This document shows, one piece after another, positions 1 through 64,000 of a stretch of DNA of 64,000 bases. The notes beneath the pieces are model-generated. The model saw only the letters and a program-made list of their open reading frames with translations. It was not told the DNA's origin and did not search any database. The stretch spans positions 246,366 to 310,365 of the forward strand of contig JBBCGO010000001.1 of NCBI GenBank assembly GCA_037200925.1, in the 5' to 3' direction. The stretch is from Candidatus Doudnabacteria bacterium. Its GTDB lineage: Bacteria; Patescibacteriota; Doudnabacteria; UBA920; O2-02-FULL-48-8. A program made the position numbers and the translations under genes. Each line of letters opens with the position of its first letter. Positions within the stretch are counted from its first letter, which is position 1.

Positions 1-83
1 CTGATTACCATGTTCCGTATTCGTGCCGGTTGCAATTTGGCAGAGGGGGCAAATATAATTTTCAGGTTCGTGATTATACATAT

Positions 84-773
84 TTAACCGATCACCGTCC
101 CTTTAAATTGTTTTGCAGCCAAAAAGTTTCTCAAATTATCAAGTTTTTTGCCGTTCATGACGATCACTTTCAGTTTCAGTTTTTCCGCCAGCTTGGATGC
201 GACCGGATCAAACGGCAAATTTAATCCCGGGTCCCACTTGCTGCCGACAATTTTGCGAAAATCTTTCCAGGAAATATTCTTTATCGGTTTGGCATTTTTG
301 TGCGTTTTGGGATTTTTATCATACACATAATCAATACTGCTTAAATTCAAAACTGTATCCGCTTTATATACGCGCGCCAAAAGCACAGCTACATAATCCG
401 TTGACCAGCCCGGCCTGTAACCTGCTGCAATGATCATAGGCTCAGAAGCGGCCTCCGGCTTGTTTGGATTCGTAATGATCCTCCGGTGCGCATATTTGCG
501 GAAGATCGTGCGCAGCAAATGGGCATTCAGACGCGTGGAATGGATTCCAAGCCAATCCAGATCATCGGGATTTAATTCTCCTAAATTCTTTGCCGCCTCA
601 ATATACCGGCGGGCGATTCTGCCGCCCCCCGTGATCACCAGAAACTTATTGCCTTTTTTTATAAACGCCTCAATAACCGCTTTAAACCCCCTCAAAAACC
701 CGACATCTACCTCGTCAGGCACGATCAAGGAGCCGCCCAGGGAAATGATATATCTTTTGCTATTGGCTGGCAT
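84..773 (-). CDS. pyrH: UMP kinase (uridylate kinase)
   Basis: 229-aa ORF with IISLGGSL and VITGGG glycine-rich motifs of the amino-acid-kinase fold, typical of PyrH. Confidence 0.8.
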   Translation of the reverse strand: MPANSKRYIISLGGSLIVPDEVDVGFLRGFKAVIEAFIKKGNKFLVITGGGRIARRYIEAAKNLGELNPDDLDWLGIHSTRLNAHLLRTIFRKYAHRRIITNPNKPEAASEPMIIAAGYRPGWSTDYVAVLLARVYKADTVLNLSSIDYVYDKNPKTHKNAKPIKNISWKDFRKIVGSKWDPGLNLPFDPVASKLAEKLKLKVIVMNGKKLDNLRNFLAAKQFKGTVIG

Positions 774-1722
774 TGGTTGTCGCGGTTCCTGCCGCGTCCG
801 GCTGCTCCTGCTGGCTGCAGGGAGTGGCTTGAAAGCAATAATACGCCCATTTGGCCAGCCTTAGGTCGATATAGGCCAGGCGCGGGCGGTCTTTTGCCGC
901 AATTTGTTTATTTAATAATATCGACAATGCATCCAATTGAGTAACCACAGAACGAGTGGTATCAAACATCACCGACCATCCTTCCGAGGAAACAAACTGC
1001 ACATCAGTGCTTTGCTTGCCGGTGAACTTAACCTGGGCAATTCCCGTCGCTATCTTGCCGTTCCACTGGCGGCTCATAGACAGTACAAATGCCGCGAGTT
1101 TTGAATTTGGCAGGACTTCGCCTGAGGCAAAATCCTCGGTCAACTGGTCAACCACGACCAGCATGTTTTTCGGGTCATCGATCTGCGAAACCACGGTGCC
1201 CTCATCATCCACCAAAAAATATTTACCGTTTGACTGGATGACGAACCCGGGCACTCGTTCCGTGATCTCAATATTAAGCCGGTTGGGCCAAATTCTCTGG
1301 CTCGTGGCTTGTTTAATGGTCGGGATCGCAGTGGTCAGCAGCTGATCGATCCGTCCCGGCGTCATCAGAAAAAAACTATTTTTTTTAATCAAGAATAACC
1401 GGGACTGTCCGGCCTGTGCTATCACATCCTGGATCAACTGAGCCGAAACCTGCACGTTCCCCGAAACTGAGACGTTGGCCACGACAAACTTGGAAGAGAT
1501 AAAAAGATAATAAACAATAACAATTAAAATAATTACGGCGATACCGCGCCAAAATTTGGAACCTAAACCGACTTTGGATAAAATTTTATTCAGCCAAGTC
1601 CGGGGATTGGGATCAAAAGTCCTCTTGAAATTGGCAGCCGACTTGATCTTATCGCGAAAATCCCTGCCGCCGAAGCGTCGTTTGGGTTCTAATTTTCGTC
1701 TGTGAGTGGAAAAAATCTGCAT
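760..1722 (-). CDS. ftsQ: Cell division protein FtsQ/DivIB-like (N-terminal TM segment plus POTRA-like region)
   Basis: 320-aa ORF; hydrophobic segment IAVIILIVIVYYLFI followed by periplasmic domain; sits between pyrH and ddl. Confidence 0.5.
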   Translation of the reverse strand: MQIFSTHRRKLEPKRRFGGRDFRDKIKSAANFKRTFDPNPRTWLNKILSKVGLGSKFWRGIAVIILIVIVYYLFISSKFVVANVSVSGNVQVSAQLIQDVIAQAGQSRLFLIKKNSFFLMTPGRIDQLLTTAIPTIKQATSQRIWPNRLNIEITERVPGFVIQSNGKYFLVDDEGTVVSQIDDPKNMLVVVDQLTEDFASGEVLPNSKLAAFVLSMSRQWNGKIATGIAQVKFTGKQSTDVQFVSSEGWSVMFDTTRSVVTQLDALSILLNKQIAAKDRPRLAYIDLRLAKWAYYCFQATPCSQQEQPDAAGTATTNASQ

Positions 1723-1727
1723 AGAAG

Positions 1728-2759
1728 TTATTCTTTGTCTAAAGCCAGATAGATCAGCTTGTCCAAAAGCTGGGCATAGGACATGCCTGCGGCCCGGGCC
1801 GATTTAGGAGTCAGAGAGTTAGCTGTGAGCCCGGGAATAGTGTTGATCTCCAGGAAATAAATCTGTTCTTTACCGGTAACAATAAGATCAGTGCGGGTGA
1901 TTCCTTTGCAACCCAGCAGTTTATGCGCTTCCAATGCGATCGCCTGCAGTCGATTCGCCAGATTCTTGGGAATTGGGGCCGGCACGATCTCGTCCGAACC
2001 GCCTGTTTCATACTTTGCCCGGTAATCAAAAAATTCTGAAACCTTCGGGACTATTTCAATCACAGGCAGTGCCATAACCTTTCTGTTGCCCAAAACCGGC
2101 ACGGTAAATTCGCGGCCTTGCAGGAAAGGCTCGATCAGCACTTCCTGATCATGTTTGAAGGCCTGTTCTATTCCTTTTTTGATCTCCAGTTTATCGGAAC
2201 TTATCGTCACACCGATCGAGGAGCCGATGCGATTGGGCTTGATCACGATTTTGCCTTTCAGTCTGCTTAAATATTTTTTCGGATCTTTCAGATACGCATT
2301 TTTCTCCAAAATTATATGCGGCGCCACGAGTATGCCCTCTGATGCCACCAAGCGCTTGGTTTTCGCCTTATCCATAGCCAAAGCTGAGGCTAAAACCCCG
2401 GATCCGGTATATTTTATGCCCAATGATTCCAAAACTCCCTGGATGGTGCCGTCCTCTCCGCCCGGTCCGTGAAGGGCCAGGAAAGCCACGTCGATCTTGC
2501 TCTGCGAATTTTTATCGATCGGAACGATCTGCCGATTAGACGAAATTTTCTTTGTATGCACTGAAGCCTCAATTTGTTTGATCACGGGACTGCTGATCAG
2601 CCACTGGCCGCGCTCGGATATTTCCACGGGTATAATATCGTATTTCTTTAAGTTAAGGTTTTGTGCGACATTTTTTCCGGACCGCAAAGACACTTCCCGC
2701 TCCTGGGAAGTCCCGCCGAAGATCAGAGCAATTCGCAGTTTCTTTTTCTTTTGCGTCAT
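1728..2759 (-). CDS. ddl: D-alanine--D-alanine ligase
   Basis: 343 aa; N-term LRIALIFGGTSQEREVSLRSG and ATP-grasp layout; adjacent to alanine racemase. Confidence 0.9.
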   Translation of the reverse strand: MTQKKKKLRIALIFGGTSQEREVSLRSGKNVAQNLNLKKYDIIPVEISERGQWLISSPVIKQIEASVHTKKISSNRQIVPIDKNSQSKIDVAFLALHGPGGEDGTIQGVLESLGIKYTGSGVLASALAMDKAKTKRLVASEGILVAPHIILEKNAYLKDPKKYLSRLKGKIVIKPNRIGSSIGVTISSDKLEIKKGIEQAFKHDQEVLIEPFLQGREFTVPVLGNRKVMALPVIEIVPKVSEFFDYRAKYETGGSDEIVPAPIPKNLANRLQAIALEAHKLLGCKGITRTDLIVTGKEQIYFLEINTIPGLTANSLTPKSARAAGMSYAQLLDKLIYLALDKE

Positions 2760-3844
2760 TTTAAAATCCTCGGGATCAAGGGATTGATTCTGGCCACAAC
2801 TTCATAATCGTTCGTGCCGATCTTTTTGGCCAGTTCATCGACCGGAATTTCATCGCAAACAAGCATGACCTTATCGCCCGCTTTCACATTTTTTACATCC
2901 GTGGCATCTGCCATGAGCAAATTCATGCACACTCGGCCTAAAACTTTGCACTTTTTGCCGTTGATCAAGACTTCTCCCGTGTTCGAAAGCTTGCGGTCGT
3001 AACCGTCGTAATATCCGACAGGAAGTACTGCAAGTTTGGTTGCACGCTTGGTTTGGTAAGTCAGGTCATAGCCTATAAAAGTTCCTTTAGAAAGCTGTTT
3101 AACTTGAATAATATGTGTCTGCCAGGAAAGCACCGGCTTTAATTCAAATTTCGCTTTTTTTTGAGCCAAAGGGGATGGCCACAGACCATATAACCCGATG
3201 CCCAGACGAACCATATCATGATGACTGGTAGGGCTGACAATTCCGGCTGCAGTGCAGGCAATATGCTTGATGGGGTTCAGGCCCCGCCATTCCAGCTCCT
3301 CAATAACTGCATTAAACAAATGATTTTGCTTTTCGGTAAACTCCATATTCTCTTCAGACGCCGCGAAGTGGCTGAACGCTCCTTCGATCTTAATGTTCGG
3401 CCAGCGCAAAAGCTTATCTGCGAACCCGGCTACTTCATTTGGAAATATCCCCAATCTTGAGGTGCCTGTATCAGCCTTCAAATGGACATTGGCGATCTTT
3501 TTCAATTTTTTGGCAGCTGCGGAGATCAGTTTGGCCTGTTTCAGATCGTAGACTGCCAAAGAAACTTTTGTTTTTATGAGTTCAGATATCTCATCTTCCG
3601 AATAAAAGCTTAAAACCAAGATCGGTTTTTTTATTCCGGCTTTTCTCAATTCCAAAGCCTCGTTTCCTGACGCCACGCCAAACCAGTCGGTTTCTTTTTC
3701 GATCACGGATGCAACCTGTGCTATTCCGTGGCCGTAAGCATTGCTTTTCACGATTGACATGACTTTTGTATCACCAATAGCGCGCCGGTAGGCGCGCAGG
3801 TTGTGAAGCAAAGCTGATCTACTGATCAGGACTTGTGAGGACAT
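2756..3844 (-). CDS. alr: Alanine racemase
   Basis: 362 aa; PLP-lysine motif region VMSIVKSNAYGHG; 4-nt overlap with ddl. Confidence 0.85.
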   Translation of the reverse strand: MSSQVLISRSALLHNLRAYRRAIGDTKVMSIVKSNAYGHGIAQVASVIEKETDWFGVASGNEALELRKAGIKKPILVLSFYSEDEISELIKTKVSLAVYDLKQAKLISAAAKKLKKIANVHLKADTGTSRLGIFPNEVAGFADKLLRWPNIKIEGAFSHFAASEENMEFTEKQNHLFNAVIEELEWRGLNPIKHIACTAAGIVSPTSHHDMVRLGIGLYGLWPSPLAQKKAKFELKPVLSWQTHIIQVKQLSKGTFIGYDLTYQTKRATKLAVLPVGYYDGYDRKLSNTGEVLINGKKCKVLGRVCMNLLMADATDVKNVKAGDKVMLVCDEIPVDELAKKIGTNDYEVVARINPLIPRILK

Positions 3845-5145
3845 TATTTCTTGATCTCAGAAAACCCCGTATATTTTTGCAAAACTTTCGGCACTTTTAT
3901 CGATCCGTCCGCTTCCTGATTGTTTTCCAGGATTGCGATCAATGTTCTGGGCATAGCCACAGCAGTGGCATCATTCGTGTGCACCAGCTCATTGTCTTTG
4001 CCGGTTTTGACCTTTATGTTCAATCTTCTTGCCTGGAAATCGGTCATCAGATCCGCAGTATGGGTCTCGCGGTAGGTTTTCTGGCTCGGGACCCAGACTT
4101 CCAGATCGACTCCGCGGGCATTCGGCATGCCGATATCAGCCGTGCACTTCAAAAGTTTTCTGTAAGGCAGTTCCAAAGCCTGCAGGATATATTCTTCGAT
4201 CGCGATCAAAAACAGATGCTCTTTAAACGAATTTTCGGCCGATGTGAACGATTCCATTTCCAGCTTATCGAATTGATGCACGCGCAAGATCCCTTTCACG
4301 TCCTTGCCGTAAGAGCCTGATTCCCGCCTGAATGACGTGGAATAGCCGATATACCGCAAAGGCAATTGCTCTTCTTTCAAAACTTCATCCATGTGTTTGG
4401 ACACCAGGCTGTGCTCGGCACTGCCGATCAGATACAGATCATCCTGCTGCAGATAATAGCGCTCTTCTTTATCTTCTTCGCTGAGCCTGGAAGTTTTTAC
4501 GTAGACGTCGGGTTTGATCATCACCGGCGGCACTATCGGAATGAACGGTTTGTGAGAATAGCCTTTTTCAACCGAGCCGGCAATTTTTTTCAGGATCTTT
4601 TCATTCGTCAAAGTCTCAAACACAAAATTCATCAATGCGAACTGCAGCTGCGCCGCAGCACCCAAAATATAGCCGAACCTGCTGCCCGCAACTTTCGCAG
4701 CGGACTCGATATCAATCATGTTCAATTCTTTCCCCAATTGAACATGGTCTTTCGGCTCAAAATCAAATTTTCGCGGCGCGCCCCAGGTGAATACAATTTC
4801 ATTTTCTCTTTCGTCCTTGCCTACCGGCACATCAGGCCAGGGAATATTAGGCACTTTCAGCATCTCAGAGGTCCATTGCTTGTCGATCTCCTCAAACTCC
4901 AGTTCAAATTTTCCCAGTTCATCTTTCAGAGATTTGCTTTGTTTTATCAGTTCATCATCCTTGCCGGCTTTGAGCTTTTGGGTGATCTCATTTCTTTTGG
5001 CGCGCAGATCCTCAATTTTAACCGTCAGCTTCCTTCTTTGATCGTCCAATGAAAGCAAATGATCAATATTGGCAGTGGCTTTTTTATTCTTTACAGCCTG
5101 TTTGACCTTATCCGCATTCTCTCTGATGAATTTTATGTCCAGCAT
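3844..5145 (-). CDS. serS: Seryl-tRNA synthetase
   Basis: 433 aa; N-terminal coiled-coil arm (MLDIKFIRENADKV...) and class II catalytic core. Confidence 0.9.
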   Translation of the reverse strand: MLDIKFIRENADKVKQAVKNKKATANIDHLLSLDDQRRKLTVKIEDLRAKRNEITQKLKAGKDDELIKQSKSLKDELGKFELEFEEIDKQWTSEMLKVPNIPWPDVPVGKDERENEIVFTWGAPRKFDFEPKDHVQLGKELNMIDIESAAKVAGSRFGYILGAAAQLQFALMNFVFETLTNEKILKKIAGSVEKGYSHKPFIPIVPPVMIKPDVYVKTSRLSEEDKEERYYLQQDDLYLIGSAEHSLVSKHMDEVLKEEQLPLRYIGYSTSFRRESGSYGKDVKGILRVHQFDKLEMESFTSAENSFKEHLFLIAIEEYILQALELPYRKLLKCTADIGMPNARGVDLEVWVPSQKTYRETHTADLMTDFQARRLNIKVKTGKDNELVHTNDATAVAMPRTLIAILENNQEADGSIKVPKVLQKYTGFSEIKK

Positions 5146-5151
5146 ATTATT

Positions 5152-5733
5152 CTAATCGCTAATTACATCTTTTATTTTTTCCAGCGCGTACGCACGATGA
5201 TTGACTATATCGTTCTCATCCAACAGATCGCCCCAATATTTCTGATAATTCGGCAGATACATTACCGAATTGTACGGATAATCCGGCCATCTTTTTTCAC
5301 TCGGTTTTTCAGGTACAATCCCGATTACTTCGCTCTCGGATGTAAAAATTCCAAATGGCGTAGCCAAAGCCACTACGATCCGGTGCCTGGCATTTCTGTT
5401 GGTTTGGCCTTGCATGCGCTTAAATACTTCTGAAATAACCTCCTCGTCGGTCATCTCCCGGCCGATCCAGCGGCGGCTTTTTATCCCGGGCTCATTATTC
5501 AGAACTTCGATCTCAAAACCGCCATCATCTACTATAACGGGGATTCCCGATCTTTTAAAATAAAATTCGGCTTTCTTGATCGCTTCCTCTTCAAAACTTT
5601 TCGCTTTCTCTTCGGGAGCTTCGATATTCAGATCTTTTGCCGAAACAATTTCCAAATCCAGATTTTTTAAAAGCTTTTTATAGGTCCCGACCTTCGCCGG
5701 ATTTCCCGTGCCAATAAGTATCTTTTTAGACAT
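5152..5733 (-). CDS. Non-canonical purine NTP pyrophosphatase (Ham1/RdgB family)
   Basis: 193 aa; ILIGTGNPAK N-terminal motif and VIVDDGGFEI...PG..S.R resembling RdgB DDSGL..PG..SAR. Confidence 0.65.
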   Translation of the reverse strand: MSKKILIGTGNPAKVGTYKKLLKNLDLEIVSAKDLNIEAPEEKAKSFEEEAIKKAEFYFKRSGIPVIVDDGGFEIEVLNNEPGIKSRRWIGREMTDEEVISEVFKRMQGQTNRNARHRIVVALATPFGIFTSESEVIGIVPEKPSEKRWPDYPYNSVMYLPNYQKYWGDLLDENDIVNHRAYALEKIKDVISD

Positions 5734-5750
5734 AAAATAATTAATTAAAT

Positions 5751-6305
5751 TTATAAACCTATTTCGCTTGAGTGTTCTTTCATAGCATTCAATGAGATCT
5801 CAACCAATTCCGGCAAATCCATATTAATGTAGTCCTTGCAAAGCATAATGATCTCGCGGTTCACGCCAGCGGCAAAGCTTTTCTGCTTGAATTTTTTTAG
5901 AACCGATTCAGCGGTCACGGATGCCAATTTCTTGTCCGGCTGGACCAGGGCCGCTGCAGTGATCAACCCGGATAGTTCCTCAACGCAATACAAGGTTTTT
6001 TCCAAAAGCGTTTCCGGTTTTATCTCATGCACCCAATTATGAACATAAATTGCATTAATGATCTCGGGTTTCAGGTCAGTTTTTTCCAGAATTTCTTTGG
6101 ACACTTTCGTATGATTCTTAAAATTATCTTTCGTCTTTTCCCAATCCAGGTCGTGCAGCATTCCGGTCAGTTCCCAGTCATCCTGATTTTCCCCGAATTT
6201 TTCCGCCAGCGCTTTCATAATGAATCCCACAGCGACATTGTGGCGGATGAGATTCGGATTGGTAATATGCTCAGACAGCAAATTCAGCGCTTCTTGCCTG
6301 GTCAT
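5751..6305 (-). CDS. HD-domain phosphohydrolase
   Basis: 184 aa; H...HDLD metal-binding signature (LIRHNVAVG ... MLHDLDWEK). Confidence 0.5.
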   Translation of the reverse strand: MTRQEALNLLSEHITNPNLIRHNVAVGFIMKALAEKFGENQDDWELTGMLHDLDWEKTKDNFKNHTKVSKEILEKTDLKPEIINAIYVHNWVHEIKPETLLEKTLYCVEELSGLITAAALVQPDKKLASVTAESVLKKFKQKSFAAGVNREIIMLCKDYINMDLPELVEISLNAMKEHSSEIGL

Positions 6306-6613
6306 TGTGGATATATATCTCGCAGATCATCATTTGTGCCTTGTTCGCTAAAAATCGTACCTGAGTCTTTATCCGGAGGAAGCTTATGTTTTAGGATCTT
6401 CCCTTGCTTGTCAACCAACAAAGCTTCCCTGTAGGTTGAATTTTCTATAACCCGGGTGTAAAAAATATTTCCGGTCTTTTCTTCCGTAAATCCCCGTTCA
6501 AAAGTTACACCGTCAACAGTTATGCTTTCAGGGATTTTTCCGTTCTCAAATCCTTCCGCAGTTTGTCCCTCAAACTCATAAGGATTTTTTAATAGTGACT
6601 CACCTGATCTCAT
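6302..6613 (-). CDS. Hypothetical protein
   Basis: 103-aa ORF tightly packed between the HD-domain gene and lysS; no recognisable motifs. Confidence 0.3.
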   Translation of the reverse strand: MRSGESLLKNPYEFEGQTAEGFENGKIPESITVDGVTFERGFTEEKTGNIFYTRVIENSTYREALLVDKQGKILKHKLPPDKDSGTIFSEQGTNDDLRDIYPQ

Positions 6614-8070
6614 TTTTCTTCTTCTTTCATCGGCGGGAAGATCACGGTTTCGCGCATGGCTTTGTTCATCAGGACCGCAAACAGCCGCTCGCTGACGCCA
6701 AATCCCACAGCCGGCGGCATGCCGTATTCCAGCGCTTCCACATAATCCTCATCCAGCATCTGGGCTTCCTTATCGCCTGCGGCCCGCAATTTCATCTGCT
6801 CTTGGAATCGCATCATCTGGTATTGCGGGTCATTGACCTCAGACCAGCCGTTGCCCAGTTCTGTTTTCGCGGCCAAAACCTGGAAGCGCAGGACTTTTTT
6901 GGGATTTTTCGGGTCCACTTTTGCCAAAGGCGAGATCTCCACCGGGTGTCCTATCAGGAAAGCGGGCTGGACCAATTTTGGCCGGACAAGTTTTTTATAA
7001 ATCGCGTCGATCAGCCGGCCGCGGCCAAGTTTGGGCTCATCTATGCCAAGCTCCTGCGCCTTTTTGTGCAGCTCTTCATCAGTGGTTTTATTCAGATCCA
7101 AACCTGTTTCTTTTTTGAAAATGTCAAAATAATCTATCTTAGGCCACTTCCCGCTCCAGTCGATCTTATGGCCTTCGTACTCGGTTTCCATAACACCTGC
7201 CACATTTTTTACCGCCAGTTTGAATAATTTTTCCACGAGCTTCATGCCGTCTTTATAATCAGCATAAGCCCAATAAAATTCCATATCGTCATATTCCTGC
7301 AAATGCTCGCGGTCAATTCCCTCGTTGCGAAACAGGCGCCCGATCTCAAATACTTTATCAAAACCCCCGACCAGTAGCCGCTTTAACGGCAACTCCAAAG
7401 AGATCCGCAGATAAAAATCCCGGTTCAGCGCATTGTGGTGTGTAATGAAGGGTTCGGCATCAGCCCCTCCCGGCACTGCTTCCAAAACAGGCGTCCAGAC
7501 CTCCAAAAATCCCTGCTTGACCATAAAATTCCGCACCGTCTGCCAAAACAAGGCTTTCTTCCGGAAAAGCTCGCGGGTATCTTTGTTGGCGATCAGGTCC
7601 AGGTAACGCTTACGCAGTTTGACTTCCAGATCCTTCAGGCCAAAATAATTTTGGGGCACCGGGCGCAAAGATTTGGCCAGAAGCTTGTAATCCGAGACTT
7701 CCAGGGTTTTCTCGCCTGATTTTGAAAGCGCCAGAGTGCCTGAGGCCTGCAAAAAATCGCCCATGTCAAAAAGTGCATTGAATTGCTCAAATTTATCGCC
7801 CAACAGATCTTCACGAAGCAAAAACTGAATGGCGCCGCTGTCATCTTCAATGTTCCCGAAAGTCAATTTTCCATGGCCGCGGATTGACCGGATCCTGCCC
7901 GCCAATATCACCTGTTTTTTTTCTTGTGAAAGTTTCTCAAAATCGGCGATTGCTTCTCCAATGCTTTCGGTAAGCTCAACACTCACCGGATATGGTTCAA
8001 TTCCGGCTGTTTTGAGTTGCTCCAGTTTTTCTAAGCGAACCTTGCGTAATTCTTCTGTTTTTTCTGTCAT
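6610..8070 (-). CDS. lysS: Lysyl-tRNA synthetase (class II)
   Basis: 486 aa; N-terminal OB anticodon-binding region followed by class II motifs. Confidence 0.9.
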   Translation of the reverse strand: MTEKTEELRKVRLEKLEQLKTAGIEPYPVSVELTESIGEAIADFEKLSQEKKQVILAGRIRSIRGHGKLTFGNIEDDSGAIQFLLREDLLGDKFEQFNALFDMGDFLQASGTLALSKSGEKTLEVSDYKLLAKSLRPVPQNYFGLKDLEVKLRKRYLDLIANKDTRELFRKKALFWQTVRNFMVKQGFLEVWTPVLEAVPGGADAEPFITHHNALNRDFYLRISLELPLKRLLVGGFDKVFEIGRLFRNEGIDREHLQEYDDMEFYWAYADYKDGMKLVEKLFKLAVKNVAGVMETEYEGHKIDWSGKWPKIDYFDIFKKETGLDLNKTTDEELHKKAQELGIDEPKLGRGRLIDAIYKKLVRPKLVQPAFLIGHPVEISPLAKVDPKNPKKVLRFQVLAAKTELGNGWSEVNDPQYQMMRFQEQMKLRAAGDKEAQMLDEDYVEALEYGMPPAVGFGVSERLFAVLMNKAMRETVIFPPMKEEEK

Positions 8071-8082
8071 TTGTAGAGATTA

Positions 8083-8091
8083 ACTGTAACA
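8083..8091 (-). promoter_or_regulatory. Extended -10 element (TGGTATAAT) upstream of lysS
   Basis: plus-strand ATTATACCA = minus-strand TGGTATAAT, about 13 nt upstream of lysS ATG. Confidence 0.4.
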
Positions 8092-8139
8092 TATTATACC
8101 ATAATCTCGGCAAAAATAAAAAAGGCGAACTTAGTAAGC

Positions 8140-8604
8140 TCACCCGCTGCTTTCCGGGCTTATGATCTTGATTGCGCACGAACCCCAATCAATAACCGCC
8201 GCCTCGGCATGCCTGATGTTGAAAAATCCCGGTTTTGGTTTTCCCCTGTTGACCATCACCTCTTCTGCCACCTTGTAAGGGTGGTCGTTTTGCAAAACCG
8301 CGATCACTACTTCGGCCGAAGCGGACAATTTCTTGATCAGCTCGAAGGCTCGTGTAGGTGTCTGCAGTTCTTTGTGTGCTGACGGCTCTGTGCCCAGCAC
8401 TTTAGCCAGGATCTGGCCGGTCTCCACGCACCGCCTAAACGGCGAGGTCAGGATCCGCACACACTTGCCTGATGGAGCAAAAGGCTGCAGCTTTTTCCCC
8501 AGATCAGACGTGATCTCAATCCACTCGGGGAAAAGTCCCAGATCCAAGCCATGCTCATGCTTATAAAATCCGTGACGCACCAAAATCAACTTTTCCATGA
8601 TCAT
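8140..8604 (-). CDS. Histidine phosphatase family protein (phosphoglycerate mutase-like/SixA-like)
   Basis: LILVRHG catalytic RHG motif near the N-terminus; start placed at internal ATG 8604 with GAGG 5 nt upstream rather than the TTG-extended ORF. Confidence 0.55.
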   Translation of the reverse strand: MIMEKLILVRHGFYKHEHGLDLGLFPEWIEITSDLGKKLQPFAPSGKCVRILTSPFRRCVETGQILAKVLGTEPSAHKELQTPTRAFELIKKLSASAEVVIAVLQNDHPYKVAEEVMVNRGKPKPGFFNIRHAEAAVIDWGSCAIKIISPESSG

Positions 8605-8632
8605 CCTCGTATTTGGTTGTAGACAAAAACTG

Positions 8633-9340
8633 TTATCTGGCCAGGTATCCTCTTCTCCGTCTTTCGGGAAACCGCTCAATGGCATACCGAAGCGTTGTCC
8701 GCGGCATCTGTTGCCGATATTTATCCAAAAATTGAACCAAAGTTTTTTCATCGCTTTTGCCGACTTCCCTTAGCATCCAGCCGACTGCCTTGTGGATCAG
8801 GTCATGCCTGTCGGAAAGAAGCTTCTTGGCAATTTCCAAAGTTTTGGCAAACTGATGATTTTTTATAAATTGATATGTGGCAACCATGGCGATCCGCCGC
8901 TCCCACAAGTTTTCAGACCGCGCCAGTTTGTTCAGAATTGCTTTGGGTCTATTTAAAAGGTATTCCCCAACTATCTTGTCTGCAGACAAATCCACCAGGT
9001 CCCAGTTGTTCACGAATTTGGCTGAATTCAAATAAAATTTGTAGATCTTTGTCTTCTCAGCCTTGCTGCCATGTTCGAAATTATGGACGAGGATCAAAAG
9101 CGCTATCAGCCGTTCTTCGTGGATTTTTGAAGCCAATAACTTTTTAACATCAACAAGACTTAGATGTTTATATTTCAGCGCCAGCTGGCGGCTCTGCGGC
9201 ACCTTAATGCCGGCGAATATGTCGCCTTCGCCATAATGCCCTTTGCCCGTTTTAAAAAACCCGGCCAGGATCTTTGCCTTTTTCGGATTGCCCTGTTTTT
9301 TTATTTCATTCTTAAGCGCGGTCAAATTATTCATATCCAT
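8633..9340 (-). CDS. DNA alkylation repair protein (AlkD-like HEAT-repeat glycosylase family)
   Basis: HEAT-like repeats with W..D.......K/R pattern (NNWDLVDLSADKIVG, HKAVGWMLREVGK); start moved to ATG 9340 (GGGAG 8 nt upstream); track ORF begins at TTG 9475. Confidence 0.6.
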   Translation of the reverse strand: MDMNNLTALKNEIKKQGNPKKAKILAGFFKTGKGHYGEGDIFAGIKVPQSRQLALKYKHLSLVDVKKLLASKIHEERLIALLILVHNFEHGSKAEKTKIYKFYLNSAKFVNNWDLVDLSADKIVGEYLLNRPKAILNKLARSENLWERRIAMVATYQFIKNHQFAKTLEIAKKLLSDRHDLIHKAVGWMLREVGKSDEKTLVQFLDKYRQQMPRTTLRYAIERFPERRRRGYLAR

Positions 9341-9422
9341 ACTATACGCTCCCATGCTATGAAGTTCAATTATTTGATTTACGGCTTTATTTAGTCTACC
9401 ATTTAATCTGAAGGAGGAGACC

Positions 9423-9782
9423 ATGGAGATGCCACGGGGTAAGATCTTGACCTTCAGCAAGTGCTCTTGCTGCAACGATTGCTATTTTTTCTTCATCGAC
9501 AACAGCAGAGCAATCGCGGTTGTCCCGGTCTACTCCAAAGCCGGTGCTTCTTATCTGCTTGAGACCTGCAAGCTCGAAAAAGCCATCAGCAGCAGCGACT
9601 ACCAGTTCTTTTGCCGCGAAATTAGCGACTCAAGGCTTCCGGAAAGAATCGAGGCCATTGCCGAACATCAAAAAGAACGCCATCTGCGGAAGCCTGACGT
9701 TCTAAACAGCTATTATCAGATAACCATGCTGCTTTTCACGGAGCTTCACGGCGAGCAACCCTCACAACGTTCCACTAATTAA
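9423..9782 (+). CDS. Hypothetical protein (GC-rich insert)
   Basis: 119-aa ORF preceded by GGAGGAG; GC content clearly above flanking genes. Confidence 0.4.
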   Translation: MEMPRGKILTFSKCSCCNDCYFFFIDNSRAIAVVPVYSKAGASYLLETCKLEKAISSSDYQFFCREISDSRLPERIEAIAEHQKERHLRKPDVLNSYYQITMLLFTELHGEQPSQRSTN

Positions 9783-9909
9783 CGCGCAAGATTGATCTTC
9801 GCGTTTTTCTTTTTAGCGATATCTTCGAGATTGACAAGAACAGCCGGAATATAGAATAATTATATGATTTCAAAAGAGGACAACACGGCCATGATGGCCG
9901 GGAGGTTGT

Positions 9910-10479
9910 ATGCTGGAGCAGCTCGGCAATTCCGGATTGTACGTAATGGAGGAGCCTGTCTGCGGATTCCCGCCGCGCGAGGTCCTGCCGTCCCGCCTGG
10001 ATGTACGTCAGCTTTTCGAGAGAACGGATGAAGCCAGAGATGAGCTCGTGCGCCGCCTGCTCGAATTCTGCTACAAGAAAGATCAGTGGGTCGGGGTCAG
10101 CTGGACGGCGCTGATGAACGGACTGGATAATGAACTGGAGTCCTATCAGCGAATTGTCCACAGAACCCGGCCAGGGGAACTCGCCTACCAAGAAGCGACG
10201 AAGAAGCACATCCGCAGCAATTTCTGGACGCTAGGACTCTACGGGTATTTCCGGCCTGCGCCCCTGCCGCCGGTGAATCTGGAGCGGGCAGCGCTGGAAA
10301 AAAAGATCCTCTGGTCATCCCACGATCAGCGAGAACAACTGGGATTGGCGGCGATGAGGCTTGTGGCGGAAGAATACCTGAAAGTTGATGTCGACTTGCT
10401 TGGCCATGATCGCCTGAAAAGGGTTTTCTTCCTCACGGCTAATCTCGTCTGGCTTTACGTGCGTAAAGAAAAAGCGTGA
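9910..10479 (+). CDS. Hypothetical protein (GC-rich insert)
   Basis: 189-aa ORF with GGGAGG 4 nt upstream; same strand and composition as 9423 ORF. Confidence 0.45.
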   Translation: MLEQLGNSGLYVMEEPVCGFPPREVLPSRLDVRQLFERTDEARDELVRRLLEFCYKKDQWVGVSWTALMNGLDNELESYQRIVHRTRPGELAYQEATKKHIRSNFWTLGLYGYFRPAPLPPVNLERAALEKKILWSSHDQREQLGLAAMRLVAEEYLKVDVDLLGHDRLKRVFFLTANLVWLYVRKEKA

Positions 10480-10518
10480 ACATTCATCAAGTTTGCGCTT
10501 TATTTTTTTCAAAAAAAC

Positions 10519-11451
10519 CTAATTGTTGATACCGCACAATTGTTTGACCGCAGAGATATCTTCTGCCGTCAATTTTTCATTTTTGCCCTGGTTCAGATAA
10601 TACATGATGGCCTCAGGGTTGGTATTGATGTGAGAAAGCCCTAAAGCATGACCGAGCTCGTGAGCCAAAACCCGGATCAGCTGGTTTTGATTGTCAAATT
10701 CATAAATGTCAATTTCATTGCCCGATGAATCGGACTTATACAAGCCTTCTTCAAATTCCTGCCCGCGGCTTTGGCCTACCGTGTTATATTGCGACACATT
10801 CAAATTAAGCGCGGACCCGATCCGGTTCAGCGTGCTGGCCAAAGCATTGATCTGGTCAACAATTGCATTAAACTGGTCTTTTTCCTGGTTGATCTGAGCG
10901 GCCTGCGCATTGAGCTGGTCGCGCTGGGCATTCAATTGCGCTGCGGTTTGGCGGTCAGCCCCGCCGTTGGAATTCCAATAATTCACCTGCTGCTCATAAG
11001 CGGCGCGCTGTTTTTCGTATGAGGCTGTATCGGCATCGAGTTTTTGCTTCCGGACCTTATCGTCCGCGCTCAAAGAATCATAACGCGCCTTCAGCGTATT
11101 GTAAGACGACTGCGAATCGTCGATGGTCAGGCCCAGCGCCCGCAATTTGTCCGTCGCCTCCTGGCGATAGTCATAAACCAGATTGATCTTCAGCTTGCCG
11201 GCCGCAGAATACTGGAACAGGTCTTTACTGATCGGCATATCCCAGATCTGGACTGCCTGGTTCACGTCATCCAAAAATTTCTGCTGCGTTACGCCGAACT
11301 TGGGATCAAATGTTCCGATGGAGTAAGTGATCGGAGCCGTGCAGGGTTTGGCAAACAGATGCAGATTTTTTGACTGATAATAAAAAACACCGCCTGCCGC
11401 GGCCAGAACAATAAAAATAAAAAATATAATTAAATTCTTGTATTTTGACAT
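10519..11451 (-). CDS. Secreted zinc metalloprotease, matrixin/M10-like with coiled-coil region
   Basis: N-terminal signal/TM; HELGHALGLSH zinc-binding HExxHxxGxxH motif near C-terminus; Q/N-rich coiled-coil middle. Confidence 0.6.
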   Translation of the reverse strand: MSKYKNLIIFFIFIVLAAAGGVFYYQSKNLHLFAKPCTAPITYSIGTFDPKFGVTQQKFLDDVNQAVQIWDMPISKDLFQYSAAGKLKINLVYDYRQEATDKLRALGLTIDDSQSSYNTLKARYDSLSADDKVRKQKLDADTASYEKQRAAYEQQVNYWNSNGGADRQTAAQLNAQRDQLNAQAAQINQEKDQFNAIVDQINALASTLNRIGSALNLNVSQYNTVGQSRGQEFEEGLYKSDSSGNEIDIYEFDNQNQLIRVLAHELGHALGLSHINTNPEAIMYYLNQGKNEKLTAEDISAVKQLCGINN

Positions 11452-11500
11452 TTATCTGCTAATCGGATAATATACTGTTAAATACCGAACACATGGGAGG

Positions 11501-11899
11501 ATGAACATGAAGCGCGGGGCTAAAACCACTCTCTCGCATGCCATCTCGACTGAAAGGCATACACTGGAACGATCCGAAGAGCTGGATTCCTGGGACAAGG
11601 CATTTAAGGAAGTCCGCCGGCTTTGGAACAAAGGGCGCCGCCAGCTCTACCTGGTCGCACGCCGGGATATCAAGGAACGGCACTTCGTGGCGTTCCCGCT
11701 GCCGGATCCGGAACATGTCGATCTGCTTGAGTATCAATGCCGGGACATGATCGTTGCGTCCAAGTTCGTGGTCCTGGACACTGAGACAAAAGAACAGACC
11801 AGTTCGGCGGATCAGACGGCCATCCGGGCCATTGCGTTGGTCTACATGAGCACCGACGAATCGTTCAATGACCACGATCTGCCGCATGTCGAATTCTGA
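11501..11899 (+). CDS. Hypothetical protein (GC-rich insert)
   Basis: 132 aa; GGGAGG immediately upstream of ATG. Confidence 0.4.
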   Translation: MNMKRGAKTTLSHAISTERHTLERSEELDSWDKAFKEVRRLWNKGRRQLYLVARRDIKERHFVAFPLPDPEHVDLLEYQCRDMIVASKFVVLDTETKEQTSSADQTAIRAIALVYMSTDESFNDHDLPHVEF

Positions 11900-11910
11900 G
11901 AACATCCCGC

Positions 11911-12120
11911 ATGACACCCTTGCTCAGCCAGATCCCCGACGGGCAGATATTCGTACTCCTCGAACCGGCAGGAAATGTCCGCGCCCACATCGCGATCATC
12001 CGCAAGGACAAAAGTTTCTTCCTGCTGAAACACGACAATAGCCCCTATGGGGAACCGCTGAAAATCCCGGGCGACCCGATAAGCGTGCCCGTCAACTACA
12101 TTACGGATTGGAAAGCTTAG
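11911..12120 (+). CDS. Hypothetical protein (GC-rich insert)
   Basis: 69 aa; followed by hairpin+T-run terminator. Confidence 0.3.
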   Translation: MTPLLSQIPDGQIFVLLEPAGNVRAHIAIIRKDKSFFLLKHDNSPYGEPLKIPGDPISVPVNYITDWKA

Positions 12121-12146
12121 GGTTGACTATTCTGATAATCACAGGT

Positions 12147-12176
12147 CTCAAGCATCGCTTGAGGCTTTTCTTTTTA
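12147..12176 (+). terminator. Rho-independent terminator
   Basis: CTCAAGC-atcg-CTTGAG stem followed by GCTTTTCTTTTT. Confidence 0.5.
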
Positions 12177-12183
12177 TCCGGAT

Positions 12184-12732
12184 TTATTCCGGTTTCAGAA
12201 GCGGCGCGAATTTTTGCCGCAGTTTGGCGATCTTCGGATTTATGACAAACTGGCAATAGGCTTTGTTCTTATTCTGCTCATAATAGCGCTGGTGATAGCT
12301 TTCCGCCGGCCAAAATTTTTCCAAAGCCGAAACTTCGGTCACGATCGGATCGTCGAAAGTCTCGTCATCTTCAAGTTTTTTGATGAATTGTTCGGCTTCG
12401 GTTTTTTGCTCGGCAGTCATATAAAAAACCGCGGAGCGGTACTGCTCGCCCACATCATCGCCCTGGCGGTTCAGTGTGGTCGGATCATGCGTGCCGAAGA
12501 ACACATTCAAAAGATCCGCAAACTTTACGACCTTCGGATCAAACTCGATCTTGATGGCTTCCGCATGCCCGGTGTTGCCCGCGCTGACCTGCTCATAAGT
12601 CGGATTATCAGTGTGTCCGCCGGCATAGCCGGATTCCACGGATTCCACGCCTTTCAGGCGCGTGAAAATAGCTTCCGTGCACCAAAAGCACCCGCCGCCG
12701 AATACCGCAGTTTCCAATTTTTTGTCTGGCAT
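12184..12732 (-). CDS. msrA: Peptide methionine sulfoxide reductase A
   Basis: 182 aa; AVFGGGCFWC active-site motif. Confidence 0.9.
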   Translation of the reverse strand: MPDKKLETAVFGGGCFWCTEAIFTRLKGVESVESGYAGGHTDNPTYEQVSAGNTGHAEAIKIEFDPKVVKFADLLNVFFGTHDPTTLNRQGDDVGEQYRSAVFYMTAEQKTEAEQFIKKLEDDETFDDPIVTEVSALEKFWPAESYHQRYYEQNKNKAYCQFVINPKIAKLRQKFAPLLKPE

Positions 12733-12736
12733 TAAC

Positions 12737-13213
12737 TTATTTATTTAATTCCCAGATGTTGTAATTCAAATAAGTAGTAAAGCAAACCCACGCAAAATAC
12801 GGCAGGAGCAGAAGCGAGGCCGGCATCGAAACCGGATATGCAAGCAAAATCAGCGCCAGCACGGACAGACCCAGGGCGGTGGATTCCACTGTTGCCAGCC
12901 CGGTCAGATGCAGGGTGAAAAATAAAAAATTCCAGAAAACATTCATGACCCCGTTCAGTACAAAAAGTCCGATAGTATAAATGAATATCGGATCGCTGTG
13001 CGCGATGTCGCTGGAATTCCAGATGATCATCACAGAAATAGCGGTCAGAACATATATCCCGGTCCAGACCCGGCCTATCGTGATGCCATCAGGCGCTATA
13101 TCCGGCAGCTGAAGCCTCTTATACCAGCTTTTCAAGCCTATCTCAACAAACTCACTGCCGGAAAGCGCCACCAGCGCGGTTATTAAAGGGATTATAATGT
13201 AATTTAATTTCAT
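12737..13213 (-). CDS. tspO: TspO/MBR family tryptophan-rich membrane protein
   Basis: 158 aa, 5 predicted TM; KSWYKRLQLPDIAP...RVWTGIYVLTAISV matches the TspO WY..L.KP...P and VWxxLY pattern. Confidence 0.6.
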   Translation of the reverse strand: MKLNYIIIPLITALVALSGSEFVEIGLKSWYKRLQLPDIAPDGITIGRVWTGIYVLTAISVMIIWNSSDIAHSDPIFIYTIGLFVLNGVMNVFWNFLFFTLHLTGLATVESTALGLSVLALILLAYPVSMPASLLLLPYFAWVCFTTYLNYNIWELNK

Positions 13214-13307
13214 TTTTGCCGGTTAATTTGGTTTAATTATACCCCACGGCAGACAGGGAGTCAAAAATAGTATTGGCTAATGCTTTTCATTTTTGTTTGA
13301 ATCAGTG

Positions 13308-13598
13308 CTATCCAATGGACAGACTAGACATTCCTTTAACAAAGAAAAACATTAATAAAGCAATAAGAAATAAAACAGCACTCGTTGCTTTAGCCCAATC
13401 GTTCTTGTGTTTAACACTAACCCAAAACATAAAAATTGAACCTATAATCGGTATAAATAAAATGGTAAAGAAGAATCCATTGTAGTCTGTAACATAAAAT
13501 CCTTTAAAATAATTTTCCAGTACTGGAGAGCCCCAAAATACGATATTTGGTAAAAGAACTAAAAGCAAAAAAATCCAAGTAATCTTATTGTTTAACAT
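13308..13598 (-). CDS. Small membrane protein, hypothetical
   Basis: 96 aa, 3 hydrophobic helices; AT-rich. Confidence 0.4.
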   Translation of the reverse strand: MLNNKITWIFLLLVLLPNIVFWGSPVLENYFKGFYVTDYNGFFFTILFIPIIGSIFMFWVSVKHKNDWAKATSAVLFLIALLMFFFVKGMSSLSIG

Positions 13599-13895
13599 TT
13601 AGAAACCGAAGTTAGAAAATATATAACCAAAAAATAACACTAATATACTAATTAAAAAAACTATACTAGACAAAGCACTTATTAATCTATGTCGGTTCCT
13701 AATACTTACAAAAAAACTAATAATAGAGCCAACTAAAGATACAATGGCTAAGATAAACGTTATTGTATTTAGATAATCTAAATTCCATGATTGATTTTTT
13801 AAAACAAAACTATTGATGCAAATTAACACTAAGGGCAGGACCGCAATAAACCAAAAGAACACGGATAACTTTTTATTACTCATAACTTTAGTCAA
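13599..13895 (-). CDS. Small membrane protein, hypothetical
   Basis: 98 aa, 3 hydrophobic helices; adjacent start/stop with previous ORF. Confidence 0.4.
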   Translation of the reverse strand: MTKVMSNKKLSVFFWFIAVLPLVLICINSFVLKNQSWNLDYLNTITFILAIVSLVGSIISFFVSIRNRHRLISALSSIVFLISILVLFFGYIFSNFGF

Positions 13896-13902
13896 CTATT
13901 AA

Positions 13903-16458
13903 TTATTTAATTAAATTAGTTATTGCCAAAAGCATATCATTTTTATTCGCAGGCACGGTTTGTTTTAGATCATATCCATAAGATCTAAATTCTTCCATGG
14001 TTTTAAATCCATAACGTTTCTCATTGTTTACAAGCCAAACGGTCTGACCATCAAAGATCAAGCTTCCATTGGGATGAATCTCGTCAGGATCTGTGATCAA
14101 CCCGCCCAGTTCATATGCGTTTAAATCCGCTGTCAGGACCTGGTTAAATCCGAATCCCAACCCTTTGAACGCTTTTTCCGAGGCAAATCCATACTTTTTG
14201 CCTTTGCTCCCAATCATATAGATCGTTCGATTATCCATTAAATCCAATGCCAAAGTGCCGTCTCTAAGCTTGCTAACTGGTTTCTCTAATATCTTAGCAT
14301 TATCTTGCGGTTTTTTGCTATCGCTTGTCGCAGGAGCCGCGGCTATAATACTTCCACCACCGCTTCCCCCGCCACTGCTCCCAGAAATTGGAATATAGGG
14401 CGCGGTATTAATTGCCTGTGTTAAGACTTGAACGGGATCAACCGAATTGATCGTTGAAAAAATATTTGAATTGTCAACCATAATATTATTATCATCAGAA
14501 TTTTGAGAAACATTAAAACTTATACTACTGCCGAGAACGATGCGGACGTTGTCAAACAAAGTATTGTTTGTAACCTGATCATTGTTGATATCAGAAACAA
14601 TCAAGTCAAAACTGCCATTGGCTGTCCCGGTTCCTTGAATTGTATAAGTCTGGCCTTCGTCTGTGGGCAGAAAAATATAAGCCTCGTCATCAATCACTTC
14701 GTATTGAACACCAGGAATATTATTTTCAATCGTACCGTCACTAAGCGGTCCGCTATGATTGTTTAAAGAATCATAAATCTGCACAGATACCGGACTGCGC
14801 CAATTAAGTTCCTTTCCATTCAAGGGACAGAAGTTCGGATTGGTACTAGTATTGGAACTAAGGGTTTCGTGGCCATCTAGAATTCCCGCGATGAGTTGTT
14901 TTACTCCATCCATACTTGGCAATTTTACATGCTCCGCATCTTTAACATAATATTCGGTACCTGAAGAATAGTCTGCACTGACAAATGGCACGGTACCATC
15001 GCCATTAGAATATTGTATATTTACTATTTTTCTTTTTGAGTCATCAATCGTGAAAAGATCCCTAGTAGATGCCCGTTTGCAACCAACGATATTGAATACC
15101 TTGATATCACCATAGTCCAAGTCTTCTAATTTTTTTGCAAAAAAACTTTGCGCCTGGTTAATTAGGGAAATATTCTTACCTAATTCGAACAAGTAAATAT
15201 TTGTATCGGTATAATCCAATACTTTATTTAACGAAGTGACTTTTATATAACCCTGGTAGCGATTAAAATATTTCTTATTAGGGAGCAATTCATACATTGA
15301 TGGTGAATTCAAGGCGATAGATTTGACCTCGAGTGGATTAATAAAATATGACATTGGTGTACCCAAATCACCAGAGAGTAAGGCGTTTGCTGCTTTAGGC
15401 GCTCCTAAGTGAGGAGTGCCTACAAAAATTAACTTATCAATAGTAGAAGTCCCGAATTGATTAATGTAATCTTCAGTGATTAATCCACCCATACTATGAG
15501 CAATTATATCTATTTTATCAGCTCCGGTTTGTTTTTTAATATCCAATATTTTTTGGTTCAACTCATCACGATCAATATCTAAATCAAGCCGCCAATCGTA
15601 AGGAAAGACAAATAGATTTTGGTCTAAAGTATAGCCATTATTTTCTAGATTTTGAATTAATCCTTCAAAAATTATAGTATGAGTAAAAGCAAAATCATAG
15701 CGTTCAATTATATTACCGCTATTTATACTATTAATAGAATTTCCTTCGTCGTCTAAACTTAAATGATTAGTTAAGAAATTGTGAGGTGAAAAAAAATCGG
15801 CTATCAATTCGGTTGGGTTCATCCAAATTAAACTATCCCCATCATAAAGTTCGCTACCCATGATTCCGGGTATTATCAAAACTGGTCTAAGACCCGTTGG
15901 TTCAGGAGCTGTTCCTGTTGGGTTTTGGACATCATCCACATCCACTACATATGAATAGCTTGAAACTGTTGCGACCGGAAAATTGTCCAGTACCTCAGCC
16001 CAGATGTATTTGACTGATCCACTCGCAAGGACTGGTGTGGCCGGCTCATCATTGAACACATAATTAGCCAGGTCAGTATCATATGAAAAAACATTTTGGC
16101 CGGGGATGACCTCGGGCTGGAAGGCAAATCCCGCGATTAGTGTACAAGTTGCGTCCATAAAATTGATTTTGATATTTGTGGATGCCGTGCTTGGAAATAG
16201 CAAATTTATGCTCAAAGTTATCACTGTCCCATTTTTTGAGGCAAAATGGTTGTTATCCGATCCGTAACTAAAAGCTCTTGTCCCATCTTCTTGGGACATA
16301 TCCGCAACCAAATGAGCCGAAGCCTGCGCCGAATCACAGTCTGTAGTCGGCAAAGACAGGTCAGCCCGGGTTTTTCCGGGTACAAAAAAGACGCTCAAAA
16401 CAAGCGCCGCGACTAGTATTATTCTGAATATCCGTTCTTTACATAAGCCGGAAAGCAT
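13903..16458 (-). CDS. Secreted lipase/esterase-like alpha/beta hydrolase (PGAP1/LCAT-like) with Gly/Ser linker and two C-terminal copies of a shared ~50-aa module
   Basis: 851 aa; signal peptide; IIAHSMGGLI GxSxG nucleophile elbow; GSSGGGSGGGS linker; C-terminal repeats related to C-termini of 19947..22844 and 33309..34553. Confidence 0.6.
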   Translation of the reverse strand: MLSGLCKERIFRIILVAALVLSVFFVPGKTRADLSLPTTDCDSAQASAHLVADMSQEDGTRAFSYGSDNNHFASKNGTVITLSINLLFPSTASTNIKINFMDATCTLIAGFAFQPEVIPGQNVFSYDTDLANYVFNDEPATPVLASGSVKYIWAEVLDNFPVATVSSYSYVVDVDDVQNPTGTAPEPTGLRPVLIIPGIMGSELYDGDSLIWMNPTELIADFFSPHNFLTNHLSLDDEGNSINSINSGNIIERYDFAFTHTIIFEGLIQNLENNGYTLDQNLFVFPYDWRLDLDIDRDELNQKILDIKKQTGADKIDIIAHSMGGLITEDYINQFGTSTIDKLIFVGTPHLGAPKAANALLSGDLGTPMSYFINPLEVKSIALNSPSMYELLPNKKYFNRYQGYIKVTSLNKVLDYTDTNIYLFELGKNISLINQAQSFFAKKLEDLDYGDIKVFNIVGCKRASTRDLFTIDDSKRKIVNIQYSNGDGTVPFVSADYSSGTEYYVKDAEHVKLPSMDGVKQLIAGILDGHETLSSNTSTNPNFCPLNGKELNWRSPVSVQIYDSLNNHSGPLSDGTIENNIPGVQYEVIDDEAYIFLPTDEGQTYTIQGTGTANGSFDLIVSDINNDQVTNNTLFDNVRIVLGSSISFNVSQNSDDNNIMVDNSNIFSTINSVDPVQVLTQAINTAPYIPISGSSGGGSGGGSIIAAAPATSDSKKPQDNAKILEKPVSKLRDGTLALDLMDNRTIYMIGSKGKKYGFASEKAFKGLGFGFNQVLTADLNAYELGGLITDPDEIHPNGSLIFDGQTVWLVNNEKRYGFKTMEEFRSYGYDLKQTVPANKNDMLLAITNLIK

Positions 16459-16530
16459 ATTTAGAACTAATTGGTCTTTTTTACTCTATCAATTGCTTAC
16501 GCTTAAGTCAAGAGGGTTCCTCCAACTATT

Positions 16531-16552
16531 CTCTAATTCGCGCGAATTAGAG
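16531..16552. promoter_or_regulatory. Perfect 22-bp palindrome CTCTAATTCGCGCGAATTAGAG overlapping arsR stop codon (member of ATTCGCGCGAAT repeat family)
   Basis: self-complementary; shares 5' flank CCAACTATTCTC with copies at 16821 and 24554. Confidence 0.6.
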
Positions 16553-16807
16553 TTCGTTAATCAGGGATTTGACGAATGTTCGCTGGTTTGGATTTAGCCG
16601 GTAAAATACTGTGAGACTTCTTTGTTCTTTATCAACCAGATCCGCATGCGCCAATAGATTCAAATGTTTGGATGTTGCCTTAAGTGAAAGTTTGATCTGG
16701 TCCGCAATCTGGCCGACTGAGGCTTCGCGCTGATGCTTTAAACACTTGAGAATTGCCAACCGCCGCCGGTTAGCTAAGGCCTTCACAATTCTTTCTATTT
16801 CTTTCAT
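16547..16807 (-). CDS. ArsR/SmtB-family HTH transcriptional regulator
   Basis: 86 aa; RRRLAILKCL...ASVGQIADQIKLSLKATSKHLNLL winged-helix pattern. Confidence 0.75.
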   Translation of the reverse strand: MKEIERIVKALANRRRLAILKCLKHQREASVGQIADQIKLSLKATSKHLNLLAHADLVDKEQRSLTVFYRLNPNQRTFVKSLINEL

Positions 16808-16826
16808 ATATGGATTATATTACTAT

Positions 16827-16850
16827 TCTCCTATTCGCGCGAATTAGAGA
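16827..16850. promoter_or_regulatory. Imperfect palindrome TCTCCTATTCGCGCGAATTAGAGA in arsR promoter region (candidate operator)
   Basis: 20-43 nt upstream of arsR start; same core as 16531 site. Confidence 0.5.
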
Positions 16851-16916
16851 CGGTATGGCCGGTTGCAATCTGGACGATTATAAGTATTATTATATCAAAT
16901 GACGAGGAGGAATTAG

Positions 16917-17534
16917 ATGGCCTTGCCGCACATCATTCCGATAGATCCGATACTGATGCGCCATGCGTTTGACGACCCTGACTGGATCTTCGAGCCGAAG
17001 TTCGACGGATACCGGGGAGTCCTGTACATTGACGGCAATGAAAGTTATTTCCGTTCAAAGCGCAACAAGCCGCTTAGAGCATTCAACGACCTGGCTCACA
17101 AGATCCGCAAGGAGCTTAAGGTCAAAGCAGCCATCATGGACGGCGAGATCACTGTACTGGACGCCAAAACCGGGTATTCGGACTTCAAAGCTTTGCATTC
17201 TCGCAAAGGCACACCGGTCTATATGGCGTTCGACCTGCTTTGGTTGGGCCAGCGGGACCTGACTGCTTTGCCGCTGATCGAACGCAAAAAAAAGCTGCGG
17301 TCGCTGACCCGCGCCGAGGGCTGGATCAGGTTCGTGCAGCACATAACCGGCCAAGGACAGATGTTCATGGACCAGATCGTGGCCGCGGGACTGGAAGGCA
17401 TGGTGGCCAAAGAAAAAAAAGGCGTCTATGCGCGCCCCACCAATTGGATGAAGGTCCTGAATCCGAACATCAAGGAGCAAAGACACGACAGAGCCAAGAT
17501 GTTCAACCGTTACAGAGGTAAAGAAAATGCCTGA
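16917..17534 (+). CDS. ATP-dependent DNA ligase, minimal nucleotidyltransferase-domain type (LigD-ligase-domain-like)
   Basis: 205 aa; motif I EPKFDGYRG (KxDG), motif III MAFDLLWL, motif IV MDGEITV, motif V LEGMVAK; GGAGGA RBS; GC-rich. Confidence 0.7.
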   Translation: MALPHIIPIDPILMRHAFDDPDWIFEPKFDGYRGVLYIDGNESYFRSKRNKPLRAFNDLAHKIRKELKVKAAIMDGEITVLDAKTGYSDFKALHSRKGTPVYMAFDLLWLGQRDLTALPLIERKKKLRSLTRAEGWIRFVQHITGQGQMFMDQIVAAGLEGMVAKEKKGVYARPTNWMKVLNPNIKEQRHDRAKMFNRYRGKENA

Positions 17535-17566
17535 GCGCTCTTCCGCTCAGGCTTATTTTTTTATAA
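17529..17566 (+). terminator. Rho-independent terminator
   Basis: GCCTGAGCG-ctcttcc-GCTCAGGC followed by TTATTTTTTT. Confidence 0.6.
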
Positions 17567-17752
17567 TATATTTTGCACTCGGCCGACCTGCCCGTCTTCC
17601 AGCCGGACTTTTATGCCGCGATGGTGAAAATCAGAACTGGTCAGAATTTCAGCCACACGGCCGCGGGTCAGAGTGCCGGTGCCCTGATGCTCTTTCAGAA
17701 TCACCTCTACTTCCATGCCGGGTTTTATATCATCGCGATTGTTTCCGTTCAT
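17561..17752 (-). CDS. YwbE-like (DUF2196) small protein
   Basis: 63 aa; G.EVEVILKE.QGTG.LTRG.V..ILT......GIKVRLEDGQVGRV pattern. Confidence 0.5.
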   Translation of the reverse strand: MNGNNRDDIKPGMEVEVILKEHQGTGTLTRGRVAEILTSSDFHHRGIKVRLEDGQVGRVQNIL

Positions 17753-17999
17753 AGTTGGCTTTCCTGATGATTTCCAATTTTTCGCTTTGGGATAATTGTT
17801 TGATGCGATATTCTTTGGCCTGCGCAGAAGATCTGTTGCGGAATTTTTGGGAAAAAATAAGTTTTACCGGCCTTCTGCCCCGCGTGTATTTGGCGCCCAA
17901 AACCGAGGAATTATGCTCGCGCACTCTTCTGGCCAGATCGACGCAGATGCCGGTATAGAGCGTCTTATCCGCGCATCTGAGAATGTAAACATAATACAT
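17730..17999 (-). CDS. GIY-YIG nuclease superfamily protein (UPF0213-like)
   Basis: 89 aa; YYVYILRC...LYTGICVDLARRVREH GIY-YIG core. Confidence 0.65.
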   Translation of the reverse strand: MYYVYILRCADKTLYTGICVDLARRVREHNSSVLGAKYTRGRRPVKLIFSQKFRNRSSAQAKEYRIKQLSQSEKLEIIRKANYERKQSR

Positions 18000-18025
18000 A
18001 AGATGATCAGAAAAACACCAAAGCT

Positions 18026-18256
18026 CTATTTTTTATACTGATTTATTTTATTTTCCAGGACTTTTTTCGCCTCAGGATTGGTCATCGTCGGCAAAAGACT
18101 TTCCGCTTCACGGATATACAGATCCCTGTTATTCCCAACTATTCCTGGAGCAGTCTCCACTTCGCCCGGGTTATCGATCAGCTTTGACAGCCTCATCGCC
18201 ATTTCCACATCGCTTGCCCTCTCTTCCGGATTCCCTTGTTCTTTCTCATTTTCCAT
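18026..18256 (-). CDS. Hypothetical protein
   Basis: 76-aa acidic ORF. Confidence 0.3.
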   Translation of the reverse strand: MENEKEQGNPEERASDVEMAMRLSKLIDNPGEVETAPGIVGNNRDLYIREAESLLPTMTNPEAKKVLENKINQYKK

Positions 18257-18393
18257 ATTGATAATTTCTTAATGATAATTTATTTTCTTACAACCATTCC
18301 AGCATATGGTTGATAGTTAATAACTGCATGCATTATAACCAAAAATGGGAACAAAAAAAAGAGCCCAAGGAACTTTCGTTCACTTAAGCTCTG

Positions 18394-19842
18394 TTAGATA
18401 ATGCTCGGCAATTCTGCTGAGAATGCGCTTTCTGATGTGGCATCAAATGCCGTCACTGCAAAGTAATACGTCACGTTTGCCGTAAACCCGATCAGAGGAA
18501 GCTGCGTGCCTGTAACTGTCGCGCCTTTGGCTAATGTATCGGGGGTTGTGCCCCAGTACACATTGTATCCGAGCACTATGGCATCCGAGCCATCGGTCTT
18601 CTTTGTCACCGGATCCCACGCCAGTGTCGGTGGAGTGACCTGGACCGTGACATCCGCCGGCGTCGTCCCGGCTAGATTCGTGCAGGTCACGCTGAACGTG
18701 GTCGTGACCCTCGGCGCAATGCTCGCGGTCGTAATGGCGCTGACAAGCGCCGGCCCGCTCCAGTTGGCATTGGCCGGACTGGCCGATAGCGTGCATGTGG
18801 TGGAGTTATTCCCCGGGTTTTCCATCACTGTCGTTGATTCACCCAAACGTATCGCCGTCGGATTGGCTGTGATGGTCGGAGTCGGTGGGATCGGGGGCAC
18901 CACTGTGATCTGAAATGATGTGGTCTGTACCACCCACTGCACTGTCGCAGCAACCACAATGGTATACGTGCCTGCGGGTGTTGTGATCCCGGTTGTCAGG
19001 GTTAAGACCGAAGCGCATGTCGGGCTGCAGACGGGGTTGGCAAACGCTGATGTCATGCCGACCGGCAACCCTGACTGGACGGAAAACGTCACGGGCTGTG
19101 TCGTCCCAAACTGCAAATTCGCCGAGATCGTACTGGTCGCGGCCGGACTGCCGTTTGTGCTGATGCCGTTGTTGGTGAGCGTGAATGACGGGGGCAGAGC
19201 TGGCGGCACAGAAAGAGTGGAGCCAAGCATGGGGCCTTGCTGCGTGCCGTCAGGCAGCTGGATCTTAGCGGATGCGTGATTGAGGTTCGTGCCTGCTTCC
19301 GCCACCGTGTCCATGTACACGAGTTCAAAGTACACGGTCTGGCCGGCGGTGAAATTTATCTGCTGCGGAGTGATCCCGTTGCAGATCGTGACCGGGTTGC
19401 TTGACTGCTCGCAGTACCGCAGCCACTGGTTCACGCTCGGCGCCACCGCATTTGTCATCTGCGCGATCGGGCTTTTACCCGCGAAATTCTGGTCAGCTGT
19501 CGAATAGTAGAGCTTGCCTTTCCCGTTCGACGCCATCCAGAATTTATATTGACCAGTCTCTGGCGCTGTGTACTGGCAGCGCATGCGCGCCACCAACGGC
19601 ACGTAAATGCCGCTGACATTCAGCAGGGCCGCGAAGTTGACAGTATTCTGGACAAGGTTGGGATTGGGATTCCCCAAAAGCCACGGATTGTCCGCGAGTT
19701 GCTGAGGATCGGTTATGGCACCTGAGGCCACATTGTTCCAGGCTTCCCAGATGCACCCTACAGACCCCGGAACCGGCGGCGTTTGTGCGCTCGCCACACG
19801 TGCGACCAATACAAAAACGCACCAGAGCAGCATTCTCTTCAT
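18394..19842 (-). CDS. Secreted carbohydrate-binding-like protein (PA14-like N-terminal domain plus Ig/FN3-like C-terminal domains); anomalously GC-rich
   Basis: 482 aa; signal peptide MKRMLLWCVFVLVARVASA; YTAPETGQYKFWMASNGKGKLYYS PA14-like pattern; C-terminal FN3-like YYFAVTAFD; GC far above window average with many spurious overlapping ORFs on both strands. Confidence 0.5.
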   Translation of the reverse strand: MKRMLLWCVFVLVARVASAQTPPVPGSVGCIWEAWNNVASGAITDPQQLADNPWLLGNPNPNLVQNTVNFAALLNVSGIYVPLVARMRCQYTAPETGQYKFWMASNGKGKLYYSTADQNFAGKSPIAQMTNAVAPSVNQWLRYCEQSSNPVTICNGITPQQINFTAGQTVYFELVYMDTVAEAGTNLNHASAKIQLPDGTQQGPMLGSTLSVPPALPPSFTLTNNGISTNGSPAATSTISANLQFGTTQPVTFSVQSGLPVGMTSAFANPVCSPTCASVLTLTTGITTPAGTYTIVVAATVQWVVQTTSFQITVVPPIPPTPTITANPTAIRLGESTTVMENPGNNSTTCTLSASPANANWSGPALVSAITTASIAPRVTTTFSVTCTNLAGTTPADVTVQVTPPTLAWDPVTKKTDGSDAIVLGYNVYWGTTPDTLAKGATVTGTQLPLIGFTANVTYYFAVTAFDATSESAFSAELPSII

Positions 19843-19946
19843 TTATGCGGTCCTCCGTTTTTTCCTGTTGCTATATGTAACGCTGTCAAAGTTGCGGCGT
19901 TACACTTAAAGTACGTACAAAAAAATCATTAACCCAATAAAGAAAT

Positions 19947-22844
19947 ATGCTCAATTTAAGCAGGTTTTTATACGATACTCAAGGAAAAAACCGCATATTA
20001 AAAATAATCTCGCCGATCGCGGTGATCATCATTTCGGCAGTGCTTGTGCCTCCGATGAGCGCGCATGCCGATACTTTCACATCGCGCTGCACGGCCGCAG
20101 GAGTGGTACTCTGCAGCGGATTTGATTCCGCAGATGACATAGACAGCTTTGTTTCAGGAAATGAGGTCGGGACAACTCTCGGCGTGTTTGACCCCACGAA
20201 CCAGGCATCCGGAACAGGCTCCATGAAATTTACGATCCCGAGCCGCACCGGCGCCAATTCATCCGGCGATTATGAACGCCTGATCAATGAATCAAGCGCC
20301 GGCTACAAAACCGGCTCCGTGTTCTTCGTCCAGTTCCGCCAGCGCTTCTCGCCGGAAATGCTTTCATCTGCCATGGGCGGCAACGGCTGGAAGCAGGTGG
20401 AGATCACCACACCCTTCAGCACTTACGGCGACGCGCCCGGCATCGGGCTTTTTAACCAATCATTCGGCAACATGCCAGTGCTTTACGTCAACGGCGCAAC
20501 CTTCACGCAAACTCCCTCTGACGGCACTGCCGTTTCTTATGTCGCCAACCAGTGGATGACCTTTGCTTTTGAGATCCATGTCGGCGATTGGGGCGCGTTC
20601 AACACGACTGTGAAGGTTTGGGCAGCTCCGGAAAACCAGCCCTTAAAACAGATCTACAATGTGACCAATGCCGCTCCAGGGCAAAACCCCAGCGACCCTG
20701 ATTCCGGGTACAACAAAATAATGTTCGGCCCGAACAACACAGGCAAACTTGCAACAACTGTCCACACGCCGGCCACGACCTGGTATGACGAACTGGTAGT
20801 TTCAAACAACCAAATTGCGGATCCGTTCACACCGGCTGACACCACAGCTCCGGTGCTTGCGGAAGTAACTCCGGTCCCAACTCCGACTAGCGACAATACT
20901 CCTGACTACACTTTCTCTTCCACAGAAGCCGGGACCATTACTTATGGCGGTGATTGTACGTCTGCGACCACGGCTGCGGTGGTAGGCAACAATACTGTAA
21001 CATTCAACACACTTGCAGACGGAGTTCATATGAATTGCACCATCATGGTCACTGATGCTGCTTCAAACCAAAGCCTGCCTTTGAGCGTAAATACTTTTAC
21101 AGTGGACACAACTGTTCCGGATACAACTCCTCCCGTCATCTCGGCCGTCACTTCCACAGCGATAACCCAAACCGGCGTGACGATCAGCTGGATGACGGAT
21201 GAAAATTCAACTTCACAAGTGGATTATGGCCCAACCACGAGCTACGGCTCATCCACGGCATTGGACACATCTTTGGTCACAAGCCACAGCCAGAACATCA
21301 CAGGATTGACTGCCGGGACCATTTACCACTTCCATGTAAAATCAGCCGATGCGGCAAACAATCTTGCCACTTCTGATGATTTTAATTTCACAACTCTTGC
21401 CGCAACTGACACCACAGCTCCGGTGCTTGCGGAAGTAACAGCAGTACCAAGCCCAACCAATGACAATACTCCTGACTACACCTTCTCATCCACAGAAGCG
21501 GGTACTATCACCTACGGTGGTGATTGTTCTTCCGCTACGACATCTGCGGTTGCGGGTAACAACACCGTAACCTTCAACACACTTCCTGACGGAGTTCACT
21601 CAAACTGCACTATCGTGGTCACTGACGCATCAGGAAATGCAAGTACTGCGCTCAATGTCAGCGCCTTTACTGTGAACACGGCCACTCCCGCACCTTCTCC
21701 GCTGACAGTGACCATCAATCAGTCCGCAAAGCAGGCTGACCCAACCAAAAAATCTCCGGTCAGCTTCACAATTATTTTCTCGGAAAAAGTAAAAGGATTC
21801 AAAGCCTCGGATGTTAATTTCTCCGGCACTGCCACAGTGGGCAAGCCTTATCTGTCAGGCTACAGTGCAACTTTCAAGATCTACGTGCCTGTCAAAACCA
21901 GCGGAACTGTCATCGCTACGATTCCCGCGGGAATTGCCACTGACAAGGCCGGCAACAGCAATGCCGCTTCCACTAGCACGGACAATACGATAACTTTTGA
22001 CAACACTCCTCCGGTTATCTCAGCTGTGGCTTCATCTGCCATAACTCTGGACAGCGCCACCATCACCTGGACCACTGATGAGAATTCGGATTCTCAGGTT
22101 GACTATGGCACGACCAACTATTATGGCTTCTCTACAAAATTGGATAAAACCTTGGTGATGAGCCACAGCCAGAACCTGACCGGACTTTTGGCACTCTTAG
22201 ATAAAAATGACCGATATCACATGAGACCACAGCCAATTGCCGGAAAAACCATACACTTCCGGGTCAGGAGTAAAGATGCGCTAGGAAACCTGGCCAAATC
22301 AGCTGACTTCACATTCACCACGGTGCAGCCGGCCAATGGAGCCGCTCCGACTGTGACCATCAACCAGGCTGCGGGACAGGCTGACCCGACAAATCAATCG
22401 CCCATCAGTTTCACTATCGTATTCTCAGAACCTGTGATCGGATTCTCAGCCAAAGATGTGAAGATCTCCGGTGTTGAAGAATACGGGTATGCGTCCCTGT
22501 CCGGCACAGGCCCCACTTATACATTAAGTGTTCCTGTCAAAGACAACGGCACTGTCACTGCCTCGATCCCAGCCAATGTGGCCATTGACTCGGACGGCAA
22601 CGGCAACGTGGCCTCCACCAGTACGGACAATTCCGTAACATTCAAACGCAACAAAATATACGCGGACGGCACTGTCATCTGCGGCTCAGGCCCCACTCTT
22701 TACATGGTTTCAAATCATGGACATGACAAACTTAGCATCCCGTCCATGGCTGTATTCAACAGGCTGAAACTTTCGCTGAAGAATGTGGTCAGAGTGGATG
22801 ACAGAGACCTGTCTGATTACCACGACGGCGGGCAAGCACATTGA
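19947..22844 (+). CDS. Large secreted multi-domain surface protein (Ig-like/FN3-like repeats) with conserved C-terminal module
   Basis: 965 aa; signal peptide; two FN3-like copies (PPVISAVTSTAIT...YHFHVKS and PPVISAVASSAIT...), two Big-like copies (DTTAPVLAEVT...), C-terminal IPSMAVFNRLKLSL...Y.DGG module. Confidence 0.7.
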   Translation: MLNLSRFLYDTQGKNRILKIISPIAVIIISAVLVPPMSAHADTFTSRCTAAGVVLCSGFDSADDIDSFVSGNEVGTTLGVFDPTNQASGTGSMKFTIPSRTGANSSGDYERLINESSAGYKTGSVFFVQFRQRFSPEMLSSAMGGNGWKQVEITTPFSTYGDAPGIGLFNQSFGNMPVLYVNGATFTQTPSDGTAVSYVANQWMTFAFEIHVGDWGAFNTTVKVWAAPENQPLKQIYNVTNAAPGQNPSDPDSGYNKIMFGPNNTGKLATTVHTPATTWYDELVVSNNQIADPFTPADTTAPVLAEVTPVPTPTSDNTPDYTFSSTEAGTITYGGDCTSATTAAVVGNNTVTFNTLADGVHMNCTIMVTDAASNQSLPLSVNTFTVDTTVPDTTPPVISAVTSTAITQTGVTISWMTDENSTSQVDYGPTTSYGSSTALDTSLVTSHSQNITGLTAGTIYHFHVKSADAANNLATSDDFNFTTLAATDTTAPVLAEVTAVPSPTNDNTPDYTFSSTEAGTITYGGDCSSATTSAVAGNNTVTFNTLPDGVHSNCTIVVTDASGNASTALNVSAFTVNTATPAPSPLTVTINQSAKQADPTKKSPVSFTIIFSEKVKGFKASDVNFSGTATVGKPYLSGYSATFKIYVPVKTSGTVIATIPAGIATDKAGNSNAASTSTDNTITFDNTPPVISAVASSAITLDSATITWTTDENSDSQVDYGTTNYYGFSTKLDKTLVMSHSQNLTGLLALLDKNDRYHMRPQPIAGKTIHFRVRSKDALGNLAKSADFTFTTVQPANGAAPTVTINQAAGQADPTNQSPISFTIVFSEPVIGFSAKDVKISGVEEYGYASLSGTGPTYTLSVPVKDNGTVTASIPANVAIDSDGNGNVASTSTDNSVTFKRNKIYADGTVICGSGPTLYMVSNHGHDKLSIPSMAVFNRLKLSLKNVVRVDDRDLSDYHDGGQAH
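20838..21439 (+). repeat. Tandem intragenic duplication (32-mer GACACCACAGCTCCGGTGCTTGCGGAAGTAAC at 20838 and 21408; period 570 bp)
   Basis: identical 32-nt strings 570 bp apart in frame within the surface-protein gene. Confidence 0.8.
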
Positions 22845-22957
22845 ATTTGCGAGGAGTCCCGATTATTCGGGACGACGAAGCAATCGGCTCTCGGCAGGAT
22901 AAAGGGAGCTCCGCGGTTTAGACTGCCACGCTCCGACTAAAACGTCGGAGCTCGCAG
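22842..22957 (+). repeat. 116-bp structured repeat, copy A (inverted partner at 35410..35525, 3 mismatches)
   Basis: starts at the TGA stop of the surface-protein gene; internal hairpins GTCCCG-attatt-CGGGAC and CTCCGAC-taaaac-GTCGGAG. Confidence 0.85.
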
Positions 22958-22962
22958 ATGCG

Positions 22963-23376
22963 CTAAATCGTAGATCCAAAACAACCCCCTAAATTCGGGG
23001 GTTGTTTTTTTTGGCTAAAAATATTGGGGTATGTTTCCATCAATTTTTTGAGTGAGTCGGTATCTCCAGAGATGCGCAAAACCTCGGCAAATAAACGCTG
23101 GTCTCTCAGATTGCTTTCGGAGCGCATGATCCCGTACAGTACTATCCTCGGATCAGGGCTGTCTTTGGAACTGCGCAGTTCAATTCCTGATTTTGCGGCC
23201 ATTGCTTCTACCTGCAGCACCACGGGCTTATCCGGCGTGGTCGGCTGTTTGAATTTTTCCAGGACGTTTTGATAAGCTTTTTCATCTATCTGCCCGCCTG
23301 ATTCCTTATAGCGCTCAAAGCTCTTCTCGGGGCTGTCCTCGGTTTCTTTTTCGTTTCCTTGTGATTCCCTAGCCAT
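22963..23376 (-). CDS. Hypothetical acidic protein
   Basis: 137 aa; 3' end runs through the terminator hairpin so true stop may be earlier. Confidence 0.35.
   Translation of the reverse strand: MARESQGNEKETEDSPEKSFERYKESGGQIDEKAYQNVLEKFKQPTTPDKPVVLQVEAMAAKSGIELRSSKDSPDPRIVLYGIMRSESNLRDQRLFAEVLRISGDTDSLKKLMETYPNIFSQKKQPPNLGGCFGSTI
22980..23012. terminator. Bidirectional rho-independent terminator
   Basis: AACAACCCCC-taaatt-CGGGGGTTGTT flanked by A-run and T8. Confidence 0.7.
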
Positions 23377-23437
23377 ATTTTTAACGGTTAATGCCTATCT
23401 GTATTATACACCCAAAACAAGTTTTCTTTCATTCGCT

Positions 23438-23453
23438 CATTCGCGCGAATGAT
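23438..23453. repeat. 16-bp perfect palindrome TCATTCGCGCGAATGA (ATTCGCGCGAAT family)
   Basis: self-complementary; upstream of 22963..23376. Confidence 0.6.
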
Positions 23454-23512
23454 TCCAAAAGGGCCGGTAGAGCAGCCGCTATTTTTTTCCAGCGAGGCTT
23501 AGAAAAAGTGGC

Positions 23513-23553
23513 GAAAGAATAAATTCAACGCCTCAGGATCACCTGAGGCGTTG
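23513..23553 (-). terminator. Rho-independent terminator (GCCTCAGG...CCTGAGGC hairpin family)
   Basis: AACGCCTCAGG-atcac-CCTGAGGCGTT followed by T-rich run on minus strand; same hairpin family at 43890. Confidence 0.55.
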
Positions 23554-23589
23554 AAGGTTTTAAGCAATCCTCAAAAGTTCTTTCTAAAT

Positions 23590-24132
23590 TTACTGTGCGA
23601 CAATGTTGGCGCAGGCAACATTCGCGGTCACACCCGCAGCCGATTTATCCACGCTTACCGACATCGGATTGGCCGTAAGGTCGGCCATGTTTGCGTTGAC
23701 CGTAGTATCGGATTTTCCGTTTACCGTGGAATTGAGCGTATATTTTACCGCGCCGGGGTTGGCGCAGGTACCTGAGTTAATATGCGCAGGCAAAGAGAGA
23801 TTCAGCGGCCCGCCGACCGTATTCAGTACGACATCGGTTCCATTCGGCGTTTGCGTAAACGTTACGTTGCCGGCTACTCCGGAACTATTCTGCGTCTGAA
23901 GCGGTATTGTTAAGTTTTGCGGCGCATTTGCTCCGGCCGATCCGTTGGCGCCGTTGGATCCGTTTGCCCCAGTGGCTCCGGTCGCCCCATTAGACCCGTT
24001 GGTTCCCGTACTCTGAGATTGGTTATTCTGCTCCGTGGTGGTTGTCTTCGGTCTTAGGAAAAAATACCAACAGGCGAGCAATAAGAGGATAACTAAGATG
24101 GCGATAACCCACCATTTGCTTGTATTGTTCAT
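23590..24132 (-). CDS. Membrane-anchored secreted protein with collagen-like Gly-X-Y repeats
   Basis: 180 aa; N-terminal TM WWVIAILVILLLLACWYFF; GTNGSNGATGATGANGSNGANGSAGA (8 G-X-Y triplets). Confidence 0.5.
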   Translation of the reverse strand: MNNTSKWWVIAILVILLLLACWYFFLRPKTTTTEQNNQSQSTGTNGSNGATGATGANGSNGANGSAGANAPQNLTIPLQTQNSSGVAGNVTFTQTPNGTDVVLNTVGGPLNLSLPAHINSGTCANPGAVKYTLNSTVNGKSDTTVNANMADLTANPMSVSVDKSAAGVTANVACANIVAQ

Positions 24133-24184
24133 AGAATATATTTAATGATGTGAAGATCTCGACCTTTATTTAAGTGCTTGGTCA

Positions 24185-24514
24185 TTATACCAAAATACGC
24201 CAAGGATTAAAACTTACAATTTTTGACAAAAATATCAGAAGCGCTGCCTGCTCCAGGATCAGCAAACTTATGCCGAGCGGAAAATAGAATTTCCTGGTCT
24301 TGTGATGAAAAAATATCATGCCCAAAAGTACGCCCAACGAAGCGAAGAATATGGCGATAAAAAAATAATAAACTTCCGGTATGCGTTCCGTATTGTCTAC
24401 GCTGCTTTTTTTGTCTATCCCGACCAAAATAAACGCGAGCAGGTTTACCGCAGCTAATCCTCCGTAAAAAATTAATAGCCCGTTGGTCATAAAAATTTGA
24501 ATAAATCCCCGCAA
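24185..24514 (-). CDS. DUF1294 family membrane protein
   Basis: 109 aa; GIDKK...ERIPE...GG..G...HKTRK signature. Confidence 0.5.
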   Translation of the reverse strand: MRGFIQIFMTNGLLIFYGGLAAVNLLAFILVGIDKKSSVDNTERIPEVYYFFIAIFFASLGVLLGMIFFHHKTRKFYFPLGISLLILEQAALLIFLSKIVSFNPWRILV

Positions 24515-24553
24515 TCCTGAACTCGTTTCAGGATCTCTTTGTCCTGGGTATTG

Positions 24554-24582
24554 CCAACTATTCTCCTATTCGCGCGAATGAG
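24554..24582. repeat. ATTCGCGCGAAT family repeat copy (CCAACTATTCTCCTATTCGCGCGAATGAG)
   Basis: shares 12-nt 5' flank CCAACTATTCTC and palindromic core with 16521 and 16821 copies. Confidence 0.6.
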
Positions 24583-24601
24583 TCCTACTCACCCTGAGCT
24601 T

Positions 24602-24841
24602 CTAGATATCAAACTCCTCAGGATCAAAACCCAATTCTTTAGCCGCTTCTAAAAAATCTTTTTTCTGAGGTTTTTTGATCCCTTTTTGCTTCGCATAAGT
24701 CTGGTTCAGATGAACGAGAATCCTGTCTATCTCTTCCTGGCTAAAGCCTCCTTCCATAAGCGAATTTATCCATCCGTGCATGTCTTCATCAGGAACAGAA
24801 GCGCCCACAATTTCACCTCGGTTTTCAAATCGATTTTTCAT
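24602..24841 (-). CDS. Hypothetical protein
   Basis: 79 aa acidic ORF. Confidence 0.3.
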   Translation of the reverse strand: MKNRFENRGEIVGASVPDEDMHGWINSLMEGGFSQEEIDRILVHLNQTYAKQKGIKKPQKKDFLEAAKELGFDPEEFDI

Positions 24842-24847
24842 GAATCC

Positions 24848-25522
24848 TCATTTATTAATAAATAAATGTGCATATTTCTCTCCAAAGTGTCGATACGCAC
24901 ACCATTTACAGTCTGGGTTTTCTGGAGGAACCGGACCTTCCAGCAATTTATTTACATCTTTCATGAATTTCAGAAAGTTTTCTCTTTCCAAATCTACTTC
25001 AACCCATTTGGGTGGAAAGGTTATTATTGCCTGATTTTTTTCAAATCTAACCTGATCTGGATACATGATAACTAACCCTAATTTAGTTATTTGTTTAGAT
25101 TTTCCTTTTTCTGGAAATTCAAATGCGTAATGATAAGCCTGAAGTTGCTTCTGGTATTTAGCGCCCTTTTCTTCATCAGGAGTCGTAATTTTAAAATCGA
25201 TAACTAGGTAAGTTCCATCCTTCTGCCTTACAAGAAGATCATATTTCCCTTTAATATACGCGTTGGTTTTCGGGATCAATTTTGATTCTACATATCCTTC
25301 CTGACTTTCCACTATACCTTCAGGCAAAAGCGGTGAGAGTTCCCGAAGGTTATTTCCGACCAACTTTCCCTGAAGAAGTGCGTTCAAAGTTGAAAAAACA
25401 CCGGGAAATGGCATCGAGGGTCGCTGCATCCCGTGTTTTATTTTAAGATAATAACAACACTTACATTCTTCGTATAAGTATGCAAAATCTGAAGGGCTTA
25501 GTTTGTACTTCTTATTTTCCAT
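24848..25522 (-). CDS. Cas4/RecB-like PD-(D/E)xK nuclease with Fe-S cysteine cluster (no CRISPR context)
   Basis: 224 aa; N-terminal CKCCYY cysteines, LVIDFKIT (D..K catalytic), QLQAYHY (QxxxY), C-terminal CKWCAYRHF CxxC. Confidence 0.55.
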   Translation of the reverse strand: MENKKYKLSPSDFAYLYEECKCCYYLKIKHGMQRPSMPFPGVFSTLNALLQGKLVGNNLRELSPLLPEGIVESQEGYVESKLIPKTNAYIKGKYDLLVRQKDGTYLVIDFKITTPDEEKGAKYQKQLQAYHYAFEFPEKGKSKQITKLGLVIMYPDQVRFEKNQAIITFPPKWVEVDLERENFLKFMKDVNKLLEGPVPPENPDCKWCAYRHFGEKYAHLFINK

Positions 25523-25540
25523 AAACCTATAAATTATCTT

Positions 25541-25556
25541 TTAATTACGTAATTAA
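25541..25556. promoter_or_regulatory. 16-bp perfect palindrome TTAATTACGTAATTAA about 20 bp upstream of the Cas4-like gene (second copy at 31858)
   Basis: self-complementary; located within the likely promoter of 24848..25522. Confidence 0.55.
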
Positions 25557-25667
25557 ATATGTTATTTATAAATCCAGTTCGTCAATATCAATACCCGGAT
25601 CTTCCAAACGGGTTAAAGCTACCTCTGGATCGACGAGTTCATTCGCCGTTCTTTCCCTAAGTCCGTC

Positions 25668-27552
25668 TTACGCAATAGAAACATATTTTAATAATTCTTT
25701 TTTATTATTTTTTTTATCTTTTGGTTTGTATCCTACAAAATTACAAATATCAATAATCTTTACGATAAATTTATCAAATTCTTTTTTACTCATTGTTATA
25801 TTATTGCCAACCAGATTGCTAGTCTGCCATTCAGCAGACACGTTAAGTGGGGCTTGGGGTCTATGACCTTGAATATTAAAAATATCGTGATCTTTTTGTG
25901 TTATCCAGCCAGCACCAACTTCTGATACAGCGCCCCAAGATCTAGCCATATGATCACTAGTAACATAAATAACAAACATTTTTTTATCAGAATAACTATC
26001 GACAAAAAAACTACGAAGATATTCAAAAATACCTATACGGTTAGGGATACGGGAGTCCGCATTGTCCGAATTTGAATAAATAATATCCTCATCCGGAAGT
26101 CCATTAAAAGATAACATCTTATATATAACATCAGACAAGGGTTTGTCTTCTAGAGTCTGACTAATCAAAATTCTTTTTTTCTGCGAATCAACTCTTCTCT
26201 TGATACCAACAATTGGAAGAAATTTATTCATCTCATCCCGGATTATTCTCTGTATGGCTGGAATACTGCCACCAAATCTGCTAGCGATCTTGCTGGTTGC
26301 CCCACCTGACGCTGCCGTTTTGTACTCATCTACTTTTTTTCTTAATTCTTCTTCGTCTTTCTTCTCTCTTTCTTGCTTTTGCTGTTCTTTCTTCTTTTTA
26401 TTAAATTGTACCCAAACATTACGCATGTTAATTATACGAGGCAGTAATTCATCTCTCACATATTTTATTACTTCTATATATCGAAGATCATCTGTCTTAT
26501 ATCCTTGCCGGTTACTTAATGACATGTCTGGTAGCTCCGTGGCTTCGAAAAGGTCAATATGTAATTGTCCAACTATAAACACTTCTTGAAGTTTATTAGC
26601 ACCAACAACAGGTAGAATATTATATTCACCTAGTTTACCATTGGAGAGTATTGAAATAAAATTATCAGGAAAATCGTTCGAGTCTTTCTTTCTGTCTTTT
26701 GTAGTTCTGTAAGCCCCTACCCAACCTTTTATAATTACTTCATATTTTTTATCTTCGCCTTTTCTGTTGACTAAGTTCAACGGGATAGCCACGGCACTGT
26801 CTTTTTTAAGAAGACCACCTTCTATCTCATTATTTTTGCTAAATCCGGAATCAAAGTACTTAGCAAGTCCCTGATACTCTTTGCCAAAAGTAATCAAAGC
26901 ACCAAGGCCTCTAATTATCTCTTTATCAAAATTATCAATAATAATTGTATCTTTATCAGTGATAATATGAATTCTAAAATCTTTACTAACTAATGGAAAA
27001 ATTTTAAGTAAATTGTTGCGTATTGCGGTTACGGTGGCATTTAGTCCATATTGCGGATTTGTCATAACTATTGACGTGCCATTTTTCCGAATATATTTAA
27101 ATTTAATATCTTTATTAGCGATTGCTTCCAATCTATGATCTTCGCCTACGTTTCGAGAAAGAATAAAACCAGATTTTTCATTATCTTTTACAGTCATCAC
27201 TGAAACTTTTTCTGAAACTGAAAGAGCAGCTAACTTGCCAACACCTTTGCGACCCATTCTTTTACGAGTCCCGTCTTCAGTATAGACGTCTTTTTTTGTT
27301 GTGCGAGTCTCAATAGCTACATCAAGGTATTTTTTTTATATCACCATCTTCATAAGACATCCCAATACCATCATCTTCAACAATTATACGATCCTCTTTT
27401 TTTATAATGTATACATTTGAAGCCATCGCATCATATGCGTTTGCAATTAATTCAGCTAAGACATAATAAATATTAGTATAAAGACTCGGTCCCAACAATT
27501 CCAAAACTCTAGGACTTATATTGAGTTTATATTCACGGTTATTATTATTCAT
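25668..27552 (-). pseudogene. MORC-like GHKL (HATPase_c) ATPase, interrupted by -1 frameshift at A8 homopolymer (27331..27338); possible phase-variable gene
   Basis: N-terminal 76-aa ORF has ELIANAYDA (N box) and DDGIGM (G1 box); downstream 529-aa ORF begins with GRKGVGKLA (G2 box); removing one A from the A8 run joins both frames into one ~634-aa protein. Confidence 0.65.
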
Positions 27553-28637
27553 ACAAGCATTCTAATATGCTCTTTAATACTCTTTCCGATAACCGATCCA
27601 AGTCTAACTGGCACAGCATTTCCTATAAACTTAGCAATATTCTTACTTACGATGGATGTTTTCTTATCCACAAACATATAATCCATAGGAAAAGTTTGAA
27701 AGAGGGCGGCCTCTCGCAGACTTATTGCTCTATCTTGGTCCGGATGGCCAAACCGGCCATTTCCAAGACCAATACATTGCGTTGTCATTGTGGGAGCAGG
27801 TTGGTCCCATTTCATCCTACCATATACGGTACTACGATAAGTTTTTCCAGATTCACTCTTATGACACTTAAGTTGCAAATCCTCACTCCAACTTTTTGAA
27901 TTACCTCCGTTGACAGGGGTTGCTTTAATTCTTCGTAAATTAATATCATTTAATTTCCTTGCTCTATGCAATGGATCTTTATTGCTAATATCCCCATCTT
28001 TTAAAGGCTCCAGGTCCGCAATCACATCACGGACAGTGACACGGTTATTTATATGGGTTCTTTTTATTAAAGAAATATTCCCAAATTTAGAAGCTAAAAG
28101 CACAAGTCTTTTTCTCCTCTGCGGGACTCCAAATTCAGAAACATCCACAACCTCGTACTTGTAATTATAATTATTTTGCTTAAGTGTTTTTACAAACTTA
28201 GCAAAAACTGGATACTTTTTCATGTTAGCAAGGCTGCTAACATTTTCCATTGAGACTATATCAGGCTGAGTTTCAGCAATAAGCCTAGCAAATTTATCTA
28301 AAGGCTCAAGCTGTTTTTTAGTTATTTTGTTCAAGTTTAATTTTGAGAATGGCTGACATGGAGCGCATCCTGCAAGTACTCGTATGGTTTGATTTTTTGG
28401 CCCGAACAATTTATCAATCTGCTGAGGAGTTACATTAATAATGTCTTGATCAATAAACTTTGTTTTATTGTTGTATTCATAGCCGAACTTACAGCTACTA
28501 TCATTGTCTATGCCTGCAACAACATCAATGCCTTCTTTAATTAGTCCGTGCGTTAAACCACCAATACCACAGAATAAATCAATAACTTTTATTCTTTTTC
28601 TTTTATTTCTTTTCATAGTTTTATTATTTGCTTTCAA
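27549..28637 (-). CDS. dcm: DNA (cytosine-5)-methyltransferase
   Basis: 362 aa; motif I VIDLFCGIGGLTHG, motif IV PCQPFS, ENV motif; ATGA overlap with downstream ATPase start. Confidence 0.85.
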   Translation of the reverse strand: MKANNKTMKRNKRKRIKVIDLFCGIGGLTHGLIKEGIDVVAGIDNDSSCKFGYEYNNKTKFIDQDIINVTPQQIDKLFGPKNQTIRVLAGCAPCQPFSKLNLNKITKKQLEPLDKFARLIAETQPDIVSMENVSSLANMKKYPVFAKFVKTLKQNNYNYKYEVVDVSEFGVPQRRKRLVLLASKFGNISLIKRTHINNRVTVRDVIADLEPLKDGDISNKDPLHRARKLNDINLRRIKATPVNGGNSKSWSEDLQLKCHKSESGKTYRSTVYGRMKWDQPAPTMTTQCIGLGNGRFGHPDQDRAISLREAALFQTFPMDYMFVDKKTSIVSKNIAKFIGNAVPVRLGSVIGKSIKEHIRMLV

Positions 28638-28718
28638 CTATGGCTATTTCGCCTTCACTCAATCCATACAACTTATATACTTCCTGATCAATTTTACTAC
28701 AACAATCAAGCTGCAGTT

Positions 28719-29813
28719 TTATTTCCCAGATTTAGTTCTATTGTCATCTTTGCACAACATCCGACAATTTTCTGAAATTGTTCTTCCTCCTTCGTGCCAA
28801 GGTTTTATATGATCAGCTTCCATCTCGGAAATATCGAAATGTTTTTTGCAAACAGGGCAAATACCTTTTTGTTTCTCATAAGCTTCGCGCTTCATCTTTT
28901 CTGTAAACGCCCGAATTGAAAGGTATTTTTCTTGCCTCGTCAAAACATACGGATAAATACCAGACTTCTTGGTAACATCTTCGTCTTGCATTAACTCTTT
29001 AATTTCCGTTTCCAATTTAACAGAACTTAGTTTTTTATCTTTGAATTCATTATGCAGCTCGCCCCATTCCACATGAGCCATTTCGCGCCGATAATTTGGA
29101 AATGTCTTTTGCGCCCAGGAAATTACGTCCTGAAAATATTCCCACAACTTGTCAGCGCTTTTGTCTTTCTGATGTTTGCCCATGTAATCTTCAATTTTAT
29201 CATCACTGATCCAGCGGAGTGCCGTTTCCAGATACTCTTGGCGGTTCAATGCTCCACTCACATAGTCATGAGCCAGTAAATACGCCGGCGCGTTGCTCTT
29301 ACTGAAATAACGCTTGGCATCGGTTACCCAAGGCCCTGAATAAATAGCGTTCAACAATTCTTGAGGTGTAAGTTTCTCGCCAGCGGTATTGATGACCTTA
29401 AACCACGCCAGCTTTTCATCATCCGTACCTTCGCAAAAATATACCATGAGCGGATAGTCGCGGATATTCTTTTTCTCTTCTTCCGTCAAGTTATCGAAAT
29501 ACATCTGGTACCCGCGGTTCATAACGTTAAAATCCCCGGCCAAAAAGTTACAGATGCTTACAGTGCGCTGCTGGCCATCAAGGATTTCGAAACTACCACC
29601 ACTGTTTTTCACCCAGTACATCGCGTTTAGAGGAAACCCGCCCATCACCGAATTAATAACCGCGATCTGCTGTTCGGGTCTATAAATAAACTCGCGCTGG
29701 TATTTCGGGCGGATATTCAGACTGCCGCCATACCCAACGACACCCTCCTCTTCAATGTTTTTATACCCGTCAACTATTTTATGTATCGGAATTTGATGTA
29801 GTTCAATTTTCAT
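28719..29813 (-). CDS. DUF262 (ParB-like nuclease domain) plus C-terminal HNH endonuclease (GmrSD-like architecture)
   Basis: 364 aa; DGQQRT motif of DUF262; C-terminal CPVCKK...ADHIKPWHEGGRTISENCRMLCKDDN HNH motif. Confidence 0.7.
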   Translation of the reverse strand: MKIELHQIPIHKIVDGYKNIEEEGVVGYGGSLNIRPKYQREFIYRPEQQIAVINSVMGGFPLNAMYWVKNSGGSFEILDGQQRTVSICNFLAGDFNVMNRGYQMYFDNLTEEEKKNIRDYPLMVYFCEGTDDEKLAWFKVINTAGEKLTPQELLNAIYSGPWVTDAKRYFSKSNAPAYLLAHDYVSGALNRQEYLETALRWISDDKIEDYMGKHQKDKSADKLWEYFQDVISWAQKTFPNYRREMAHVEWGELHNEFKDKKLSSVKLETEIKELMQDEDVTKKSGIYPYVLTRQEKYLSIRAFTEKMKREAYEKQKGICPVCKKHFDISEMEADHIKPWHEGGRTISENCRMLCKDDNRTKSGK

Positions 29814-29846
29814 ATTGGTTAAGTTATTTTATGTTTCATAAACCTA

Positions 29847-30476
29847 TTAAATATTAAAATACCTACAGATAAACCGTTTTAATCTAAAAAAATTAAGACC
29901 TGTTAAAAGCCAAATAAATGGTACAACTTTAGAATTTTTTTCTTTTTCTAATTCTTTCCTGAGACTAAGATATGCTGTACGAGCTTGCCCATCATGCTCT
30001 CCGCCTATTAATTTATGGACTACAACAAGTAAATCTTCAGCTCTCTTTTTTATCTCTGGTTTTATATTGTCCCAAACCTCAGCGTTAGAAAGAAAATTAT
30101 GGTGTAATGCTACTCCTTGATTGAAATTACTTAGTGCCTGCTTAGCAGAAACTAGGGTTTTAATAAGCTCTGGATTAGTAAATAAACTACCGGCAGTAGC
30201 GATTGAATTGTCTATGGCCAAGCTTTCTATTTTAAAAACAATTTTTCTCAAAAGTTCTTTATCCTCCCTTATCTCTTGAGATCTGCTTTCCGGCCAATTC
30301 GTGCTAAGCCAATATTGAACTCCCTCGTCTAGTTCGGCTTGGATAGCATTTAATACACTACTTCTAGTATGCCAAATTCCTAGCCGATAAATAATCCAAG
30401 CAACTATAGCTGTGATAACAACTGATGACCCACTTGGATGCTCGCTAATTGTTGTAAATATTGAATTTATGTCCAT
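29847..30476 (-). CDS. Hypothetical protein with N-terminal TM segment
   Basis: 209 aa; SSVVITAIVAWIIY hydrophobic segment. Confidence 0.35.
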   Translation of the reverse strand: MDINSIFTTISEHPSGSSVVITAIVAWIIYRLGIWHTRSSVLNAIQAELDEGVQYWLSTNWPESRSQEIREDKELLRKIVFKIESLAIDNSIATAGSLFTNPELIKTLVSAKQALSNFNQGVALHHNFLSNAEVWDNIKPEIKKRAEDLLVVVHKLIGGEHDGQARTAYLSLRKELEKEKNSKVVPFIWLLTGLNFFRLKRFICRYFNI

Positions 30477-30518
30477 TGTTTTTCCTTCAACATTGGATTA
30501 AATTTATTTCCAAAAAAA

Positions 30519-31622
30519 TTATTTTTTCAAACGGATTAAAATACGAGGAAATGTATTTTTCAGTCCTGCTGAAGTTTTTAAGACCGGACCAGCATTTAAG
30601 TCACTATAATTTTTTGCATCGATAATTGTATAAACCTTGCTCTTTAAAGCAGGGTCACCAGCTCCTCTTTTAGCCATACCAATAATTTCGAACTGTTCAG
30701 GATTGTACTTATCAAGGAACGTAATCGGAACACCCATGACACTATTGTAATCTTGTGGAATATCTAATTTTTTCGAAACTTCAATAGCATCGTAGTTCTC
30801 GTATTTAGGATATTCTTCGGGATTGTATGTTTTGTAAAAAGTCATTTTCTCATGACGCTTTGTGGTATCAAGGTTTGTAAACCATAAAATACGACCAAAG
30901 CTAAAATACTTTATACCATTCACAACTTTCTTTCTGGATTCTGTATCTATGTCGTATTCTTTGGGGACTTGAAACCATTTTGTCCCGCCATTGTCATAGC
31001 CAAGCCACAATTTATTTTCTTTGATGAGTTTAAAAATTTCTTTATAGGTTATGGCATTCTGGTCCCCTAGAATCAAAAACTTTTTTTTGTGTTCAACAAG
31101 CTGTGCCACGTAGTCACGAAAAAGAGAAAACGGCGGATTGGTGACCACTATATCTGCTTGGTTGAGAAGTTCTATACATTCCTCACTGCGAAAGTCTCCG
31201 CCGTCTTTGAGGGAGGTTGAAACATTTGCATCGTGCCGGAGCAACCATTCGACATCAGAGAGGCCAATAGCGCCATCAGAATTGGAATCTGGAACTTCAT
31301 TAATTTCAATTTTAAACGGCTCTTTGCCTTTCGGTTTTAGGCCTTTGACTTCAAGGAGTGGTAACTGTCCTCCCGCAATTGGCGACTTTGTATAACTGGT
31401 GGTGATTAACTTTTTGAGACCGAGAGCATTAAAATTAGCAGCGAAATATTTAAAAAAATTACTCTCGAACGGATCATCGCAATTGCAATAAATAATCTTA
31501 TCCCGAAACTGTTCTTTGTAATGTTTTAGTTCTTTTTCAATATCAACAAGCTGAGTATAAAACTCGTCTTTCTTAGCTGCGCTTGCTTTGTGTAAGTTGC
31601 TATTTAATGATTTATTTGACAT
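30519..31622 (-). CDS. DNA methyltransferase, N6-adenine/N4-cytosine class (NPPF motif)
   Basis: 367 aa; DIVVTNPPF catalytic motif IV; AT-rich. Confidence 0.6.
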   Translation of the reverse strand: MSNKSLNSNLHKASAAKKDEFYTQLVDIEKELKHYKEQFRDKIIYCNCDDPFESNFFKYFAANFNALGLKKLITTSYTKSPIAGGQLPLLEVKGLKPKGKEPFKIEINEVPDSNSDGAIGLSDVEWLLRHDANVSTSLKDGGDFRSEECIELLNQADIVVTNPPFSLFRDYVAQLVEHKKKFLILGDQNAITYKEIFKLIKENKLWLGYDNGGTKWFQVPKEYDIDTESRKKVVNGIKYFSFGRILWFTNLDTTKRHEKMTFYKTYNPEEYPKYENYDAIEVSKKLDIPQDYNSVMGVPITFLDKYNPEQFEIIGMAKRGAGDPALKSKVYTIIDAKNYSDLNAGPVLKTSAGLKNTFPRILIRLKK

Positions 31623-31623
31623 T

Positions 31624-31800
31624 CTATTTCTTCCAATCCCTGACTATCAAATGTTTCCCTTTTTGTATCACTTTAACTTTCTGTCTTTCCCGCCAGCCGA
31701 GCTTTTCCACCAATTCGATCGGCAAGGTTAAGCCCAAAGACTTCCTGCCCATTCGGGTCAATTTTCTGATATTTTGGTCGCCGTGCTTTCTAACACCCAT
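31624..31800 (-). CDS. AbrB/MazE-fold (swapped-hairpin) small DNA-binding protein, not in ORF track (58 aa)
   Basis: manual translation MGVRKHGDQNIRKLTRMGRKSLGLTLPIELVEKLGWRERQKVKVIQKGKHLIVRDWKK; stop 2 nt before MTase ATG; shorter alternative start at 31752. Confidence 0.45.
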   Translation of the reverse strand: MGVRKHGDQNIRKLTRMGRKSLGLTLPIELVEKLGWRERQKVKVIQKGKHLIVRDWKK

Positions 31801-31857
31801 GTGATTAGCTCTTCGTCTGGATCCCGGATCAAGTCCGGGATGACAGCCAGTATGTAA

Positions 31858-31873
31858 TTAATTACGTAATTAA
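31858..31873. promoter_or_regulatory. Second copy of palindrome TTAATTACGTAATTAA, upstream of the AbrB-like/MTase operon
   Basis: identical 16-mer to 25541..25556; followed by hairpin ATCCCGGA-tcaag-TCCGGGAT. Confidence 0.55.
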
Positions 31874-31911
31874 ATCTTACCTCTATTCTGCCACTTTTTG
31901 CCCGAAAAAGC

Positions 31912-31938
31912 AAAAAGCGGCCTTTCGGCCGCTTTTTG
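31912..31938. terminator. Bidirectional rho-independent terminator
   Basis: GCGGCC-tttc-GGCCGC flanked by A5 and T5. Confidence 0.6.
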
Positions 31939-31948
31939 TACTAGTCTT

Positions 31949-32197
31949 TTAAGCAGGATTGTAATTTAGCACTCGCCAAGTATTATGTTCTTTGATAGCT
32001 TGAATGACTTTTTGATTTTTTCCTTTTACTTTTCCGGCAGAATATCCACTCCAAGTATTAAATGCATCATCGCCCTTTATGGTAAATATGACCAAAGACC
32101 CGTTTGGAATTTTGTTCCAAACTCTCGGATTCTTAGATGCATATTTATCAAACTCAAAAGAAAGCTTGATATTTTTCTGTACAAAAAGTGTATTCAT
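31949..32197 (-). CDS. Hypothetical protein
   Basis: 82 aa; terminator immediately downstream. Confidence 0.4.
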   Translation of the reverse strand: MNTLFVQKNIKLSFEFDKYASKNPRVWNKIPNGSLVIFTIKGDDAFNTWSGYSAGKVKGKNQKVIQAIKEHNTWRVLNYNPA

Positions 32198-32225
32198 AGT
32201 AGTTTTAAATTAATATTTTTTATTT

Positions 32226-32537
32226 CTATTTCGATATTAGATAATTTTCTTTGATTTTTAGAAAATCTCTTTCAATTAATAATTTAGCCTGTATAAAGGC
32301 CTTATTATTATCATCTATGCCTAATGGTACCCAATATTCTCTGTCATGTAAATGATACTTATGCACATGGCCTAAACCATGACAATTATCAATCCTCATT
32401 ATAGTTTTCCATTTTGAATCAATTCTGGCGTAGTATTGAACCACAAATTTAACAATCTTGCCTCTATTCCGGCTAAATTTAATCCTTAATTTATCATCTT
32501 CAGTCAAAAATCTAGTATTATCCACTTCCCTGATCAT
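32226..32537 (-). CDS. Hypothetical protein
   Basis: 103 aa; AT-rich. Confidence 0.35.
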   Translation of the reverse strand: MIREVDNTRFLTEDDKLRIKFSRNRGKIVKFVVQYYARIDSKWKTIMRIDNCHGLGHVHKYHLHDREYWVPLGIDDNNKAFIQAKLLIERDFLKIKENYLISK

Positions 32538-32632
32538 TTTAGTATTTTAGATTGTTTAACAAAAATAGCGGCCTTAAGCCGCGCAAGCTATCAACATAAT
32601 GCTTATTAATTATATTCCTTTTTCCCAAAAAG

Positions 32633-32992
32633 TCAAATTTTATGGTGACTTAATGGTTCGTGTTTATCTCTTATTAGTTCATTGGTTTTCAAATCTCTAA
32701 CAACTTCATGATATTCATCTTTTTCTCTGTCAATAATTCTTACTTTATCAACTCCAAATTCTTTATCCTTGGTTATAATATTTTGAAACCAACCCTGAAT
32801 AATCTCTTTTAATGGTCTTTTAAATCCGTTTCTCTTGTGTTTAAGTTCGAGGCTCATTCTTATGTTTGTAGTTTCTTTGATATGAACCTTAATCATAGCG
32901 GCGACTGAGCCGCAATTTGAACAAGGTTTTTCCTCAAAATTTAACTTTCGTCTACAATTTTGACAAAATTTTTCTTGAGTAACTTCAGTCAT
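32633..32992 (-). CDS. Zinc-ribbon protein, hypothetical
   Basis: 119 aa; CQNCRRK...CSNCG CxxC...CxxC; terminator GCGGCCTTAAGCCGC downstream. Confidence 0.4.
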   Translation of the reverse strand: MTEVTQEKFCQNCRRKLNFEEKPCSNCGSVAAMIKVHIKETTNIRMSLELKHKRNGFKRPLKEIIQGWFQNIITKDKEFGVDKVRIIDREKDEYHEVVRDLKTNELIRDKHEPLSHHKI

Positions 32993-33033
32993 ATATTTAT
33001 ATTATTATTTCACAAATCGCTAGATAAATCAAA

Positions 33034-33069
33034 CAAAAAACCAGCCTTTCGGCTGGTCTTTTCTTTTTA
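33034..33069. terminator. Bidirectional rho-independent terminator
   Basis: CCAGCC-tttc-GGCTGG with A7 upstream and T-rich run downstream. Confidence 0.6.
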
Positions 33070-33282
33070 CATTTCCGGCAGAGCAGAGAACTTCTTTTTG
33101 AAGTCATCCATCCACTTGGTTGTTTCCTCAGGTGTCATTTTCTTGACCTGTTCCGCAAGTTCCGGATGGGCCTGGTTTATATGAACCATGCCGTTGCTGA
33201 CCATTTCTTCGGGGGTGTTGCCGCTGATCATCACGGTGCAATCGGCAGGGCCACCCATTTGGGAGCACAAGATCTGCTTCAT
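33067..33282 (-). CDS. Small hypothetical protein
   Basis: 71 aa. Confidence 0.35.
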   Translation of the reverse strand: MKQILCSQMGGPADCTVMISGNTPEEMVSNGMVHINQAHPELAEQVKKMTPEETTKWMDDFKKKFSALPEM

Positions 33283-33308
33283 ATTATAGGCTTCCTTTTT
33301 TCTTAGTT

Positions 33309-34553
33309 CTAATTTTGAATTCCGCCGTCATCATAACTGCCAAGCTCGCTGTCGGAAAGCTTGACGATCTTGCCCAGGGACAAACCTAACCGGTTAAACA
33401 CGGCCATGGAAGGAATGCCCATTTTAGCGTCGCCTGCAACCAAGTAAACCGTAGCTGCGCTTCCTTTGATCAAAGTCCCGTCCGGGTAGCCCATGATCCG
33501 TCCGACGCTGACAGCCGCGAACTGGTCAGACGAAATAGTCTGGACATCCGAGAACTTTAACCCGCGGGCAGTGAAGATAGTCGCAGTGCTGAACGGTCTT
33601 AGCATCCCGTTGACTACCAGATAAACAGTACCGCTGCCGGCCACTTTCACCACTGAACCGTTTGCGTAGTTGAACATCACACTTGGCGGCGTAGGAGCCG
33701 GGGTCGGTGTCGGAGTCTGATAAACAGGGGTCGGATACATGATATTCGGGGTCGGGTACGGGGTTGGGTATTGTACAGGCGCACCGGGACTTGGCGAAAC
33801 AACTGTGTTTGAATCCAGCGTCACTGCGGTCTGGGCAAGTGCCCGGCCATTGAGAGTTGCGCCGGTGTTGAGCACAATTGCTGATTGATCCAATATATTT
33901 CCGTTGAAAACAGATGTCGTGCCAAGCGTGGTTTGGCCGCCGACAGCCCAAAAAATATTACCGGCCTGGGCCCCGCCGCTTAAAATAACATGTGTTCCGG
34001 AACTCGTGGTGAGAGTTTGCGCTATCTGGAAGATCCAGACATCCGAAGCAGATCCTGCGAGTGTGACATCCGACGGTATGGTCACGCCTGTGCCCCATTT
34101 ATACAATCCCGGAGCAAGCGTCATGCCGCCAATGTTTCCGGCGCCCAATTCCGTGGCAGTGGGCAGTGTCCGGCCCACGGCATCAACATATGCGGTTTGC
34201 ATGTCCATTATCGCAGTGGTCATGTTCGCCGGTGTGGGGTCTGCGTAGCCTGGCGCGTATGCTTTTCCGCTTACCAATGCTGAGGTGGAAAATGCGCCTC
34301 CGGCAGGAAGAGTTAAGGCAAAGCCTGTCAGGGAGCTCGCCGCAGCCGGGCTTACTCCAATGTCCCCGACAATACTCGTGGTTCCAGTGGTAGAGATCCC
34401 TGTTTTTGCCAGGATGGCAAAATTACCCGCAGTTCCGAGGTTGACCATTGCCGGCCCTGCGGCCAAAGCAGTTGCCGAGAAAGCCAACGCCAGACCCGCG
34501 ATAAGACCCACAAACATATTTCTTCTCAAGATATTCCTAAAATTTATTTTCAT
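33309..34553 (-). CDS. Ice-binding-like (DUF3494) secreted protein with Pro/Thr linker and shared C-terminal module
   Basis: LGTAGNFAILAKTGISTTGTTSIVGDIGVSPAAASSLTGF matches DUF3494 N-terminal signature; PTPYPTPNIMYPTPVYQTPTPTPAPTPP linker; C-terminal IPSMAVFNRLGLSL...YDDGG; start moved to ATG 34553 preceding the signal peptide. Confidence 0.7.
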   Translation of the reverse strand: MKINFRNILRRNMFVGLIAGLALAFSATALAAGPAMVNLGTAGNFAILAKTGISTTGTTSIVGDIGVSPAAASSLTGFALTLPAGGAFSTSALVSGKAYAPGYADPTPANMTTAIMDMQTAYVDAVGRTLPTATELGAGNIGGMTLAPGLYKWGTGVTIPSDVTLAGSASDVWIFQIAQTLTTSSGTHVILSGGAQAGNIFWAVGGQTTLGTTSVFNGNILDQSAIVLNTGATLNGRALAQTAVTLDSNTVVSPSPGAPVQYPTPYPTPNIMYPTPVYQTPTPTPAPTPPSVMFNYANGSVVKVAGSGTVYLVVNGMLRPFSTATIFTARGLKFSDVQTISSDQFAAVSVGRIMGYPDGTLIKGSAATVYLVAGDAKMGIPSMAVFNRLGLSLGKIVKLSDSELGSYDDGGIQN

Positions 34554-34847
34554 TTGTTTCTGATTAATTTTTTCTATTATAGATTTAATTATAAAACAGG
34601 TTGAACGTTTAGTCAAGGAAAGTTTTTATGCTACCTTTTGTGCAGACGAAAAGGTAGCACCAAAAGCTGCCGGCGGCTCTCGGCAGCACAGAGGTAGTGA
34701 ATTTAGAGAAAAATTTGCCAGAATTCTTAGCTCGCTTCGGCGTGTTCGCAAGGCCTAATCGGCGTTGCGAACGCTAACCCAGCCTCGCTCGCGTCAAATT
34801 CTGACCAGATTTTTCAAATTGCCGGAAAAACCGAAACCTAACTCGGC

Positions 34848-35372
34848 TTAATAAAAAGAATAATTTTTTAGTTCTTTCCTTATGGCTCTGTAATCCGGAA
34901 CTGTCTGCCGCACCAGGGCCCAGAAATTTTCCGAATGGTTCATTTCCTTCAAATGGCACAGTTCGTGCACGATTATGTAATCAGCCTGATTGAGCGGCAG
35001 TTGCGTGATCCTGTGATTGAAATTCAGGTTTTTCCGCACAGAACAGCTTCCCCAGAGACTTTTATGATCTTTTATGCTCACACGGCCATAATTAAACCGG
35101 TAATGTTGGTTATATAGTTCTATCCGGCTTTTCACAAAGGCCAGAGCATCGGAGCGGCTCATGGCGGGTGCCAGCGGGATAGATTTGCGATTTTTCTGAA
35201 AATTTATTTTCTTGGCTATCCAAGCGGATTTGGAGCGGATAAATTCCTCAGCTGAGGCGACGGAAACCCTCAGAGGTTTGGTCACGACCACCCGCCCGCC
35301 GGGATATATTGTGATGCGGATGTGCCTGGCTCTGGCGCTGGACCTGATCTGATATTCGATCTCTGTTTGCAT
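34848..35372 (-). CDS. YgjP-like (DUF45/M48-related) zinc metallohydrolase
   Basis: 174 aa; IIVHELCHLKEMNHS HExxH motif in the characteristic C-terminal position. Confidence 0.65.
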   Translation of the reverse strand: MQTEIEYQIRSSARARHIRITIYPGGRVVVTKPLRVSVASAEEFIRSKSAWIAKKINFQKNRKSIPLAPAMSRSDALAFVKSRIELYNQHYRFNYGRVSIKDHKSLWGSCSVRKNLNFNHRITQLPLNQADYIIVHELCHLKEMNHSENFWALVRQTVPDYRAIRKELKNYSFY

Positions 35373-35409
35373 TCTGTAATTTTAAGATAAAAAAAGAAAA
35401 ATATCGAAT

Positions 35410-35525
35410 CTGCGAGCTCCGACGTTTCAGTCGGAGCGTGGCAGTCTAAACCGCGGAGTTCCCTTTATCTTGCCGAGAGCCGATTGCTTCGTCGTCCCGA
35501 ATAATCGGGACTCCTCGCAAATTCA
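35410..35525 (-). repeat. 116-bp structured repeat, copy B (reverse complement of 22842..22957)
   Basis: 113/116 identical to copy A in inverted orientation. Confidence 0.85.
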
Positions 35526-35593
35526 GTTCTCACGATTGCTTGCCAAAGTTATGAAAATCTTATAATTTACAAGTATCATTAAAATCAAATCTT

Positions 35594-36328
35594 ATGAACT
35601 CTGACATCACACTTGAAGCCGAAGGGTTGAAATTTCCGGCTTACTTAAGTTCCCCTGAAGGCACGAACTTGCCTGCTATTCTGCTTATCCACGAAGTTTG
35701 GGGATTAAGTCCGCAGATAAAAAGCGTTGCCGACAGGCTGTCAGCGCAAGGATTCGTTGTCCTGGCGCCTGACCTTATCACTCACACCGGCATCACAGAA
35801 AAGATAAACCCTGAGCTGCTCAAGCAAGCCATGGATCCGGCCACGCGCGATGAAGCGCAGAAGAAGATCCGCGCCGCCTGGGCGCCGCTTAATATGCCGG
35901 AATTTGGCAAAGAAACAGTGGGCAGAACCCGGCATTGCTTTGATCATCTGGCGAATCTTCCGAATGTGGACCCGGGCCGGATATCCGTGATCGGCTTTTG
36001 TTTTGGCGGCACTTATACTTTCAGCCTGGCGGTGAATGAACCCAAACTGCACTCAGCCGTGGCCTTCTACGGTCATGCGCCTGAAAGCGAAGAAGAATTG
36101 GCCAAGATCAAATGCTCCGTCCTGGCATTCTACGGGGAAAAAGATGAGAACCTTATCAAGGACCTGCCCAAACTTGTGGAGCGAATGGATAAGCTGGAAA
36201 AAGATTTTGAATCTGTGGTCTATCCCAATTGCGGGCATGCGTTCTTCAACGACTCAAACCCGAACACATACAACAAACAAGCAGCCGAAGATGCTTGGAT
36301 AAAACTTTTGGATTTTTTGGGAAAATAA
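35594..36328 (+). CDS. Dienelactone hydrolase family protein
   Basis: 244 aa; LLIHEVWGL, IGFCFGG nucleophile region and C-terminal NCGHAF typical of DLH. Confidence 0.8.
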   Translation: MNSDITLEAEGLKFPAYLSSPEGTNLPAILLIHEVWGLSPQIKSVADRLSAQGFVVLAPDLITHTGITEKINPELLKQAMDPATRDEAQKKIRAAWAPLNMPEFGKETVGRTRHCFDHLANLPNVDPGRISVIGFCFGGTYTFSLAVNEPKLHSAVAFYGHAPESEEELAKIKCSVLAFYGEKDENLIKDLPKLVERMDKLEKDFESVVYPNCGHAFFNDSNPNTYNKQAAEDAWIKLLDFLGK

Positions 36329-36424
36329 AAACCTATGTCATCCTGAACTTGATTCAGGATCCAGTTATAATGTTTTGTCTCTGGATTCCAGCTTTCGCTG
36401 GAATGACAAGTGCAGGAGGACAAT

Positions 36425-36706
36425 ATGTCGGCCGACACGCATTTTCCGCCGGTCTGCCCAAAGTGCGGAGCTGGCGCTCTCTGTTTCCACGAGGACATTG
36501 GCAGAGAGGACTTCACGGACGAATACACTCTTATCTGCATCCAATGCGATCATAGGGAAAGCCAAAGCTTCTCCGGCGAATCCCAATTCGGCGACAGCCG
36601 CGAAAACCTCTGTCCGTACTGCGGACGCGGCCGGCGCGGGCACGAATCACCTGACCATCTTCTGCCGCCCAGCCTGCCGCCGCCAGGCTCGGGCACAATA
36701 CAATAG
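36425..36706 (+). CDS. Zinc-ribbon protein, hypothetical (GC-rich)
   Basis: CPKCGAG...CIQCDH...CPYCGRG; AGGAGGA 6 nt upstream of ATG 36425; terminator 36706..36733 downstream. Confidence 0.4.
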   Translation: MSADTHFPPVCPKCGAGALCFHEDIGREDFTDEYTLICIQCDHRESQSFSGESQFGDSRENLCPYCGRGRRGHESPDHLLPPSLPPPGSGTIQ

Positions 36707-36733
36707 CCGCGACTAAATGCCGCGGCTTTTTTT
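36706..36733 (+). terminator. Rho-independent terminator
   Basis: GCCGCG-actaaatgc-CGCGGC followed by T7. Confidence 0.6.
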
Positions 36734-36805
36734 ATTGGGGAAAAATAAAACCCGGGTCTGCGGAACTTTCGTTCACGCAGAACCGGGAAGGTGAAACTTT
36801 CCGCC

Positions 36806-37375
36806 TTAAGAATCCAAAAAATAATAACTCCGTTTCAAGAATTCATATAACGGCAGGCTATATGGATTATGGCTTTTCTCGGCGATCTCATCTATTTTGT
36901 ATCCGACCCGCATCCGGAGTTTGTGTACCAGAGCGATCATCACAGCTTCGTCGCCGAGCTCAGGCAGACCCGAGAGCGAATATATGAAAGGGTCGAAGCC
37001 GCGTATAGCTCCGCCCCACTGTTGTTTATCCGGATCACGGCTTTCCCAGCTGCTAAGATGCTCGGGATGTTCGGCCAGTCGTCCGGCCTTTTCTACGCAA
37101 TTCGTCAGATATTTCTCCGCTTTATCCGGCGGCACCGTGCCGACTGCCAGAATGATGAGCGCAAGACCGGTCTCGGCATCTGCCAGGCAAAAGTATGCCC
37201 CTGTTCGTGCTGCCCAAGCAGGATCATTTTCGAAGAATATCAAACTTTTGTCGAATATCACCCCGACCTCTTTGGCGATTTTATCAAGCGAAGGCATCTC
37301 TAACGGGCTGAAGCTCACAACCACCTCCTTAGTAATGCGAAATAACAAAATAGCACCCAAGGTGCCATTTGTCAA
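36806..37375 (-). CDS. Hypothetical protein
   Basis: 189 aa; minus-strand terminator 36741..36789 downstream. Confidence 0.4.
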   Translation of the reverse strand: MTNGTLGAILLFRITKEVVVSFSPLEMPSLDKIAKEVGVIFDKSLIFFENDPAWAARTGAYFCLADAETGLALIILAVGTVPPDKAEKYLTNCVEKAGRLAEHPEHLSSWESRDPDKQQWGGAIRGFDPFIYSLSGLPELGDEAVMIALVHKLRMRVGYKIDEIAEKSHNPYSLPLYEFLKRSYYFLDS

Positions 37376-37386
37376 CGCCTTCTGAA

Positions 37387-38277
37387 TTATTTCGTGAACA
37401 CGATGTCCCAGTAGCCGGTCGTATTTTCCGATTGGCCGGTGAAGTCATACGAGTTGGCATGCTTCAGCATCCGGGGTTTCAGGTTCCATAATTTGGCCAA
37501 AGCGATGGCGGTTTTGATCGAAGCCGGCGAATCCATATGGCGCAGGGTCAGTCCCCCGCCATCCATATTTTTTATCATATTGCCGGAATCCGCATCTAGC
37601 TGGTTGGCCACGTCGGTTGCTTGGTAATGCGAAAAGTCTACGCTGATCACGACTGTGATCTCATCTTTATATTTAGCCAGAACTTGCGCAACTTTTTCCA
37701 CTTCGGAATCGGGAGCAGCCGAGGAATAAATGATGGGCACAATGGTGCTGTCAGGATACAGCAGTTTGATGAACATGCTGTGCACGCCGATGGAGTGCTC
37801 GCCGTCAAAGCATCCGTCTATTTCCGAAACTCCGCCGTTCTTTATCAGATCATCAATGATGGCTGTGTTGCTGTCCAGAATTCCGTAAGGAGTATAGTAT
37901 GGGCGCTTGGTCGTGGACGCGGCCTTTTTACAGTGTTCATAATGATCGGGACCGACCACCACAAAGGTCTGGTGCGGGCTCTGCGATTGCTTGAGAGTAT
38001 TATACAGCTGTGCGATCAGAGAAACTGCGGTCGGCAAATGATGGGAAGTGATAGAGATCTGAGCGTTCGGAAGATTCGCCAAAGCTTTATACTGGGCCAT
38101 GGCCTGCTTGATCAGATCGCCGTATTCAAATCCCACTGCAGCCACGGGAGAAGAGCCTATGGGCGCAGTGGTAATACCTGCGATTTTCCCGCTTTGCCTG
38201 GTTGCGGCAAAAAAGCCGAGGCTCAGAAGCAGGACGCCCAGAATAAAGACTATGCCTGTCCGGGTGCTATTTGACAT
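37387..38277 (-). CDS. MEMO1-family protein (AmmeMemoRadiSam system protein B-like)
   Basis: 296 aa; GPDHYEH, EHSIGVH and VISVDFSHY resembling the MEMO histidine-rich metal site; N-terminal TM/signal. Confidence 0.55.
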   Translation of the reverse strand: MSNSTRTGIVFILGVLLLSLGFFAATRQSGKIAGITTAPIGSSPVAAVGFEYGDLIKQAMAQYKALANLPNAQISITSHHLPTAVSLIAQLYNTLKQSQSPHQTFVVVGPDHYEHCKKAASTTKRPYYTPYGILDSNTAIIDDLIKNGGVSEIDGCFDGEHSIGVHSMFIKLLYPDSTIVPIIYSSAAPDSEVEKVAQVLAKYKDEITVVISVDFSHYQATDVANQLDADSGNMIKNMDGGGLTLRHMDSPASIKTAIALAKLWNLKPRMLKHANSYDFTGQSENTTGYWDIVFTK

Positions 38278-41200
38278 TGATCTTGACCGTGTCGGAGAAG
38301 TTCACATCATCAGGATTGAGAGCTGACTGGATCTGTGCCGGGCTGGCCGTAAAGTCGCCTTTGTTCACTGCTCTCGCATAGTACTGGACTGCCGGCTCGC
38401 ATTGCGAAAAAGTACTGAAGTTCTTCGGGACGGTAAAGTAGAGTTTATTATCCACCACTTTATCCGGGTACCACAGGCAGTTGTAGCCCTGGTCAATTCC
38501 CAGAGTGTACGGGTCAGTCACGGGCTTTAGGCCGCTCGGCAGATAATCCACGATCTGATAATCGCCGTTTAGGGCTTTGGCCCCGACCTTGGGGAAAAGT
38601 TTGACTTTCACAATGTCGGAATCGTTAAAGCTGGTGGTGGCCTTGCCGTTGACCACGTATTGGCGGGTCAGGGATAGGTTGGCATCGCGGGCCACGGTAG
38701 CCGAATTCAGGCTTTGTTCAAAGAAACTTGAGACTTGCATATCGCCGGAAATATTGCTGAAGTTCAGACTCTTAAGTTCATCTTCAGAAAGCGTAACGCT
38801 GTAGGTATCGCCGTTCTGCAGACTCACATCCTCTGACCTGGCATTGGTCTGGTAATGCAGTTTGGCGGCGCTCTGGCTCGTTTGCGCGATCGCAGACTTG
38901 ATGAACATTACTCTTTGTAAAATATCCAGATCCTTGGCCGGCGGATGACCCTGCATATAATTCCACAGTAAGTCTGCATCATCGGTCAGGTTCAGGTCTG
39001 AGGCCAGAACCGCGGCCGTGTCACTCAGCTTGATCTGCGCATCATTCTCGCCAAGTTCGGCAAACCAGGCCTGTGAGCCGTCAACGTGCAGGTGCGGGTG
39101 AATATCTTTCTGATACAGATTTCTTGCTTCTTCCAGATCTCCAAGCTTGACTAAGCCTAACGCTACATAGACCTTATCCTGCCAGGTCAAGTCTGCAACT
39201 GTCTGGATGTCCTGCAATCTCGATAAGACCGGTTTGCCAAGGCTGGCCAGGCCATACAGCGCTAGGGCCTGCCTGTGCAGGTCAGTTTTCGTGTCATGCA
39301 AAGCTGCGGTAAAATAATCACCCACGCTGTTCTGCGACACATAGCCTCCGGCCAGGTCCGAAACATACGCGCTCAGTTCCAGGTCCGGATCGCTGTAAGG
39401 AAGAAGCCTGATGCCTCCCGCATCCGAAGAAACATATGCGCTTAAGTCCAGTTTATCTTGCGGCTGCGCTTTGAAATAATTACTCAGGATATCCGCGGCA
39501 AAATAGCTTCCCACAACCTGGTCCACGCGCAGGCCTCCGGAATAACTGCTATAGAGCAGGTCCTGATAGAATTTTCCTTTACCCGCATCCATGAACTCAA
39601 GCTTCGTGAACCCGCCCGGGTTTCCGGCCAGGCTTTGGTTGCCGGATACGACTTTTACTGTGCTGACCGAAGGCTTGGTATAGTAGCTGTTGGAAACGGT
39701 GATGTGTTTTTTCAAAGCATCTGACAGGGCTCCTTGTTTTCCTGAAATGACCAGATCAAATTCGCCTTGAGGCAGATTGCCGAGGGTGATGGTGGCCTGA
39801 TGGTTTTTCAGGGTCACGGTCTGGTTGAATTTCAAGCCGTCGCTGGCGATGCTGACCTGCGCATCCTGGTCCGTATGGTATCCGGTGCCGTACAATCCGA
39901 TCTTGACCTGCGGGTTGTCGCCGGTAAGATAAGAGTCGGACAGGACCGCGTTGACGAACAGGGGCAGGGTTGAAGGGACGAGTTTTGTGTTCTCGCCGGC
40001 TTTGAGAGTGTTGGTGTCAAACGACCTGGCCGTCACTCTCCAGGAAGTGATATTGTCCGCGGTGGTAAAATCCATTTTGGCATTGCCGGAAGCATCCGTC
40101 TGCAAGGTCTGGAATGCTGCGGTGTCAATAAAATTAGACCTTACCGAAGTGCCGCCTTTTTCCGCATTGTGCACGTAGATCCCGTCCGCAAAATAAGTAT
40201 GGTATTTGCCGACAATGATATTATAAACAGTGGTGTGCGGCGCGTTCCGATGCGCAATGGACCTGATGATCTGGGTTCGTCCGTCAGTTAAGACCAGCGT
40301 ATCGCCGACCTTGGCATTGCCCGCAAGATCCCAGTCGCCATTGAGGAATATCTTATGCTCTTCGGTCACCTGCAAATTGTTGTTGATGATCAGGAAATCA
40401 TCAACCTCGTGGCTGGATATGCCCTGCACGATCGCGGGCACCAGTGTGCGGCTGGACGGATCTTTAAAGGTCAGCAGCTCGTCGCCAATCTTGATATTTT
40501 CAATTCCTATGGTATGCCCGCTGGCGAGCAGGATCTGCGTGCCCGCAGTAAAGCAGCCGCCTTTTTCCGCGCCGCCTCCGGCCGCATATTTCGGCAGCAA
40601 ATAATCCGTGGAGCCGGTAAGAGGATAGGTGTAGATGGTTTGGTACAGGCTGTCCAGGATCTGCTGCTGCGAAGTATAGGGCAGGACATGGAACACGGCT
40701 TCATCCACTATCGCCACATTGGTCTGGGCGGCCAGGGGCTTTCCGTCCTTGTCCGTGATGTGGAATGAAAGCGCAACCTTGTCCCCCGGCCGGTAGCTGA
40801 CCTTGTCCGAAGAAATGTTGATCTTGATGTTATTGTCGCTGGCCTTGAACAGCGCAAACACTGAATTGCTTTCTTCAAACCCGTACGGGCCCAAGACCAC
40901 GGCCATGTACTGGACCGAAGGCGCAAAGTCATTGCCGAAGTTCTCGGTAAAGGTCGGGCTCTTGGCCACCACGGCTTTGGAAATGCTGTTCTGGAACCGG
41001 TAGTAGAGGATGGGCTGATCGGCGATATTCGTAGTCCCTGATCCCTGCACGGTCAGGTTCACCGGGTCATTGAAAGAAAATTCTTTCTGGTAGGTTTCGT
41101 TGTTGATGTTCAAGGAAAGGCCGGACGGGTTCCAGACATCATAGTTAGCATAAAAAGCGTAAGTCTGGGCCGTAGCAATGCGTCCCTGCGCATCGGTGAC

Positions 41201-43819
41201 GCTGAAGGTGATGGTGTAATAAGTATTGTCGGCTTTGGGCAGATTTTTGGCAAAGCTCCATTCGCCGTTGCTGTCCGTGGTGCCGCTGACCGGGTCCAGA
41301 TCCAGATCGCTGCGGACATAGTCGTAAGTCTTATTTACGGTTTTATTGATCGGATCATAATAATTTCCGGTCTCCACCTGGTTATAAGTAGTTTTGGTGA
41401 TCTTGGCGCTGATGGGATAATTGGCCACAGGTCCGGCAATATATTCGGTCCGAAATCCTCCGTTGTCGTCCGGCACCTGGTTATTGATGTCAATGTTGTT
41501 GACCTTGGCTTTGAAAGTATAATTGTCGCCGGACTGCTTGGCCTGGTCAGCCTGCAGATACATGTGCGGGCCGAAGACCAGCACATCCCCGGTGCCGGAG
41601 ATCTGCCCTTCTTCCGCGGTAGCCGGGGTAAAATTCAAACTCAAATCGCGCGGATAATAAGAATCCACGTCAGCGACATAATCGGGAGTTTGTGTTACGG
41701 TGGCCTGCCCATTATTATCCAGCGTCACCTGGCCGGTAATGTCGCCGTTCCAATATGCATTGTAATTAAGCGTGATGTTGTTCAGCGGAGTGCCGTCAAA
41801 GAATGCGCCCTTGACCGTGAACGTCACCGGATCTCCGGCAAAGATCGCAGGCTTATCCGTGGTCACTGTCAACTGGTAAGAGGGTTTGGTGTAGGTCAGA
41901 ACTTCAATGCTGCTCTGGCTTACGGTTTCATTGCCGAATAAGACCACCAGATTGTAAGTTTTCGGGTCCAGGCCCTGAAATGACAGGCTGCCTTCGATCG
42001 TATTGAAAGGCGTGACCATAACATCGGTGGAGACGACCGGCTGCTGCTGGCTGAAATCAGCATTGTAATCATAGAATCTGGAATTGTCGTAGAGCGCAAC
42101 TGTGACCTTCTTCTGCCGGACATCTTCTTTGCGGGATTTCACCACGCCCCAGAACCTGACCGTGTCGGTCATCTGGTATGTGTAGCGGTCCGTGGACATG
42201 AATTTCCAATAATTGTCCCCGGAATTTACGCCGCTGCCGGTGTACCCCCACCTATCCTGGATCTTTACGAACGTAACATTTTTATCCGCGTCGGTAACTT
42301 TGAAGAACGAAGGATTGGGATTGAGGCTGGTGTTTTCCGCTTTCAGCGGGTCCGGCGTGTTGAACTGCAATAGGCCGTCCGCATTACTTACGCCCAAATT
42401 CTGGCTGCTGCTGCCGGACTGCACGAAATCCACGCTCGCGTTTTTCAAAGCGGTCTTGGAGCTAAAATCATCCAGCCAGAGCAGGCCTGTGTCATGCGTC
42501 ACGGAAAAATAATGGGCAGCGCCGGTGACCTGCAGCCAGACTTGCTTGTGCTGGCCGGCCAGAGTCACGTCCACCACATACAGACCTTTGTTTAAGACTT
42601 GCGGAATTTCTATATAACTTTGGTAGTCCTGGACCACCACGTCCGGTTTGAATGTCAGCACCGGCTGTTTTCCTTTGGTGTCATAGCTTACCGGATTGTT
42701 CTGGCGGTAGTAATTCGTCCAGCCCCAGCTCCAGGTCCGGCTGTTCTGGTAACTGGTTAGGAATTCATCAGGGCTGCTGATGCTGTAAACACTGACAGAC
42801 AGATCATTGCTATTAACATTGTTGCTGTATGCGCTCAAATCGGTTTTAATGCCTGCCGGAGCTTCCACAAAGTCATTGGAAAAACTAAAATAGCTGCTGG
42901 GTTGGGTATAATTGCTCAGCGTTTCAAAAGCGAACTGATAATCATCAGACAAACTATCGGTACTTCCTTGCGTCTTCAGGCCTTTTTTGATAGTGACCGT
43001 ATAGACCGTATTCTCGGCCAGAGGATTTTTCGGCAAAAACACTGCCGTGTCATCATAAACCTCGAACCGTCCGTCAACTTTGGGTGCAATGGTAAAATAT
43101 TGGTCCATGTTCTGGATGTTCGTGCGGTTAAAGGTCATTTCTATCCCGGTGTTGGTCGGCACATAAGTCGTCTTATTTCCGGGAAGGGTTTTGAGCACCT
43201 GGAAACCGGCTTTGACCTGAAAAGCCCAGCCGTATTGCCGGTCAGCGTAGATCTTATCGTTGATCAGGCTCTGGTAGACGATGCCCGCTTTCAGATCTTC
43301 CGTGGGCTGCAGCTGGTAGCTATATGAACCCGCGCTATCGGCAGCCAAGGCGCTTTTTATAATAGGATTGCCAAGGCCCACCTGTTTGACCGAGAAATTT
43401 ACAGGAGGGTTGAATTTTAGAATTTTTTGGACCTGGCTGCCTGATAAGGCCTGCGAGCTTTGCAGTGTGAAAGCTGTGTGCGGATTGACCCCGGCCGCGT
43501 CCTGCATGGTCGCTTTCAGTACAAATTGCGCAGGAAGAGGATGGCCGGAAAACAATTTCCATCCGATGAATATTAAAAGCAAGACCAGAACTATGGCTGC
43601 TGCCGCATAGACCGGTTTGCGGAAAAATTTTTTAGTTTTGCCGGTTGAACTTAAACCTTCGGCTTCAACATGATTTGGCTGCATAGAACTAAAAGCCTGG
43701 TCTATATCCGCTGGCTGCCAACCCTCGTTCATGAGATTTTGCCTGATCGCATCATCGCTTAAGCCGGCGCTTCTGGATTGTTTGATATATTCTGATGCAT
43801 GCGCATGCTCAATTGCCAT
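38267..43819 (-). CDS. Giant membrane-anchored surface protein (1850 aa) containing a mini-Hint/bacterial intein-like domain
   Basis: short cytoplasmic N-terminus, single TM (AAAAIVLVLLLIFIGW), N/T/S/Y-rich extracellular region; Hint module CFTAGTQILLASG...YVHN. Confidence 0.75.
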   Translation of the reverse strand: MAIEHAHASEYIKQSRSAGLSDDAIRQNLMNEGWQPADIDQAFSSMQPNHVEAEGLSSTGKTKKFFRKPVYAAAAIVLVLLLIFIGWKLFSGHPLPAQFVLKATMQDAAGVNPHTAFTLQSSQALSGSQVQKILKFNPPVNFSVKQVGLGNPIIKSALAADSAGSYSYQLQPTEDLKAGIVYQSLINDKIYADRQYGWAFQVKAGFQVLKTLPGNKTTYVPTNTGIEMTFNRTNIQNMDQYFTIAPKVDGRFEVYDDTAVFLPKNPLAENTVYTVTIKKGLKTQGSTDSLSDDYQFAFETLSNYTQPSSYFSFSNDFVEAPAGIKTDLSAYSNNVNSNDLSVSVYSISSPDEFLTSYQNSRTWSWGWTNYYRQNNPVSYDTKGKQPVLTFKPDVVVQDYQSYIEIPQVLNKGLYVVDVTLAGQHKQVWLQVTGAAHYFSVTHDTGLLWLDDFSSKTALKNASVDFVQSGSSSQNLGVSNADGLLQFNTPDPLKAENTSLNPNPSFFKVTDADKNVTFVKIQDRWGYTGSGVNSGDNYWKFMSTDRYTYQMTDTVRFWGVVKSRKEDVRQKKVTVALYDNSRFYDYNADFSQQQPVVSTDVMVTPFNTIEGSLSFQGLDPKTYNLVVLFGNETVSQSSIEVLTYTKPSYQLTVTTDKPAIFAGDPVTFTVKGAFFDGTPLNNITLNYNAYWNGDITGQVTLDNNGQATVTQTPDYVADVDSYYPRDLSLNFTPATAEEGQISGTGDVLVFGPHMYLQADQAKQSGDNYTFKAKVNNIDINNQVPDDNGGFRTEYIAGPVANYPISAKITKTTYNQVETGNYYDPINKTVNKTYDYVRSDLDLDPVSGTTDSNGEWSFAKNLPKADNTYYTITFSVTDAQGRIATAQTYAFYANYDVWNPSGLSLNINNETYQKEFSFNDPVNLTVQGSGTTNIADQPILYYRFQNSISKAVVAKSPTFTENFGNDFAPSVQYMAVVLGPYGFEESNSVFALFKASDNNIKINISSDKVSYRPGDKVALSFHITDKDGKPLAAQTNVAIVDEAVFHVLPYTSQQQILDSLYQTIYTYPLTGSTDYLLPKYAAGGGAEKGGCFTAGTQILLASGHTIGIENIKIGDELLTFKDPSSRTLVPAIVQGISSHEVDDFLIINNNLQVTEEHKIFLNGDWDLAGNAKVGDTLVLTDGRTQIIRSIAHRNAPHTTVYNIIVGKYHTYFADGIYVHNAEKGGTSVRSNFIDTAAFQTLQTDASGNAKMDFTTADNITSWRVTARSFDTNTLKAGENTKLVPSTLPLFVNAVLSDSYLTGDNPQVKIGLYGTGYHTDQDAQVSIASDGLKFNQTVTLKNHQATITLGNLPQGEFDLVISGKQGALSDALKKHITVSNSYYTKPSVSTVKVVSGNQSLAGNPGGFTKLEFMDAGKGKFYQDLLYSSYSGGLRVDQVVGSYFAADILSNYFKAQPQDKLDLSAYVSSDAGGIRLLPYSDPDLELSAYVSDLAGGYVSQNSVGDYFTAALHDTKTDLHRQALALYGLASLGKPVLSRLQDIQTVADLTWQDKVYVALGLVKLGDLEEARNLYQKDIHPHLHVDGSQAWFAELGENDAQIKLSDTAAVLASDLNLTDDADLLWNYMQGHPPAKDLDILQRVMFIKSAIAQTSQSAAKLHYQTNARSEDVSLQNGDTYSVTLSEDELKSLNFSNISGDMQVSSFFEQSLNSATVARDANLSLTRQYVVNGKATTSFNDSDIVKVKLFPKVGAKALNGDYQIVDYLPSGLKPVTDPYTLGIDQGYNCLWYPDKVVDNKLYFTVPKNFSTFSQCEPAVQYYARAVNKGDFTASPAQIQSALNPDDVNFSDTVKINVK
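40166..40555 (-). other. Hint/BIL (bacterial intein-like) module, 130 aa, flanked by perfect 15-bp direct repeats GCCGCCTTTTTCCGC (40151..40165 and 40556..40570)
   Basis: GG|CFTAGTQ N-terminal block A, C-terminal HN followed by Ala (AEKGG); AEKGG encoded on both flanks. Confidence 0.7.
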
Positions 43820-43889
43820 ATATTAATAGTTGTTTAATTGCTTCAATTATACACTAAATCCGGTTATTGCTCACGTTTTTGCTTGGGTC

Positions 43890-43921
43890 AAAATAAAAGC
43901 CTCAGGCTGACCCTGAGGCGT
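43890..43921 (-). terminator. Rho-independent terminator downstream of greA
   Basis: GCCTCAGG-ctgac-CCTGAGGC followed by TTTTATTTT on minus strand. Confidence 0.6.
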
Positions 43922-43925
43922 TGAT

Positions 43926-44387
43926 TCATTCAATATCGATTATCTCGTATTCGGTTTTTCCGGCCGGGGTTTCCACCGGGATCTTATCCCCTTTCTTGGC
44001 CCCGAGCAGGGCGCGGCCGACCAGGCTTTCGTTGCTGATCTTTCCGGTCGCAGGATTGGCTTCGTTTGCCCCCACGATCGTATATTTTATTTCATTTCCG
44101 TTGATGCGAAGCGAGACTGTGGATCCGATCGAGACCATATTGTTATTGTTGTTTTTCGCGATGATCTGGGCATTCTTGATCATTTCCTCGATTTCCATAA
44201 TGCGGCCTTCAATGAAAGCCTGTTCTTCCTTGGCCTGCGCGTAATCGGCATTTTCCGACAGATCACCGTGCGAAACCGCTTCCTGAATGCGCTCGATCAC
44301 CTCCTTGCGCCGTTCTTCCTTCAGAACCTTTAATTCAGCGCGGAGTTTCTTCAACCCGTCTTCCGTCAACAATACAGCTTTTGACAT
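43926..44387 (-). CDS. greA: Transcription elongation factor GreA
   Basis: 153 aa; N-terminal coiled coil with DLSENADYAQAKEEQ and C-terminal FKBP-like domain. Confidence 0.85.
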   Translation of the reverse strand: MSKAVLLTEDGLKKLRAELKVLKEERRKEVIERIQEAVSHGDLSENADYAQAKEEQAFIEGRIMEIEEMIKNAQIIAKNNNNNMVSIGSTVSLRINGNEIKYTIVGANEANPATGKISNESLVGRALLGAKKGDKIPVETPAGKTEYEIIDIE

Positions 44388-44491
44388 AATTTACTTGATT
44401 TAAGGGCCTAAAATTTGGTCCTTGATTAATGAGCCTGCAATACTATAATCCATATAATGATGCCTGTCAATTGGATGTTACAGGCTACACG

Positions 44492-45760
44492 TTACACGAT
44501 AAGAAACCAGATGGTCAAGACGCTGACGATGGTCATAAAAGCTGTGATGATCCACCCCATGGTCGTGATCAGCGGATGGTTCGTCCACTCCTTCATGACC
44601 TTGCGGTTGGAGGAAAGCAAGACTATCACAGCCAGAATAAATGGCGAGACCAGGCCGTTCAGCACTGCCGAATAGATGAGCATTTTGATCACGTCCAGAT
44701 GCAAAAAATTTATAAGCAATCCGACGATCATGGAAACGACAATTACTCCGTAAAACGCATATGCCTGCTTAAACTTCCAGGACAATCCTTCGCGCCAGCC
44801 GAAGCTTTCAGTGATAGCGTACGAAGACGATCCGGCCAGCACCGGTATGCCAAGCAAGCCCGTACCGATGATGCCGATGGTGAACAGCAAAAAAGCAAAG
44901 TTTCCGGCCAAAGGCTTTAAGGCCAATGCTGCCTGGGACGCATCACTGATCTGCGTGATGCCATGGGAGAACAAAGTTGCGGCGCAGACCACGATGATAA
45001 AGAACATCACCAGGTTGGATAAGAACATGCCGGACCAGACATCTACGCGCATCTTACGAATCTCGGCAGGTGTGGTCTGGGCCTGCCTTTGCTTTAAGGA
45101 AGTTTTGCCTTCCATGATCTGCTCTTCCACTTCCTGCGAAGTTTGCCAAAAAAATAGGTAAGGCGAAATAGTGGTTCCCAGAATTGCAGTTAAAATTATC
45201 AGGCTATCCTTATTGAACGCGATCTTCGGCAGCAGGATGTATTTTGCGGCAGAGGCCCAGTCAACATGCACAATAAAGCCCGTAAAAACATAAGCCAGCA
45301 AAACCAGGGCAACCCACTTCAGGATCCGCGCGTAGGATTGGTAGGTTGTAAAGATCTGCAGATATAAAGTTAAAGCGGTGAAGGCAATCAGCAATACCGC
45401 AAAATTTATCGGCACCAGCAGTTCCACTGCTTTGGCCATGATCCCGAGGTCCGCACCCAGATTGAACGTATTGGCCACAAACAGCAGGACCGCCCAAAGA
45501 TACAGGATCCATCTCGGATAATTGCGCGCCACAGCCCCTGCCAATCCTCGGCCTGTGACAATGCCGATCCTGGCGCACATCTCCTGGATGATGGCCATGA
45601 ACGGAAAGGTAAAAGCCGCTGTCCATAAAAATTTAAAACCGAATCCGGCCCCTGCCTGCGAGTAAGTGGCAATGCCGGACGGGTCATCATCCGCAGCACC
45701 AGTGGTCAACCCCGGCCCGAGCATATGCCAGTAATCGGAAACTTTATTTTTGGTTGCCAT
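44492..45760 (-). CDS. mntH: Nramp-family divalent metal (Mn2+/Fe2+) transporter
   Basis: 422 aa, multi-TM; GPGLTTGAADDDPSGIATYSQAGA matches Nramp GPG...DPGN consensus region. Confidence 0.75.
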   Translation of the reverse strand: MATKNKVSDYWHMLGPGLTTGAADDDPSGIATYSQAGAGFGFKFLWTAAFTFPFMAIIQEMCARIGIVTGRGLAGAVARNYPRWILYLWAVLLFVANTFNLGADLGIMAKAVELLVPINFAVLLIAFTALTLYLQIFTTYQSYARILKWVALVLLAYVFTGFIVHVDWASAAKYILLPKIAFNKDSLIILTAILGTTISPYLFFWQTSQEVEEQIMEGKTSLKQRQAQTTPAEIRKMRVDVWSGMFLSNLVMFFIIVVCAATLFSHGITQISDASQAALALKPLAGNFAFLLFTIGIIGTGLLGIPVLAGSSSYAITESFGWREGLSWKFKQAYAFYGVIVVSMIVGLLINFLHLDVIKMLIYSAVLNGLVSPFILAVIVLLSSNRKVMKEWTNHPLITTMGWIITAFMTIVSVLTIWFLIV

Positions 45761-46202
45761 CTAATTTATCAAGGATGTTTAGCATGACCTCATTCTGCCG
45801 TTCCAAGTGCGCCAGGATCGCTTCGATCTCCGCCTCAGCTTTGATGTTCACCTGAAAATCCGCCTCAGCCCTATACTCGGCATGCCGGCTCTGCAAATTC
45901 TGTCCGATCATAAGAAGCGGCATGAGGAAAATTTGGATCATGTTGGAAATGAACAGCCAGAAGACGAATGCCGGAGCCGGGTCGAACCGCTGGTCAATGG
46001 GGCCAAACGTATTCCATAAAAGCCAAACAATCGTCCAGGCAAAAATGATCAGAAAAAAACCCATGGTCCCGACATGATCCGTGATCCACACAGCCAACCG
46101 TTCCAAGCGGCTCAGGCTTTCTTTGTGCCTTTTGTTGGCATTGATGATCGGCCCGCCGATCTTTTTTACAGCCTCAAGCGAGGGCGGTTTTTTTGATTTC
46201 AA
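45744..46202 (-). CDS. DUF1003 membrane protein
   Basis: 152 aa; FDPAPAFVFWLFISNMIQIFLMPLLMIGQNLQSRHAE matches DUF1003 core. Confidence 0.55.
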   Translation of the reverse strand: MKSKKPPSLEAVKKIGGPIINANKRHKESLSRLERLAVWITDHVGTMGFFLIIFAWTIVWLLWNTFGPIDQRFDPAPAFVFWLFISNMIQIFLMPLLMIGQNLQSRHAEYRAEADFQVNIKAEAEIEAILAHLERQNEVMLNILDKLDGNQK

Positions 46203-46238
46203 GGTTTGTAGTTAAATATGCTTTAAGTATACTCTGTA

Positions 46239-46267
46239 TTGACAAAACGGGCAAAAACCACTATGAT
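46239..46267 (+). promoter_or_regulatory. Consensus sigma70 promoter TTGACA-17-TATGAT
   Basis: TTGACA 46239..46244, 17-nt spacer, TATGAT 46262..46267; drives GC-rich small ORFs. Confidence 0.6.
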
Positions 46268-46346
46268 CTAGCTCACTTCAAACTAGCGGAGCCGCAAACG
46301 TAAACCATCGAGGAGATTGGGTCAACCCTCAGAAAGAGGCAGTGGC

Positions 46347-46574
46347 ATGGACCGTTTGGAGTTAGAATGTATCGTCAGAAAGACGATCGCCAACCGCACT
46401 GAGATCAGCCTCAGCGACGCTGACAGCGAAATTCTTGTCACGGACATTGCCATCTCTGTCGGGCAGAAACTGGCTGACGAAACAGCCGCAGCCAGAAAGC
46501 ACGTCATTGCCGCGGCGAAAAATTTAAGCGACCTCGGTGAGATAATTCGTGAGCTTTGCGAAATTATCGAGTAG
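46347..46574 (+). CDS. Small acidic hypothetical protein (GC-rich cassette)
   Basis: AAGAGG RBS before ATG 46347; 75 aa helical/acidic. Confidence 0.4.
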   Translation: MDRLELECIVRKTIANRTEISLSDADSEILVTDIAISVGQKLADETAAARKHVIAAAKNLSDLGEIIRELCEIIE

Positions 46575-46629
46575 GACAAAGCTTTCGTTCATATTTCCTC
46601 GGCGCGCAAAAAAAACGGAGGCAAGAAGA

Positions 46630-46989
46630 ATGACGAACATGACCTCGGAAGCCCGCGAGGCGATCCTCCAGCTCATGAAGAGTGAGAGGGATGCCTGGGT
46701 CACCCCGACTCATGAACAGAATGATCCTGATAACTGGGGCTACGAAATGATGGTTGCCGACATCGAGACTGCCATGATCCGGTTTGAGGCAGGCGGAGTG
46801 AAGGACGCGCTCTTAATTCTCGAGAACATCCGGGACCGCACAACCACGACCACTGATCCTCCGGGAAAGACGTACAAAGAGCCGCCTCCTGAATTCCGCA
46901 GGCTCTTCGAAGCGACCGAACAAATAATCCGGATGAGGGAAGAGAACCTCAACCGGCTGATCGAGCTTCTCAGAGTTCAGATCAACTGA
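46630..46989 (+). CDS. Hypothetical protein (GC-rich cassette)
   Basis: GGAGG 9 nt upstream of ATG 46630; terminator 47009..47048 downstream. Confidence 0.4.
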   Translation: MTNMTSEAREAILQLMKSERDAWVTPTHEQNDPDNWGYEMMVADIETAMIRFEAGGVKDALLILENIRDRTTTTTDPPGKTYKEPPPEFRRLFEATEQIIRMREENLNRLIELLRVQIN

Positions 46990-47008
46990 TGCCAGCAGAA
47001 GTTTGAAA

Positions 47009-47048
47009 GCCGCACAACCGCCTTGGTCACAGACCAATGCGGTTTTTT
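47009..47048 (+). terminator. Rho-independent terminator
   Basis: CCGCA...TGCGG stem followed by T7. Confidence 0.55.
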
Positions 47049-47215
47049 ATTGACTCCATTTCTTTCTCTCTCCTCCCAAGCGACGGCAAAAAGCGAGGCC
47101 TTTGCAAAAAACTAGCCTTCGCAGGCCGACCTTAGTCGGCCGAGAAAGCAGGCAGCAAATTTAATTAAATTTGACTGCCGGTAGTTTTTGTAAAGGCCGA
47201 GCGCCTCTGTCGGAG

Positions 47216-49159
47216 CTACTTCTTATACCTGTTCGCCGCCCACCAGGCATATCCTGCTTTGGCCACAGGGCCAGCCACTGAATACCCTTCACCGCCGCCT
47301 TCGATCAGGACCGTGATCGCGATCTGCGGATTATCTGACGGAGCATAGGAAGTGAACCAGGCATGGTATTTGCTTAAATTTTTCGCATCGTATTGGGCAG
47401 TGCCGGTTTTGGCGGACACAGGGATCGGCAGACTGTTCAATGCCCGGCCTGAACCGTCTGTCACAGTCTGGCGCATTCCGTCCTGCACGATCTTTATAAC
47501 ATTCGGGTCAAAGATATTCTCAGCCAGAGCCTTAGGCGCGCCTTTGGCCAAAACCTCTCCGTCCTTGCCGTCGACCTCATCCAAAATATATGGCTGCATG
47601 ACCTTGCCGCCGTTGGCGATTGTGGAAGTCCAGCTGTTGATCTGCAGCGGCGTGGCCAGAACATCCCCTTGCCCGATCGATTCATGATATGTATCCCCGA
47701 GATACCAAGGGGATTTTTGGACGGCCTGTTTCCAGGCAGGATCAGGCACCAGCCCCGGCTTTTCCCCGGGCAGGTCTATGCCCAGAGTTTTACCCAAATT
47801 AAATTTATGAAACCAGGCCGCGATCTTATCAGGCCCAAGACCCTGGAATCCGGTTTTCAGATTACCGCCGCCCACGGTGTAAAAATAAATGTCGGAAGAT
47901 TTGGCTATCGCGGAATAAATATCCATCAGTCCCAAGCCCCCGTGCTCATAACCGTAAAAAGTAAAACTGCCCACGCGGATGACGCCGTCATCCAAAATTT
48001 TGGTCTTGGTGGTGATGACTCCCTCGGTCAGGCCGGCCGTGGCCATGACCGGTTTAATAGTGGAGCCCGGCGGATATTGGCCGGAGATGGCGCGATTGAG
48101 AAGCGGGTTATCGGAATTATTGGTGAGCTTTAAATAATCATCCTGGCTGATACCCTGAGCAAACAAATTGTTGTCAAAGGATGGCATCGAGATCAGCGCC
48201 AGTACCTGCCCGGTCTGAGGATCGGTAGCCACGACCGCGCCTTTTTTTACGTGCACCGAATTCATCTGCGATACCAAACTGTCATAAAGCACCTTCTGCA
48301 GGTCATAATCAATGTTCAGTTTGACATTATTCCCCGGTACGGCCGGCACTTCGGCCAGAGTGCGCTTAAAATTTCCCTGGGCATCGATCTCCGACTGCCT
48401 TTTTCCCGCCTCTCCCCGCAAGTATTGCTCGTACTGATACTCTAGGCCGGTTTTGCCGATGTAGTCGTTCAGCGCATAATCCGAATCCTGGTGCGCGGCA
48501 AGCTCGTCAGTCGTGATCTTTCCCGTATAGCCGACCAGGTGGGAGAACACCAGCGGGTCCTTATAATCGCGGATGGCATTGTTCTGGACAACAAAACCTT
48601 TCAAGTCATCCTGTTTGGAGATCAGCACCAGGGCCTGATCTTTCGTAATATCCTGAACCAGGGTCTGGGCCTGGAAAGAATCCTGCTTCATCCTGCTGAT
48701 ATTGTCCGAAAGCTCTGAGGGGTCTTTGCCGATTATCTGGGCAACCTCGGCCAGGCTGGACTGGTATACAGCCGTGTCTTTTGGAAGATCTGAGGTTACG
48801 GCTACGAGCTCAAAGTTCGGCACATTGCCGGCGATCAGCTTGCCATACTGGTCGAGCAGCAGGCCGCGAGGAGCCAATACGTATTGCACGCGAAGTTTGT
48901 TTCCTTCAGCCAGCGCTTTATATTCGGCTCCTTTTACGGCCTCCAGATAAAAGATCCGGCCGAACAGGGCGATCAGGCAAAAGATCGCCACTGTGCCCAA
49001 TACTCGATAATTCAATTCCTCGCGCTCATCGTCCAGCCCGTCTGCATCTTCGTTCTGCAGATCCATAAATGCCTCTTCAAAAGCGAGGTTTTTGCCGGAT
49101 TTGATCTTGCGGGTATTTAAGTTGTTGGTTTGAAACGGGTTGTCCATTTTTGCATCCAA
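47216..49159 (-). CDS. mrdA: Penicillin-binding protein 2 (peptidoglycan D,D-transpeptidase, elongasome)
   Basis: 647 aa; N-terminal TM, dimerisation domain, transpeptidase STIK-like motif (PPGSTIKP), KTG motif (SAKTGTAQ); last gene of mreBCD cluster. Confidence 0.8.
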   Translation of the reverse strand: MDAKMDNPFQTNNLNTRKIKSGKNLAFEEAFMDLQNEDADGLDDEREELNYRVLGTVAIFCLIALFGRIFYLEAVKGAEYKALAEGNKLRVQYVLAPRGLLLDQYGKLIAGNVPNFELVAVTSDLPKDTAVYQSSLAEVAQIIGKDPSELSDNISRMKQDSFQAQTLVQDITKDQALVLISKQDDLKGFVVQNNAIRDYKDPLVFSHLVGYTGKITTDELAAHQDSDYALNDYIGKTGLEYQYEQYLRGEAGKRQSEIDAQGNFKRTLAEVPAVPGNNVKLNIDYDLQKVLYDSLVSQMNSVHVKKGAVVATDPQTGQVLALISMPSFDNNLFAQGISQDDYLKLTNNSDNPLLNRAISGQYPPGSTIKPVMATAGLTEGVITTKTKILDDGVIRVGSFTFYGYEHGGLGLMDIYSAIAKSSDIYFYTVGGGNLKTGFQGLGPDKIAAWFHKFNLGKTLGIDLPGEKPGLVPDPAWKQAVQKSPWYLGDTYHESIGQGDVLATPLQINSWTSTIANGGKVMQPYILDEVDGKDGEVLAKGAPKALAENIFDPNVIKIVQDGMRQTVTDGSGRALNSLPIPVSAKTGTAQYDAKNLSKYHAWFTSYAPSDNPQIAITVLIEGGGEGYSVAGPVAKAGYAWWAANRYKK

Positions 49160-49632
49160 AGATAATATTGAAAGATCGGATACGTAAAGATCAAATTGAA
49201 CAGCAGCATCAGCGGCAGCCCCACGCTCAGCATATAAGGAAGATCCAAAGCCGTGTCCAGACCGAACAGGCCGAAGATGCGGTTGAATATTAAGAATAGT
49301 GCAAAATAAGCCACGGTGCTCACAGCCACCGAGGTGAACAAAATGATCTGGGTGACTTCGCGCGCCAGCACGGAATTGACGATAAAGTACAGCAGCAAAA
49401 ATACGCCGAGCAGGCTCATGGTCACAAGCCCGTCGGGCGAGCCTGACACAAAATCCAAAAGCAATCCTCCGGTCAGGGTCAGGCCCAGTCCCAAATTAAA
49501 ATCCGCCAGCAGCACAGCTACGACTATCATGACCAGGACCAAATTGACCGGCGCCAAATGCAAAGGCACCAGCACTCCGGCCTGGATGATCAGCAGCAAG
49601 AATAATGACAGGAACCAAATGATGGGACGCAT
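49117..49632 (-). CDS. mreD: Rod shape-determining protein MreD
   Basis: 171 aa polytopic membrane protein immediately downstream of mreC. Confidence 0.55.
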   Translation of the reverse strand: MRPIIWFLSLFLLLIIQAGVLVPLHLAPVNLVLVMIVVAVLLADFNLGLGLTLTGGLLLDFVSGSPDGLVTMSLLGVFLLLYFIVNSVLAREVTQIILFTSVAVSTVAYFALFLIFNRIFGLFGLDTALDLPYMLSVGLPLMLLFNLIFTYPIFQYYLWMQKWTTRFKPTT

Positions 49633-49773
49633 ATCTTTTTAACCCTTAGCGAGGATGCGGCATAAAAAAGAATTTCGAGGCCGAAGCCGCAATTTCGCGG
49701 CGAGGCCGAGGACTTAGGCATAAATTTGCGACCAGCAAATTTATGCCGTCTTTTTTTGCTGCATCCGAGCGCC

Positions 49774-50574
49774 TTATTGAACAACAAATAAAAATTGAAG
49801 GCTGCGCAAATCTGCGGCCGGAGATACGAATGCTTTTTGAAACAGGTCCGTGGATGAAGACCTGATGCCCGCCACATCCCCGATCAGCAAACCGCGGGGA
49901 AAATCATTTGATAAGCCGGAAGTAATGACCTCATCATCGGTTTTGATCAGTTCGTTCTGAGTCACCAGATCCAGGCTCAAACCCAGCCCGTGCTCGCCGT
50001 GCACCAGGCCGCGCGCTCCCGAATCCACAACTTCGGCATTGATGACCGTGGACGGGTCAGTGATCAGGGTCACTTGGCTGGAGTTCGGATAAAGTTTAGT
50101 GACTTTGCCCACCAAAAGTCCGGGTGCCACCACTACCGGCTGATCAAGGTTCACTCCCTCGCTGCTGCCTTTATCTATCACAAGCACCTGGGTAAATCCG
50201 GTGGGATCAGAATTTAGAACCTCAACAGGCAAAAGGTTGAGCTGGGAAGCCTGTTTAAAATTCAGAGCCTTGCGCAAGCCTACATTTTCTTCCTGGTCGG
50301 ATTTCAATCTGGCGTTTTCAAATGCCAGCTGATCTATCTGCGAAGAGAGCTTGGCGTTGTCTGAGGCCAGATTTTTGATCGTAAATATTGTGCTGAAAAT
50401 ACTCTTCACGCCGTTTGTGACCCCGGCAACCTTGGCCACACTGACGCCGTAAACCCGAAAAAAACCGTCTTTCAAAAGCCCGAGATAGCCTTTGGCGTCC
50501 AGAATGACCAAAAATGCCAGAAGGATAAAGATCGTAAAGATCTTGGTAAAAGTTTTGGAGTAGATAAAGCGCAT
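49774..50574 (-). CDS. mreC: Rod shape-determining protein MreC
   Basis: 266 aa; N-terminal TM, coiled coil (LSSQIDQLAFENARLKSDQEEN) and beta-rich C-terminal domains. Confidence 0.7.
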   Translation of the reverse strand: MRFIYSKTFTKIFTIFILLAFLVILDAKGYLGLLKDGFFRVYGVSVAKVAGVTNGVKSIFSTIFTIKNLASDNAKLSSQIDQLAFENARLKSDQEENVGLRKALNFKQASQLNLLPVEVLNSDPTGFTQVLVIDKGSSEGVNLDQPVVVAPGLLVGKVTKLYPNSSQVTLITDPSTVINAEVVDSGARGLVHGEHGLGLSLDLVTQNELIKTDDEVITSGLSNDFPRGLLIGDVAGIRSSSTDLFQKAFVSPAADLRSLQFLFVVQ

Positions 50575-50638
50575 AGGACGTGTAGTGTGTAGAGCGTAAC
50601 GTGCAGCGCTATACGTTACAAGTTACACGTTACACTTC

Positions 50639-51697
50639 TTACCTTGGTATTTGTTCAAACTCAGTCAGCACCAGGACTTCTTTCAGGCTAGGAAGGTCTT
50701 CCAGCACAATGCCGCAGCCGCGCACCACTGCCGTCAGCGGATCATCCGCGACCATGACCGGCATTTGTGTTTCTTCCGCGATCATCTGATCCAGGCCCCG
50801 CAGCAGTGCTCCGCCTCCGGCCAGAGTGATGCCGCGCTCCATTATATCCGCCACCAGTTCAGGAGGAGTTTCCTCGATCACGGATTTGATGTTATTCACG
50901 ATCATCCGCACGCTGCGGCCGAGCGCGTGCCTGATCTGCTCATCATTCACAGTCACCTCTTTCGGAAGGCCAGTGACCAAGTCCCGCCCTCGGATGTGGG
51001 TTTTCATATGGTCTTTCAAAAGCAACGCTGAGCCGATCTTGATCTTCACTTCCTCAGCAGTGCGCTCGCCGACAAGCAAATTGAATTCATCGCGGGCGAA
51101 CTGGATGATATTCTCGTTCATCTCGTCCCCCGCAACTCTTATGCTCCTGGATACCACGATGCCGCCCAGGGAGATCACGGCAATTTCCGCCGTCCCGCCG
51201 CCAATATCCACGATGAACGAACCTTGCGGGTCCTGGACCGGCATACGCGCCCCAATGGCAGCGGCCATCGGCTCCTCTATCAAAAATGCCATTCTGGCGC
51301 CGGCATTGAGAGTGGCGTCCTGCACCGCGCGCTTTTCCACTTCCGTCACTCCCGACGGAATGCCGATGACCACGCGCGGCCGGGATAAAAATCCCAATGC
51401 CGCCTGATTTACTTTATCAATAAAATACCTCAGCATCTGCTCAGTGACCTCAAAGTCTGATATCACGCCATCCACGAGCGGCCGGTGCGCCACGATGTGC
51501 GAAGGGGTTCGGCCCACCATGCGCTTGGCCTCATCGCCGATGGCCAGGATCTGTTTGGTTTTCTGATTGATGGCCACCACGGAAGGCTCATTAATAACAA
51601 TACCCTTGCCTTTGACATATACAAGGGTATTGGCTGTGCCAAGATCAATTCCAATGTCTCTTGAAAATTTGTCGAACACGAAATCTAAGATAGCCAT
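50639..51697 (-). CDS. mreB: Rod shape-determining protein MreB (actin homolog)
   Basis: 352 aa; IGIDLGTANTLVYV phosphate-1 motif, DIGGGTAEIAV phosphate-2. Confidence 0.9.
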   Translation of the reverse strand: MAILDFVFDKFSRDIGIDLGTANTLVYVKGKGIVINEPSVVAINQKTKQILAIGDEAKRMVGRTPSHIVAHRPLVDGVISDFEVTEQMLRYFIDKVNQAALGFLSRPRVVIGIPSGVTEVEKRAVQDATLNAGARMAFLIEEPMAAAIGARMPVQDPQGSFIVDIGGGTAEIAVISLGGIVVSRSIRVAGDEMNENIIQFARDEFNLLVGERTAEEVKIKIGSALLLKDHMKTHIRGRDLVTGLPKEVTVNDEQIRHALGRSVRMIVNNIKSVIEETPPELVADIMERGITLAGGGALLRGLDQMIAEETQMPVMVADDPLTAVVRGCGIVLEDLPSLKEVLVLTEFEQIPR

Positions 51698-51799
51698 ACG
51701 GGAAGTTTACTGATTGGAACGATTTTATTTAGTTTTTTGTTGTTGTGTTTTCTAAATTGTAATGATTTTTTTACGAATTGTAAATAATTTTTGGCTAAA

Positions 51800-53257
51800 T
51801 TAATAACTCTGGGCAAACAGCCAATGCCGGTGTGCCTTTTTCCCGCAGGCAAAGCATTTCAAATCTTCTTTTTCGTTCATCCGGTCAAGCTCCAGAACTC
51901 TTGGCGTTGCTTTGGTATCGGCTTTTATCCTTTTTTCGCAATCCGTATCCTCGCACCAAGGAACCCGGATAAAAGCTTTCTTCTCTTCCAGCATTCTTTT
52001 GAACTCATGGATCTCATTGGCCTCAAAAGTCAGGGCTTTTTTGTTTGCATCCGACTTGGCAAACATATCATTCTGGATCTTCTCAAGCAATTCCGCCACT
52101 GATCTTTCAATTCCGTCCAATTTAACCTGGCCTTTTTCAAAGTTATCCCTTCTAACGAACTGGACCGCGTTTTGTTCCAATTCCTTAGCCCCGATCTCCA
52201 ATCTTAACGGAATCCCCTTTAATTCGGATTCATTTATTCTAAAGCCCAATGATGCTTTGGCATCATCATCAATTTTGACCTTGATCCCTTTTTTCACAAG
52301 CTGTTCTTTTATTTTTGCGGCTGTCTCGGCAATTTTTTCCTGCATTCCTGCGTCTTTATTGTTGATAGGCAAAATCACAACCTGAATTGGCGTCACTTTT
52401 GGCGGCAAGACCAGACCTGAATCATCGCCGTGCGACAGGATCAAACCTCCTATCGCGCGGGTGGAAAAACCCCAAGAGGTTTGGTGCACGAACTGCTTTT
52501 CGCCTTTATCGTCCAAATATTGCACGTTGAATGCTTTACCGAAATTTTCACCCAAATAATGTGACGTAGCGGCTTGCAAAGCCTTGCCATCCGGCATAAC
52601 AAGCTCTATGGCATAAGTTTCAACAGCGCCGGCAAAAGTCTCGCCGCGGCTTTTAAGCCCGACGTAAACCGAGATGCCGTAATATTCTTCATAAAACTTC
52701 CTGTACCATTCCAAAGCCTTCAAGGTCATGACCATGGCGTCTTCCCGGTCAGTGTGCGCGGTGTGGCCTTCCTGCCACAAAAACTCCGAAGTCCGCATGA
52801 ACGGATAGGTGCGTTTTTCCCACCGTACGACATTGCACCATTGATTGAGCTTCATGGGCAGATCGCGGTGGCTCTGGATCCACTCCGCAAATTTCTGGGT
52901 GATCACGGTTTCCGAAGTCGGGCGCACGGCCAAAGGCTCTGCCAGTTTTTCACCGCCGGCTATCGTCACCACAGCCAGCTCCGGCGAGAAACCCTCCACA
53001 TGCTGTTTTTCTTTCTCAAACAGGCTCATCGGAATAAAGATCGGGAAGTAAACGTTTTGCACGCCGTCAGCTTTGAACCAGGCATCCAGAACTGCCACTG
53101 AATTTTCCCAGACCGCATAGCCGTGCGGCCTGATGATCATGCAGCCTTTCACATCCGAGTATTCGGCCAGTTCCGCGCGCAGAATCACATCATGGTACCA
53201 TTCCGAAATATTTTCTGATTTTTTCGTCAGCCCTTTTTTCTCAAAAGCTTTTATCAT
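51800..53257 (-). CDS. proS: Prolyl-tRNA synthetase, archaeal/eukaryotic-like type with C-terminal zinc-binding domain
   Basis: 485 aa; class II motifs, no bacterial-type INS editing insertion, C-terminal WCEDTDCE...CFACG cysteine cluster. Confidence 0.85.
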   Translation of the reverse strand: MIKAFEKKGLTKKSENISEWYHDVILRAELAEYSDVKGCMIIRPHGYAVWENSVAVLDAWFKADGVQNVYFPIFIPMSLFEKEKQHVEGFSPELAVVTIAGGEKLAEPLAVRPTSETVITQKFAEWIQSHRDLPMKLNQWCNVVRWEKRTYPFMRTSEFLWQEGHTAHTDREDAMVMTLKALEWYRKFYEEYYGISVYVGLKSRGETFAGAVETYAIELVMPDGKALQAATSHYLGENFGKAFNVQYLDDKGEKQFVHQTSWGFSTRAIGGLILSHGDDSGLVLPPKVTPIQVVILPINNKDAGMQEKIAETAAKIKEQLVKKGIKVKIDDDAKASLGFRINESELKGIPLRLEIGAKELEQNAVQFVRRDNFEKGQVKLDGIERSVAELLEKIQNDMFAKSDANKKALTFEANEIHEFKRMLEEKKAFIRVPWCEDTDCEKRIKADTKATPRVLELDRMNEKEDLKCFACGKKAHRHWLFAQSY

Positions 53258-53286
53258 AGGCCAATTATAGCATTTTTATCATTCTC

Positions 53287-53315
53287 TTGACAAAACAGGC
53301 CAAAAGGCGTATAAT
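53287..53315 (+). promoter_or_regulatory. Consensus sigma70 promoter TTGACA-17-TATAAT
   Basis: TTGACA 53287..53292, 17-nt spacer, TATAAT 53310..53315; similar spacer sequence to promoter at 46239. Confidence 0.65.
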
Positions 53316-53393
53316 TGCTTGTTGTGTCACATTCTGACACGAGCACTTTTTTCTTCAAACAACAAAAACGTACGATTTTCAAGAGGAGGATCG

Positions 53394-53885
53394 ATGACAC
53401 GAAAAGGCGTCGTCGCGCAGGCCTTTGGAGTGCCTGACAGCATTCGTTCCAACGAGCGGATTGCTTGGATGGCAGGAAGGAAAGCACTGCAACTAGAGGC
53501 GCCGGTGTACACTCAACGTGATGTGCGAATCGACGACGGTATCGAAGTCGAATACACTCCGGAAGAACCCGGCAACCCCCCGCCTACTCTCCGGATCGTC
53601 AGAGGCGCTGTTGCCTGGGCGATCCGCCTCGGCATCGGCGAACTCTGGCTGGCTTGCGCCAAGCCACACCTCTGGCGCTGCAAGCGGGACCTGGAGTATG
53701 CCATCCGGGAGGCCGGCGTACGGATTACCGTCCGAGTGTGTGAGTATGTCGAGCGCTATCCCGAACACGAATGGTACTGTGCTGATTCAACTCAGCCGCG
53801 GGTTCGCTCCGAGAAAGAATGGAGAAGGAGAGAACGCATCATAGAGTGGATGCCGATGTTCATTTACAAGCGCGTTGCAAGCTGA
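53394..53885 (+). CDS. Hypothetical protein (GC-rich cassette 1, gene 1)
   Basis: AAGAGGAGGA RBS then ATG 53394; 163 aa. Confidence 0.45.
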   Translation: MTRKGVVAQAFGVPDSIRSNERIAWMAGRKALQLEAPVYTQRDVRIDDGIEVEYTPEEPGNPPPTLRIVRGAVAWAIRLGIGELWLACAKPHLWRCKRDLEYAIREAGVRITVRVCEYVERYPEHEWYCADSTQPRVRSEKEWRRRERIIEWMPMFIYKRVAS

Positions 53886-53913
53886 CAACCGCGAGGAATT
53901 GAAGAGGTTACAA

Positions 53914-54177
53914 ATGAGCACACTCGGAGAAGTTCTTGATCTCGGCGGAATAATCAAACAGTCGCTCGACCTGTTCGACGGCAATCAAGCATTCAGAGAA
54001 GAGTTCGAGAAACGCTACACTCAGATCGGCGCCGCGATCGCTCAGGAGCAAAAGATCCCCCCTATGCTCGCGATCAACCTCGATGAAGAGATAGTGCTCG
54101 GAGCCGATTCCCAGCGTCTGTTCGACGATCTCAAAGCTTGGCTCAAGTCTAATGGCCTGAGCAGGGACCCACAGTAA
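53914..54177 (+). CDS. Hypothetical small acidic protein (GC-rich cassette 1, gene 2)
   Basis: 87 aa; GAAGAGG upstream of ATG 53914. Confidence 0.4.
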   Translation: MSTLGEVLDLGGIIKQSLDLFDGNQAFREEFEKRYTQIGAAIAQEQKIPPMLAINLDEEIVLGADSQRLFDDLKAWLKSNGLSRDPQ

Positions 54178-54205
54178 GGCTCGGCCATCGAAATATTCTC
54201 GACAA

Positions 54206-54251
54206 CGCGAGGAGTGGAAGACTCAAAATCTTCCCTCCGCGCGTTTTTTTT
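54206..54251 (+). terminator. Rho-independent terminator (GC-rich stem + T8), paralogous to 54836..54882
   Basis: CGCGAGGAGTGGAAGA-ctcaaaa-TCTTCCCTCCGCGCG followed by TTTTTTTT. Confidence 0.7.
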
Positions 54252-54252
54252 A

Positions 54253-54281
54253 TTGACAAACTATCATAAATCCCTTATTCT
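54253..54281 (+). promoter_or_regulatory. Candidate promoter TTGACA-17-TATTCT
   Basis: TTGACA 54253..54258 directly after terminator T-run; weak -10. Confidence 0.35.
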
Positions 54282-54312
54282 TGGACGAAGTATTTGCAGG
54301 AGGACGATACCG

Positions 54313-54606
54313 ATGAACAAACAGATATACTTATTCACCAGCGGCCCGACATGGAAGACCATCTGCGACGCTCTGAAGACCGGTCGGGCAATAACTTTTC
54401 GCTACAAGGAAGTGCAAGGATCTGCAAAGACCGGTAAGTTTCTCGTTTTTTCCGTGTCGACCATGAACGGCTGGCACCTTGAAAAGAAACGGAAAATGTT
54501 CCTGATCGTGGCTGTTGAATTGCTGGGAGCCCAACTAAAGCATTGCCTTGAATGGAACCCGAAAACCCGGCGAGGTACCAGCAGGTATCCGGAACCGGAT
54601 TGGTAA
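54313..54606 (+). CDS. Hypothetical protein (GC-rich cassette 2, gene 1)
   Basis: 97 aa; GCAGGAGGA RBS before ATG 54313. Confidence 0.4.
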   Translation: MNKQIYLFTSGPTWKTICDALKTGRAITFRYKEVQGSAKTGKFLVFSVSTMNGWHLEKKRKMFLIVAVELLGAQLKHCLEWNPKTRRGTSRYPEPDW

Positions 54607-54617
54607 AGGAGGAAGTC

Positions 54618-54830
54618 ATGACCCGAAAAGAGCTCAAAGCGATCATCGCAGGAATAGTGGAAGCTCATAAGCTTGATCCTGTAGACCGGCCGGAAGTGCT
54701 GATTCAAGCGCTTACGGACGCTATCGCAAAAAAGCTGGGCGAAGAAGCCAAGGCCAGGCGCGCTGAAGCAAGCAAGGCTGTTGAGGCTTTGGCTGCGGAC
54801 ATTCTGGAAAAATCACAGAAGAGTGATTAA
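54618..54830 (+). CDS. Hypothetical small helical acidic protein (GC-rich cassette 2, gene 2)
   Basis: 70 aa; AAGGAGGA RBS; composition resembles 46347 ORF product. Confidence 0.4.
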   Translation: MTRKELKAIIAGIVEAHKLDPVDRPEVLIQALTDAIAKKLGEEAKARRAEASKAVEALAADILEKSQKSD

Positions 54831-54835
54831 CATAC

Positions 54836-54882
54836 ACGCGAGAGGCGGAAGACTCAACATCTTCGTCCCCGCGTTTTTTTTT
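54836..54882 (+). terminator. Rho-independent terminator, near-duplicate of 54206..54251
   Basis: CGCGAGAGGCGGAAGA-ctcaaca-TCTTCGTCCCCGCG followed by T9. Confidence 0.7.
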
Positions 54883-54966
54883 AAAAAAGTAACTCCCCCG
54901 CTAACTCTTAGGCTAACTCACCTCCTCTTATTTTAAGAGGGGTGGCACGAAGTGCCGGGGGCGTTA

Positions 54967-56088
54967 TTAAAATATCCTATGGAACAAATTTTTGAATTGC
55001 GTGCTGTAATGTCCCACGTCATGCACTGTCACAACGACCATAAGCAATAGCAGGAGCATAAATCCGATGGTGTTCGCCCAGATCTCAGCCCGGATCGGCA
55101 TTTTCTTGCCGCGGATCTTTTCTATGATCAAAAACAATACCCGCCCGCCGTCGAGCGCCGGGAACGGCACGGCATTAATGATCGCCAGATTTACCGAGAG
55201 CACGGCCGTAAATTGCAAAAGATAAATAAACCCAAGTGCAGTGACATCCTTGGTCAGCACGGCGATCCCCACCGGACCCGAAAGCTGCGCACCCACGTTA
55301 TGGCCTTGAAAGAATTGCCCGATCAGAGATGCGAAAGTAGTAACTGTCAGGATGATCAGATTAATTACCGCTATGCCTCCTCTATAGGGAGCCTGATACC
55401 ACGGATACGAAACATAAGCAACGCTGCCCAGAGCCACTCCCAAAGATCCTTCTCCTGAGGGGGGATTTACTCTGGGAGTTATAGTTTTATCAAAAATTTC
55501 CGAGCCGCGTTTTATGGTAAAAATCGTCGGTTTGCCGGCATCGGCAAGCGTTGCGGTTTGCGTGTCCTGAATTGAACCCACCGGCTGACCGTTGATCTTA
55601 GTGATAGAATCACCCGGCTTAAGACCTGCATCTGCTGCCGGCGTCTTCGCCTCAACTTCCAGGATCCCGATCGTCTGATTTTTTATATGCGCTGACGCCG
55701 GCAGTTGGTCGCCTTCGTCCAAGACCGTAGGCAGGCCGAGACCCATGCCGATAGAGATCAGAACCCAGGCCAATATCACGTTCATCGTAACCCCGGCCAG
55801 CAATACAAAAAATCTCTGCCAAAATGATTTATTGCCGAAGCTTTCGGGGTCCGGCGAATCCGAGCCGTCTTCGCCGACGATCTTTACAAATCCCCCCAAA
55901 GGGATCCAGTTTATAGAGTAGAGTGTTTCGCCTTTTTGGATACCAAATATCCGCGGCGGGAACCCGAAGCCGAATTCCTCCACCCGCATGCCGGCGCGCT
56001 TGGCCATGATAAAATGCCCCAGTTCGTGTACGAATACGAGTATTCCGAGGATTATTATAAAAACAACAATTGCAAGCAAGATCATCAT
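54967..56088 (-). CDS. rseP: RIP metalloprotease RseP (site-2 protease, M50 family) with PDZ domain
   Basis: 373 aa; HELGHFIMAK HExxH in first TM; PDZ region; C-terminal TM helices. Confidence 0.8.
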   Translation of the reverse strand: MMILLAIVVFIIILGILVFVHELGHFIMAKRAGMRVEEFGFGFPPRIFGIQKGETLYSINWIPLGGFVKIVGEDGSDSPDPESFGNKSFWQRFFVLLAGVTMNVILAWVLISIGMGLGLPTVLDEGDQLPASAHIKNQTIGILEVEAKTPAADAGLKPGDSITKINGQPVGSIQDTQTATLADAGKPTIFTIKRGSEIFDKTITPRVNPPSGEGSLGVALGSVAYVSYPWYQAPYRGGIAVINLIILTVTTFASLIGQFFQGHNVGAQLSGPVGIAVLTKDVTALGFIYLLQFTAVLSVNLAIINAVPFPALDGGRVLFLIIEKIRGKKMPIRAEIWANTIGFMLLLLLMVVVTVHDVGHYSTQFKNLFHRIF

Positions 56089-56642
56089 ATCGTCAAAACT
56101 TCCTTCTCTTTCACATCCGCCAATTTTTTTATCTCTTCGTTATATTTATCCACGACCTCCTGCAGCTCTTCTTTGGCGGCAATTTTATCGTCTTCCGAGA
56201 TCTTGCCGTCTTTTTCCATTTTCTGGATCTCCTTCCAGGCGTCTTCGCGGATGTTGCGCACCGAGACCCGCGCCTTCTCGCTCATTTGTCCCACGACCTT
56301 GACCAGATCTTTTCTGCGCTCTTCTGTCATCTGGGGGATAGTGAGCCGAATATATGTGCCGTCATTGACGGGATTGATCCCAAGATTGGAAACCTGGACC
56401 GCCTTCTCCACATCCTTGAGCGCGTTTTTGTCATACGGCTGGATGGCAATGCTCCTAGGCTCAGGCACCGTGATCTGAGCCATGTGCATCAGCGGTGTGG
56501 GCGTGCCGTAGAATTCCACGATTAAATTTTCCACCAATGCCGCGGAAGCTCTGCCTGTGCGAAGTGAAGCTAGCTCATGCTTCATATGCTCGACGATATT
56601 TGCAAATTCACCGGTTTTTTTATCTAGAATATCCAGATTCAT
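56085..56642 (-). CDS. frr: Ribosome recycling factor
   Basis: 185 aa; full-length RRF-like with characteristic coiled-coil C-terminus. Confidence 0.9.
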   Translation of the reverse strand: MNLDILDKKTGEFANIVEHMKHELASLRTGRASAALVENLIVEFYGTPTPLMHMAQITVPEPRSIAIQPYDKNALKDVEKAVQVSNLGINPVNDGTYIRLTIPQMTEERRKDLVKVVGQMSEKARVSVRNIREDAWKEIQKMEKDGKISEDDKIAAKEELQEVVDKYNEEIKKLADVKEKEVLTI

Positions 56643-56651
56643 AATATTCCG

Positions 56652-57716
56652 TCACTGGCCCGGGCCAAGGCCCAGATAAATTACATTGTTCGTTTGGGGA
56701 TTGATCAAAATAGACCTGACTCCTGCGGCGGTGGGCAAGATCTTAGTTTCCCAGGTCACCCCGCCGTTGCTGCTTTTGAAGATCGTTGAAGATACTGCGG
56801 CAAACAGGCTGTTGGAATTATTCGGGTCCACTGCCACGGCTGATGCGCGAAGCGAAGCGTTTTTGACGGGGAAGCTTAAGAAAGCCCAGGAATTCCCGTC
56901 ATCTACGCTCCGGAACAGCCCCTGCTCTGTCCCTAAATATAACACCCCGGTCTGCCTGCGATCCAGAGCCAGATCGTAGAAAACCGTGACTGAAGTGGGC
57001 GCTTGGTTGGCGCTGCTGAAAGAGCTGCCGGAAAGTGAACCTGAGATCAGGTCCCAGCCAACTCCCAAATCAGAGCTTCTGAAAATTCCCTTATGCACCG
57101 TCAAAGCATATGCGGACCCGGAAGGCCCGAATTTTATGCGGATGATCCGATCGGCAAGATCTTTGCTTGATTGCCAGGTGTGTCCTCCGTCAAACGAGCG
57201 GATGATCTCGCCTGTGGCAAGGCCGGCCAGTACAATAGACGAATTGCCCGGCGATACTGCGACAGCCGACACTGTGTTATTTTTTGACGGTTCGGTATAA
57301 ACATCCACCCAGGAAGTGCCGCCATCCAGGCTTTTGATGATCTTGCCGTTTTGGCCCACGATGCCGGCAGCATAAATGACATTCGGCTGATACAGGTCGA
57401 TCCCGATGTCCGCAACTGATATGTTGGACAAAATATAACGCCAGGTTTTCGCCCCGTCAGTGGATTTATATATTCCTCCGGAAGCCGCCATATATAGCGT
57501 ATCAGGAGTGCTCGGGTCAAAAGCCAATGAGTTGGCGGTAACGGTGCTGATGTCCCCTTTGTTCGCCAGCTTTTCCGCAGGCTTGAAAGTTTCGCCGTTG
57601 TCTTCAGATTTCAAAACGCCGCGCACTCCTCCGCCGCCCAGATCAATAAGACCGCCGAGATCGCAGCTGGCCGCAGTCAAAGATAAGCCTAAAAGCAAAA
57701 TAATTATTTTCTTCAT
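56652..57716 (-). CDS. Secreted BNR/Asp-box repeat beta-propeller protein (sialidase/Ycf48-like fold)
   Basis: 354 aa; lipoprotein-like signal (LSLTAASC); repeated S-x-D-x-G-x-T-W motifs (SLDGGTSW, SFDGGHTW, SVDDGNSW, SSNGGVTW). Confidence 0.6.
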   Translation of the reverse strand: MKKIIILLLGLSLTAASCDLGGLIDLGGGGVRGVLKSEDNGETFKPAEKLANKGDISTVTANSLAFDPSTPDTLYMAASGGIYKSTDGAKTWRYILSNISVADIGIDLYQPNVIYAAGIVGQNGKIIKSLDGGTSWVDVYTEPSKNNTVSAVAVSPGNSSIVLAGLATGEIIRSFDGGHTWQSSKDLADRIIRIKFGPSGSAYALTVHKGIFRSSDLGVGWDLISGSLSGSSFSSANQAPTSVTVFYDLALDRRQTGVLYLGTEQGLFRSVDDGNSWAFLSFPVKNASLRASAVAVDPNNSNSLFAAVSSTIFKSSNGGVTWETKILPTAAGVRSILINPQTNNVIYLGLGPGQ

Positions 57717-58510
57717 GAACTGAGCATTAAATTGGTCAGCAAAAGTTTGGCATTCGCATTCTGATCCAAAAACCGCCGCGCATCAGCCACCTGTGAGATT
57801 TTATTCGCCAATTGCTTTTCGGCATTGGTTTGCAGAAGAGCCTGCAACTTTACTATCCAAACCTCCAGCAAGGCTTTGATCTGGACCGTTTCCAAGTCTG
57901 CTATTTCGTATGCCGCGATGAGCTTGTCGGGCAGATCAGAAGCCATAAAAGTTTGATAGTAACTTTCGCTGGTTTCCAAGGTTTCCAAAAAATCCTTGTC
58001 ATTCGCGATTCTTAGCGCCAGCCCCGGCTTGCCTCCGAACTTTGCAAATTCAATACCGGCGACCAGGCCAAAATTAATTTTCTGCGTGCGGGAAATTATA
58101 GTTTTGGGCAAACGATTTGGATTGGCGGTAACCAGAATAATTATCGTGTTATGCTTTGCTTCCTCCAAGGTTTTAAGCAAAGCATTCGCCGCTTCCGTGT
58201 TCAGATTTTCCGCCTGGTCTATGACCGCGATTTTGTATTTGGCCTGATAAGGCTTGAGAGAAAGTTTATAAACCAGTTCGCGGATCTGTTCAATTTTGAT
58301 ACCCGCCTCGCCGTTGATCTCCAAAAGGTCCGGGTGAAATTCTCTCTCACCTTCCAGCAAAGCATACGCCAACTTCAGCGCAATAGTTTTTTTGCCGACA
58401 GAATCCGGCCCGGCAAAAGTGTAGGCATGCGCCAGCCTGCCTTTTTTCACAGCATTCTCAAGAAACTCAATTTGTCTTTTGTGTCCGGCAATTTGCCAAT
58501 CTATGTCCAT
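57713..58510 (-). CDS. holB: DNA polymerase III delta-prime subunit
   Basis: 265 aa; AHAYTFAGPDSVGKKT P-loop-like clamp-loader motif. Confidence 0.7.
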   Translation of the reverse strand: MDIDWQIAGHKRQIEFLENAVKKGRLAHAYTFAGPDSVGKKTIALKLAYALLEGEREFHPDLLEINGEAGIKIEQIRELVYKLSLKPYQAKYKIAVIDQAENLNTEAANALLKTLEEAKHNTIIILVTANPNRLPKTIISRTQKINFGLVAGIEFAKFGGKPGLALRIANDKDFLETLETSESYYQTFMASDLPDKLIAAYEIADLETVQIKALLEVWIVKLQALLQTNAEKQLANKISQVADARRFLDQNANAKLLLTNLMLSS

Positions 58511-59612
58511 AAAGCCAGTAAATTATAACATTTTTGATAATTTAAGCCAAATAAAAAATCAGTAGACCTTTTTAATCGATCCTGCGAACGATATCGCGAA
58601 GTTTCGATTACAGTCCACTGATTTTTATTTTGTACAAATTGTTTCTCGCGCAGAGATAGGCTTAACCTCAAGTATCTTAAGTTAACCTAATTATTGAGTC
58701 AAAAAATTAAAAAAACTATATAATTGCTTGTGTTTTCGATCACTGCGTGGACAACATGTGGGTAGCTTTGGGAGAAACTGTTATTGTTCGTTAGACTCCT
58801 CGCTGCGCTCGAAGAATACAGATATTTAAAAACCACCTTACGGTGATTTTTAATGAACCGGTGTGCTGCTGCTTCCGCTAACTTTGCCCTTACGGACTCC
58901 ACTAGCCTGGGAACTGGTCCAAGAGGTTGCCCTTGCTTGTTCTTAACCGGCGCCGTTTCTTGCGCCAGCGTACCAATTCGGATTCAACAGTGCCTGATCC
59001 TTCGAACAGCTTTTTTAGTGCCGTCCTGATTCGAAAAGATTACTCCTTCCGAATTCCATGGTGAAACTATTATAGAAACCTGAGTTTATGCCGTCAAGAA
59101 AAAATAAAATATTCAAAAAATCTAAGGAATACTCAAAATTTTTTCCGAGTTGTGCATAAACTGTGTTTAACCTTTGGATATTTTGTGGTTAAAAAAACCG
59201 CAAATCAGGCGATTTGCGGGGCAGCGGCAAAGGACCGACTGCTGGGAAATGATTCCTCCGGATAATTCCAGCAACAGCAGAGAATTGAGTGACCGCTTCC
59301 CTTAAAGCGATTGAATCTCAATCCTTCTGCTTTGCCGGGCCGCTCCAAGGCAGACATTCGCTGGGGGTATGGAACGGCAAGAACGAGGAGTTGGCATAGT
59401 GCGCGCGCTTAGGATACCCAAGGCCGCAGGCCAAATGCGCGATCTTCTTTCACAGCCGGCGCATGGCGACGCCTGGCTGGCGATCAACACAACCTCTGCC
59501 TTCTCCTCGCGAGGCCGAAACTGCCGGCCTCTCACTCAAACTCAAACTTAAAACAACTGGTAGCTACAAATGTAGTTCCAGTTGAGTATTTTGTCAACAG
59601 GTGGCACAGTCT
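58511..59612. other. 1.1-kb ORF-free structured intergenic region with candidate promoters/terminators (possible sRNA loci)
   Basis: no credible ORF; plus-strand TTGAGT-17-TATATAAT promoter (58694..58724) about 110 nt upstream of hairpin+T-run (58828..58853); minus-strand TTGACA-17-TACATT (59569..59597) about 365 nt upstream of strong terminator 59190..59219; GC-rich 59230..59560. Confidence 0.3.
59190..59219 (-). terminator. Rho-independent terminator (minus strand)
   Basis: CCGCAAATC-gcct-GATTTGCGG followed by T7 on minus strand. Confidence 0.6.
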
Positions 59613-61334
59613 CTACCAGCCGCCTCCTCCGCCTCCGCCTCCGCCGCCTCCAACACCGCCCCCGCTAAACCCGCTGCCTCCGGAGGCGGCAGTACTAAAG
59701 CTTGCCGCCGAAACGCTGCCAAAATTCCCCAGATCATGGGTAAATGCAATGGCGGAAAATTGCGGCCCCCAAACTCCGCCATACCAGGTTGGCGGCTGTT
59801 TATAGATATTCTCAAATTGCGCAGCCCATTCTTTTTCAACTTTTAACACTATCGCATACGGCAGCAGTTTTTCAAAAACTGCAGGCGTTTTTTCCGGGGC
59901 ATTATGGAATCTGATCCGGTCCGCCTCGGCAACCGACAGATATTCTTGCAAGCCTTTAATTTGATCCCGGACCAAAACTCCTTTTTCCGTCCGCCGCGGC
60001 ATTATGTATCCGAAAGCAATTATTAACAACCCTGTCAGGATCAGACTGAAAACCGAGGCAAAATTCGGCGGCAAGCCCACGTTGCCCAGGTAAGGCGCGC
60101 TAACAATCGAAAAGACGATCACTGCCAGGCCCACCGAGATAAAAAGGCTTTTGATGACAGTCGGGTTGCTGCTAAAATAGCCTTTGTTCACGGTGTTTTT
60201 ATAAACATCCATCATTATTTGACTGGCTTTGGAAGAAAAGCTGCCTTTCAGATCGGATGTCTTGACGCTCTGTTTGCCGTCAAATAATCCGGTCAAAAGT
60301 TGTTGGTCAAAACTATTTTCCAGATCATCGAAAGGTTTGAGCAGATCCAATTGGTAATCATAAGAGGCAAAAAGAGATGCTGCAAAGGAGTGTTCCTCGA
60401 TGCGGGTGATCTTTAAATAACCTTGGACCGCCAGCTGGATAATTTCCGCCGTTAAATCACGGTTATCAACTTTTCCGTCAATGATTGCCCCGACCTCGAT
60501 TGGACTGAGGTTGTCAGGCGGTCCGTATTCGGCAATTATAACCTCCCGGTCTTTGGGGTCCCTGCCTTTTTTGTTCCAATAGTAAAGCAAAAAGATGAAT
60601 GCCAAAAGCGGAATTACAAAACCCCAATTGTCAGTCAAAAAATCTTTTATTTTCGAAAGTGTCCCGGGAGGAGTGACTATTCCTTTGGGCCAGCCGACCA
60701 CGATCGTCATGCCTTGGCCCGGCTGCAAAGGTTGCGTGTATGTAAAATTGATAATTTCTCCGGCTTTTTCAGAATTGCAAAGAGTACTGCTGCCCATAGC
60801 GCCGATAAAACAAGTGGCCTGTATATCCTGCTCTTTGATCCCGGACGGCAATTCCACAGTTGCCGATGTTTGGCCGATCGGCACTTTCCAGTCTGTGCCC
60901 AGCGTATTCCAGTACAGTTCGTCGTGATCGGAAAAGAAATTTATGGCCCGTTTTACGTCATAAGTAATAATATAAGTATGCGCTCCGGCTATTGTGACAT
61001 TAGGATCCCCGATCTTAATTTCCATATTGTCGCCGATGCCGGAAACTGAAAACGGCTGGGGAACGCCTTGGTCATCAGATACTTTTATATTGGACAATCT
61101 TAAATTAAACGCGGACAAGCCGGTATTATACTTTACCGGAATATCCCGATATATGCCGTGGTGCGCCACATTGCCAAAATCATAGCGGATGGTTTCCTTT
61201 ACGTTGATGGTGCTGTCAGTATTGACTTTGATATGAACATCAATGTTCGTAGCTGATTCAGCGCTGCCCGAAAGCTGCGCCTGAACCAGAAGCGGCATAA
61301 ATAGCAAAATAAAGATTGCGGCAAACTTCTTCAT
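59613..61334 (-). CDS. DUF2207-family membrane protein with C-terminal poly-Gly tail
   Basis: signal peptide MKKFAAIFILLFMPLLVQA, large extracytoplasmic domain, 3 TM helices, C-terminal GGSGFSGGGVGGGGGGGGGGGW; start set at ATG 61334 (track ORF extends into mreB paralog). Confidence 0.6.
   Translation of the reverse strand: MKKFAAIFILLFMPLLVQAQLSGSAESATNIDVHIKVNTDSTINVKETIRYDFGNVAHHGIYRDIPVKYNTGLSAFNLRLSNIKVSDDQGVPQPFSVSGIGDNMEIKIGDPNVTIAGAHTYIITYDVKRAINFFSDHDELYWNTLGTDWKVPIGQTSATVELPSGIKEQDIQATCFIGAMGSSTLCNSEKAGEIINFTYTQPLQPGQGMTIVVGWPKGIVTPPGTLSKIKDFLTDNWGFVIPLLAFIFLLYYWNKKGRDPKDREVIIAEYGPPDNLSPIEVGAIIDGKVDNRDLTAEIIQLAVQGYLKITRIEEHSFAASLFASYDYQLDLLKPFDDLENSFDQQLLTGLFDGKQSVKTSDLKGSFSSKASQIMMDVYKNTVNKGYFSSNPTVIKSLFISVGLAVIVFSIVSAPYLGNVGLPPNFASVFSLILTGLLIIAFGYIMPRRTEKGVLVRDQIKGLQEYLSVAEADRIRFHNAPEKTPAVFEKLLPYAIVLKVEKEWAAQFENIYKQPPTWYGGVWGPQFSAIAFTHDLGNFGSVSAASFSTAASGGSGFSGGGVGGGGGGGGGGGW
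59617..59662. repeat. (GGC/GGA)n simple-sequence tract encoding the poly-Gly tail
   Basis: CCGCCTCCTCCGCCTCCGCCTCCGCCGCCTCC low-complexity run; potential slippage site. Confidence 0.7.
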
Positions 61335-61335
61335 G

Positions 61336-62343
61336 TTATTTACTGGCCAAAATGCTCTTTTTATAGCTTTCCAAATTGTCCAGCGCAATACCTGTGCCTT
61401 TGACCACGCACAATATGGCGTCTTCAGCCACATACGCCGGCACGCCGGTCGCCTGGCCGATAAGCTTGTCTATATTTTTCAGCAAAGCCGTGCCGCCGGT
61501 TAGGATCATGCCTTTGTCAATAATATCCGCAGCCAGTTCCGGCGGCGTTTCCTGCAGCACTGACCGGATGGCTTTGATGATCTCGCGCAGTTCTTCCTGG
61601 ATCGCTTCTACCACTTCATTGGTTGAAACTTGGATGGTTTTGGGCAGGCCCTGGACCATATCGCGCCCGCGGATCTCAATGACGGTCTCTTTTTCTACCG
61701 GCAAAGCTGAGCCGATCTTGATCTTGATTTCTTCAGCTGTCCTGTCTCCCACTGCCAAACCGTGTTTTTTCTTTATGTAATCCGCAATGGCCTGGTCCAT
61801 CTTATTGCCCGCCACCCGCACCGAAGTTTGCGTCACGATCCCACCCAAGGACAGGATCGCCACGTCAGTGGTGCCGCCGCCCATATCAATGACCATGTTG
61901 CCCGCAGCCGCGGCAATATCAATTCCCGCCCCGATGGCCGCGGCGACAGTTTCTTTGATCACGTACGCGGCTTTGGCTCCCGCTGCTTGCGCCGCATCTA
62001 TCACCGCCCGCCTCTCCGTGGAAGTGATCCCGCCAGGCACCGAGATCATGACCTCAGGCCGGAAAAACCGGATATTGCCAGTGGTTTTATTGATAAAATA
62101 CCGAAGCATGGCCTCGGTCACGCGGTAATCAGCGATCACTCCGTCCTTCATCGGCCGGTGAGCCACGATCGTATCCGGGGTCCGGCCCAGCATTTCTTTC
62201 GCTTCCGCACCCACAGCCAGGATCCGGTTGTCGATTATTGATATCGCGACCACTGTCGGCTCGTTGAAAACTATGCCTTTCTTCGGCACGAAAACCAAAG
62301 TGTTGGCCGTGCCCAGGTCAATCCCTATCTTTTGTAAAAACAT
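61336..62343 (-). CDS. MreB/Mbl-family actin homolog, second paralog
   Basis: 335 aa; IGIDLGTANTLVFV and DMGGGTTDVAIL ATPase motifs; about 45% identical by eye to 50639..51697 product. Confidence 0.8.
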   Translation of the reverse strand: MFLQKIGIDLGTANTLVFVPKKGIVFNEPTVVAISIIDNRILAVGAEAKEMLGRTPDTIVAHRPMKDGVIADYRVTEAMLRYFINKTTGNIRFFRPEVMISVPGGITSTERRAVIDAAQAAGAKAAYVIKETVAAAIGAGIDIAAAAGNMVIDMGGGTTDVAILSLGGIVTQTSVRVAGNKMDQAIADYIKKKHGLAVGDRTAEEIKIKIGSALPVEKETVIEIRGRDMVQGLPKTIQVSTNEVVEAIQEELREIIKAIRSVLQETPPELAADIIDKGMILTGGTALLKNIDKLIGQATGVPAYVAEDAILCVVKGTGIALDNLESYKKSILASK

Positions 62344-62345
62344 GA

Positions 62346-63599
62346 TTAGTCTGTCCTTTTAATGTCTGCGCCGATCGCGCCTAGTCTTTCTTCTAATTTC
62401 TCATATCCGCGGTCAATATGCTCAACGCCGTCTATTTCTGATTCTCCATTTGCAACAAGTGCTGCGATGACCAGAGTGATGCCCATGCGCAGGTCGTAGC
62501 TAGTTATCTTAGCATTATGTAAAGGGGTCGGGCCAGTAATTTTTACGCGATGCGGATCCAGGATCTCGGCCTGGGCCCCCATTTTCTTCAACTGGTCAAT
62601 GTACCCGAGCCGATTTTCATAAAGCCATTCGTAAACCAAAGATTCGCCTGTTGCCTGCGTCGCCAGCACGGCCAGAGCCGGCACATCATCTGAGGCTAGT
62701 TTCGGGTAAAGCCCGCATTGGATCTTTGATGCGGCATAATCCTGCTTGGGCGGCGAAACGTGCACGAAATCGGATCCAGCATCAAAATTAACTTTCATTT
62801 TTGCAAGCTGCATCAAAAAATCATCTAGATACTCCGGGTTTAACCCTGTTACTTTCAAATCAGCCTTGGTGGCAGCCCCTAAGGCAATAAAACTTGCCGC
62901 TTCATTGGAATCGGGGATCAATTCAATTTCTGCACCGTGCAAATTTTTTACACCATCAATAATAATTGTCGTAGTGCCGATGCCGGAAATTTTGGCTCCC
63001 ATTTTATTTAAAAATTCGCACAGCTGCTGTACGTGCGGCTCCATAGCCGCAAGCTTGATGGTCGTTTGGCCTTGTGCCAAAACACTTGCCAGAATAGCAT
63101 TTTCAGTGGCAGTGACGGAAGACTCAGGCAATACAATTTTCGCGCCTTTAAGCTTTGCGGCTGAAATTTCAATTTCTCCATTAGAGGAAACATTCGCGCC
63201 CAAAGCTTCAAATGACGCCACGTGGGCATCGATCGGCCGTTTGCCGATCAGGTCGCCTCCGGGAAAGCTCATTTTAGCTTTTTTTGTGCGGCCCAGAAGC
63301 GCGCCCAACAGAACAATTGAACCGCGCAGTTTGCCGGTCAATTCGGGATTTAATTCAGATTTGTTTAAATTTGCAGCATTGACCGATAAAGCATGATCAG
63401 AAACCTGCACCTCAACTCCCAAGTCTGTGATGAGATCAACCATAACCTGCTTATCCTTGATTTCAGGCACATTGGTAAACCTGCAGGGCTCAATTGTCAG
63501 CAAGCTTGCGGCAAACAACGGAAACAAAGCGTTTTTAGATCCTGAAACGCGCATTTCCCCCTTCAACTTTTTTCCGCCGTTGATAATAAACTTGGACAT
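62346..63599 (-). CDS. murA: UDP-N-acetylglucosamine 1-carboxyvinyltransferase
   Basis: 417 aa; typical EPT fold length; conserved RVSGSKNA N-terminal loop and active-site Cys region. Confidence 0.9.
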   Translation of the reverse strand: MSKFIINGGKKLKGEMRVSGSKNALFPLFAASLLTIEPCRFTNVPEIKDKQVMVDLITDLGVEVQVSDHALSVNAANLNKSELNPELTGKLRGSIVLLGALLGRTKKAKMSFPGGDLIGKRPIDAHVASFEALGANVSSNGEIEISAAKLKGAKIVLPESSVTATENAILASVLAQGQTTIKLAAMEPHVQQLCEFLNKMGAKISGIGTTTIIIDGVKNLHGAEIELIPDSNEAASFIALGAATKADLKVTGLNPEYLDDFLMQLAKMKVNFDAGSDFVHVSPPKQDYAASKIQCGLYPKLASDDVPALAVLATQATGESLVYEWLYENRLGYIDQLKKMGAQAEILDPHRVKITGPTPLHNAKITSYDLRMGITLVIAALVANGESEIDGVEHIDRGYEKLEERLGAIGADIKRTD

Positions 63600-63602
63600 A
63601 TT

Positions 63603-64000
63603 TTAAAATCCGATGAACTCCGGTTCAGGTGCTAATTCTATTCCGGTTTTCGCCAAAACTTCTGCTTTGACCAGTTCAAACAATTTCATCACATCCGCGG
63701 CTTTAGCTTGGCCCAGGTTAACTATAACCAATGGCTGGCGTTCCCACAACCTGGCATCGCCTGCGCTGCGGCCTTTCAGTCCGCAAATGTCTATCAGAAA
63801 CGCTGCCGGGACTTTGATCCCATCTGCCTGGGGAAATTTGTTCACTGCCGTGATCAATTTATCTGCTGTTTCGCTGCCGAAATTCTCCTTGATGCGTTCC
63901 AGCGTGGTATCAAATTGCTCTTTGTTTAAAATAATGTTTTTAAAAAATGAACCGGCCGTGCCGACTGCCGCAAGGTCCGGAAACTTACTTTTACGGATCT
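63603..64000 (-). CDS. murB: UDP-N-acetylenolpyruvoylglucosamine reductase MurB, C-terminal part (N-terminus beyond window end)
   Basis: frame stays open to window edge; AGSFFKN motif and C-terminal ...IDICGLKGRSAGDARL...IVNLGQAKAADV... MurB substrate-binding domain. Confidence 0.7.
   Translation of the reverse strand, partial: IRKSKFPDLAAVGTAGSFFKNIILNKEQFDTTLERIKENFGSETADKLITAVNKFPQADGIKVPAAFLIDICGLKGRSAGDARLWERQPLVIVNLGQAKAADVMKLFELVKAEVLAKTGIELAPEPEFIGF

Follow-up and report, generated by a model that had tools for sequence, protein, structure and literature searches.

What do a lipase-like protein, an fn3/Ig-like surface protein and an ice-binding-like protein, encoded within 21 kb of one another in Candidatus Doudnabacteria, have in common at their C-termini, and what does the common part do? 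A sequence-only reading of the window (the whole 64,000-nucleotide stretch that was analysed) had proposed that their tails share a module for cell-surface anchoring, wall binding or sorting.

Three secreted proteins and their tails

The three open reading frames, and every tail sequence quoted from them in that reading, are present in the window (Table 1). Each protein has a signal-like N-terminus and a linker ahead of its repeats, and in each the last repeat ends 3 residues before the C-terminus. The parts in front of the linkers are unrelated, as had been claimed. The lipase-like protein, whose gene has a GC content of 0.388, has a signal-like segment (MLSGLCKERIFRIILVAALVLSVFFVPGKTRA) and a GHSMGG-type nucleophile elbow, both read from the sequence, and a Pfam LCAT domain (PF02450, aa 261-426, 4e-22). 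The second protein, which NCBI names 'fibronectin type III domain-containing protein' and which has an exact match in GCA_037975565.1, begins with a hydrophobic segment (ISPIAVIIISAVLVPPMSAHA) and carries two stretches each of Pur_ac_phosph_N/fn3 and Big_12 (Pfam); at 965 aa, the earlier label 'giant adhesin' is too strong. The third has the signal-like N-terminus MKINFRNILRRNMFVGLIAGLALAFSATALA and matches Ice_binding (PF11999, 2.5e-76). The public start of its gene is the ATG at 34553 (414 aa) and not the TTG at 34616; the 435-aa version that begins at this TTG is absent from the public record.

Table 1. Positions of the genes, linkers and repeat copies in the window
Feature	Position	Strand	Description
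Lipase-like gene	13903..16458	-	851-aa predicted secreted LCAT-type alpha/beta hydrolase; NCBI MEJ0021241.1, 'hypothetical protein'
lip_C2	13915..14070	-	aa 797-848; repeat 3 of four-repeat cassette
lip_C1	14101..14262	-	aa 733-786; repeat 2 of four-repeat cassette subfamily
Lipase linker	14263..14382	-	aa 693-732, between body and repeats; Gly/Ser-rich, low-complexity; GSSGGGSGGGSIIAAAPATSDSKKPQDNAKILEKPVSKLR
fn3/Ig-like surface protein gene	19947..22844	+	965 aa, predicted secreted; NCBI MEJ0021248.1
adh_C	22665..22832	+	aa 907-962; sole copy in fn3/Ig protein, 3 residues from C-terminus
Ice-binding-like gene	33309..34553	-	PF11999/DUF3494-type; 414-aa product, predicted secreted
ibp_C2	33321..33482	-	terminal copy of ice-binding-like protein; nearest relative of adh_C
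ibp_C1	33498..33662	-	upstream copy in ice-binding-like protein
Ice-binding-like linker	33672..33797	-	between ice-binding-like domain and repeats; Pro/Thr-rich; SPSPGAPVQYPTPYPTPNIMYPTPVYQTPTPTPAPTPPSVMF
Class B PBP gene	47216..49159		
MurA-like enzyme gene	62346..63599		

Five copies of one repeat

Four copies of the module had been reported and all four hold, but a fifth, ibp_C1, had been overlooked, so the window has five: two in the lipase-like protein, one in the fn3/Ig protein and two in the ice-binding-like protein. Three kinds of comparison establish that the shared module is real. BLASTP aligns the adh tail with ibp over 58 aa at 55% identity (E 7e-19), with a second alignment to ibp_C1 (E 0.005). 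Leave-one-out HMMs, each made from the other four copies and run against the six-frame window, find adh_C (E 1.4e-10), ibp_C2 (1.3e-11), lip_C2 (3.9e-6) and lip_C1 (1.6e-4), with ibp_C1 weak by this method (0.22). A family HMM, trained on the 724 repeats that the 150 best database matches contain (the lipase of the window is itself among these matches, as P0054), finds all five copies at E values of 1e-10 to 1e-16 (adh_C 1.3e-10, ibp_C2 1.3e-16, ibp_C1 6.1e-16, lip_C1 3.6e-12, lip_C2 1.9e-14) and has no further match at E <0.5 in the rest of the window. The two ibp copies are kept together in relatives (P0123; L003-L009), and ibp_C1 takes the same fold unit as the other repeat in an AF2 two-repeat model.

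The copies fall into two subfamilies, with the ibp and adh tails in one and the lipase tail in the other. The lipase tail is collinear with repeats 2-3 of family member P0026 (BLASTP, 44% identity, E 4e-33) and corresponds to R2-R3, one half of a conserved cassette of four repeats. This separate subfamily had escaped the sequence-only reading.

Three such genes within 21 kb could reflect a local artefact, in which the tails are alike by chance or one tail was recently duplicated among neighbouring paralogues, and the sequence-only reading had raised recent duplication against its own proposal. However, the closest pair of repeats, with 55% of residues identical, shares 59% of its DNA and only 37% of third-codon positions (15-35% in the other pairs), so there has been no recent DNA-level duplication. 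The BLASTP E value, the thousands of homologues in further lineages and the separate subfamily of the lipase tail also count against an artefact, and we regard this explanation as refuted.

A widespread family without a Pfam or NCBIfam model

The repeat belongs to a widespread domain for which Pfam and NCBIfam have no model. Sequence matches that cover it are absent from Pfam, NCBIfam and the PDB, and the tails match nothing in Pfam or NCBIfam even at E<=1, which bears out the earlier reading, in which the module was not recognised as a named domain such as SLH, LysM, SH3b or CWB2. In an exhaustive profile search, 4,303 cluster representatives pass E<=1e-3 and 2,026 pass E<=1e-10, and the public names are mainly 'hypothetical protein'. 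Repeats are 48-55 residues long with a period of ~60, and the best 150 matches have arrays of 2-16 tandem copies (mode 4, period 60 aa). The tail's nearest relatives come almost entirely from Patescibacteria, and the family also occurs in an Actinomycetota SpoIID/LytB protein and in one Chloroflexota genome.

Peptidoglycan enzymes are the commonest fusion partners: among 73 full-length members (E<=1e-5) we count SpoIID 9 times, Amidase_2 6 times, Polysacc_deac_1 3 times and, more rarely, Peptidase_M23 and Glucosaminidase (2 each). Genomes related to the window have Amidase_2 with 7 repeats, Peptidase_M23 with 2 and a Peptidase_S11 DD-carboxypeptidase with 3. About two thirds of the partners, such as Ig-like domains, proteases and beta-helices, are not wall enzymes, and neither is any of the three tail-bearing proteins in the window. 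The window does code for a class B PBP and a MurA-like enzyme, and therefore peptidoglycan is made.

Pfam models of the modules that classically anchor proteins non-covalently to the walls of monoderm bacteria (SLH, LysM, SH3b, CWB2, the choline-binding CW_binding_1, LGFP and PG_binding_1-4) give no match at E<=1. Modules of this kind probably also differ from the window repeat in fold. The likeness to them is one of architecture (signal peptide, functional domain, linker, one or more terminal binding repeats) and of partners (amidases, M23, glucosaminidases, surface Ig proteins).

A repeat placed 3 residues from the end in three of three window proteins, in a family where 94 of the 150 best matches have their array at the C-terminus, could be a sorting or secretion signal like LPXTG, the T9SS C-terminal domain or PEP-CTERM, recognised and removed by a dedicated machine. 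We consider this very unlikely, and the sorting part of the earlier claim is not supported. In 42 of those 150 matches the array lies at the N-terminus (17) or internally (25), copy number runs from 2 to 16 there and is 1 in adh, and the tails lack a C-terminal hydrophobic helix or charged tail. Moreover, the module is predicted to be a stable, well-folded globular domain, and phage proteins that are made in the cytoplasm and have no signal peptide contain it too.

Predicted fold and structural relatives

AlphaFold predicts a beta-beta-beta-alpha-beta-alpha unit with high confidence, with a pLDDT of 90.9 for a single repeat (ibp_C2) and a pLDDT of 95.6 and pTM of 0.79 for two repeats. In a Foldseek search with the two-repeat model, EccB5, EccB1 and EccB3 fill the top 11 of 350,542 chains (E 9e-5 to 6.5e-2), and the LysIME-EF1 wall-binding domain comes next. 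The single repeat gives weak E values against the PDB (0.25-1.1), as expected because the domain has 54 residues. Aligned with EccB repeats over 52-56 columns, it reaches a TM of 0.65-0.73 at an rmsd of 2.1-2.8 Å.

In these models the repeat shares the fold of the four periplasmic repeats of EccB, a core component of mycobacterial type VII (ESX) secretion (PDB 4KK7, 3X3M/N, 5CYU, 6SGY, 7NPS; Pfam PF05108 covers the whole protein). EccB R1-R4 are likewise ~50-55 aa units with a four-stranded sheet and two short helices, and four is also the commonest copy number in our family. PF05108 gives a faint sequence signal at positions 184-249, roughly the R2 region, in P0001 (4e-10) and 3 of 73 others at E<=0.05; a Pfam search finds no match to it in the window proteins, and no EccB core or T7SS genes are seen in the window. 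In EccB the repeats flank a central core domain, follow a membrane helix at the N-terminus and belong to a secretion machine, whereas in the window family they are strung together in uninterrupted tandem arrays, usually at the C-terminus of enzymes and surface proteins exported via Sec.

A more distant likeness of the predicted fold is to phage wall-binding domains of the PlyCB/LysIME-EF1 class, which are small (~70 aa) multimeric four-stranded sheets with flanking helices, attached to or partnered with peptidoglycan hydrolases as many family members are. The match to LysIME-EF1 is weak (TM 0.42-0.49, rmsd ~5 Å), PlyCB (4F87) is not among the PDB structures retrieved by the structure search, and neither has sequence similarity to the window repeat. 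Multiplicity comes from covalent tandem repeats in the window family but from separate subunits in LysIME-EF1 and PlyCB. In BFVD, a similar fold (TM 0.51-0.77) is the accessory domain of predicted phage lysozyme, amidase, CHAP, M15 and M23 lysins. Cell-wall binding by the LysIME-EF1 domain (PDB 6IST) has been shown experimentally, and R190E nearly abolishes it (PMC7098653).

The best BFVD matches (TM 0.76-0.83, rmsd 1.5-1.8 Å) are phrog_9616 proteins (PHROGs v4), which are ~104-134 aa long, bear the name 'hypothetical protein' and come from phages of Streptomyces and Rhodococcus; they occur in 98 phage genomes. They are homologous in sequence to the ibp tail (2e-5, end to end), P0025 (1e-16) and P0001 (3e-86), and Comrade gp46 has one clear repeat (1.4e-14). 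Unlike the window proteins, they are small and standalone, have neither a signal peptide nor a catalytic partner, and are encoded where the tail module ends; the homologue of Streptomyces phage Comrade belongs to that module and has no lysin beside it. PHROGs annotates them as of unknown function, so they provide no functional evidence.

Probable wall binding and its alternatives

We put the probability at about 60% that the repeat is a non-covalent cell-wall-binding module whose avidity rises with copy number, because the commonest fusions are to peptidoglycan enzymes and the predicted fold resembles EccB repeats, an endolysin wall-binding domain and accessory domains of predicted phage lysins. 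The wall-binding part of the earlier claim thus gains indirect support. Points against this reading are the many partners that are not wall enzymes, the weak match to LysIME-EF1, the poor single-repeat E values, the place of the Comrade homologue away from a lysin, and the case of EccB, for which the proposal of peptidoglycan binding comes solely from a weak resemblance to PlyCB (PMC4769845, PMC6986878).

Alternatively, the repeat could be a protein-protein assembly or scaffold module, with repeats packing mutually or on an S-layer or envelope partner and binding no wall glycan. EccB repeats, for which no binding activity is reported, pack on one another and on the core domain, and so build a body in the periplasm that is rigid and elongated (PMC4769845). 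The LysIME-EF1 domain and PlyCB act as tetrameric and octameric rings, respectively (PMC7098653, PMC4769845), the commonest copy number is four and the two-repeat model has a defined mutual orientation. However, assembly explains neither why the repeats are repeatedly fused to enzymes that hydrolyse or modify peptidoglycan nor why there are single-copy tails such as adh_C, and in LysIME-EF1 oligomerisation and wall binding co-occur rather than being alternatives. We consider assembly unlikely.

A life attached to other cells is presumed for Patescibacteria, so the repeats might instead bind host wall or surface glycans and bring the three proteins to a host. The window's origin in Candidatus Doudnabacteria and the largely Patescibacterial relatives of the tail fit this, payloads such as the lipase and the fn3/Ig protein would suit attack or attachment, and standalone relatives lie in the Streptomyces phage tail-gene region, where host-envelope recognition would be expected. 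Against it, the family reaches Actinomycetota and Chloroflexota and is fused to housekeeping-type enzymes of the bacterium's own wall (e.g., SpoIID, DD-carboxypeptidase), and the data here do not separate binding of self from binding of host. We judge host targeting quite unlikely.

Under the preferred reading of binding to the cell's own wall, each of the three proteins would be exported via Sec by its N-terminal signal peptide, and the Pro/Thr-rich or Gly/Ser-rich linker visible in the sequence, probably flexible, would part the functional portion from the C-terminal repeats. The repeats would hold non-covalently to peptidoglycan or a wall-attached glycopolymer, with tandem copies giving higher avidity, and the lipase-like, fn3/Ig and ice-binding-like proteins would thus be kept at the cell surface. 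Patescibacteria are not known to have an outer membrane. The module itself is a mobile cassette. Its likely contact surface includes the conserved basic K/R pair at profile positions 20-21, in the strand 2-3 hairpin, and the conserved aromatics Y13, Y34 and W36. Y34 and W36 are missing from adh_C and ibp_C2 (L-x-L instead), so the ligand of these two copies may differ; at least one residue of the K/R pair is kept in each of the five window copies.

Repeat copies on three exported-looking proteins

The C-terminal sequences cited in the sequence-only reading are present on all three window ORFs: a lipase-like protein, a putative adhesin (adh) and an ice-binding-like protein (ibp). As that reading had held, the bodies upstream of these tails are unrelated, and Pfam identifies them as an LCAT-type hydrolase, an fn3/Pur_ac_phosph_N plus Big_12 protein and an Ice_binding protein, respectively (see table). 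By sequence comparison, the similarity of the tails is far above chance level: BLASTP aligns the adh tail with ibp at E 7e-19 (55% identity over 58 residues), and leave-one-out HMMs recovered four window copies at 1e-11 to 2e-4. Those four are the copies originally claimed and they stand, but the count must rise to five, as another copy (ibp_C1) lies at 33498-33662 in ibp, upstream of the terminal one. It scores E 0.22 against the other window copies and 6e-16 against a family profile made from 724 repeat instances drawn from the 150 best database matches. With all frames searched, the module is absent from every other window ORF.

Chance or recent duplication as the source of this similarity has a negligible probability, given the BLASTP E-value and the divergence of the copies. 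Even the closest pair has a DNA identity of 59%, falling to 37% at third-codon positions, which rules out the recent paralogous duplication that the sequence-only reading had named as a threat to its own case. The tails are covered by neither Pfam nor NCBIfam, even at E<=1. It was also correct that the module is not a named wall module such as SLH, LysM, SH3b or CWB2 (Pfam/NCBIfam profiles): these families, along with CW_binding_1, LGFP and PG_binding, had no match in the window proteins at E<=1 and none at E<=0.1 in five pure-repeat family members (P0025, P0026, P0032, P0034 and P0123).

Read by eye, the N-termini of all three proteins are signal-like, i.e., basic and then hydrophobic. The mechanical ibp ORF starts at TTG 34616 (435 aa) and the public product at ATG 34553 (414 aa), the latter giving a clean signal peptide by eye. 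A low-complexity linker before the repeats is evident in two of the proteins (Pro/Thr-rich in ibp, Gly/Ser-rich in the lipase-like protein), and the last repeat stops 3 residues short of the protein end. The tails end in ...DYHDGGQAH, ...YDDGGIQN and ...LAITNLIK, with no hydrophobic helix and no charged terminus. The proteins were matched in NCBI assembly GCA_037975565.1 (contig JBBCBH010000057.1, 964 kb, Candidatus Doudnabacteria bacterium, Patescibacteria/CPR), which names the lipase-like protein 'hypothetical protein' and adh 'fibronectin type III domain-containing protein'. Both names say nothing of the repeat, so the tail is unannotated in these two proteins.

Coordinates of the module-bearing genes and of other genes discussed in the text
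Feature	Position	Strand	Evidence or context
LCAT-type alpha/beta hydrolase (lipase-like)	13903-16458	(-)	Pfam PF02450, 4e-22
fn3/Pur_ac_phosph_N + Big_12 protein (adh)	19947-22844	(+)	Pfam
PDDEXK_1	24848-25522		low-GC block
HATPase_c_3-like 529-aa protein	25668-27257		low-GC block
C5-methyltransferase-like ORF	27549-28637		low-GC block; DLFCGIGG motif by eye
GmrSD_N+HNH	28719-29813		low-GC block
EcoRI_methylase	30519-31622		low-GC block
DUF5647/DUF7718 pair	31949-32537		low-GC block
Ice_binding-domain protein (ibp)	33309-34553	(-)	Pfam PF11999, 2.5e-76
Class B penicillin-binding protein	47216-49159		
MurA-like enzyme	62346-63599		

Family size, architecture and partners

A profile built from the five window copies was searched exhaustively with HMMER against 1.84 billion cluster representatives and found a family of thousands: 4,303 members at E<=1e-3, 2,026 at <=1e-10 and 191 at <=1e-30. 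A word-indexed homologue search with repeat alignments was nearly empty (0 for A1, 2 for A2) because 5-mer seeding does not suit so short a module. The family repeat consensus is DGTLVKGSGGTVYLIENGKKRGFPSAEVFNSLGYKWSNVVTVSDAELA. Public names of the carriers are mostly 'hypothetical protein' or else describe the catalytic part only, and no precomputed Pfam domain on them overlaps the repeats.

Among the best 150 matches, the repeats have a period of 60 residues and form tandem arrays of 2-16 copies, four being commonest; adh has one. By position, the array is C-terminal in 94 of these proteins, N-terminal in 17 and internal in 25; in 14 it accounts for the entire protein. A sorting signal (of the LPXTG, T9SS C-terminal domain or PEP-CTERM kind), which the sequence-only reading had listed as an option, is therefore rejected as very improbable: copy number varies, the array is N-terminal or internal in 42/150, the tails lack a hydrophobic terminus, and phage proteins carry the repeat without a signal peptide.

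The window contains two repeat subfamilies. One comprises the ibp and adh tails, which are similar to the tails of a ~500-aa secreted protein conserved across related loci of other genomes (L003-L009). The other is the lipase tail, collinear (44% identity, E 4e-33) with the second and third repeats of a four-repeat cassette that is itself conserved. This cassette is the commonest family form, with a distinct signature at each of R1-R4 (A4 consensus; P0016, P0021, P0026). It parallels both the repeat set of EccB (a type VII secretion protein with four repeats) and the tetrameric ring of the LysIME-EF1 wall-binding domain.

Patescibacteria (Saccharibacteria, Doudnabacteria, Buchananbacteria) account for most close relatives of the ibp-type tail, with one Chloroflexota genome besides, in a genome scan that used a 4-row alignment of such relatives and extends to near relatives only. 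The taxonomic census is thin, most matches being unlabelled metagenomic proteins; a SpoIID/LytB protein with eight repeats comes from Actinomycetota. The module also occurs in two MAGs labelled 'uncultured Gammaproteobacteria' (L010 and L016), where its carriers are a 1073-aa fn3 surface protein and a DD-carboxypeptidase. Either the labels or binning are wrong or the family reaches diderm bacteria.

Peptidoglycan-acting domains were the commonest fusion partners (SpoIID 9, Amidase_2 6, Polysacc_deac_1 3, Peptidase_M23 2, Glucosaminidase 2) in a Pfam census at E<=1e-5. It covered 73 of the best 150 matches, a set which favours many-repeat proteins: the shortest full-length ones, each starting with M and having 180 or more residues outside the repeats. 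The remaining partners include Ig-like, fn3 or PKD domains, subtilases, CAP and beta-helices. Genomes with the ibp-type tail carry the repeat on Amidase_2 (7 copies), Peptidase_M23 (2 copies, N-terminal) and a Peptidase_S11 DD-carboxypeptidase (3 copies). None of the three window proteins has a peptidoglycan-hydrolase partner, though such partners are present across the family.

Fold and relation to EccB

Structure prediction with AlphaFold2 gave confident, EccB-repeat-like models. The two-repeat ibp tail, with an input alignment of 75 tandem pairs, reached a mean pLDDT of 95.6 and a pTM of 0.79, and a single repeat with 115 aligned repeats reached a pLDDT of 90.9; in both models, each repeat is beta-beta-beta-alpha-beta-alpha (E-E-E-H-E-H). 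When the two-repeat model was searched against the PDB with Foldseek, EccB5, EccB1 and EccB3 took all of places 1-11 (E 9e-5 to 6.5e-2), followed by the LysIME-EF1 wall-binding-domain chains. The single repeat superposes on the EccB repeats over the full 52-56 residues (TM 0.65-0.73, rmsd 2.1-2.8 A), and the solved EccB repeats superpose better than anything else in the PDB. As modelled, the repeat fold is the EccB-repeat fold.

Common ancestry with the EccB repeats is probable, not proven. A 16-repeat family member (P0001) matches Pfam PF05108 at 4e-10 (39 bits) at R2 positions, its single stretches all being non-significant, and 3/73 other family members match at E<=0.05. The window proteins have no match to PF05108, and profile and phmmer searches of PDB sequences (five-copy profile, 115-repeat profile and P0001) returned only noise and no EccB.

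EccB has an N-terminal transmembrane helix and a core flanked by R1/R4 and R2/R3, whereas in the window proteins the bodies are of LCAT, fn3/Big_12 and Ice_binding type, the repeats are contiguous and terminal, and there is no core domain. The scanned window ORFs also include no T7SS genes (EccC, EccD, WXG100), so the window proteins are not EccB. Assembly or scaffolding is the role of the repeats in EccB, but we consider it unlikely as the role of the repeats described here. In the literature, we found the repeat described in EccB and nowhere else. CATH-Gene3D/InterPro presumably hold superfamily entries for the EccB 'repeat 1' and 'repeat 3' domains. The family probably consists of wall-binding repeats without a Pfam or NCBIfam model, of a fold already known from EccB.

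Phage relatives and known wall-binding domains

A Foldseek search of predicted viral structures found the fold in small uncharacterised actinophage proteins (TM 0.76-0.83, rmsd 1.5-1.8 A) and, as an accessory domain, in phage proteins that bear the names lysozyme, N-acetylmuramoyl-L-alanine amidase, CHAP, M15 endolysin and M23. The phrog_9616 profile matches the ibp tail at 2e-5 (aa 4-119 on profile positions 2-114 of 118), P0025 at 1e-16 and P0001 at 2.8e-86; it was undetected at E<=0.01 in the lipase and adh tails. With P0001 as the tblastn query (E<=0.05), 98 Streptomyces/Rhodococcus phage genomes encode a repeat protein; P0025 found nothing in GenBank phages at E<=1e-3.

The phage homologue is a standalone, repeat-bearing 'hypothetical protein' of ~104-134 aa. 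In Streptomyces phage Comrade it is gp46 (L018, 5914-6318), located at the end of the tail module, two genes past a ~2,000-residue minor tail protein, and such standalone homologues may be tail accessories that recognise the host envelope. A PlyCB-like partner beside a lysin is unsupported in one genome, Comrade, where no lysin lies within 6 kb of the homologue.

Helices cap the four-stranded sheet of the LysIME-EF1 wall-binding domain, which assembles as a tetrameric ring; a GFP/FACS assay showed it to bind cell walls, a property almost lost with R190E (PMC7098653). Its 6IST chains match the single-repeat and two-repeat models more poorly than EccB does (TM 0.42-0.49, rmsd ~5 A, prob 0.23-0.75), and PlyCB (4F87) was absent among the matches listed in both PDB searches. 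The family resembles PlyCB and LysIME-EF1 in being partnered with peptidoglycan enzymes, and its fold also occurs in predicted phage lysins.

Proposed role of the repeats

We propose, with a probability of roughly 60%, that the repeats hold exported functional domains at the cell surface by non-covalent wall binding. The proteins would leave by Sec, and the repeats would then attach non-covalently to peptidoglycan or a wall glycopolymer, thereby retaining the functional domain at the surface with an avidity set by copy number. Proteins with SLH, LysM, SH3b, CWB2 and similar modules share this design (signal peptide, functional domain, linker, terminal binding repeats). The window encodes a class B penicillin-binding protein and a MurA-like enzyme, so the organism makes peptidoglycan.

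Candidate contacts, all of them conserved, are the basic pair in the strand 2-3 hairpin (profile positions 20-21) together with the aromatics Y13, Y34 and W36. All five window copies have at least one basic residue at positions 20-21, and a reading of the motif, as distinct from a structural alignment, suggests that this K/R pair is the counterpart of LysIME-EF1 R190. With leucines in place of Y34 and W36, both adh_C and ibp_C2 may recognise a different ligand. Host-directed adhesion by an epibiotic CPR bacterium, a form of binding aimed at another target, seems quite improbable.

More tentatively, the repeat could represent the free-standing branch of an as yet unnamed superfamily of envelope-binding modules, a grouping we find possible but doubtful. 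Besides secreted enzymes and surface proteins, this superfamily would take in EccB's four periplasmic repeats as well as phage lysin accessory domains and tail-region proteins. Its secreted members would number thousands, the lineages seen being Patescibacteria, Actinomycetota and Chloroflexota. Repeat modules that bind the wall are a well-known design, so no major concept is changed. There is an annotation gap, with a repeat in at least 4,303 protein clusters lacking a Pfam or NCBIfam model. Such a model would flag thousands of CPR/Gram-positive proteins as surface-retained and help to define the surface proteome of mostly unculturable organisms. The family also offers a way to test how the periplasmic repeats of EccB serve type VII secretion in mycobacteria; free-standing relatives joined to amidases, SpoIID, M23 and DD-carboxypeptidases point to wall contact. 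A repeat this compact (~50 residues), with an avidity that might be adjusted through the number of copies, may be of use in engineered lysins or surface display.

Genomic surroundings

The lipase-like gene is much lower in GC (0.388) than the two other genes with the module (0.514 and 0.541), and its tail is of another repeat subfamily than theirs; it was probably acquired separately (region 12737-16458, (-)). Three small ORFs after it (12737-13895) resemble multi-pass membrane proteins by eye.

Flanking the adh gene are a 482-aa secreted-looking protein with weak PA14 and fn3 signals (18394-19842, (-)) and a 180-aa membrane-anchored protein with a short collagen-like Gly-X-Y/GANGS stretch (23590-24132, (-)). 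Neither has the repeat, so the module is not used by every surface protein nearby.

A low-GC block at ~24200-32600 (0.35-0.38 vs ~0.50 in the flanks) is full of defence/restriction-modification genes and looks like an acquired defence island; the ibp gene sits at its right edge. Further along, 38267-43819 (-) encodes a 1850-aa bacterial alpha-2-macroglobulin-like protein (Big_5, A2M_BRD, A2M, bMG10) with a Hint/PT-HINT domain inserted at aa ~1088-1219, the bait-region/A2M junction. The inserted domain may be intein-like or else a HINT of the pretoxin type, both of which are unusual inside A2M.

Follow-up and report, generated by a model that had tools for sequence, protein, structure and literature searches.

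The inverted pair and its surroundings

The window, the whole 64-kb stretch of Candidatus Doudnabacteria DNA analysed here, contains one long inverted repeat pair. Its arms (22842-22965 and 35402-35525) are 124 nt long, 96% complementary and separated by a gap of 12436 nt. Chance is ruled out as an explanation because the runner-up inverted pair in the window is only 34 nt at 71%. Good identity stops at 22959 and 35408, leaving two inverted copies of about 118 nt, A on the plus strand and B on the minus strand. The copies are about 97% identical and match perfectly over the outermost 55 nt of each. They differ by three mismatches, all transitions (22897/35470, 22908/35459 and 22939/35428); these are the same three that the earlier note had counted over 116 nt (22842-22957 and 35410-35525).

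Copy A begins at the TGA stop codon of a 965-aa fn3/Big_12 surface-protein ORF (19947-22844), as had been noticed before, and supplies that stop codon; it lies between the stop codon and a terminator. Copy B occupies a divergent intergenic region between a YgjP-like gene (34848-35372, minus strand) and a dienelactone hydrolase gene (35594-36328, plus strand). Both copies are short and non-coding, with no ORF inside. The features of the region are as follows:

17730-17999, minus: the genome's own UPF0213-type GIY-YIG gene, 89 aa, 36% identical to element-borne nucleases elsewhere
22842-22959, plus: copy A, palindromic element of about 118 nt (repeat search; covariance model R1)
22847-22885, plus: left half-module of copy A, TTGCGAGGAG-[GTCCCGATTATTCGGGAC]-GACGAAGCAATC (exact match to the family pattern)
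22856-22873, plus: hairpin 1 of copy A, GTCCCG..CGGGAC
22921-22959, plus: right half-module of copy A, GACTGCCAC-[GCTCCGAC TAAAAC GTCGGAGC]-TCGCAGAT (R1 alignment; alignment to loci L133 and L072)
22930-22951, plus: hairpin 2 of copy A, GCTCCGAC..GTCGGAGC
22978-23008, plus: intrinsic-terminator-like hairpin with a T run, directly downstream of copy A and outside the repeat
22966-24140, minus: normal-GC spacer between copy A and the low-GC block (GC 0.482), containing ORFs of 137 aa and 180 aa, the latter with a weak match to collagen repeats
about 24141-33060, minus: low-GC block of 8.9 kb, GC 0.360 (composition; protein scans)
33061-35401, minus: normal-GC spacer between the low-GC block and copy B (GC 0.498), with a 71-aa ORF, an ice-binding-like gene (33309-34616) and the YgjP-like gene
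35408-35525, minus: copy B, palindromic element (repeat search; covariance model R1), with left half 35482-35520, hairpin 1 35494-35511, right half 35408-35446 and hairpin 2 35416-35437
47115-47198, plus: possible decayed third copy between convergent genes, a weak call (R1 19.1 bits, E=0.011, rough calibration)

By window coordinate, the low-GC block encodes on its minus strand a DUF1294 protein, a 79-aa ORF and a PD-(D/E)XK/Cas4-like protein; a GHKL protein matching type II restriction-enzyme models, with a C5 methyltransferase; a GmrSD_N+HNH protein matching a type II restriction-enzyme model and a 209-aa ORF; and an EcoRI-type methyltransferase, a DUF5647 protein, a DUF7718 protein and a zinc-ribbon ORF. 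The gene content given in the earlier note is largely recovered (both methyltransferases, the PD-(D/E)XK/Cas4-like, GmrSD_N+HNH and GHKL proteins, and the YgjP-like and ice-binding-like genes), except for an AbrB-like regulator, which was not confirmed.

The same note took the repeats as the boundaries of an AT-rich island. Low GC is indeed found at 24141-33060, but it does not extend over the rest of the interval: both spacers (0.48-0.50) have the composition of the outer flanks (0.50-0.51), and the edges of the low-GC block lie 1.2 kb inside the repeat on the copy A side and 2.3 kb inside on the copy B side. A search for target-site duplications, which the note had proposed, found no direct repeat at the flanks of copy A (..GCACAT, element, GCGCTA..), of copy B (..GAGAAC, element, TCGATA..) or of the 12.7-kb unit as a whole. 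The proteins that were scanned from 19.9 to 38.3 kb have no integrase, recombinase or transposase domain, in line with the first reading of the sequence; the scanned proteins also contain no reverse-transcriptase domain, and no tRNA gene was found. With its GC edges offset, no target-site duplication and no mobility enzyme, the interval lacks the marks of a bounded island or composite transposon. Because GC falls only between about 24141 and 33060, and neither a target-site duplication nor a recombinase was found, the low-GC block with its two restriction-modification modules looks like a separate acquisition, independent of the repeats.

The copies belong to a dispersed family of palindromic elements

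Both copies are complete members, if somewhat diverged, of a palindromic family that is very widespread and occurs in many phyla. The family is unnamed; we refer to it as the 'CATTGCGAG' family and define it here by an alignment (A1) and a covariance model (R1) that is based on 36 canonical elements. Canonical elements read TGTCATTGCGAG(GAG)-hairpin-GACGAAGCAATC-variable loop-GATTGC(TTCG/CACG)-hairpin-CTCGCAATGACA. R1 matches copy A at 22843-22962 on the plus strand (51.3 bits, E=4e-11, model positions 1-101) and copy B at 35405-35524 on the minus strand (54.7 bits, E=5e-12). The left half-module, TTGCGAG(GAG)-hairpin-GACGAAGCAATC, is exact in both copies. The right half-module, GATTGC(TTCG/CACG)-hairpin-CTCGCAATGAC, pairs with the left terminus in the family and is diverged in the window to GACTGCCAC-hairpin-CTCGCAGAT; R1 aligns this sequence to GATTGC..CTCGCAATGAC, so that the right half of copy A corresponds, with some divergence, to GATTGCCACG-hairpin-CTCGCAATGAC of canonical elements. 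At their termini, GAATTTGCGAG and CTCGCAGATTC, which pair with each other, the window copies depart from the consensus GTCATTGCGAG.

The module TTGCGAGGAGTCCCG-N4-10-CGGGACGACGAAGC, which corresponds exactly to the left 39 nt of the window copies, matched more than 120 metagenome contigs, a lower bound. These sites are mostly ordinary intergenic regions, several of them at contig ends, and at the level of the family such a dispersed repeat at unrelated loci, free of accessory DNA, is the distribution that the earlier note had itself held to speak against an island boundary. A hairpin 20-mer occurs in 27 genome stretches, in some of them within family elements (Thermodesulfovibrionia, Nitrospirae and an uncultured bacterium). 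A search of the JGI metagenome collection for the central 20-mer of the window variant found no match. The fetched loci, 907 kb in total, contain 223 half-modules. Here the two halves of a pair are mostly separated by a loop of 4-56 nt, and only 35% of element midpoints lie within a mechanical ORF of at least 120 aa, compared with a background coverage of 76%. Elements are about 85-135 nt long and modular (left half, loop, right half, optional hairpins), solo halves are common, and about 33 specified bases are kept across several phyla. The window itself holds the two copies and the one weak possible relic. Searches of Rfam, plasmids, phages and the literature with the element returned nothing.

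The family seems to turn over: the orthologous mnmE-mutS spacers of loci L035 and L166 differ by element-sized insertions. For the element itself, no empty-versus-filled site and no target-site duplication was found, so we infer its mobility, as we do the part of a nuclease in it. Close synteny relatives of the window were not found, the nearest usable dienelactone hydrolase homologue being 59% identical.

The pair as transposon ends or as an inversion substrate

We asked whether the two copies could be the ends of a composite-transposon-like unit of 12.7 kb that brought in the restriction-modification, ice-binding and YgjP genes. In favour of this, every defence and accessory gene is located between the copies, all of them on a single strand; the copies have kept 97% identity; and family elements are able to enclose a gene, namely a GIY-YIG ORF. 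The normal-GC spacers could also be cargo from a donor of similar GC, which would make the whole 12.7 kb the mobilised unit. The outer ends of the pair resemble family termini, but this polarity is uninformative: each element is palindromic at its own termini, and any pair of copies would show 'valid' ends. In the fetched loci, moreover, the sequence between paired halves is either 4-56 nt long or a gene of about 300 nt, and the few larger spacings (1.1-6 kb) are indistinguishable from neighbouring independent elements. Together with the offset GC boundaries, the outer flanks devoid of target-site duplication and a protein scan that found no transposase or recombinase, these observations make such a unit improbable.

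Homologous recombination between the 118-nt inverted copies might instead flip the 12.4-kb segment, a possibility for which the 55 nt of perfect identity at each outer end would provide a substrate. An independent short-read assembly of the same strain breaks exactly at both copies, with two contigs ending inside copy B, and gives the interior as a separate, unoriented contig of 12,632 nt. However, any repeat that exceeds the k-mer in length is expected to break contigs, with or without flipping of the segment. No invertase was found in the scanned proteins, and a flip would not obviously turn any gene on or off. We consider a role of the pair as an inversion substrate very unlikely. A diversity-generating retroelement was rejected, as the repeats are inverted, A/G transitions occur in both directions and no reverse-transcriptase domain is present in the scanned proteins.

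Predicted fold of the element

The description of the repeat as highly structured holds up: the hairpins GTCCCG..CGGGAC and GCTCCGAC..GTCGGAGC are present, and the window element folds better than its shuffles (z of -3.8 to -5.4 as RNA and -3.5 to -3.6 as DNA). The minimum-energy RNA fold predicted for copy A is a four-way junction composed of a terminal stem, two side hairpins and a central stem-loop. For canonical elements the four-way junction is also the predicted minimum-energy fold as single-stranded DNA, with z of -6 to -9; the single-stranded DNA folds of the window copies are less canonical than those of consensus elements, and they are weaker, with z about -3.5. The element is predicted to form a four-way junction, either single-stranded or as an extruded cruciform.

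Such folds could also be those of a functional RNA, a 3'-UTR stabiliser, a 5'-UTR regulator or a small RNA, conserved for its structure. The folds are significant and the hairpin stems co-vary across the family; copy A, situated between a stop codon and a terminator, should be transcribed, and copy B lies upstream of the YgjP gene in sense orientation. Against this, both strands of canonical elements score with R1. In a tally over the 36-element alignment, G-U-type pairs occupy 17 cells and A-C-type pairs about 11; because the two are similarly frequent, neither strand is favoured. The orientation of flanking genes is random (6, 6, 5 and 4 over four classes), and the elements cluster and fall at contig ends, as repeats do. 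A scan with 4227 Rfam models at the gathering threshold gave no match in the window, only sub-threshold terminator-like matches around copy A, and canonical elements have no Rfam match either. The structured-RNA option of the earlier note therefore gained nothing from the Rfam check that it had proposed, the RNA reading is not needed, and we regard conservation for an RNA function as highly improbable. Among the origins that had been put forward for the repeats (MITE-like elements, recombination boundaries or a structured RNA family), only the first is supported.

Association with a GIY-YIG nuclease gene

In other genomes, a gene of about 96 aa for a UPF0213 (Slx1-like) GIY-YIG protein lies within the central loop of family elements or is directly flanked by them. 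In loci L032, L035, L099 and L061, the GIY-YIG ORF lies nested between a left and a right half. When loci were reached independently, through protein homologues, elements directly abut the GIY-YIG gene in all five (Anaerolineales, Planctomycetes, Pedobacter and two others), with R1 scores of 34-76 bits. The element-borne protein belongs to UPF0213 (PDB 1zg2 and 1ywl), which corresponds to the group termed prokaryotic orthologues of Slx1 (PMC1564403). The UPF0213-type gene of the window (17730-17999) has no element halves around it; by inference, it is a candidate trans-acting partner of the elements. The GIY-YIG genes could alternatively home into pre-existing repeats rather than mobilise them.

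Relation to known repeat systems

Bacterial MITEs include the Correia (CREE) elements of Neisseria, RUP and BOX of Streptococcus and Nezha of cyanobacteria. Like them, the family is small, non-coding, multi-copy and mostly intergenic, has terminal inverted repeats and stable folds, and includes longer relatives that hold a protein gene between the same ends. It differs from them in showing no target-site duplication, in having about 33 specified bases common to several phyla, and in its modular interior with common solo halves; the gene between its ends encodes a GIY-YIG nuclease of 96 aa and no transposase of the DDE or any other known type.

The family also resembles the REP/BIME elements and REPINs associated with RAYT (Y1 HUH) transposases, being palindromic, intergenic, genome-dispersed and often located at gene 3' ends; here too, one small nuclease-type gene accompanies the repeats and has them on its flanks. 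However, the protein has a GIY-YIG fold (UPF0213) instead of being an HUH/Y1 transposase; the unit, about 100 nt long, is a palindrome with a predicted four-way junction, compared with the 20-40-nt hairpin or hairpin doublet of REP, and it lacks a GTAG-type head motif.

Free-standing GIY-YIG homing endonuclease genes (phage Seg proteins, I-TevI) likewise encode the domain in mobile or repeated DNA. The element-borne protein, unlike homing endonucleases, is a bare catalytic domain devoid of their DNA-binding domains; it is known from genes alone, with no known intron, intein or defined homing site, and the window copies carry no ORF. Slx1 cuts branched DNA, and the likeness here is twofold: the element-borne proteins correspond to the Slx1-orthologue group, and the elements are predicted to form junctions.

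Interpretation

We propose, with a probability of about 0.7, that the window contains two non-autonomous copies of MITE/REP type from a widespread family, perhaps mobilised in trans by a nuclease, and that the restriction-modification island is separate from them. Counting against this reading are the window's own GIY-YIG gene, which no elements flank and which is only 36% identical to the element-borne ones, and the divergent termini and weaker fold of the window copies. The element is probably selfish DNA. Since the GIY-YIG gene sits inside or against elements in other genomes, the nuclease-carrying units may be the autonomous or driving form, and the short units, including both window copies, would be non-autonomous derivatives that spread in trans. 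A likely step would be cleavage of the junction-forming termini by the nuclease, followed by recombinational copying or reinsertion. In Candidatus Doudnabacteria, one copy would have landed at the 3' end of the surface-protein gene and the other in a divergent promoter region, and the 8.9-kb low-GC block would have come in separately between them. The inverted arrangement would then be incidental, permitting at most an occasional inversion through the 55 nt of perfect homology.

A broader and more speculative proposal, which we hold to be less likely true than false, is that the 'CATTGCGAG' elements and their embedded UPF0213 (Slx1-like) genes represent a kind of prokaryotic mobile element that has not yet been described. 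The palindromic ends would form a cruciform or four-way junction, which the element's own minimal structure-specific nuclease would recognise, thereby spreading itself together with short non-coding derivatives over many phyla, including the reduced genomes of the CPR. If this is true, element pairs like that in the window would be break-prone sites at which defence islands are gained, lost or flipped.

An inverted repeat pair and a low-GC block

A repeat search of the window returned a single inverted pair, 22842-22965 and 35402-35525 (124 nt, 96% complementary, 12,436 nt between the copies); the runner-up is 34 nt long and 71% complementary. Comparing both copies base by base shows that the inverted repeats are real, with the 3 mismatches in 116 nt that the earlier note had counted. 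All three (22897/35470, 22908/35459 and 22939/35428) are transitions, and good identity extends to 22959/35408. As had also been stated, copy A begins at the stop codon of a large surface-protein gene. The copies and their neighbors are:

19947-22844: 965-aa fn3/Big_12 surface-protein ORF, ending in the TGA at which copy A starts
22842-22959, + strand: copy A
22978-23008: terminator-like hairpin with a T run, downstream of copy A
34848-35372, - strand: YgjP-like gene
35408-35525, - strand: copy B, lying between the divergently oriented YgjP-like and dienelactone hydrolase genes
35594-36328, + strand: dienelactone hydrolase gene

Shuffled controls fold less well than either copy, in agreement with the description of the repeat as highly structured. 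At minimum energy, copy A as RNA folds into a four-way junction that has the GTCCCG and GCTCCGAC hairpins as two of its arms, and a terminal stem and a central stem-loop as the others. Short reads of the same strain, assembled independently (Logan SRR28211699), give contigs that break exactly at copies A and B: the interior contig is 12,632 nt long and equals window positions 22867-35500, and the right-flank contig begins at 35496. A diversity-generating retroelement was ruled out, as the repeats are inverted, the transition mismatches are bidirectional and there is no reverse transcriptase. Within the surface-protein gene there is also a 223-nt direct repeat (20836-21058 and 21406-21628, 81% identity), probably duplicated Ig-like or fn3 domains.

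The gene content ascribed to the interval was mostly reproduced by protein domain scans; the exception is the AbrB-like regulator, which was not confirmed. The confirmed proteins are:

Island: PD-(D/E)XK/Cas4-like protein
Island: GHKL protein matching type II restriction-enzyme models, adjoining a C5 methyltransferase
Island: GmrSD_N+HNH protein, matching a type II restriction-enzyme model (E=1e-131)
Island: EcoRI-type methyltransferase
Between copies A and B: ice-binding-like protein and YgjP-like protein

In the window, the GHKL restriction-enzyme-like gene (25668-27552, - strand) falls into two ORFs of 529 and 76 aa; in the short-read assembly it is intact, at 627 aa. Over 12.6 kb the two assemblies differ solely in single-T lengths at 23005 and 27330; a sequencing error in a homopolymer of the window is therefore the probable cause of the frameshift at 27330.

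The interval had been described as markedly lower in GC than its flanks. This is correct for 24141-33060 (0.360) and incorrect for 22966-24140 (0.482) and 33061-35401 (0.498), which do not differ from the flanks (0.50-0.51). The GC profile thus defines a restriction-modification block of about 8.9 kb, set back from the copies by 1.2 kb and 2.3 kb, and the proposal that the repeats bound the AT-rich island is not supported. Because the island is not delimited by the repeats, the pair should be taken neither for island boundaries nor for a new mobilisation device, a deflationary result for the window.

Two other regions of the window were noted. A second low-GC patch at 13001-16000, with 0.33-0.34 in two 1-kb windows, overlaps an 851-aa LCAT/alpha-beta-hydrolase gene (13903-16458) and may be another acquired segment. 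At 38267-43819 (- strand), next to a Memo-like gene, an 1850-aa protein has Big_5, A2M-like and PT-HINT/Vint (Hint-type) matches.

The copies belong to a family of palindromic elements

Rfam, at gathering and permissive thresholds, gave no relevant match for the window or the canonical elements described below. A scan for the 20-mer hairpin in representative genomes, one for each species, gave 27 stretches, about one third of which are plain terminator hairpins or, once, tRNA-like sequence, and are not members. In Thermodesulfovibrionia, Nitrospirae and an uncultured bacterium, the hairpin lies inside elements ending TGTCATTGCGAG ... CTCGCAATGACA. The module common to these elements and the window copies is TTGCGAGGAG-hairpin-GACGAAGCAATC, which, with the loop left free, occurs on at least 120 metagenome contigs. 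The central 20-mer of the window element itself has no match in JGI metagenomes, and the 121-nt window element has none in plasmid or phage collections by sensitive blastn.

Canonical elements consist of two half-modules, each with one hairpin, around a variable loop of mostly 4-56 nt. The left half reads (T)GTCATTGCGAG(GAG)-hairpin-GACGAAGCAATC and the right half GATTGC(TTCG or CACG)-hairpin-CTCGCAATGAC(A). RNAalifold predicts an 11-bp terminal stem, a left hairpin with compensatory changes at both variable pairs, and a GCAATC/GATTGC inner stem. Folded as single-stranded DNA, the canonical elements are predicted to form a four-way junction, with z from -6 to -9.

R1, a covariance model of 36 canonical elements, matches both window copies over the full length (54.7 and 51.3 bits; E=5e-12 and 4e-11), aligning the window's GACTGCCAC-[GCTCCGAC..GTCGGAGC]-TCGCAGAT with the canonical right half. 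Each copy is thus a complete, somewhat diverged family member and not half of a larger structure. A weak third match (19 bits, E=0.011) lies in a convergent intergenic region at 47115-47198. It carries a CCGAC..GTCGG hairpin and the motifs AAAGCAGGC and GACTGCC, and either matches by chance or is a copy that has decayed.

Family elements flank or enclose GIY-YIG nuclease genes

At two retrieved loci (L032 and L035), an ORF of ~96 aa begins 7-19 nt past GCAATC, and the right half, GATTGC..CTCGCAATGAC, directly follows its stop codon. Two more loci (L099 and L061) have the same nested layout with more diverged halves. The nested ORF encodes a bare GIY-YIG domain (Pfam E ~1e-16 to 1e-18) whose nearest relatives of solved structure, BH0048 and EF2693, are UPF0213 proteins. 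To our knowledge, no bacterial function is known for the UPF0213 family. Dunin-Horkawicz et al. (PMC1564403) describe a group of prokaryotic orthologues of Slx1, a eukaryotic nuclease acting on branched DNA. Going by that description, the element-borne UPF0213 proteins correspond to this group, and the section of the paper on the Slx1 cluster mentions no associated repeats. Nothing relevant on GIY-YIG or UPF0213 proteins together with MITEs or terminal inverted repeats was found in the open-access literature.

To remove ascertainment bias, we searched for protein homologues, found more than 2000, and looked up five in their contigs. Family elements directly adjoin or enclose the GIY-YIG gene at all five, in Anaerolineales, Planctomycetes B3_Pla, Pedobacter glucosidilyticus and two further metagenomic lineages; R1 scores these elements at 34-76 bits. 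The contigs of many homologues measure 0.5-1.5 kb, which is what repeated DNA would be expected to give.

The window, part of a 964,444-nt contig in a Candidatus Doudnabacteria (CPR) MAG, has its own gene of this type, in a tight cluster around which no element halves are found:

17561-18256, - strand: cluster of a 76-aa ORF (upstream), the UPF0213 gene and a DUF2196 gene (downstream)
17730-17999, - strand: UPF0213 GIY-YIG gene, 36% identical to the element-borne proteins; the start of the DUF2196 gene overlaps its 3' end

In ten Anaerolineales samples (L152-L161), an Mrr-type restriction gene is followed directly downstream by a GIY-YIG gene with flanking elements. This locus hardly differs among the ten, and the collection's index lists the gene in 68 blocks. 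Taken with the window, these loci give an anecdotal hint that the elements associate with restriction genes.

Distribution, turnover and variants

The family is present in Nitrospirota, Planctomycetota, Chloroflexota, Bacteroidota and CPR bacteria, with 223 strict half-modules in 907 kb of retrieved loci. Only 35% of element midpoints fall within mechanical ORFs of at least 120 aa, compared with a background coverage of 76%, and the orientation of flanking genes is random. The elements break assemblies and generate spurious ORFs; among the matches listed, contig ends carry several.

Element-sized insertions differ between the orthologous mnmE-mutS spacers of two loci (L035 and L166), which indicates element turnover. 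No filled-versus-empty site pair was recovered. In a synteny search with dienelactone hydrolase homologues, the only close one, of 89% identity, is on a 1.3-kb contig lacking the upstream region, and the next is at 59%. Exact-protein look-ups returned only the same strain's short-read assembly, two proteins having no record.

Several variants were observed. In another Candidatus Doudnabacteria MAG (L005:287-390), an element has the same hairpin, but GTCATCCCGAG ... CGAGGGATC replaces GTCATTGCGAG ... GCAATC; R1 does not detect it at E<0.001. Its layout suggests a sister family of the same architecture. At three orthologous metagenomic loci (L042, L133 and L139), the elements share both half-modules and differ in their central parts. 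Here modules appear to have been swapped, not merely mutated, because an unrelated hairpin, CCCGACTGGTCGGGG, takes the place of AATC-loop-GATTG. Five loci (L062, L063, L082, L125 and L146) carry a right-half sub-family, GATCGCC...CTCGCGATGACA, in which CG replaces TG/CA at two positions. These right halves pair with standard GTCATTGCGAG left halves, producing T-G and A-C stem mismatches, a combination suggesting that halves of different sub-families may recombine. No description of the family was found in Rfam or the searchable open-access literature, and it may be described elsewhere.

Interpretation

The evidence is best explained by taking the two repeats as non-autonomous copies of a dispersed palindromic element, with the restriction-modification block a separate arrival between them. 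We infer that the family would be selfish DNA and that the associated GIY-YIG nuclease would drive it by acting on the junction-forming ends. Alternatively, GIY-YIG genes may home into repeats that were already in place.

For the window itself, inversion of the segment through a 55-nt perfect stretch is possible. The idea that copies A and B are the ends of a composite, mobilised 12.7-kb unit is weakened by the offset of the GC edges. Furthermore, the flanks show no direct repeat or target-site duplication beside copy A, copy B or the whole unit, and among the proteins scanned (19.9-38.3 kb) there is no integrase or transposase domain, as the earlier note had observed, and no recombinase domain. 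A tRNA scan found no tRNA gene in the window as an integration site. That the left halves point outward says nothing on this question, since the ends of every element are palindromic.

A function as RNA may exist, since transcription of a 3' UTR must include copy A, but it is not required: our tally over the 36-element alignment shows no strand bias between wobble and A-C pairs, R1 matches both strands, and the elements have no orientation preference relative to flanking genes.

With its strongly conserved termini and predicted junction fold, the family is of more interest than the window pair. REP elements and RAYT transposases are a known bacterial partnership of repeat and nuclease. If the GIY-YIG nuclease drives the repeats, UPF0213 proteins would gain a function, and a GIY-YIG-based system would join partnerships such as REP/RAYT.

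Follow-up and report, generated by a model that had tools for sequence, protein, structure and literature searches.

Juxtaposed defence modules, including a predicted Dcm and GHKL-TIR pair, in a Candidatus Doudnabacteria chromosome

The type II enzyme R.HgiDII carries a GHKL domain at its N-terminus, and no fold is assigned to the C-terminal half of the HgiDII family in PMC2441816. A related architecture, paraMORC4, was defined in silico by Iyer, Abhiman & Aravind (2008), in whose published description GHKL and S5 domains are followed by a C-terminal TIR domain in proteins encoded in restriction-modification neighbourhoods. GHKL domains are also found fused to nucleases, as in VcSduA, whose anti-phage defence needs both the ATPase and the nuclease residues (PMC12137116). 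Among TIR proteins, SpbK of the Bacillus subtilis element ICEBs1 (PDB 9phb) is an NADase that acts by abortive infection, and a Gly and a Trp in its helix alpha-C are required for filament formation and NADase activity. In the literature searched, we found neither an experimental test of paraMORC4 nor an experimental study, biochemical or genetic, of a GHKL-TIR/Dcm system.

We analyzed a stretch of 64,000 nucleotides (the window) of the chromosome of a member of Candidatus Doudnabacteria (Patescibacteria). According to ORF and Pfam calls, the minus strand of the AT-rich stretch 24848-29813 contains genes for a DUF262+HNH protein, a C5-cytosine methyltransferase (Dcm), a GHKL ATPase with a frameshift, and a PD-(D/E)xK protein of Cas4-like type. 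The original prediction of four co-oriented genes in an AT-rich stretch was borne out by the ORFs, the Pfam matches and the GC content, which is 0.33-0.42 for the island genes and about 0.47-0.53 for the flanks; the DGQQR motif, the methylase motifs PCQ and ENV, and the HNH residues can be read directly in the sequence. The same prediction took the four genes to be one system and proposed to check the conservation of their neighbourhood. We ran this check, and the four genes are not co-conserved as a unit. The region is a set of juxtaposed independent defence modules, co-oriented by chance, because the co-conservation counts given below tie neither the DUF262-HNH gene nor the Cas4-like gene to Dcm and the ATPase. 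The earlier interpretation is therefore supported in part: the genes and the overlap between Dcm and the ATPase gene are real, but the four-gene unit is not.

A promoter and terminator scan, of which the promoter part used the sigma-70 consensus that may not apply to Patescibacteria, found no strong terminator-like site between the genes from 31622 to 24602 and gave no boundary between the modules; the side-by-side modules are therefore possibly all co-transcribed, and some functional cross-talk is possible. The tRNA scan gave no tRNA that could be an integration site, and no integrase or transposase genes were seen in or beside the island. An Rfam scan from 22.0 to 36.5 kb, run to account for the 100-bp inverted repeats, returned no match. 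Palindrome avoidance was tried as a way to find the methylase targets and was abandoned, the window being too small: all 6-mer palindromes had |z| < 1.5. The counts were 3 versus 4.1 expected for GTCGAC (uninformative at this window size), 23 versus 26 expected for GAATTC, and 135 versus 183 expected for TCGA, which is modestly low in a window too small for conclusions.

The first module (module 1) is a predicted classical type II restriction-modification pair. It starts with an EcoRI-family N6-adenine DNA methyltransferase gene (30519-31622, minus strand; Pfam EcoRI_methylase, 5.4e-139; PADLOC MTase_II, 7.7e-122), which lies outside the stretch covered by the original prediction and was missing from it. 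The predicted type II restriction endonuclease of 364 aa (28719-29813, minus strand) combines a ParB-like DUF262 domain containing DGQQR (GmrSD_N/DUF262, 2.3e-20) with an HNH domain (6.5e-12), and its residues 1-364 match positions 1-372 of the PADLOC profile REase_II PDLC03418 over the full length (1e-131). Between the two genes lies an ORF of 209 aa (29847-30476, minus strand) that is conserved with neither of them; it has no match in Pfam, PADLOC or NCBIfam, and the only homolog in 165 related loci is that of an identical island (L001). An EcoRI-family methylase gene is present upstream of the DUF262-HNH homologs, on the same strand, in 72 of 80 metagenomic loci (directly abutting in 54, about 0.6-1.15 kb apart in 13 and farther away in 5), and for 7 of the 8 loci without it the contigs are too short to tell. 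Dcm, the ATPase and the Cas4-like gene are found in 0/80 of these loci. The EcoRI-family methylase, and not Dcm, is thus the predicted cognate partner of the DUF262-HNH enzyme. We also considered that the DUF262-HNH protein might be a type IV (modification-dependent) enzyme, and rejected this because of its strict pairing with a methylase. Like the type IV enzymes GmrSD and BrxU (DUF262 + DUF1524), it has a DUF262/GmrSD_N domain with DGQQR, but it ends in a classical HNH nuclease domain in place of DUF1524, and the methylase pairing is that expected for a modification-blocked rather than a modification-dependent enzyme.

At the other end of the island, a gene for a stand-alone PD-(D/E)xK (RecB/Cas4-like) protein of 224 aa is located at 24848-25522 (minus strand). 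It had been described as a Cas4/RecB-like nuclease with Fe-S cysteines. The nuclease assignment holds (PDDEXK_1, 1.1e-11), but the scores for Cas4 are below the cut-offs (Pfam Cas_Cas4, 19.2 versus 22.7 bits; TIGR00372, 31.3 versus 65 bits), and an Fe-S cluster is not established because all four invariant cysteines lie in CxxC pairs (C20/C23 and C205/C208), an arrangement that does not match the Cas4-type pattern of one N-terminal Cys plus a C-terminal CxxCx5C. The other invariant residues of the family are D95, D109-x-K111 and Q126xxxY130. Its homologs occur in varied gene contexts, no cas gene was seen near it in the island or in seven homolog loci, and the gene is absent from all 82 distinct ATPase loci and all 80 DUF262-HNH loci. 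We consider it a predicted stand-alone Patescibacteria family (module 3), unrelated to modules 1 and 2. An ORF of 79 aa (24602-24841, minus strand) begins 6 nt past this gene, and a homolog of it is absent from related loci.

Module 2 consists of Dcm and the ATPase, which are predicted to be a self-contained pair. The Dcm open reading frame spans 27549-28637 on the minus strand, and from the ATG at 28616 it encodes a C5-cytosine DNA methyltransferase of 355 aa (27549-28616; Pfam DNA_methylase, 2.9e-58), the predicted modification half of the module. Its stop codon overlaps the start codon of the ATPase gene (ATGA), as had been noticed before, and the two genes are predicted to be translationally coupled. 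In 76 of the 82 loci, which are distributed over bacteria and archaea, a Dcm ortholog (45-74% identical) accompanies the ATPase-family gene. A DUF262-HNH gene is present in only one of the 82, that of Ca. Endomicrobium (L024), where an M.EcoRI-like/DUF262-HNH module and a Dcm-ATPase module are adjacent, and the minimal two-gene version of Dcm and ATPase stands alone in Desulfuromonas soudanensis. A vsr gene adjoins in 35/82 loci and is absent from 47/82 and from the window.

After frame correction, the second gene of module 2 (25668-27552, minus strand) encodes a protein of 627 aa in which a long helix joins a GHKL ATPase domain to a TIR domain at the C-terminus; in the window it is split into two ORFs (27322-27552 and 25668-27257). 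The predicted GHKL ATPase was confirmed by a match to HATPase_c_3 (3.2e-18). True MORCs are set apart from paraMORCs by a MORC-specific signature motif (Iyer et al. 2008), and we label the protein MORC-like and not MORC. The GHKL domain and the S5-fold transducer domain directly after it occupy residues 1 to about 350 (26502-27552, minus strand), and Bergerat-fold ATP-binding motifs I-IV are all present (E34, N38, D61-G62-x-G64, G100-x-x-G103-x-G105 and G158-T159) and invariant in 20 homologs. In an AlphaFold model of the full-length protein of moderate confidence (pLDDT 70.8), the module is followed by a predicted single helix of about 70 residues (356-424; 26280-26486, minus strand), a linker that is rich in Lys and Glu and possibly adopts a coiled-coil structure. 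Full-length members of the family were found in 201 species genomes, with a patchy distribution across domains. The protein is the predicted sensor/effector half of module 2.

The TIR domain, which the original prediction had not noticed, covers residues about 455-627 (25671-26189, minus strand). It belongs to a subtype that is almost restricted to proteins of this architecture, about 620-650 aa long, and SpbK-like proteins of 250-300 aa form the nearest outgroup; by sequence and structure the closest relative is SpbK. The catalytic-type residue E544, the Glu of helix alpha-C, aligns with SpbK E192 and does not vary in alignments of 20 and of 43 homologs. Also invariant are the equivalents of SpbK G194 and W197, the Gly and Trp of the alpha-C interface; the equivalent of D158 in the BB-loop is not conserved. 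Substrate binding may differ from that of SpbK because the first-strand loop motif (I-S-Q-T-L-E-D-K in the window, I-S-H-T-x-x-D-K in the family) departs from H-S-S-x-D of SpbK.

On balance, we favor the interpretation that the region is an island of independent modules in which module 2 is a methylation-sensing TIR NADase system with a probably intact ATPase gene. Dcm would mark the host sites, and the GHKL/transducer module would recognise unmethylated sites on incoming DNA. Its ATP-driven dimerisation or clustering would then bring together the TIR domains, which, by analogy with SpbK, SARM1 and AbTir, would form composite active sites; the assembled TIR domains would hydrolyse NAD+, possibly yielding a signal nucleotide, and NAD+ breakdown would lead to arrest of the infected cell. 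That unmethylated DNA activates the TIR domain is a step that we purely infer. More tentatively, with a chance that we put a little short of even, Dcm and the ATPase-TIR protein would constitute a restriction-modification system whose output is abortive infection, using methylation-based self/non-self discrimination and a TIR NADase (or a TIR-made signal) instead of cleavage, the sensor-effector of which would be reused within class 1 DISARM.

An unlikely, though not negligible, alternative is that module 2 encodes a restriction enzyme proper, whose TIR domain acts on DNA at or near unmethylated sites, by nuclease activity or N-glycosidic cleavage, and functionally stands in for the cleavage role of the C-terminal half of the HgiDII family; defence would then be direct and not abortive. 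In their published account, Iyer et al. (2008) departed from the NADase reading and put forward nuclease activity or allosteric nucleotide binding as possible functions of the TIR domain. Against a TIR domain that acts on DNA, the closest relative is a demonstrated NADase, and the catalytic Glu and the oligomerisation residues are all conserved. A precedent is also missing, since to our knowledge no bacterial TIR protein is a site-specific DNA-cleaving enzyme. We give very little credence to a role of the GHKL-TIR protein as a MutL-like accessory that, together with Dcm (and Vsr), would serve in very-short-patch repair or regulation, with a TIR domain that binds nucleotides or proteins. In its favor, Vsr is stimulated by MutL in E. 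coli, vsr adjoins in the 35 loci mentioned above, and allosteric binding is the other possibility raised in the account of Iyer et al.; however, Vsr goes with most m5C methylases whatever their partner, and it is missing from the window and from the majority of the loci. Further points against an accessory role are the invariance of the catalytic-type Glu and of the oligomerisation residues, the homology with an actual restriction enzyme, the location of the gene within DISARM operons and a distribution that is patchy across domains, as is typical of mobile defence genes.

Two other readings concern the integrity of the module and its limits. The frameshift in the ATPase gene is caused by a T8 homopolymer (27330-27337; A8 on the coding strand) that is T7 in two other assemblies, and removal of one base from it restores the 627-aa protein, an exact match of which exists in these two assemblies. 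If the frameshift were real, module 2 would be a decaying remnant consisting of an ATPase-TIR pseudogene and an orphan methylase Dcm, as might be argued from the T8 carried by the window sequence and from the NCBI MAG annotation, which gives only a fragment of 529 aa. We regard this as improbable: the window and a 12.6-kb Logan contig with the intact gene differ by zero substitutions and two indels, both T8 versus T7 and the second located in an unrelated gene, and the intact allele is present in two independent assemblies. The frameshift is thus most likely a homopolymer assembly error, because otherwise identical assemblies differ only as T8 versus T7, and the organism itself probably has an intact gene. 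Phase variation at the A8 tract was considered but set aside as the leading idea, given that the only other difference is a T8/T7 run in an unrelated gene and that the Lys-Lys codons are not conserved in homologs. As to the limits of the module, a single ATP-dependent restriction or defence system with two nucleases, made up of DUF262-HNH, Dcm, the GHKL ATPase and the Cas4-like protein, would agree with the co-oriented and closely spaced genes, their low GC in common, the lack of a strong terminator-like site between them and the adjacency of both modules in Ca. Endomicrobium. Such a system now seems highly improbable, and the co-conservation test has largely refuted it: of the 82 distinct ATPase loci, none contains the Cas4-like gene and one contains DUF262-HNH; none of the other three genes occurs in the 80 DUF262-HNH loci, 72 of which pair DUF262-HNH with a methylase of its own; and the two-gene unit of Dcm and ATPase is found alone.

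If the NADase mechanism that we favor holds, module 2 would be a compact two-gene system in which a MORC-type ATPase links the detection of unmethylated DNA to a TIR enzyme. Such a route from epigenetic DNA sensing to NAD+ depletion, built on a DNA clamp related to eukaryotic MORCs, would be experimentally new, and the system would offer a tractable bacterial model of how MORC-like GHKL clamps read DNA. It would also imply effector swapping on one sensor scaffold, with TIR versus the C-terminal half of HgiDII/BbrUII, and might account for extra protection in composite DISARM loci. The hosts of module 2 range from Patescibacteria and archaea to Proteobacteria, Firmicutes and Bacteroidetes, and cultured ones (Desulfuromonas soudanensis, Gilliamella apis, Marinobacter and Listeria monocytogenes) make the 2008 in silico prediction of paraMORC4-TIR testable. 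For annotation, the lesson is that tightly packed, co-oriented defence genes in an AT-rich island are not necessarily one system.

Module 2 can be compared with several known systems. It shares the TIR fold and the aligned Glu with SpbK, which differs in being a single-gene system of roughly 266 aa that has neither ATPase nor methylase and is triggered by a phage portal protein via its own N-terminal domain. As in VcSduA (paraMORC3/Shedu type I-D), an N-terminal GHKL ATPase module is predicted to control a C-terminal effector; the effector of VcSduA, however, is a PD-(D/E)xK (DUF4263) nuclease and not a TIR domain, and its gene stands alone without a methylase partner. Similarity to class 1 DISARM (drmD-drmMI-drmA-drmB-drmC, with or without drmMII) is found in Dcm, which scores as DrmMII in PADLOC (PDLC02651, 4.8e-76), whereas drmA, drmB, drmC, drmD and drmMI are absent from the island proteins and from the large ORFs flanking them in the window. 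In about 18 of the 82 species, the ATPase-TIR gene is located between drmMI and drmA of class 1 DISARM operons, with Dcm upstream; the description of the published Serratia class 1 DISARM has no such ATPase.

The original prediction recognised no named system in these genes, which needs qualification in two respects: the GHKL-TIR architecture has been described as paraMORC4 (Iyer et al. 2008), and the N-terminal part of the ATPase matches BbrUII/HgiDII. As far as the published description of paraMORC4 allows comparison, module 2 has the same GHKL + S5 + TIR architecture, the same neighbourhood theme (Dcm in 76/82 loci, Vsr in 35/82 and SF2 helicases, which are the DISARM helicases, in about 18/82) and the same patchy distribution. 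The published loop motif is Hx[ST]xD, compared with H-T-x-x-D in the present family and Q-T-L-E-D in the window; the H/D spacing is kept, but the S/T is shifted by one position. The match to the BbrUII/HgiDII family (NCBIfam NF050001, 1e-60), whose members pair with an m5C methylase and recognise GTCGAC, involves only residues 8-412 of the ATPase and profile positions 1-385 of 659. The whole protein scores 206 bits, far under the 550-bit cut-off, and a Halobaculum control protein, aligned to positions 1-659, reaches 801 bits. Positions 386-659, the family's C-terminal half, have no counterpart in the module 2 protein, which has the TIR domain instead; for that half, a PDB sequence search gave no meaningful match and Pfam no nuclease domain, and a D...IDLK pattern is visible by eye, for which we claim no fold. 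Common to both are the homologous GHKL + transducer region, the long helical linker after it, the gene order of methylase then enzyme, and a Dcm partner of the same subfamily, with that of the window being 48% identical over 352 residues (full length) to the Halobaculum methylase that partners a true HgiDII/BbrUII-family enzyme. Because methylase subfamily and GHKL + transducer module are the same, module 2 is, at the level of sequence, a sibling of the HgiDII/BbrUII system.

The AT-rich stretch of the window (~24.6-33.0 kb) has a gene GC content of 0.30-0.42, versus 0.47-0.53 outside, and all of its genes are located on the minus strand. This island is flanked by ordinary chromosomal genes (YgjP-like, ice-binding-like, dienelactone hydrolase, Memo-like, alpha-2-macroglobulin, GreA and Nramp). 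Read along the minus strand, it starts with a Zn-ribbon protein gene (32992-32633; ORF call and domain search), followed by genes for a DUF7718 protein of 103 aa (32537-32226) and a DUF5647 protein of 82 aa (32197-31949), both assigned by domain search. Next are an EcoRI-family adenine methylase gene (31622-30519; Pfam, 5e-139), the orphan 209-aa ORF orf209 (30476-29847) and a gene combining DUF262 (DGQQR) with HNH (29813-28719; domain and PADLOC searches). The remaining genes encode Dcm (28616-27549; domain search), a GHKL ATPase in two frames (27552-25668; domain search and sequence inspection), a PDDEXK_1/Cas4-like protein (25522-24848; Pfam and NCBIfam-type profile searches) and orf79, a 79-aa ORF (24841-24602; ORF call). 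ORF calls and profile searches confirmed the presence of the DUF262-HNH, Dcm, ATPase and Cas4-like genes, and inspection of the sequence confirmed the ATGA overlap between the Dcm and ATPase genes. Four proteins of the window have identical counterparts among NCBI entries MEJ0021254-59, from a 964-kb contig of a Candidatus Doudnabacteria (Patescibacteria/CPR) metagenome-assembled genome.

Two 100-bp inverted repeats, 97% identical, are located at 22860-22959 and 35408-35507, and are the only copies in the window. The 12.5-kb segment between them comprises the AT-rich island and several genes of native GC content; no recombinase or transposase was found within this segment, and the repeats have no Rfam match. 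An independent Logan contig, a sister assembly of the same island, has both its ends exactly within these repeats. The DUF7718 and DUF5647 gene pair (31949-32537) is flanked by strong terminator-like hairpins (32582-32568 and 31938-31911) and may constitute a cassette of its own within the island. A second AT-rich patch (13000-16500, GC 0.33-0.42) may also have been acquired horizontally; it codes for a protein of 851 aa that contains an LCAT/lipase-type alpha/beta-hydrolase domain. The 1850-aa alpha-2-macroglobulin-like protein (38267-43819) contains a HINT/intein-like insertion at residues ~1088-1219, between the bait-region and A2M domains. According to a maximal-order Markov model, TCGA is under-represented in the window (135 observed vs 183 expected) and GATC and AATT are over-represented; the window word counts did not reveal significant avoidance of six-base palindromes.

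The original prediction held that the DUF262-HNH, Dcm, ATPase and Cas4-like genes form a single four-gene defence system. We compared 82 distinct loci of the ATPase family, obtained by taking 80 from 201 species-level matches (spanning Patescibacteria, archaea, Proteobacteria, Firmicutes, Bacteroidetes, Verrucomicrobia and others) and adding a few by exact look-up. Of these loci, 76 carry an orthologous Dcm (45-74% identity): directly upstream of the ATPase gene on the same strand, usually overlapping it, in 52, abutting it downstream in seven, at ≤3 kb in four and at a distance of 7-9 kb in 13. The six loci without a Dcm match are truncated. None of the 82 loci contains the Cas4-like gene, orf209 or orf79, and one (L024) contains DUF262-HNH. 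In Desulfuromonas soudanensis, the Dcm and ATPase-TIR genes lie as a pair alone amid housekeeping genes. For the converse test, 80 metagenomic loci of DUF262-HNH homologs were used, in none of which Dcm, the ATPase or the Cas4-like gene was found. Instead, an EcoRI_methylase-family gene is located upstream on the same strand in 72 (abutting in 54, after a small gap as in the window in 13, and farther away in five); seven of the remaining eight contigs are too short to judge whether the methylase is present. Thus, the gene neighbourhoods uphold the Dcm-ATPase link but assign DUF262-HNH another partner. The prediction is partly supported: its domain calls and its defence theme were right, but its single four-gene system was not. 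The terminator scan detected no strong terminator-like hairpin between 31622 and 24602, and the modules may therefore be co-transcribed; functionally, they are separable units even so. The valuable core of the locus is the pair of Dcm and the MORC-like ATPase-TIR (module 2). Both restriction-modification modules adjoin, in another order (Dcm, ATPase-TIR, EcoRI-family methylase, DUF262-HNH), in a Candidatus Endomicrobium macrotermitis MAG (L024:8931-14106), with 47-62% identity to the window genes.

The DUF262-HNH protein aligns over its full length with a PADLOC model of type II restriction enzymes (1e-131). This full-length match and the pairing observed in its homologs argue that it belongs with the EcoRI-family adenine methylase, which lies outside the segment covered by the original prediction. 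The intervening orf209 matched no family, and 165 related loci contain no homolog of it; in about 13 of the 80 DUF262-HNH loci, a gap as long as one gene is present at its position. The Cas4-like protein scores under both Cas4 cut-offs and belongs to a family common in Patescibacteria, whose invariants are D95, D109-x-K111, QxxxY and two CxxC pairs (four cysteines). Three of seven homologs are located immediately after restriction-modification genes (HsdR twice, Tsp45I and Mrr once; loci including L168 and L170) and four among housekeeping genes. One of the HsdR-adjoining loci also has a YgjP-like gene; that of the window (34848-35372) is on the island's far side from the Cas4-like gene.

The predicted frameshift in the ATPase gene was also borne out: its two reading frames meet in a T8 run (27330-27337), where a one-base deletion results in a 627-aa protein. 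Both the Logan assembly (SRR28211699) and another NCBI contig encode exactly this protein. The 12.6-kb Logan contig differs from the window by two indels and no substitutions, and both indels are T8 in the window versus T7 in the contig. At 23012, the second of these indels affects an unrelated gene, altering the C-terminus of a 137-aa ORF (22963-23376). Two such indels without substitutions fit better with a homopolymer error in the window assembly than with pseudogenisation or programmed phase variation, and their occurrence at both sites suggests that this error is systematic.

ATPase residues 8-412 align with positions 1-385 of the NCBIfam BbrUII/HgiDII model (659 positions; E 1e-60), with a score of 206 bits that is far under the 550-bit cut-off, and residues 356-424 are predicted to form a long helix. 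The C-terminal 170 residues do not match the BbrUII/HgiDII family; they match SpbK, a TIR NADase (7.6e-7 for the full protein, 2.3e-7 for the domain alone). When the TIR domain was searched against 1.84 billion representative proteins, only 149 clusters were recovered. Nearly all strong matches are proteins of 620-650 aa whose TIR is in the same position, or fragments thereof, and the weak ones are SpbK-like proteins of 250-300 aa. A full-length homolog, 49% identical, is encoded by Listeria monocytogenes FDAARGOS_57 (L087; NZ_CP030101.1, 1894336-1896123). This is the chromosome of a cultured pathogen; PLSDB lists the record as a plasmid, without annotation in that table. The Listeria homolog could serve as an experimental model. 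Orthologs are also carried by Desulfuromonas and Gilliamella.

For module 2 as a whole, we infer a mechanism of Dcm protection, GHKL sensing and TIR NADase output. Dcm would protect host sites, and its motif is predicted to be a palindrome containing TCGA, such as GTCGAC or MTCGAK. The GHKL/transducer module probably reads the unmethylated site, because it and the methylase subfamily are inherited together in both sibling families. Since GHKL ATPases dimerise upon ATP binding and TIR NADase active sites form only through TIR-TIR assembly, DNA- and ATP-dependent clustering would switch on NAD+ hydrolysis, by which the infected cell would be stopped. The main rival explanation is that the TIR attacks DNA directly. 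In Iyer, Abhiman and Aravind (2008), where the GHKL-TIR architecture is described in silico as paraMORC4, its TIR is speculated to be a nuclease or a ligand-binding site.

A class 1 DISARM operon encloses the ATPase-TIR gene in about 18 of the 82 species, with unambiguous PADLOC scores; Alcanivorax limicola and a Stenotrophomonas are examples. The order is Dcm(DrmMII)-[Vsr]-DrmD-DrmMI-[ATPase-TIR]-DrmA-DrmB-DrmC: Dcm, which scores as DrmMII, is upstream of drmD, often together with Vsr, and the ATPase-TIR gene lies between drmMI and drmA (L004, L028, L032, L042, L044, L045, L056, L060, L061, L064, L069, L070, L074, L077, L079, L081, L083 and L085). A methyl-directed type II enzyme gene also adjoins ATPase-TIR in L060, L061 and L085. 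Vsr accompanies the Dcm and ATPase-TIR pair in 35 of the 82 loci; neither Vsr nor DISARM core genes were found in the window. In the published Serratia class 1 DISARM system, DrmMII methylates MTCGAK, and a GHKL-TIR-type ATPase is unmentioned.

The type II enzyme R.HgiDII has a GHKL domain at its N-terminus, and its C-terminal domain is unassigned (PMC2441816). As a control, we used a Halobaculum plasmid protein, encoded after a Dcm gene, whose full-length score of 801 bits exceeds the BbrUII/HgiDII cut-off. The window Dcm shares 48% identity with this Dcm from end to end, variable region included; the Dcm partners within the TIR-bearing family show the same level of identity. The Dcm identity and the shared GHKL N-terminal region argue that module 2 and the HgiDII/BbrUII system are siblings: they share the methylase and the GHKL/transducer/helix scaffold, but module 2 has a TIR in place of the HgiDII/BbrUII C-terminal domain. 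For a related GHKL fusion, the GHKL-nuclease VcSduA (paraMORC3/Shedu), anti-phage defence has been demonstrated, and it requires both activities. The literature searched contained no experimental work on a GHKL-TIR/Dcm system. Judged by sequence, the Dcm and MORC-like ATPase-TIR pair is a new variant among the GHKL-type restriction systems, one anticipated by comparative genomics.
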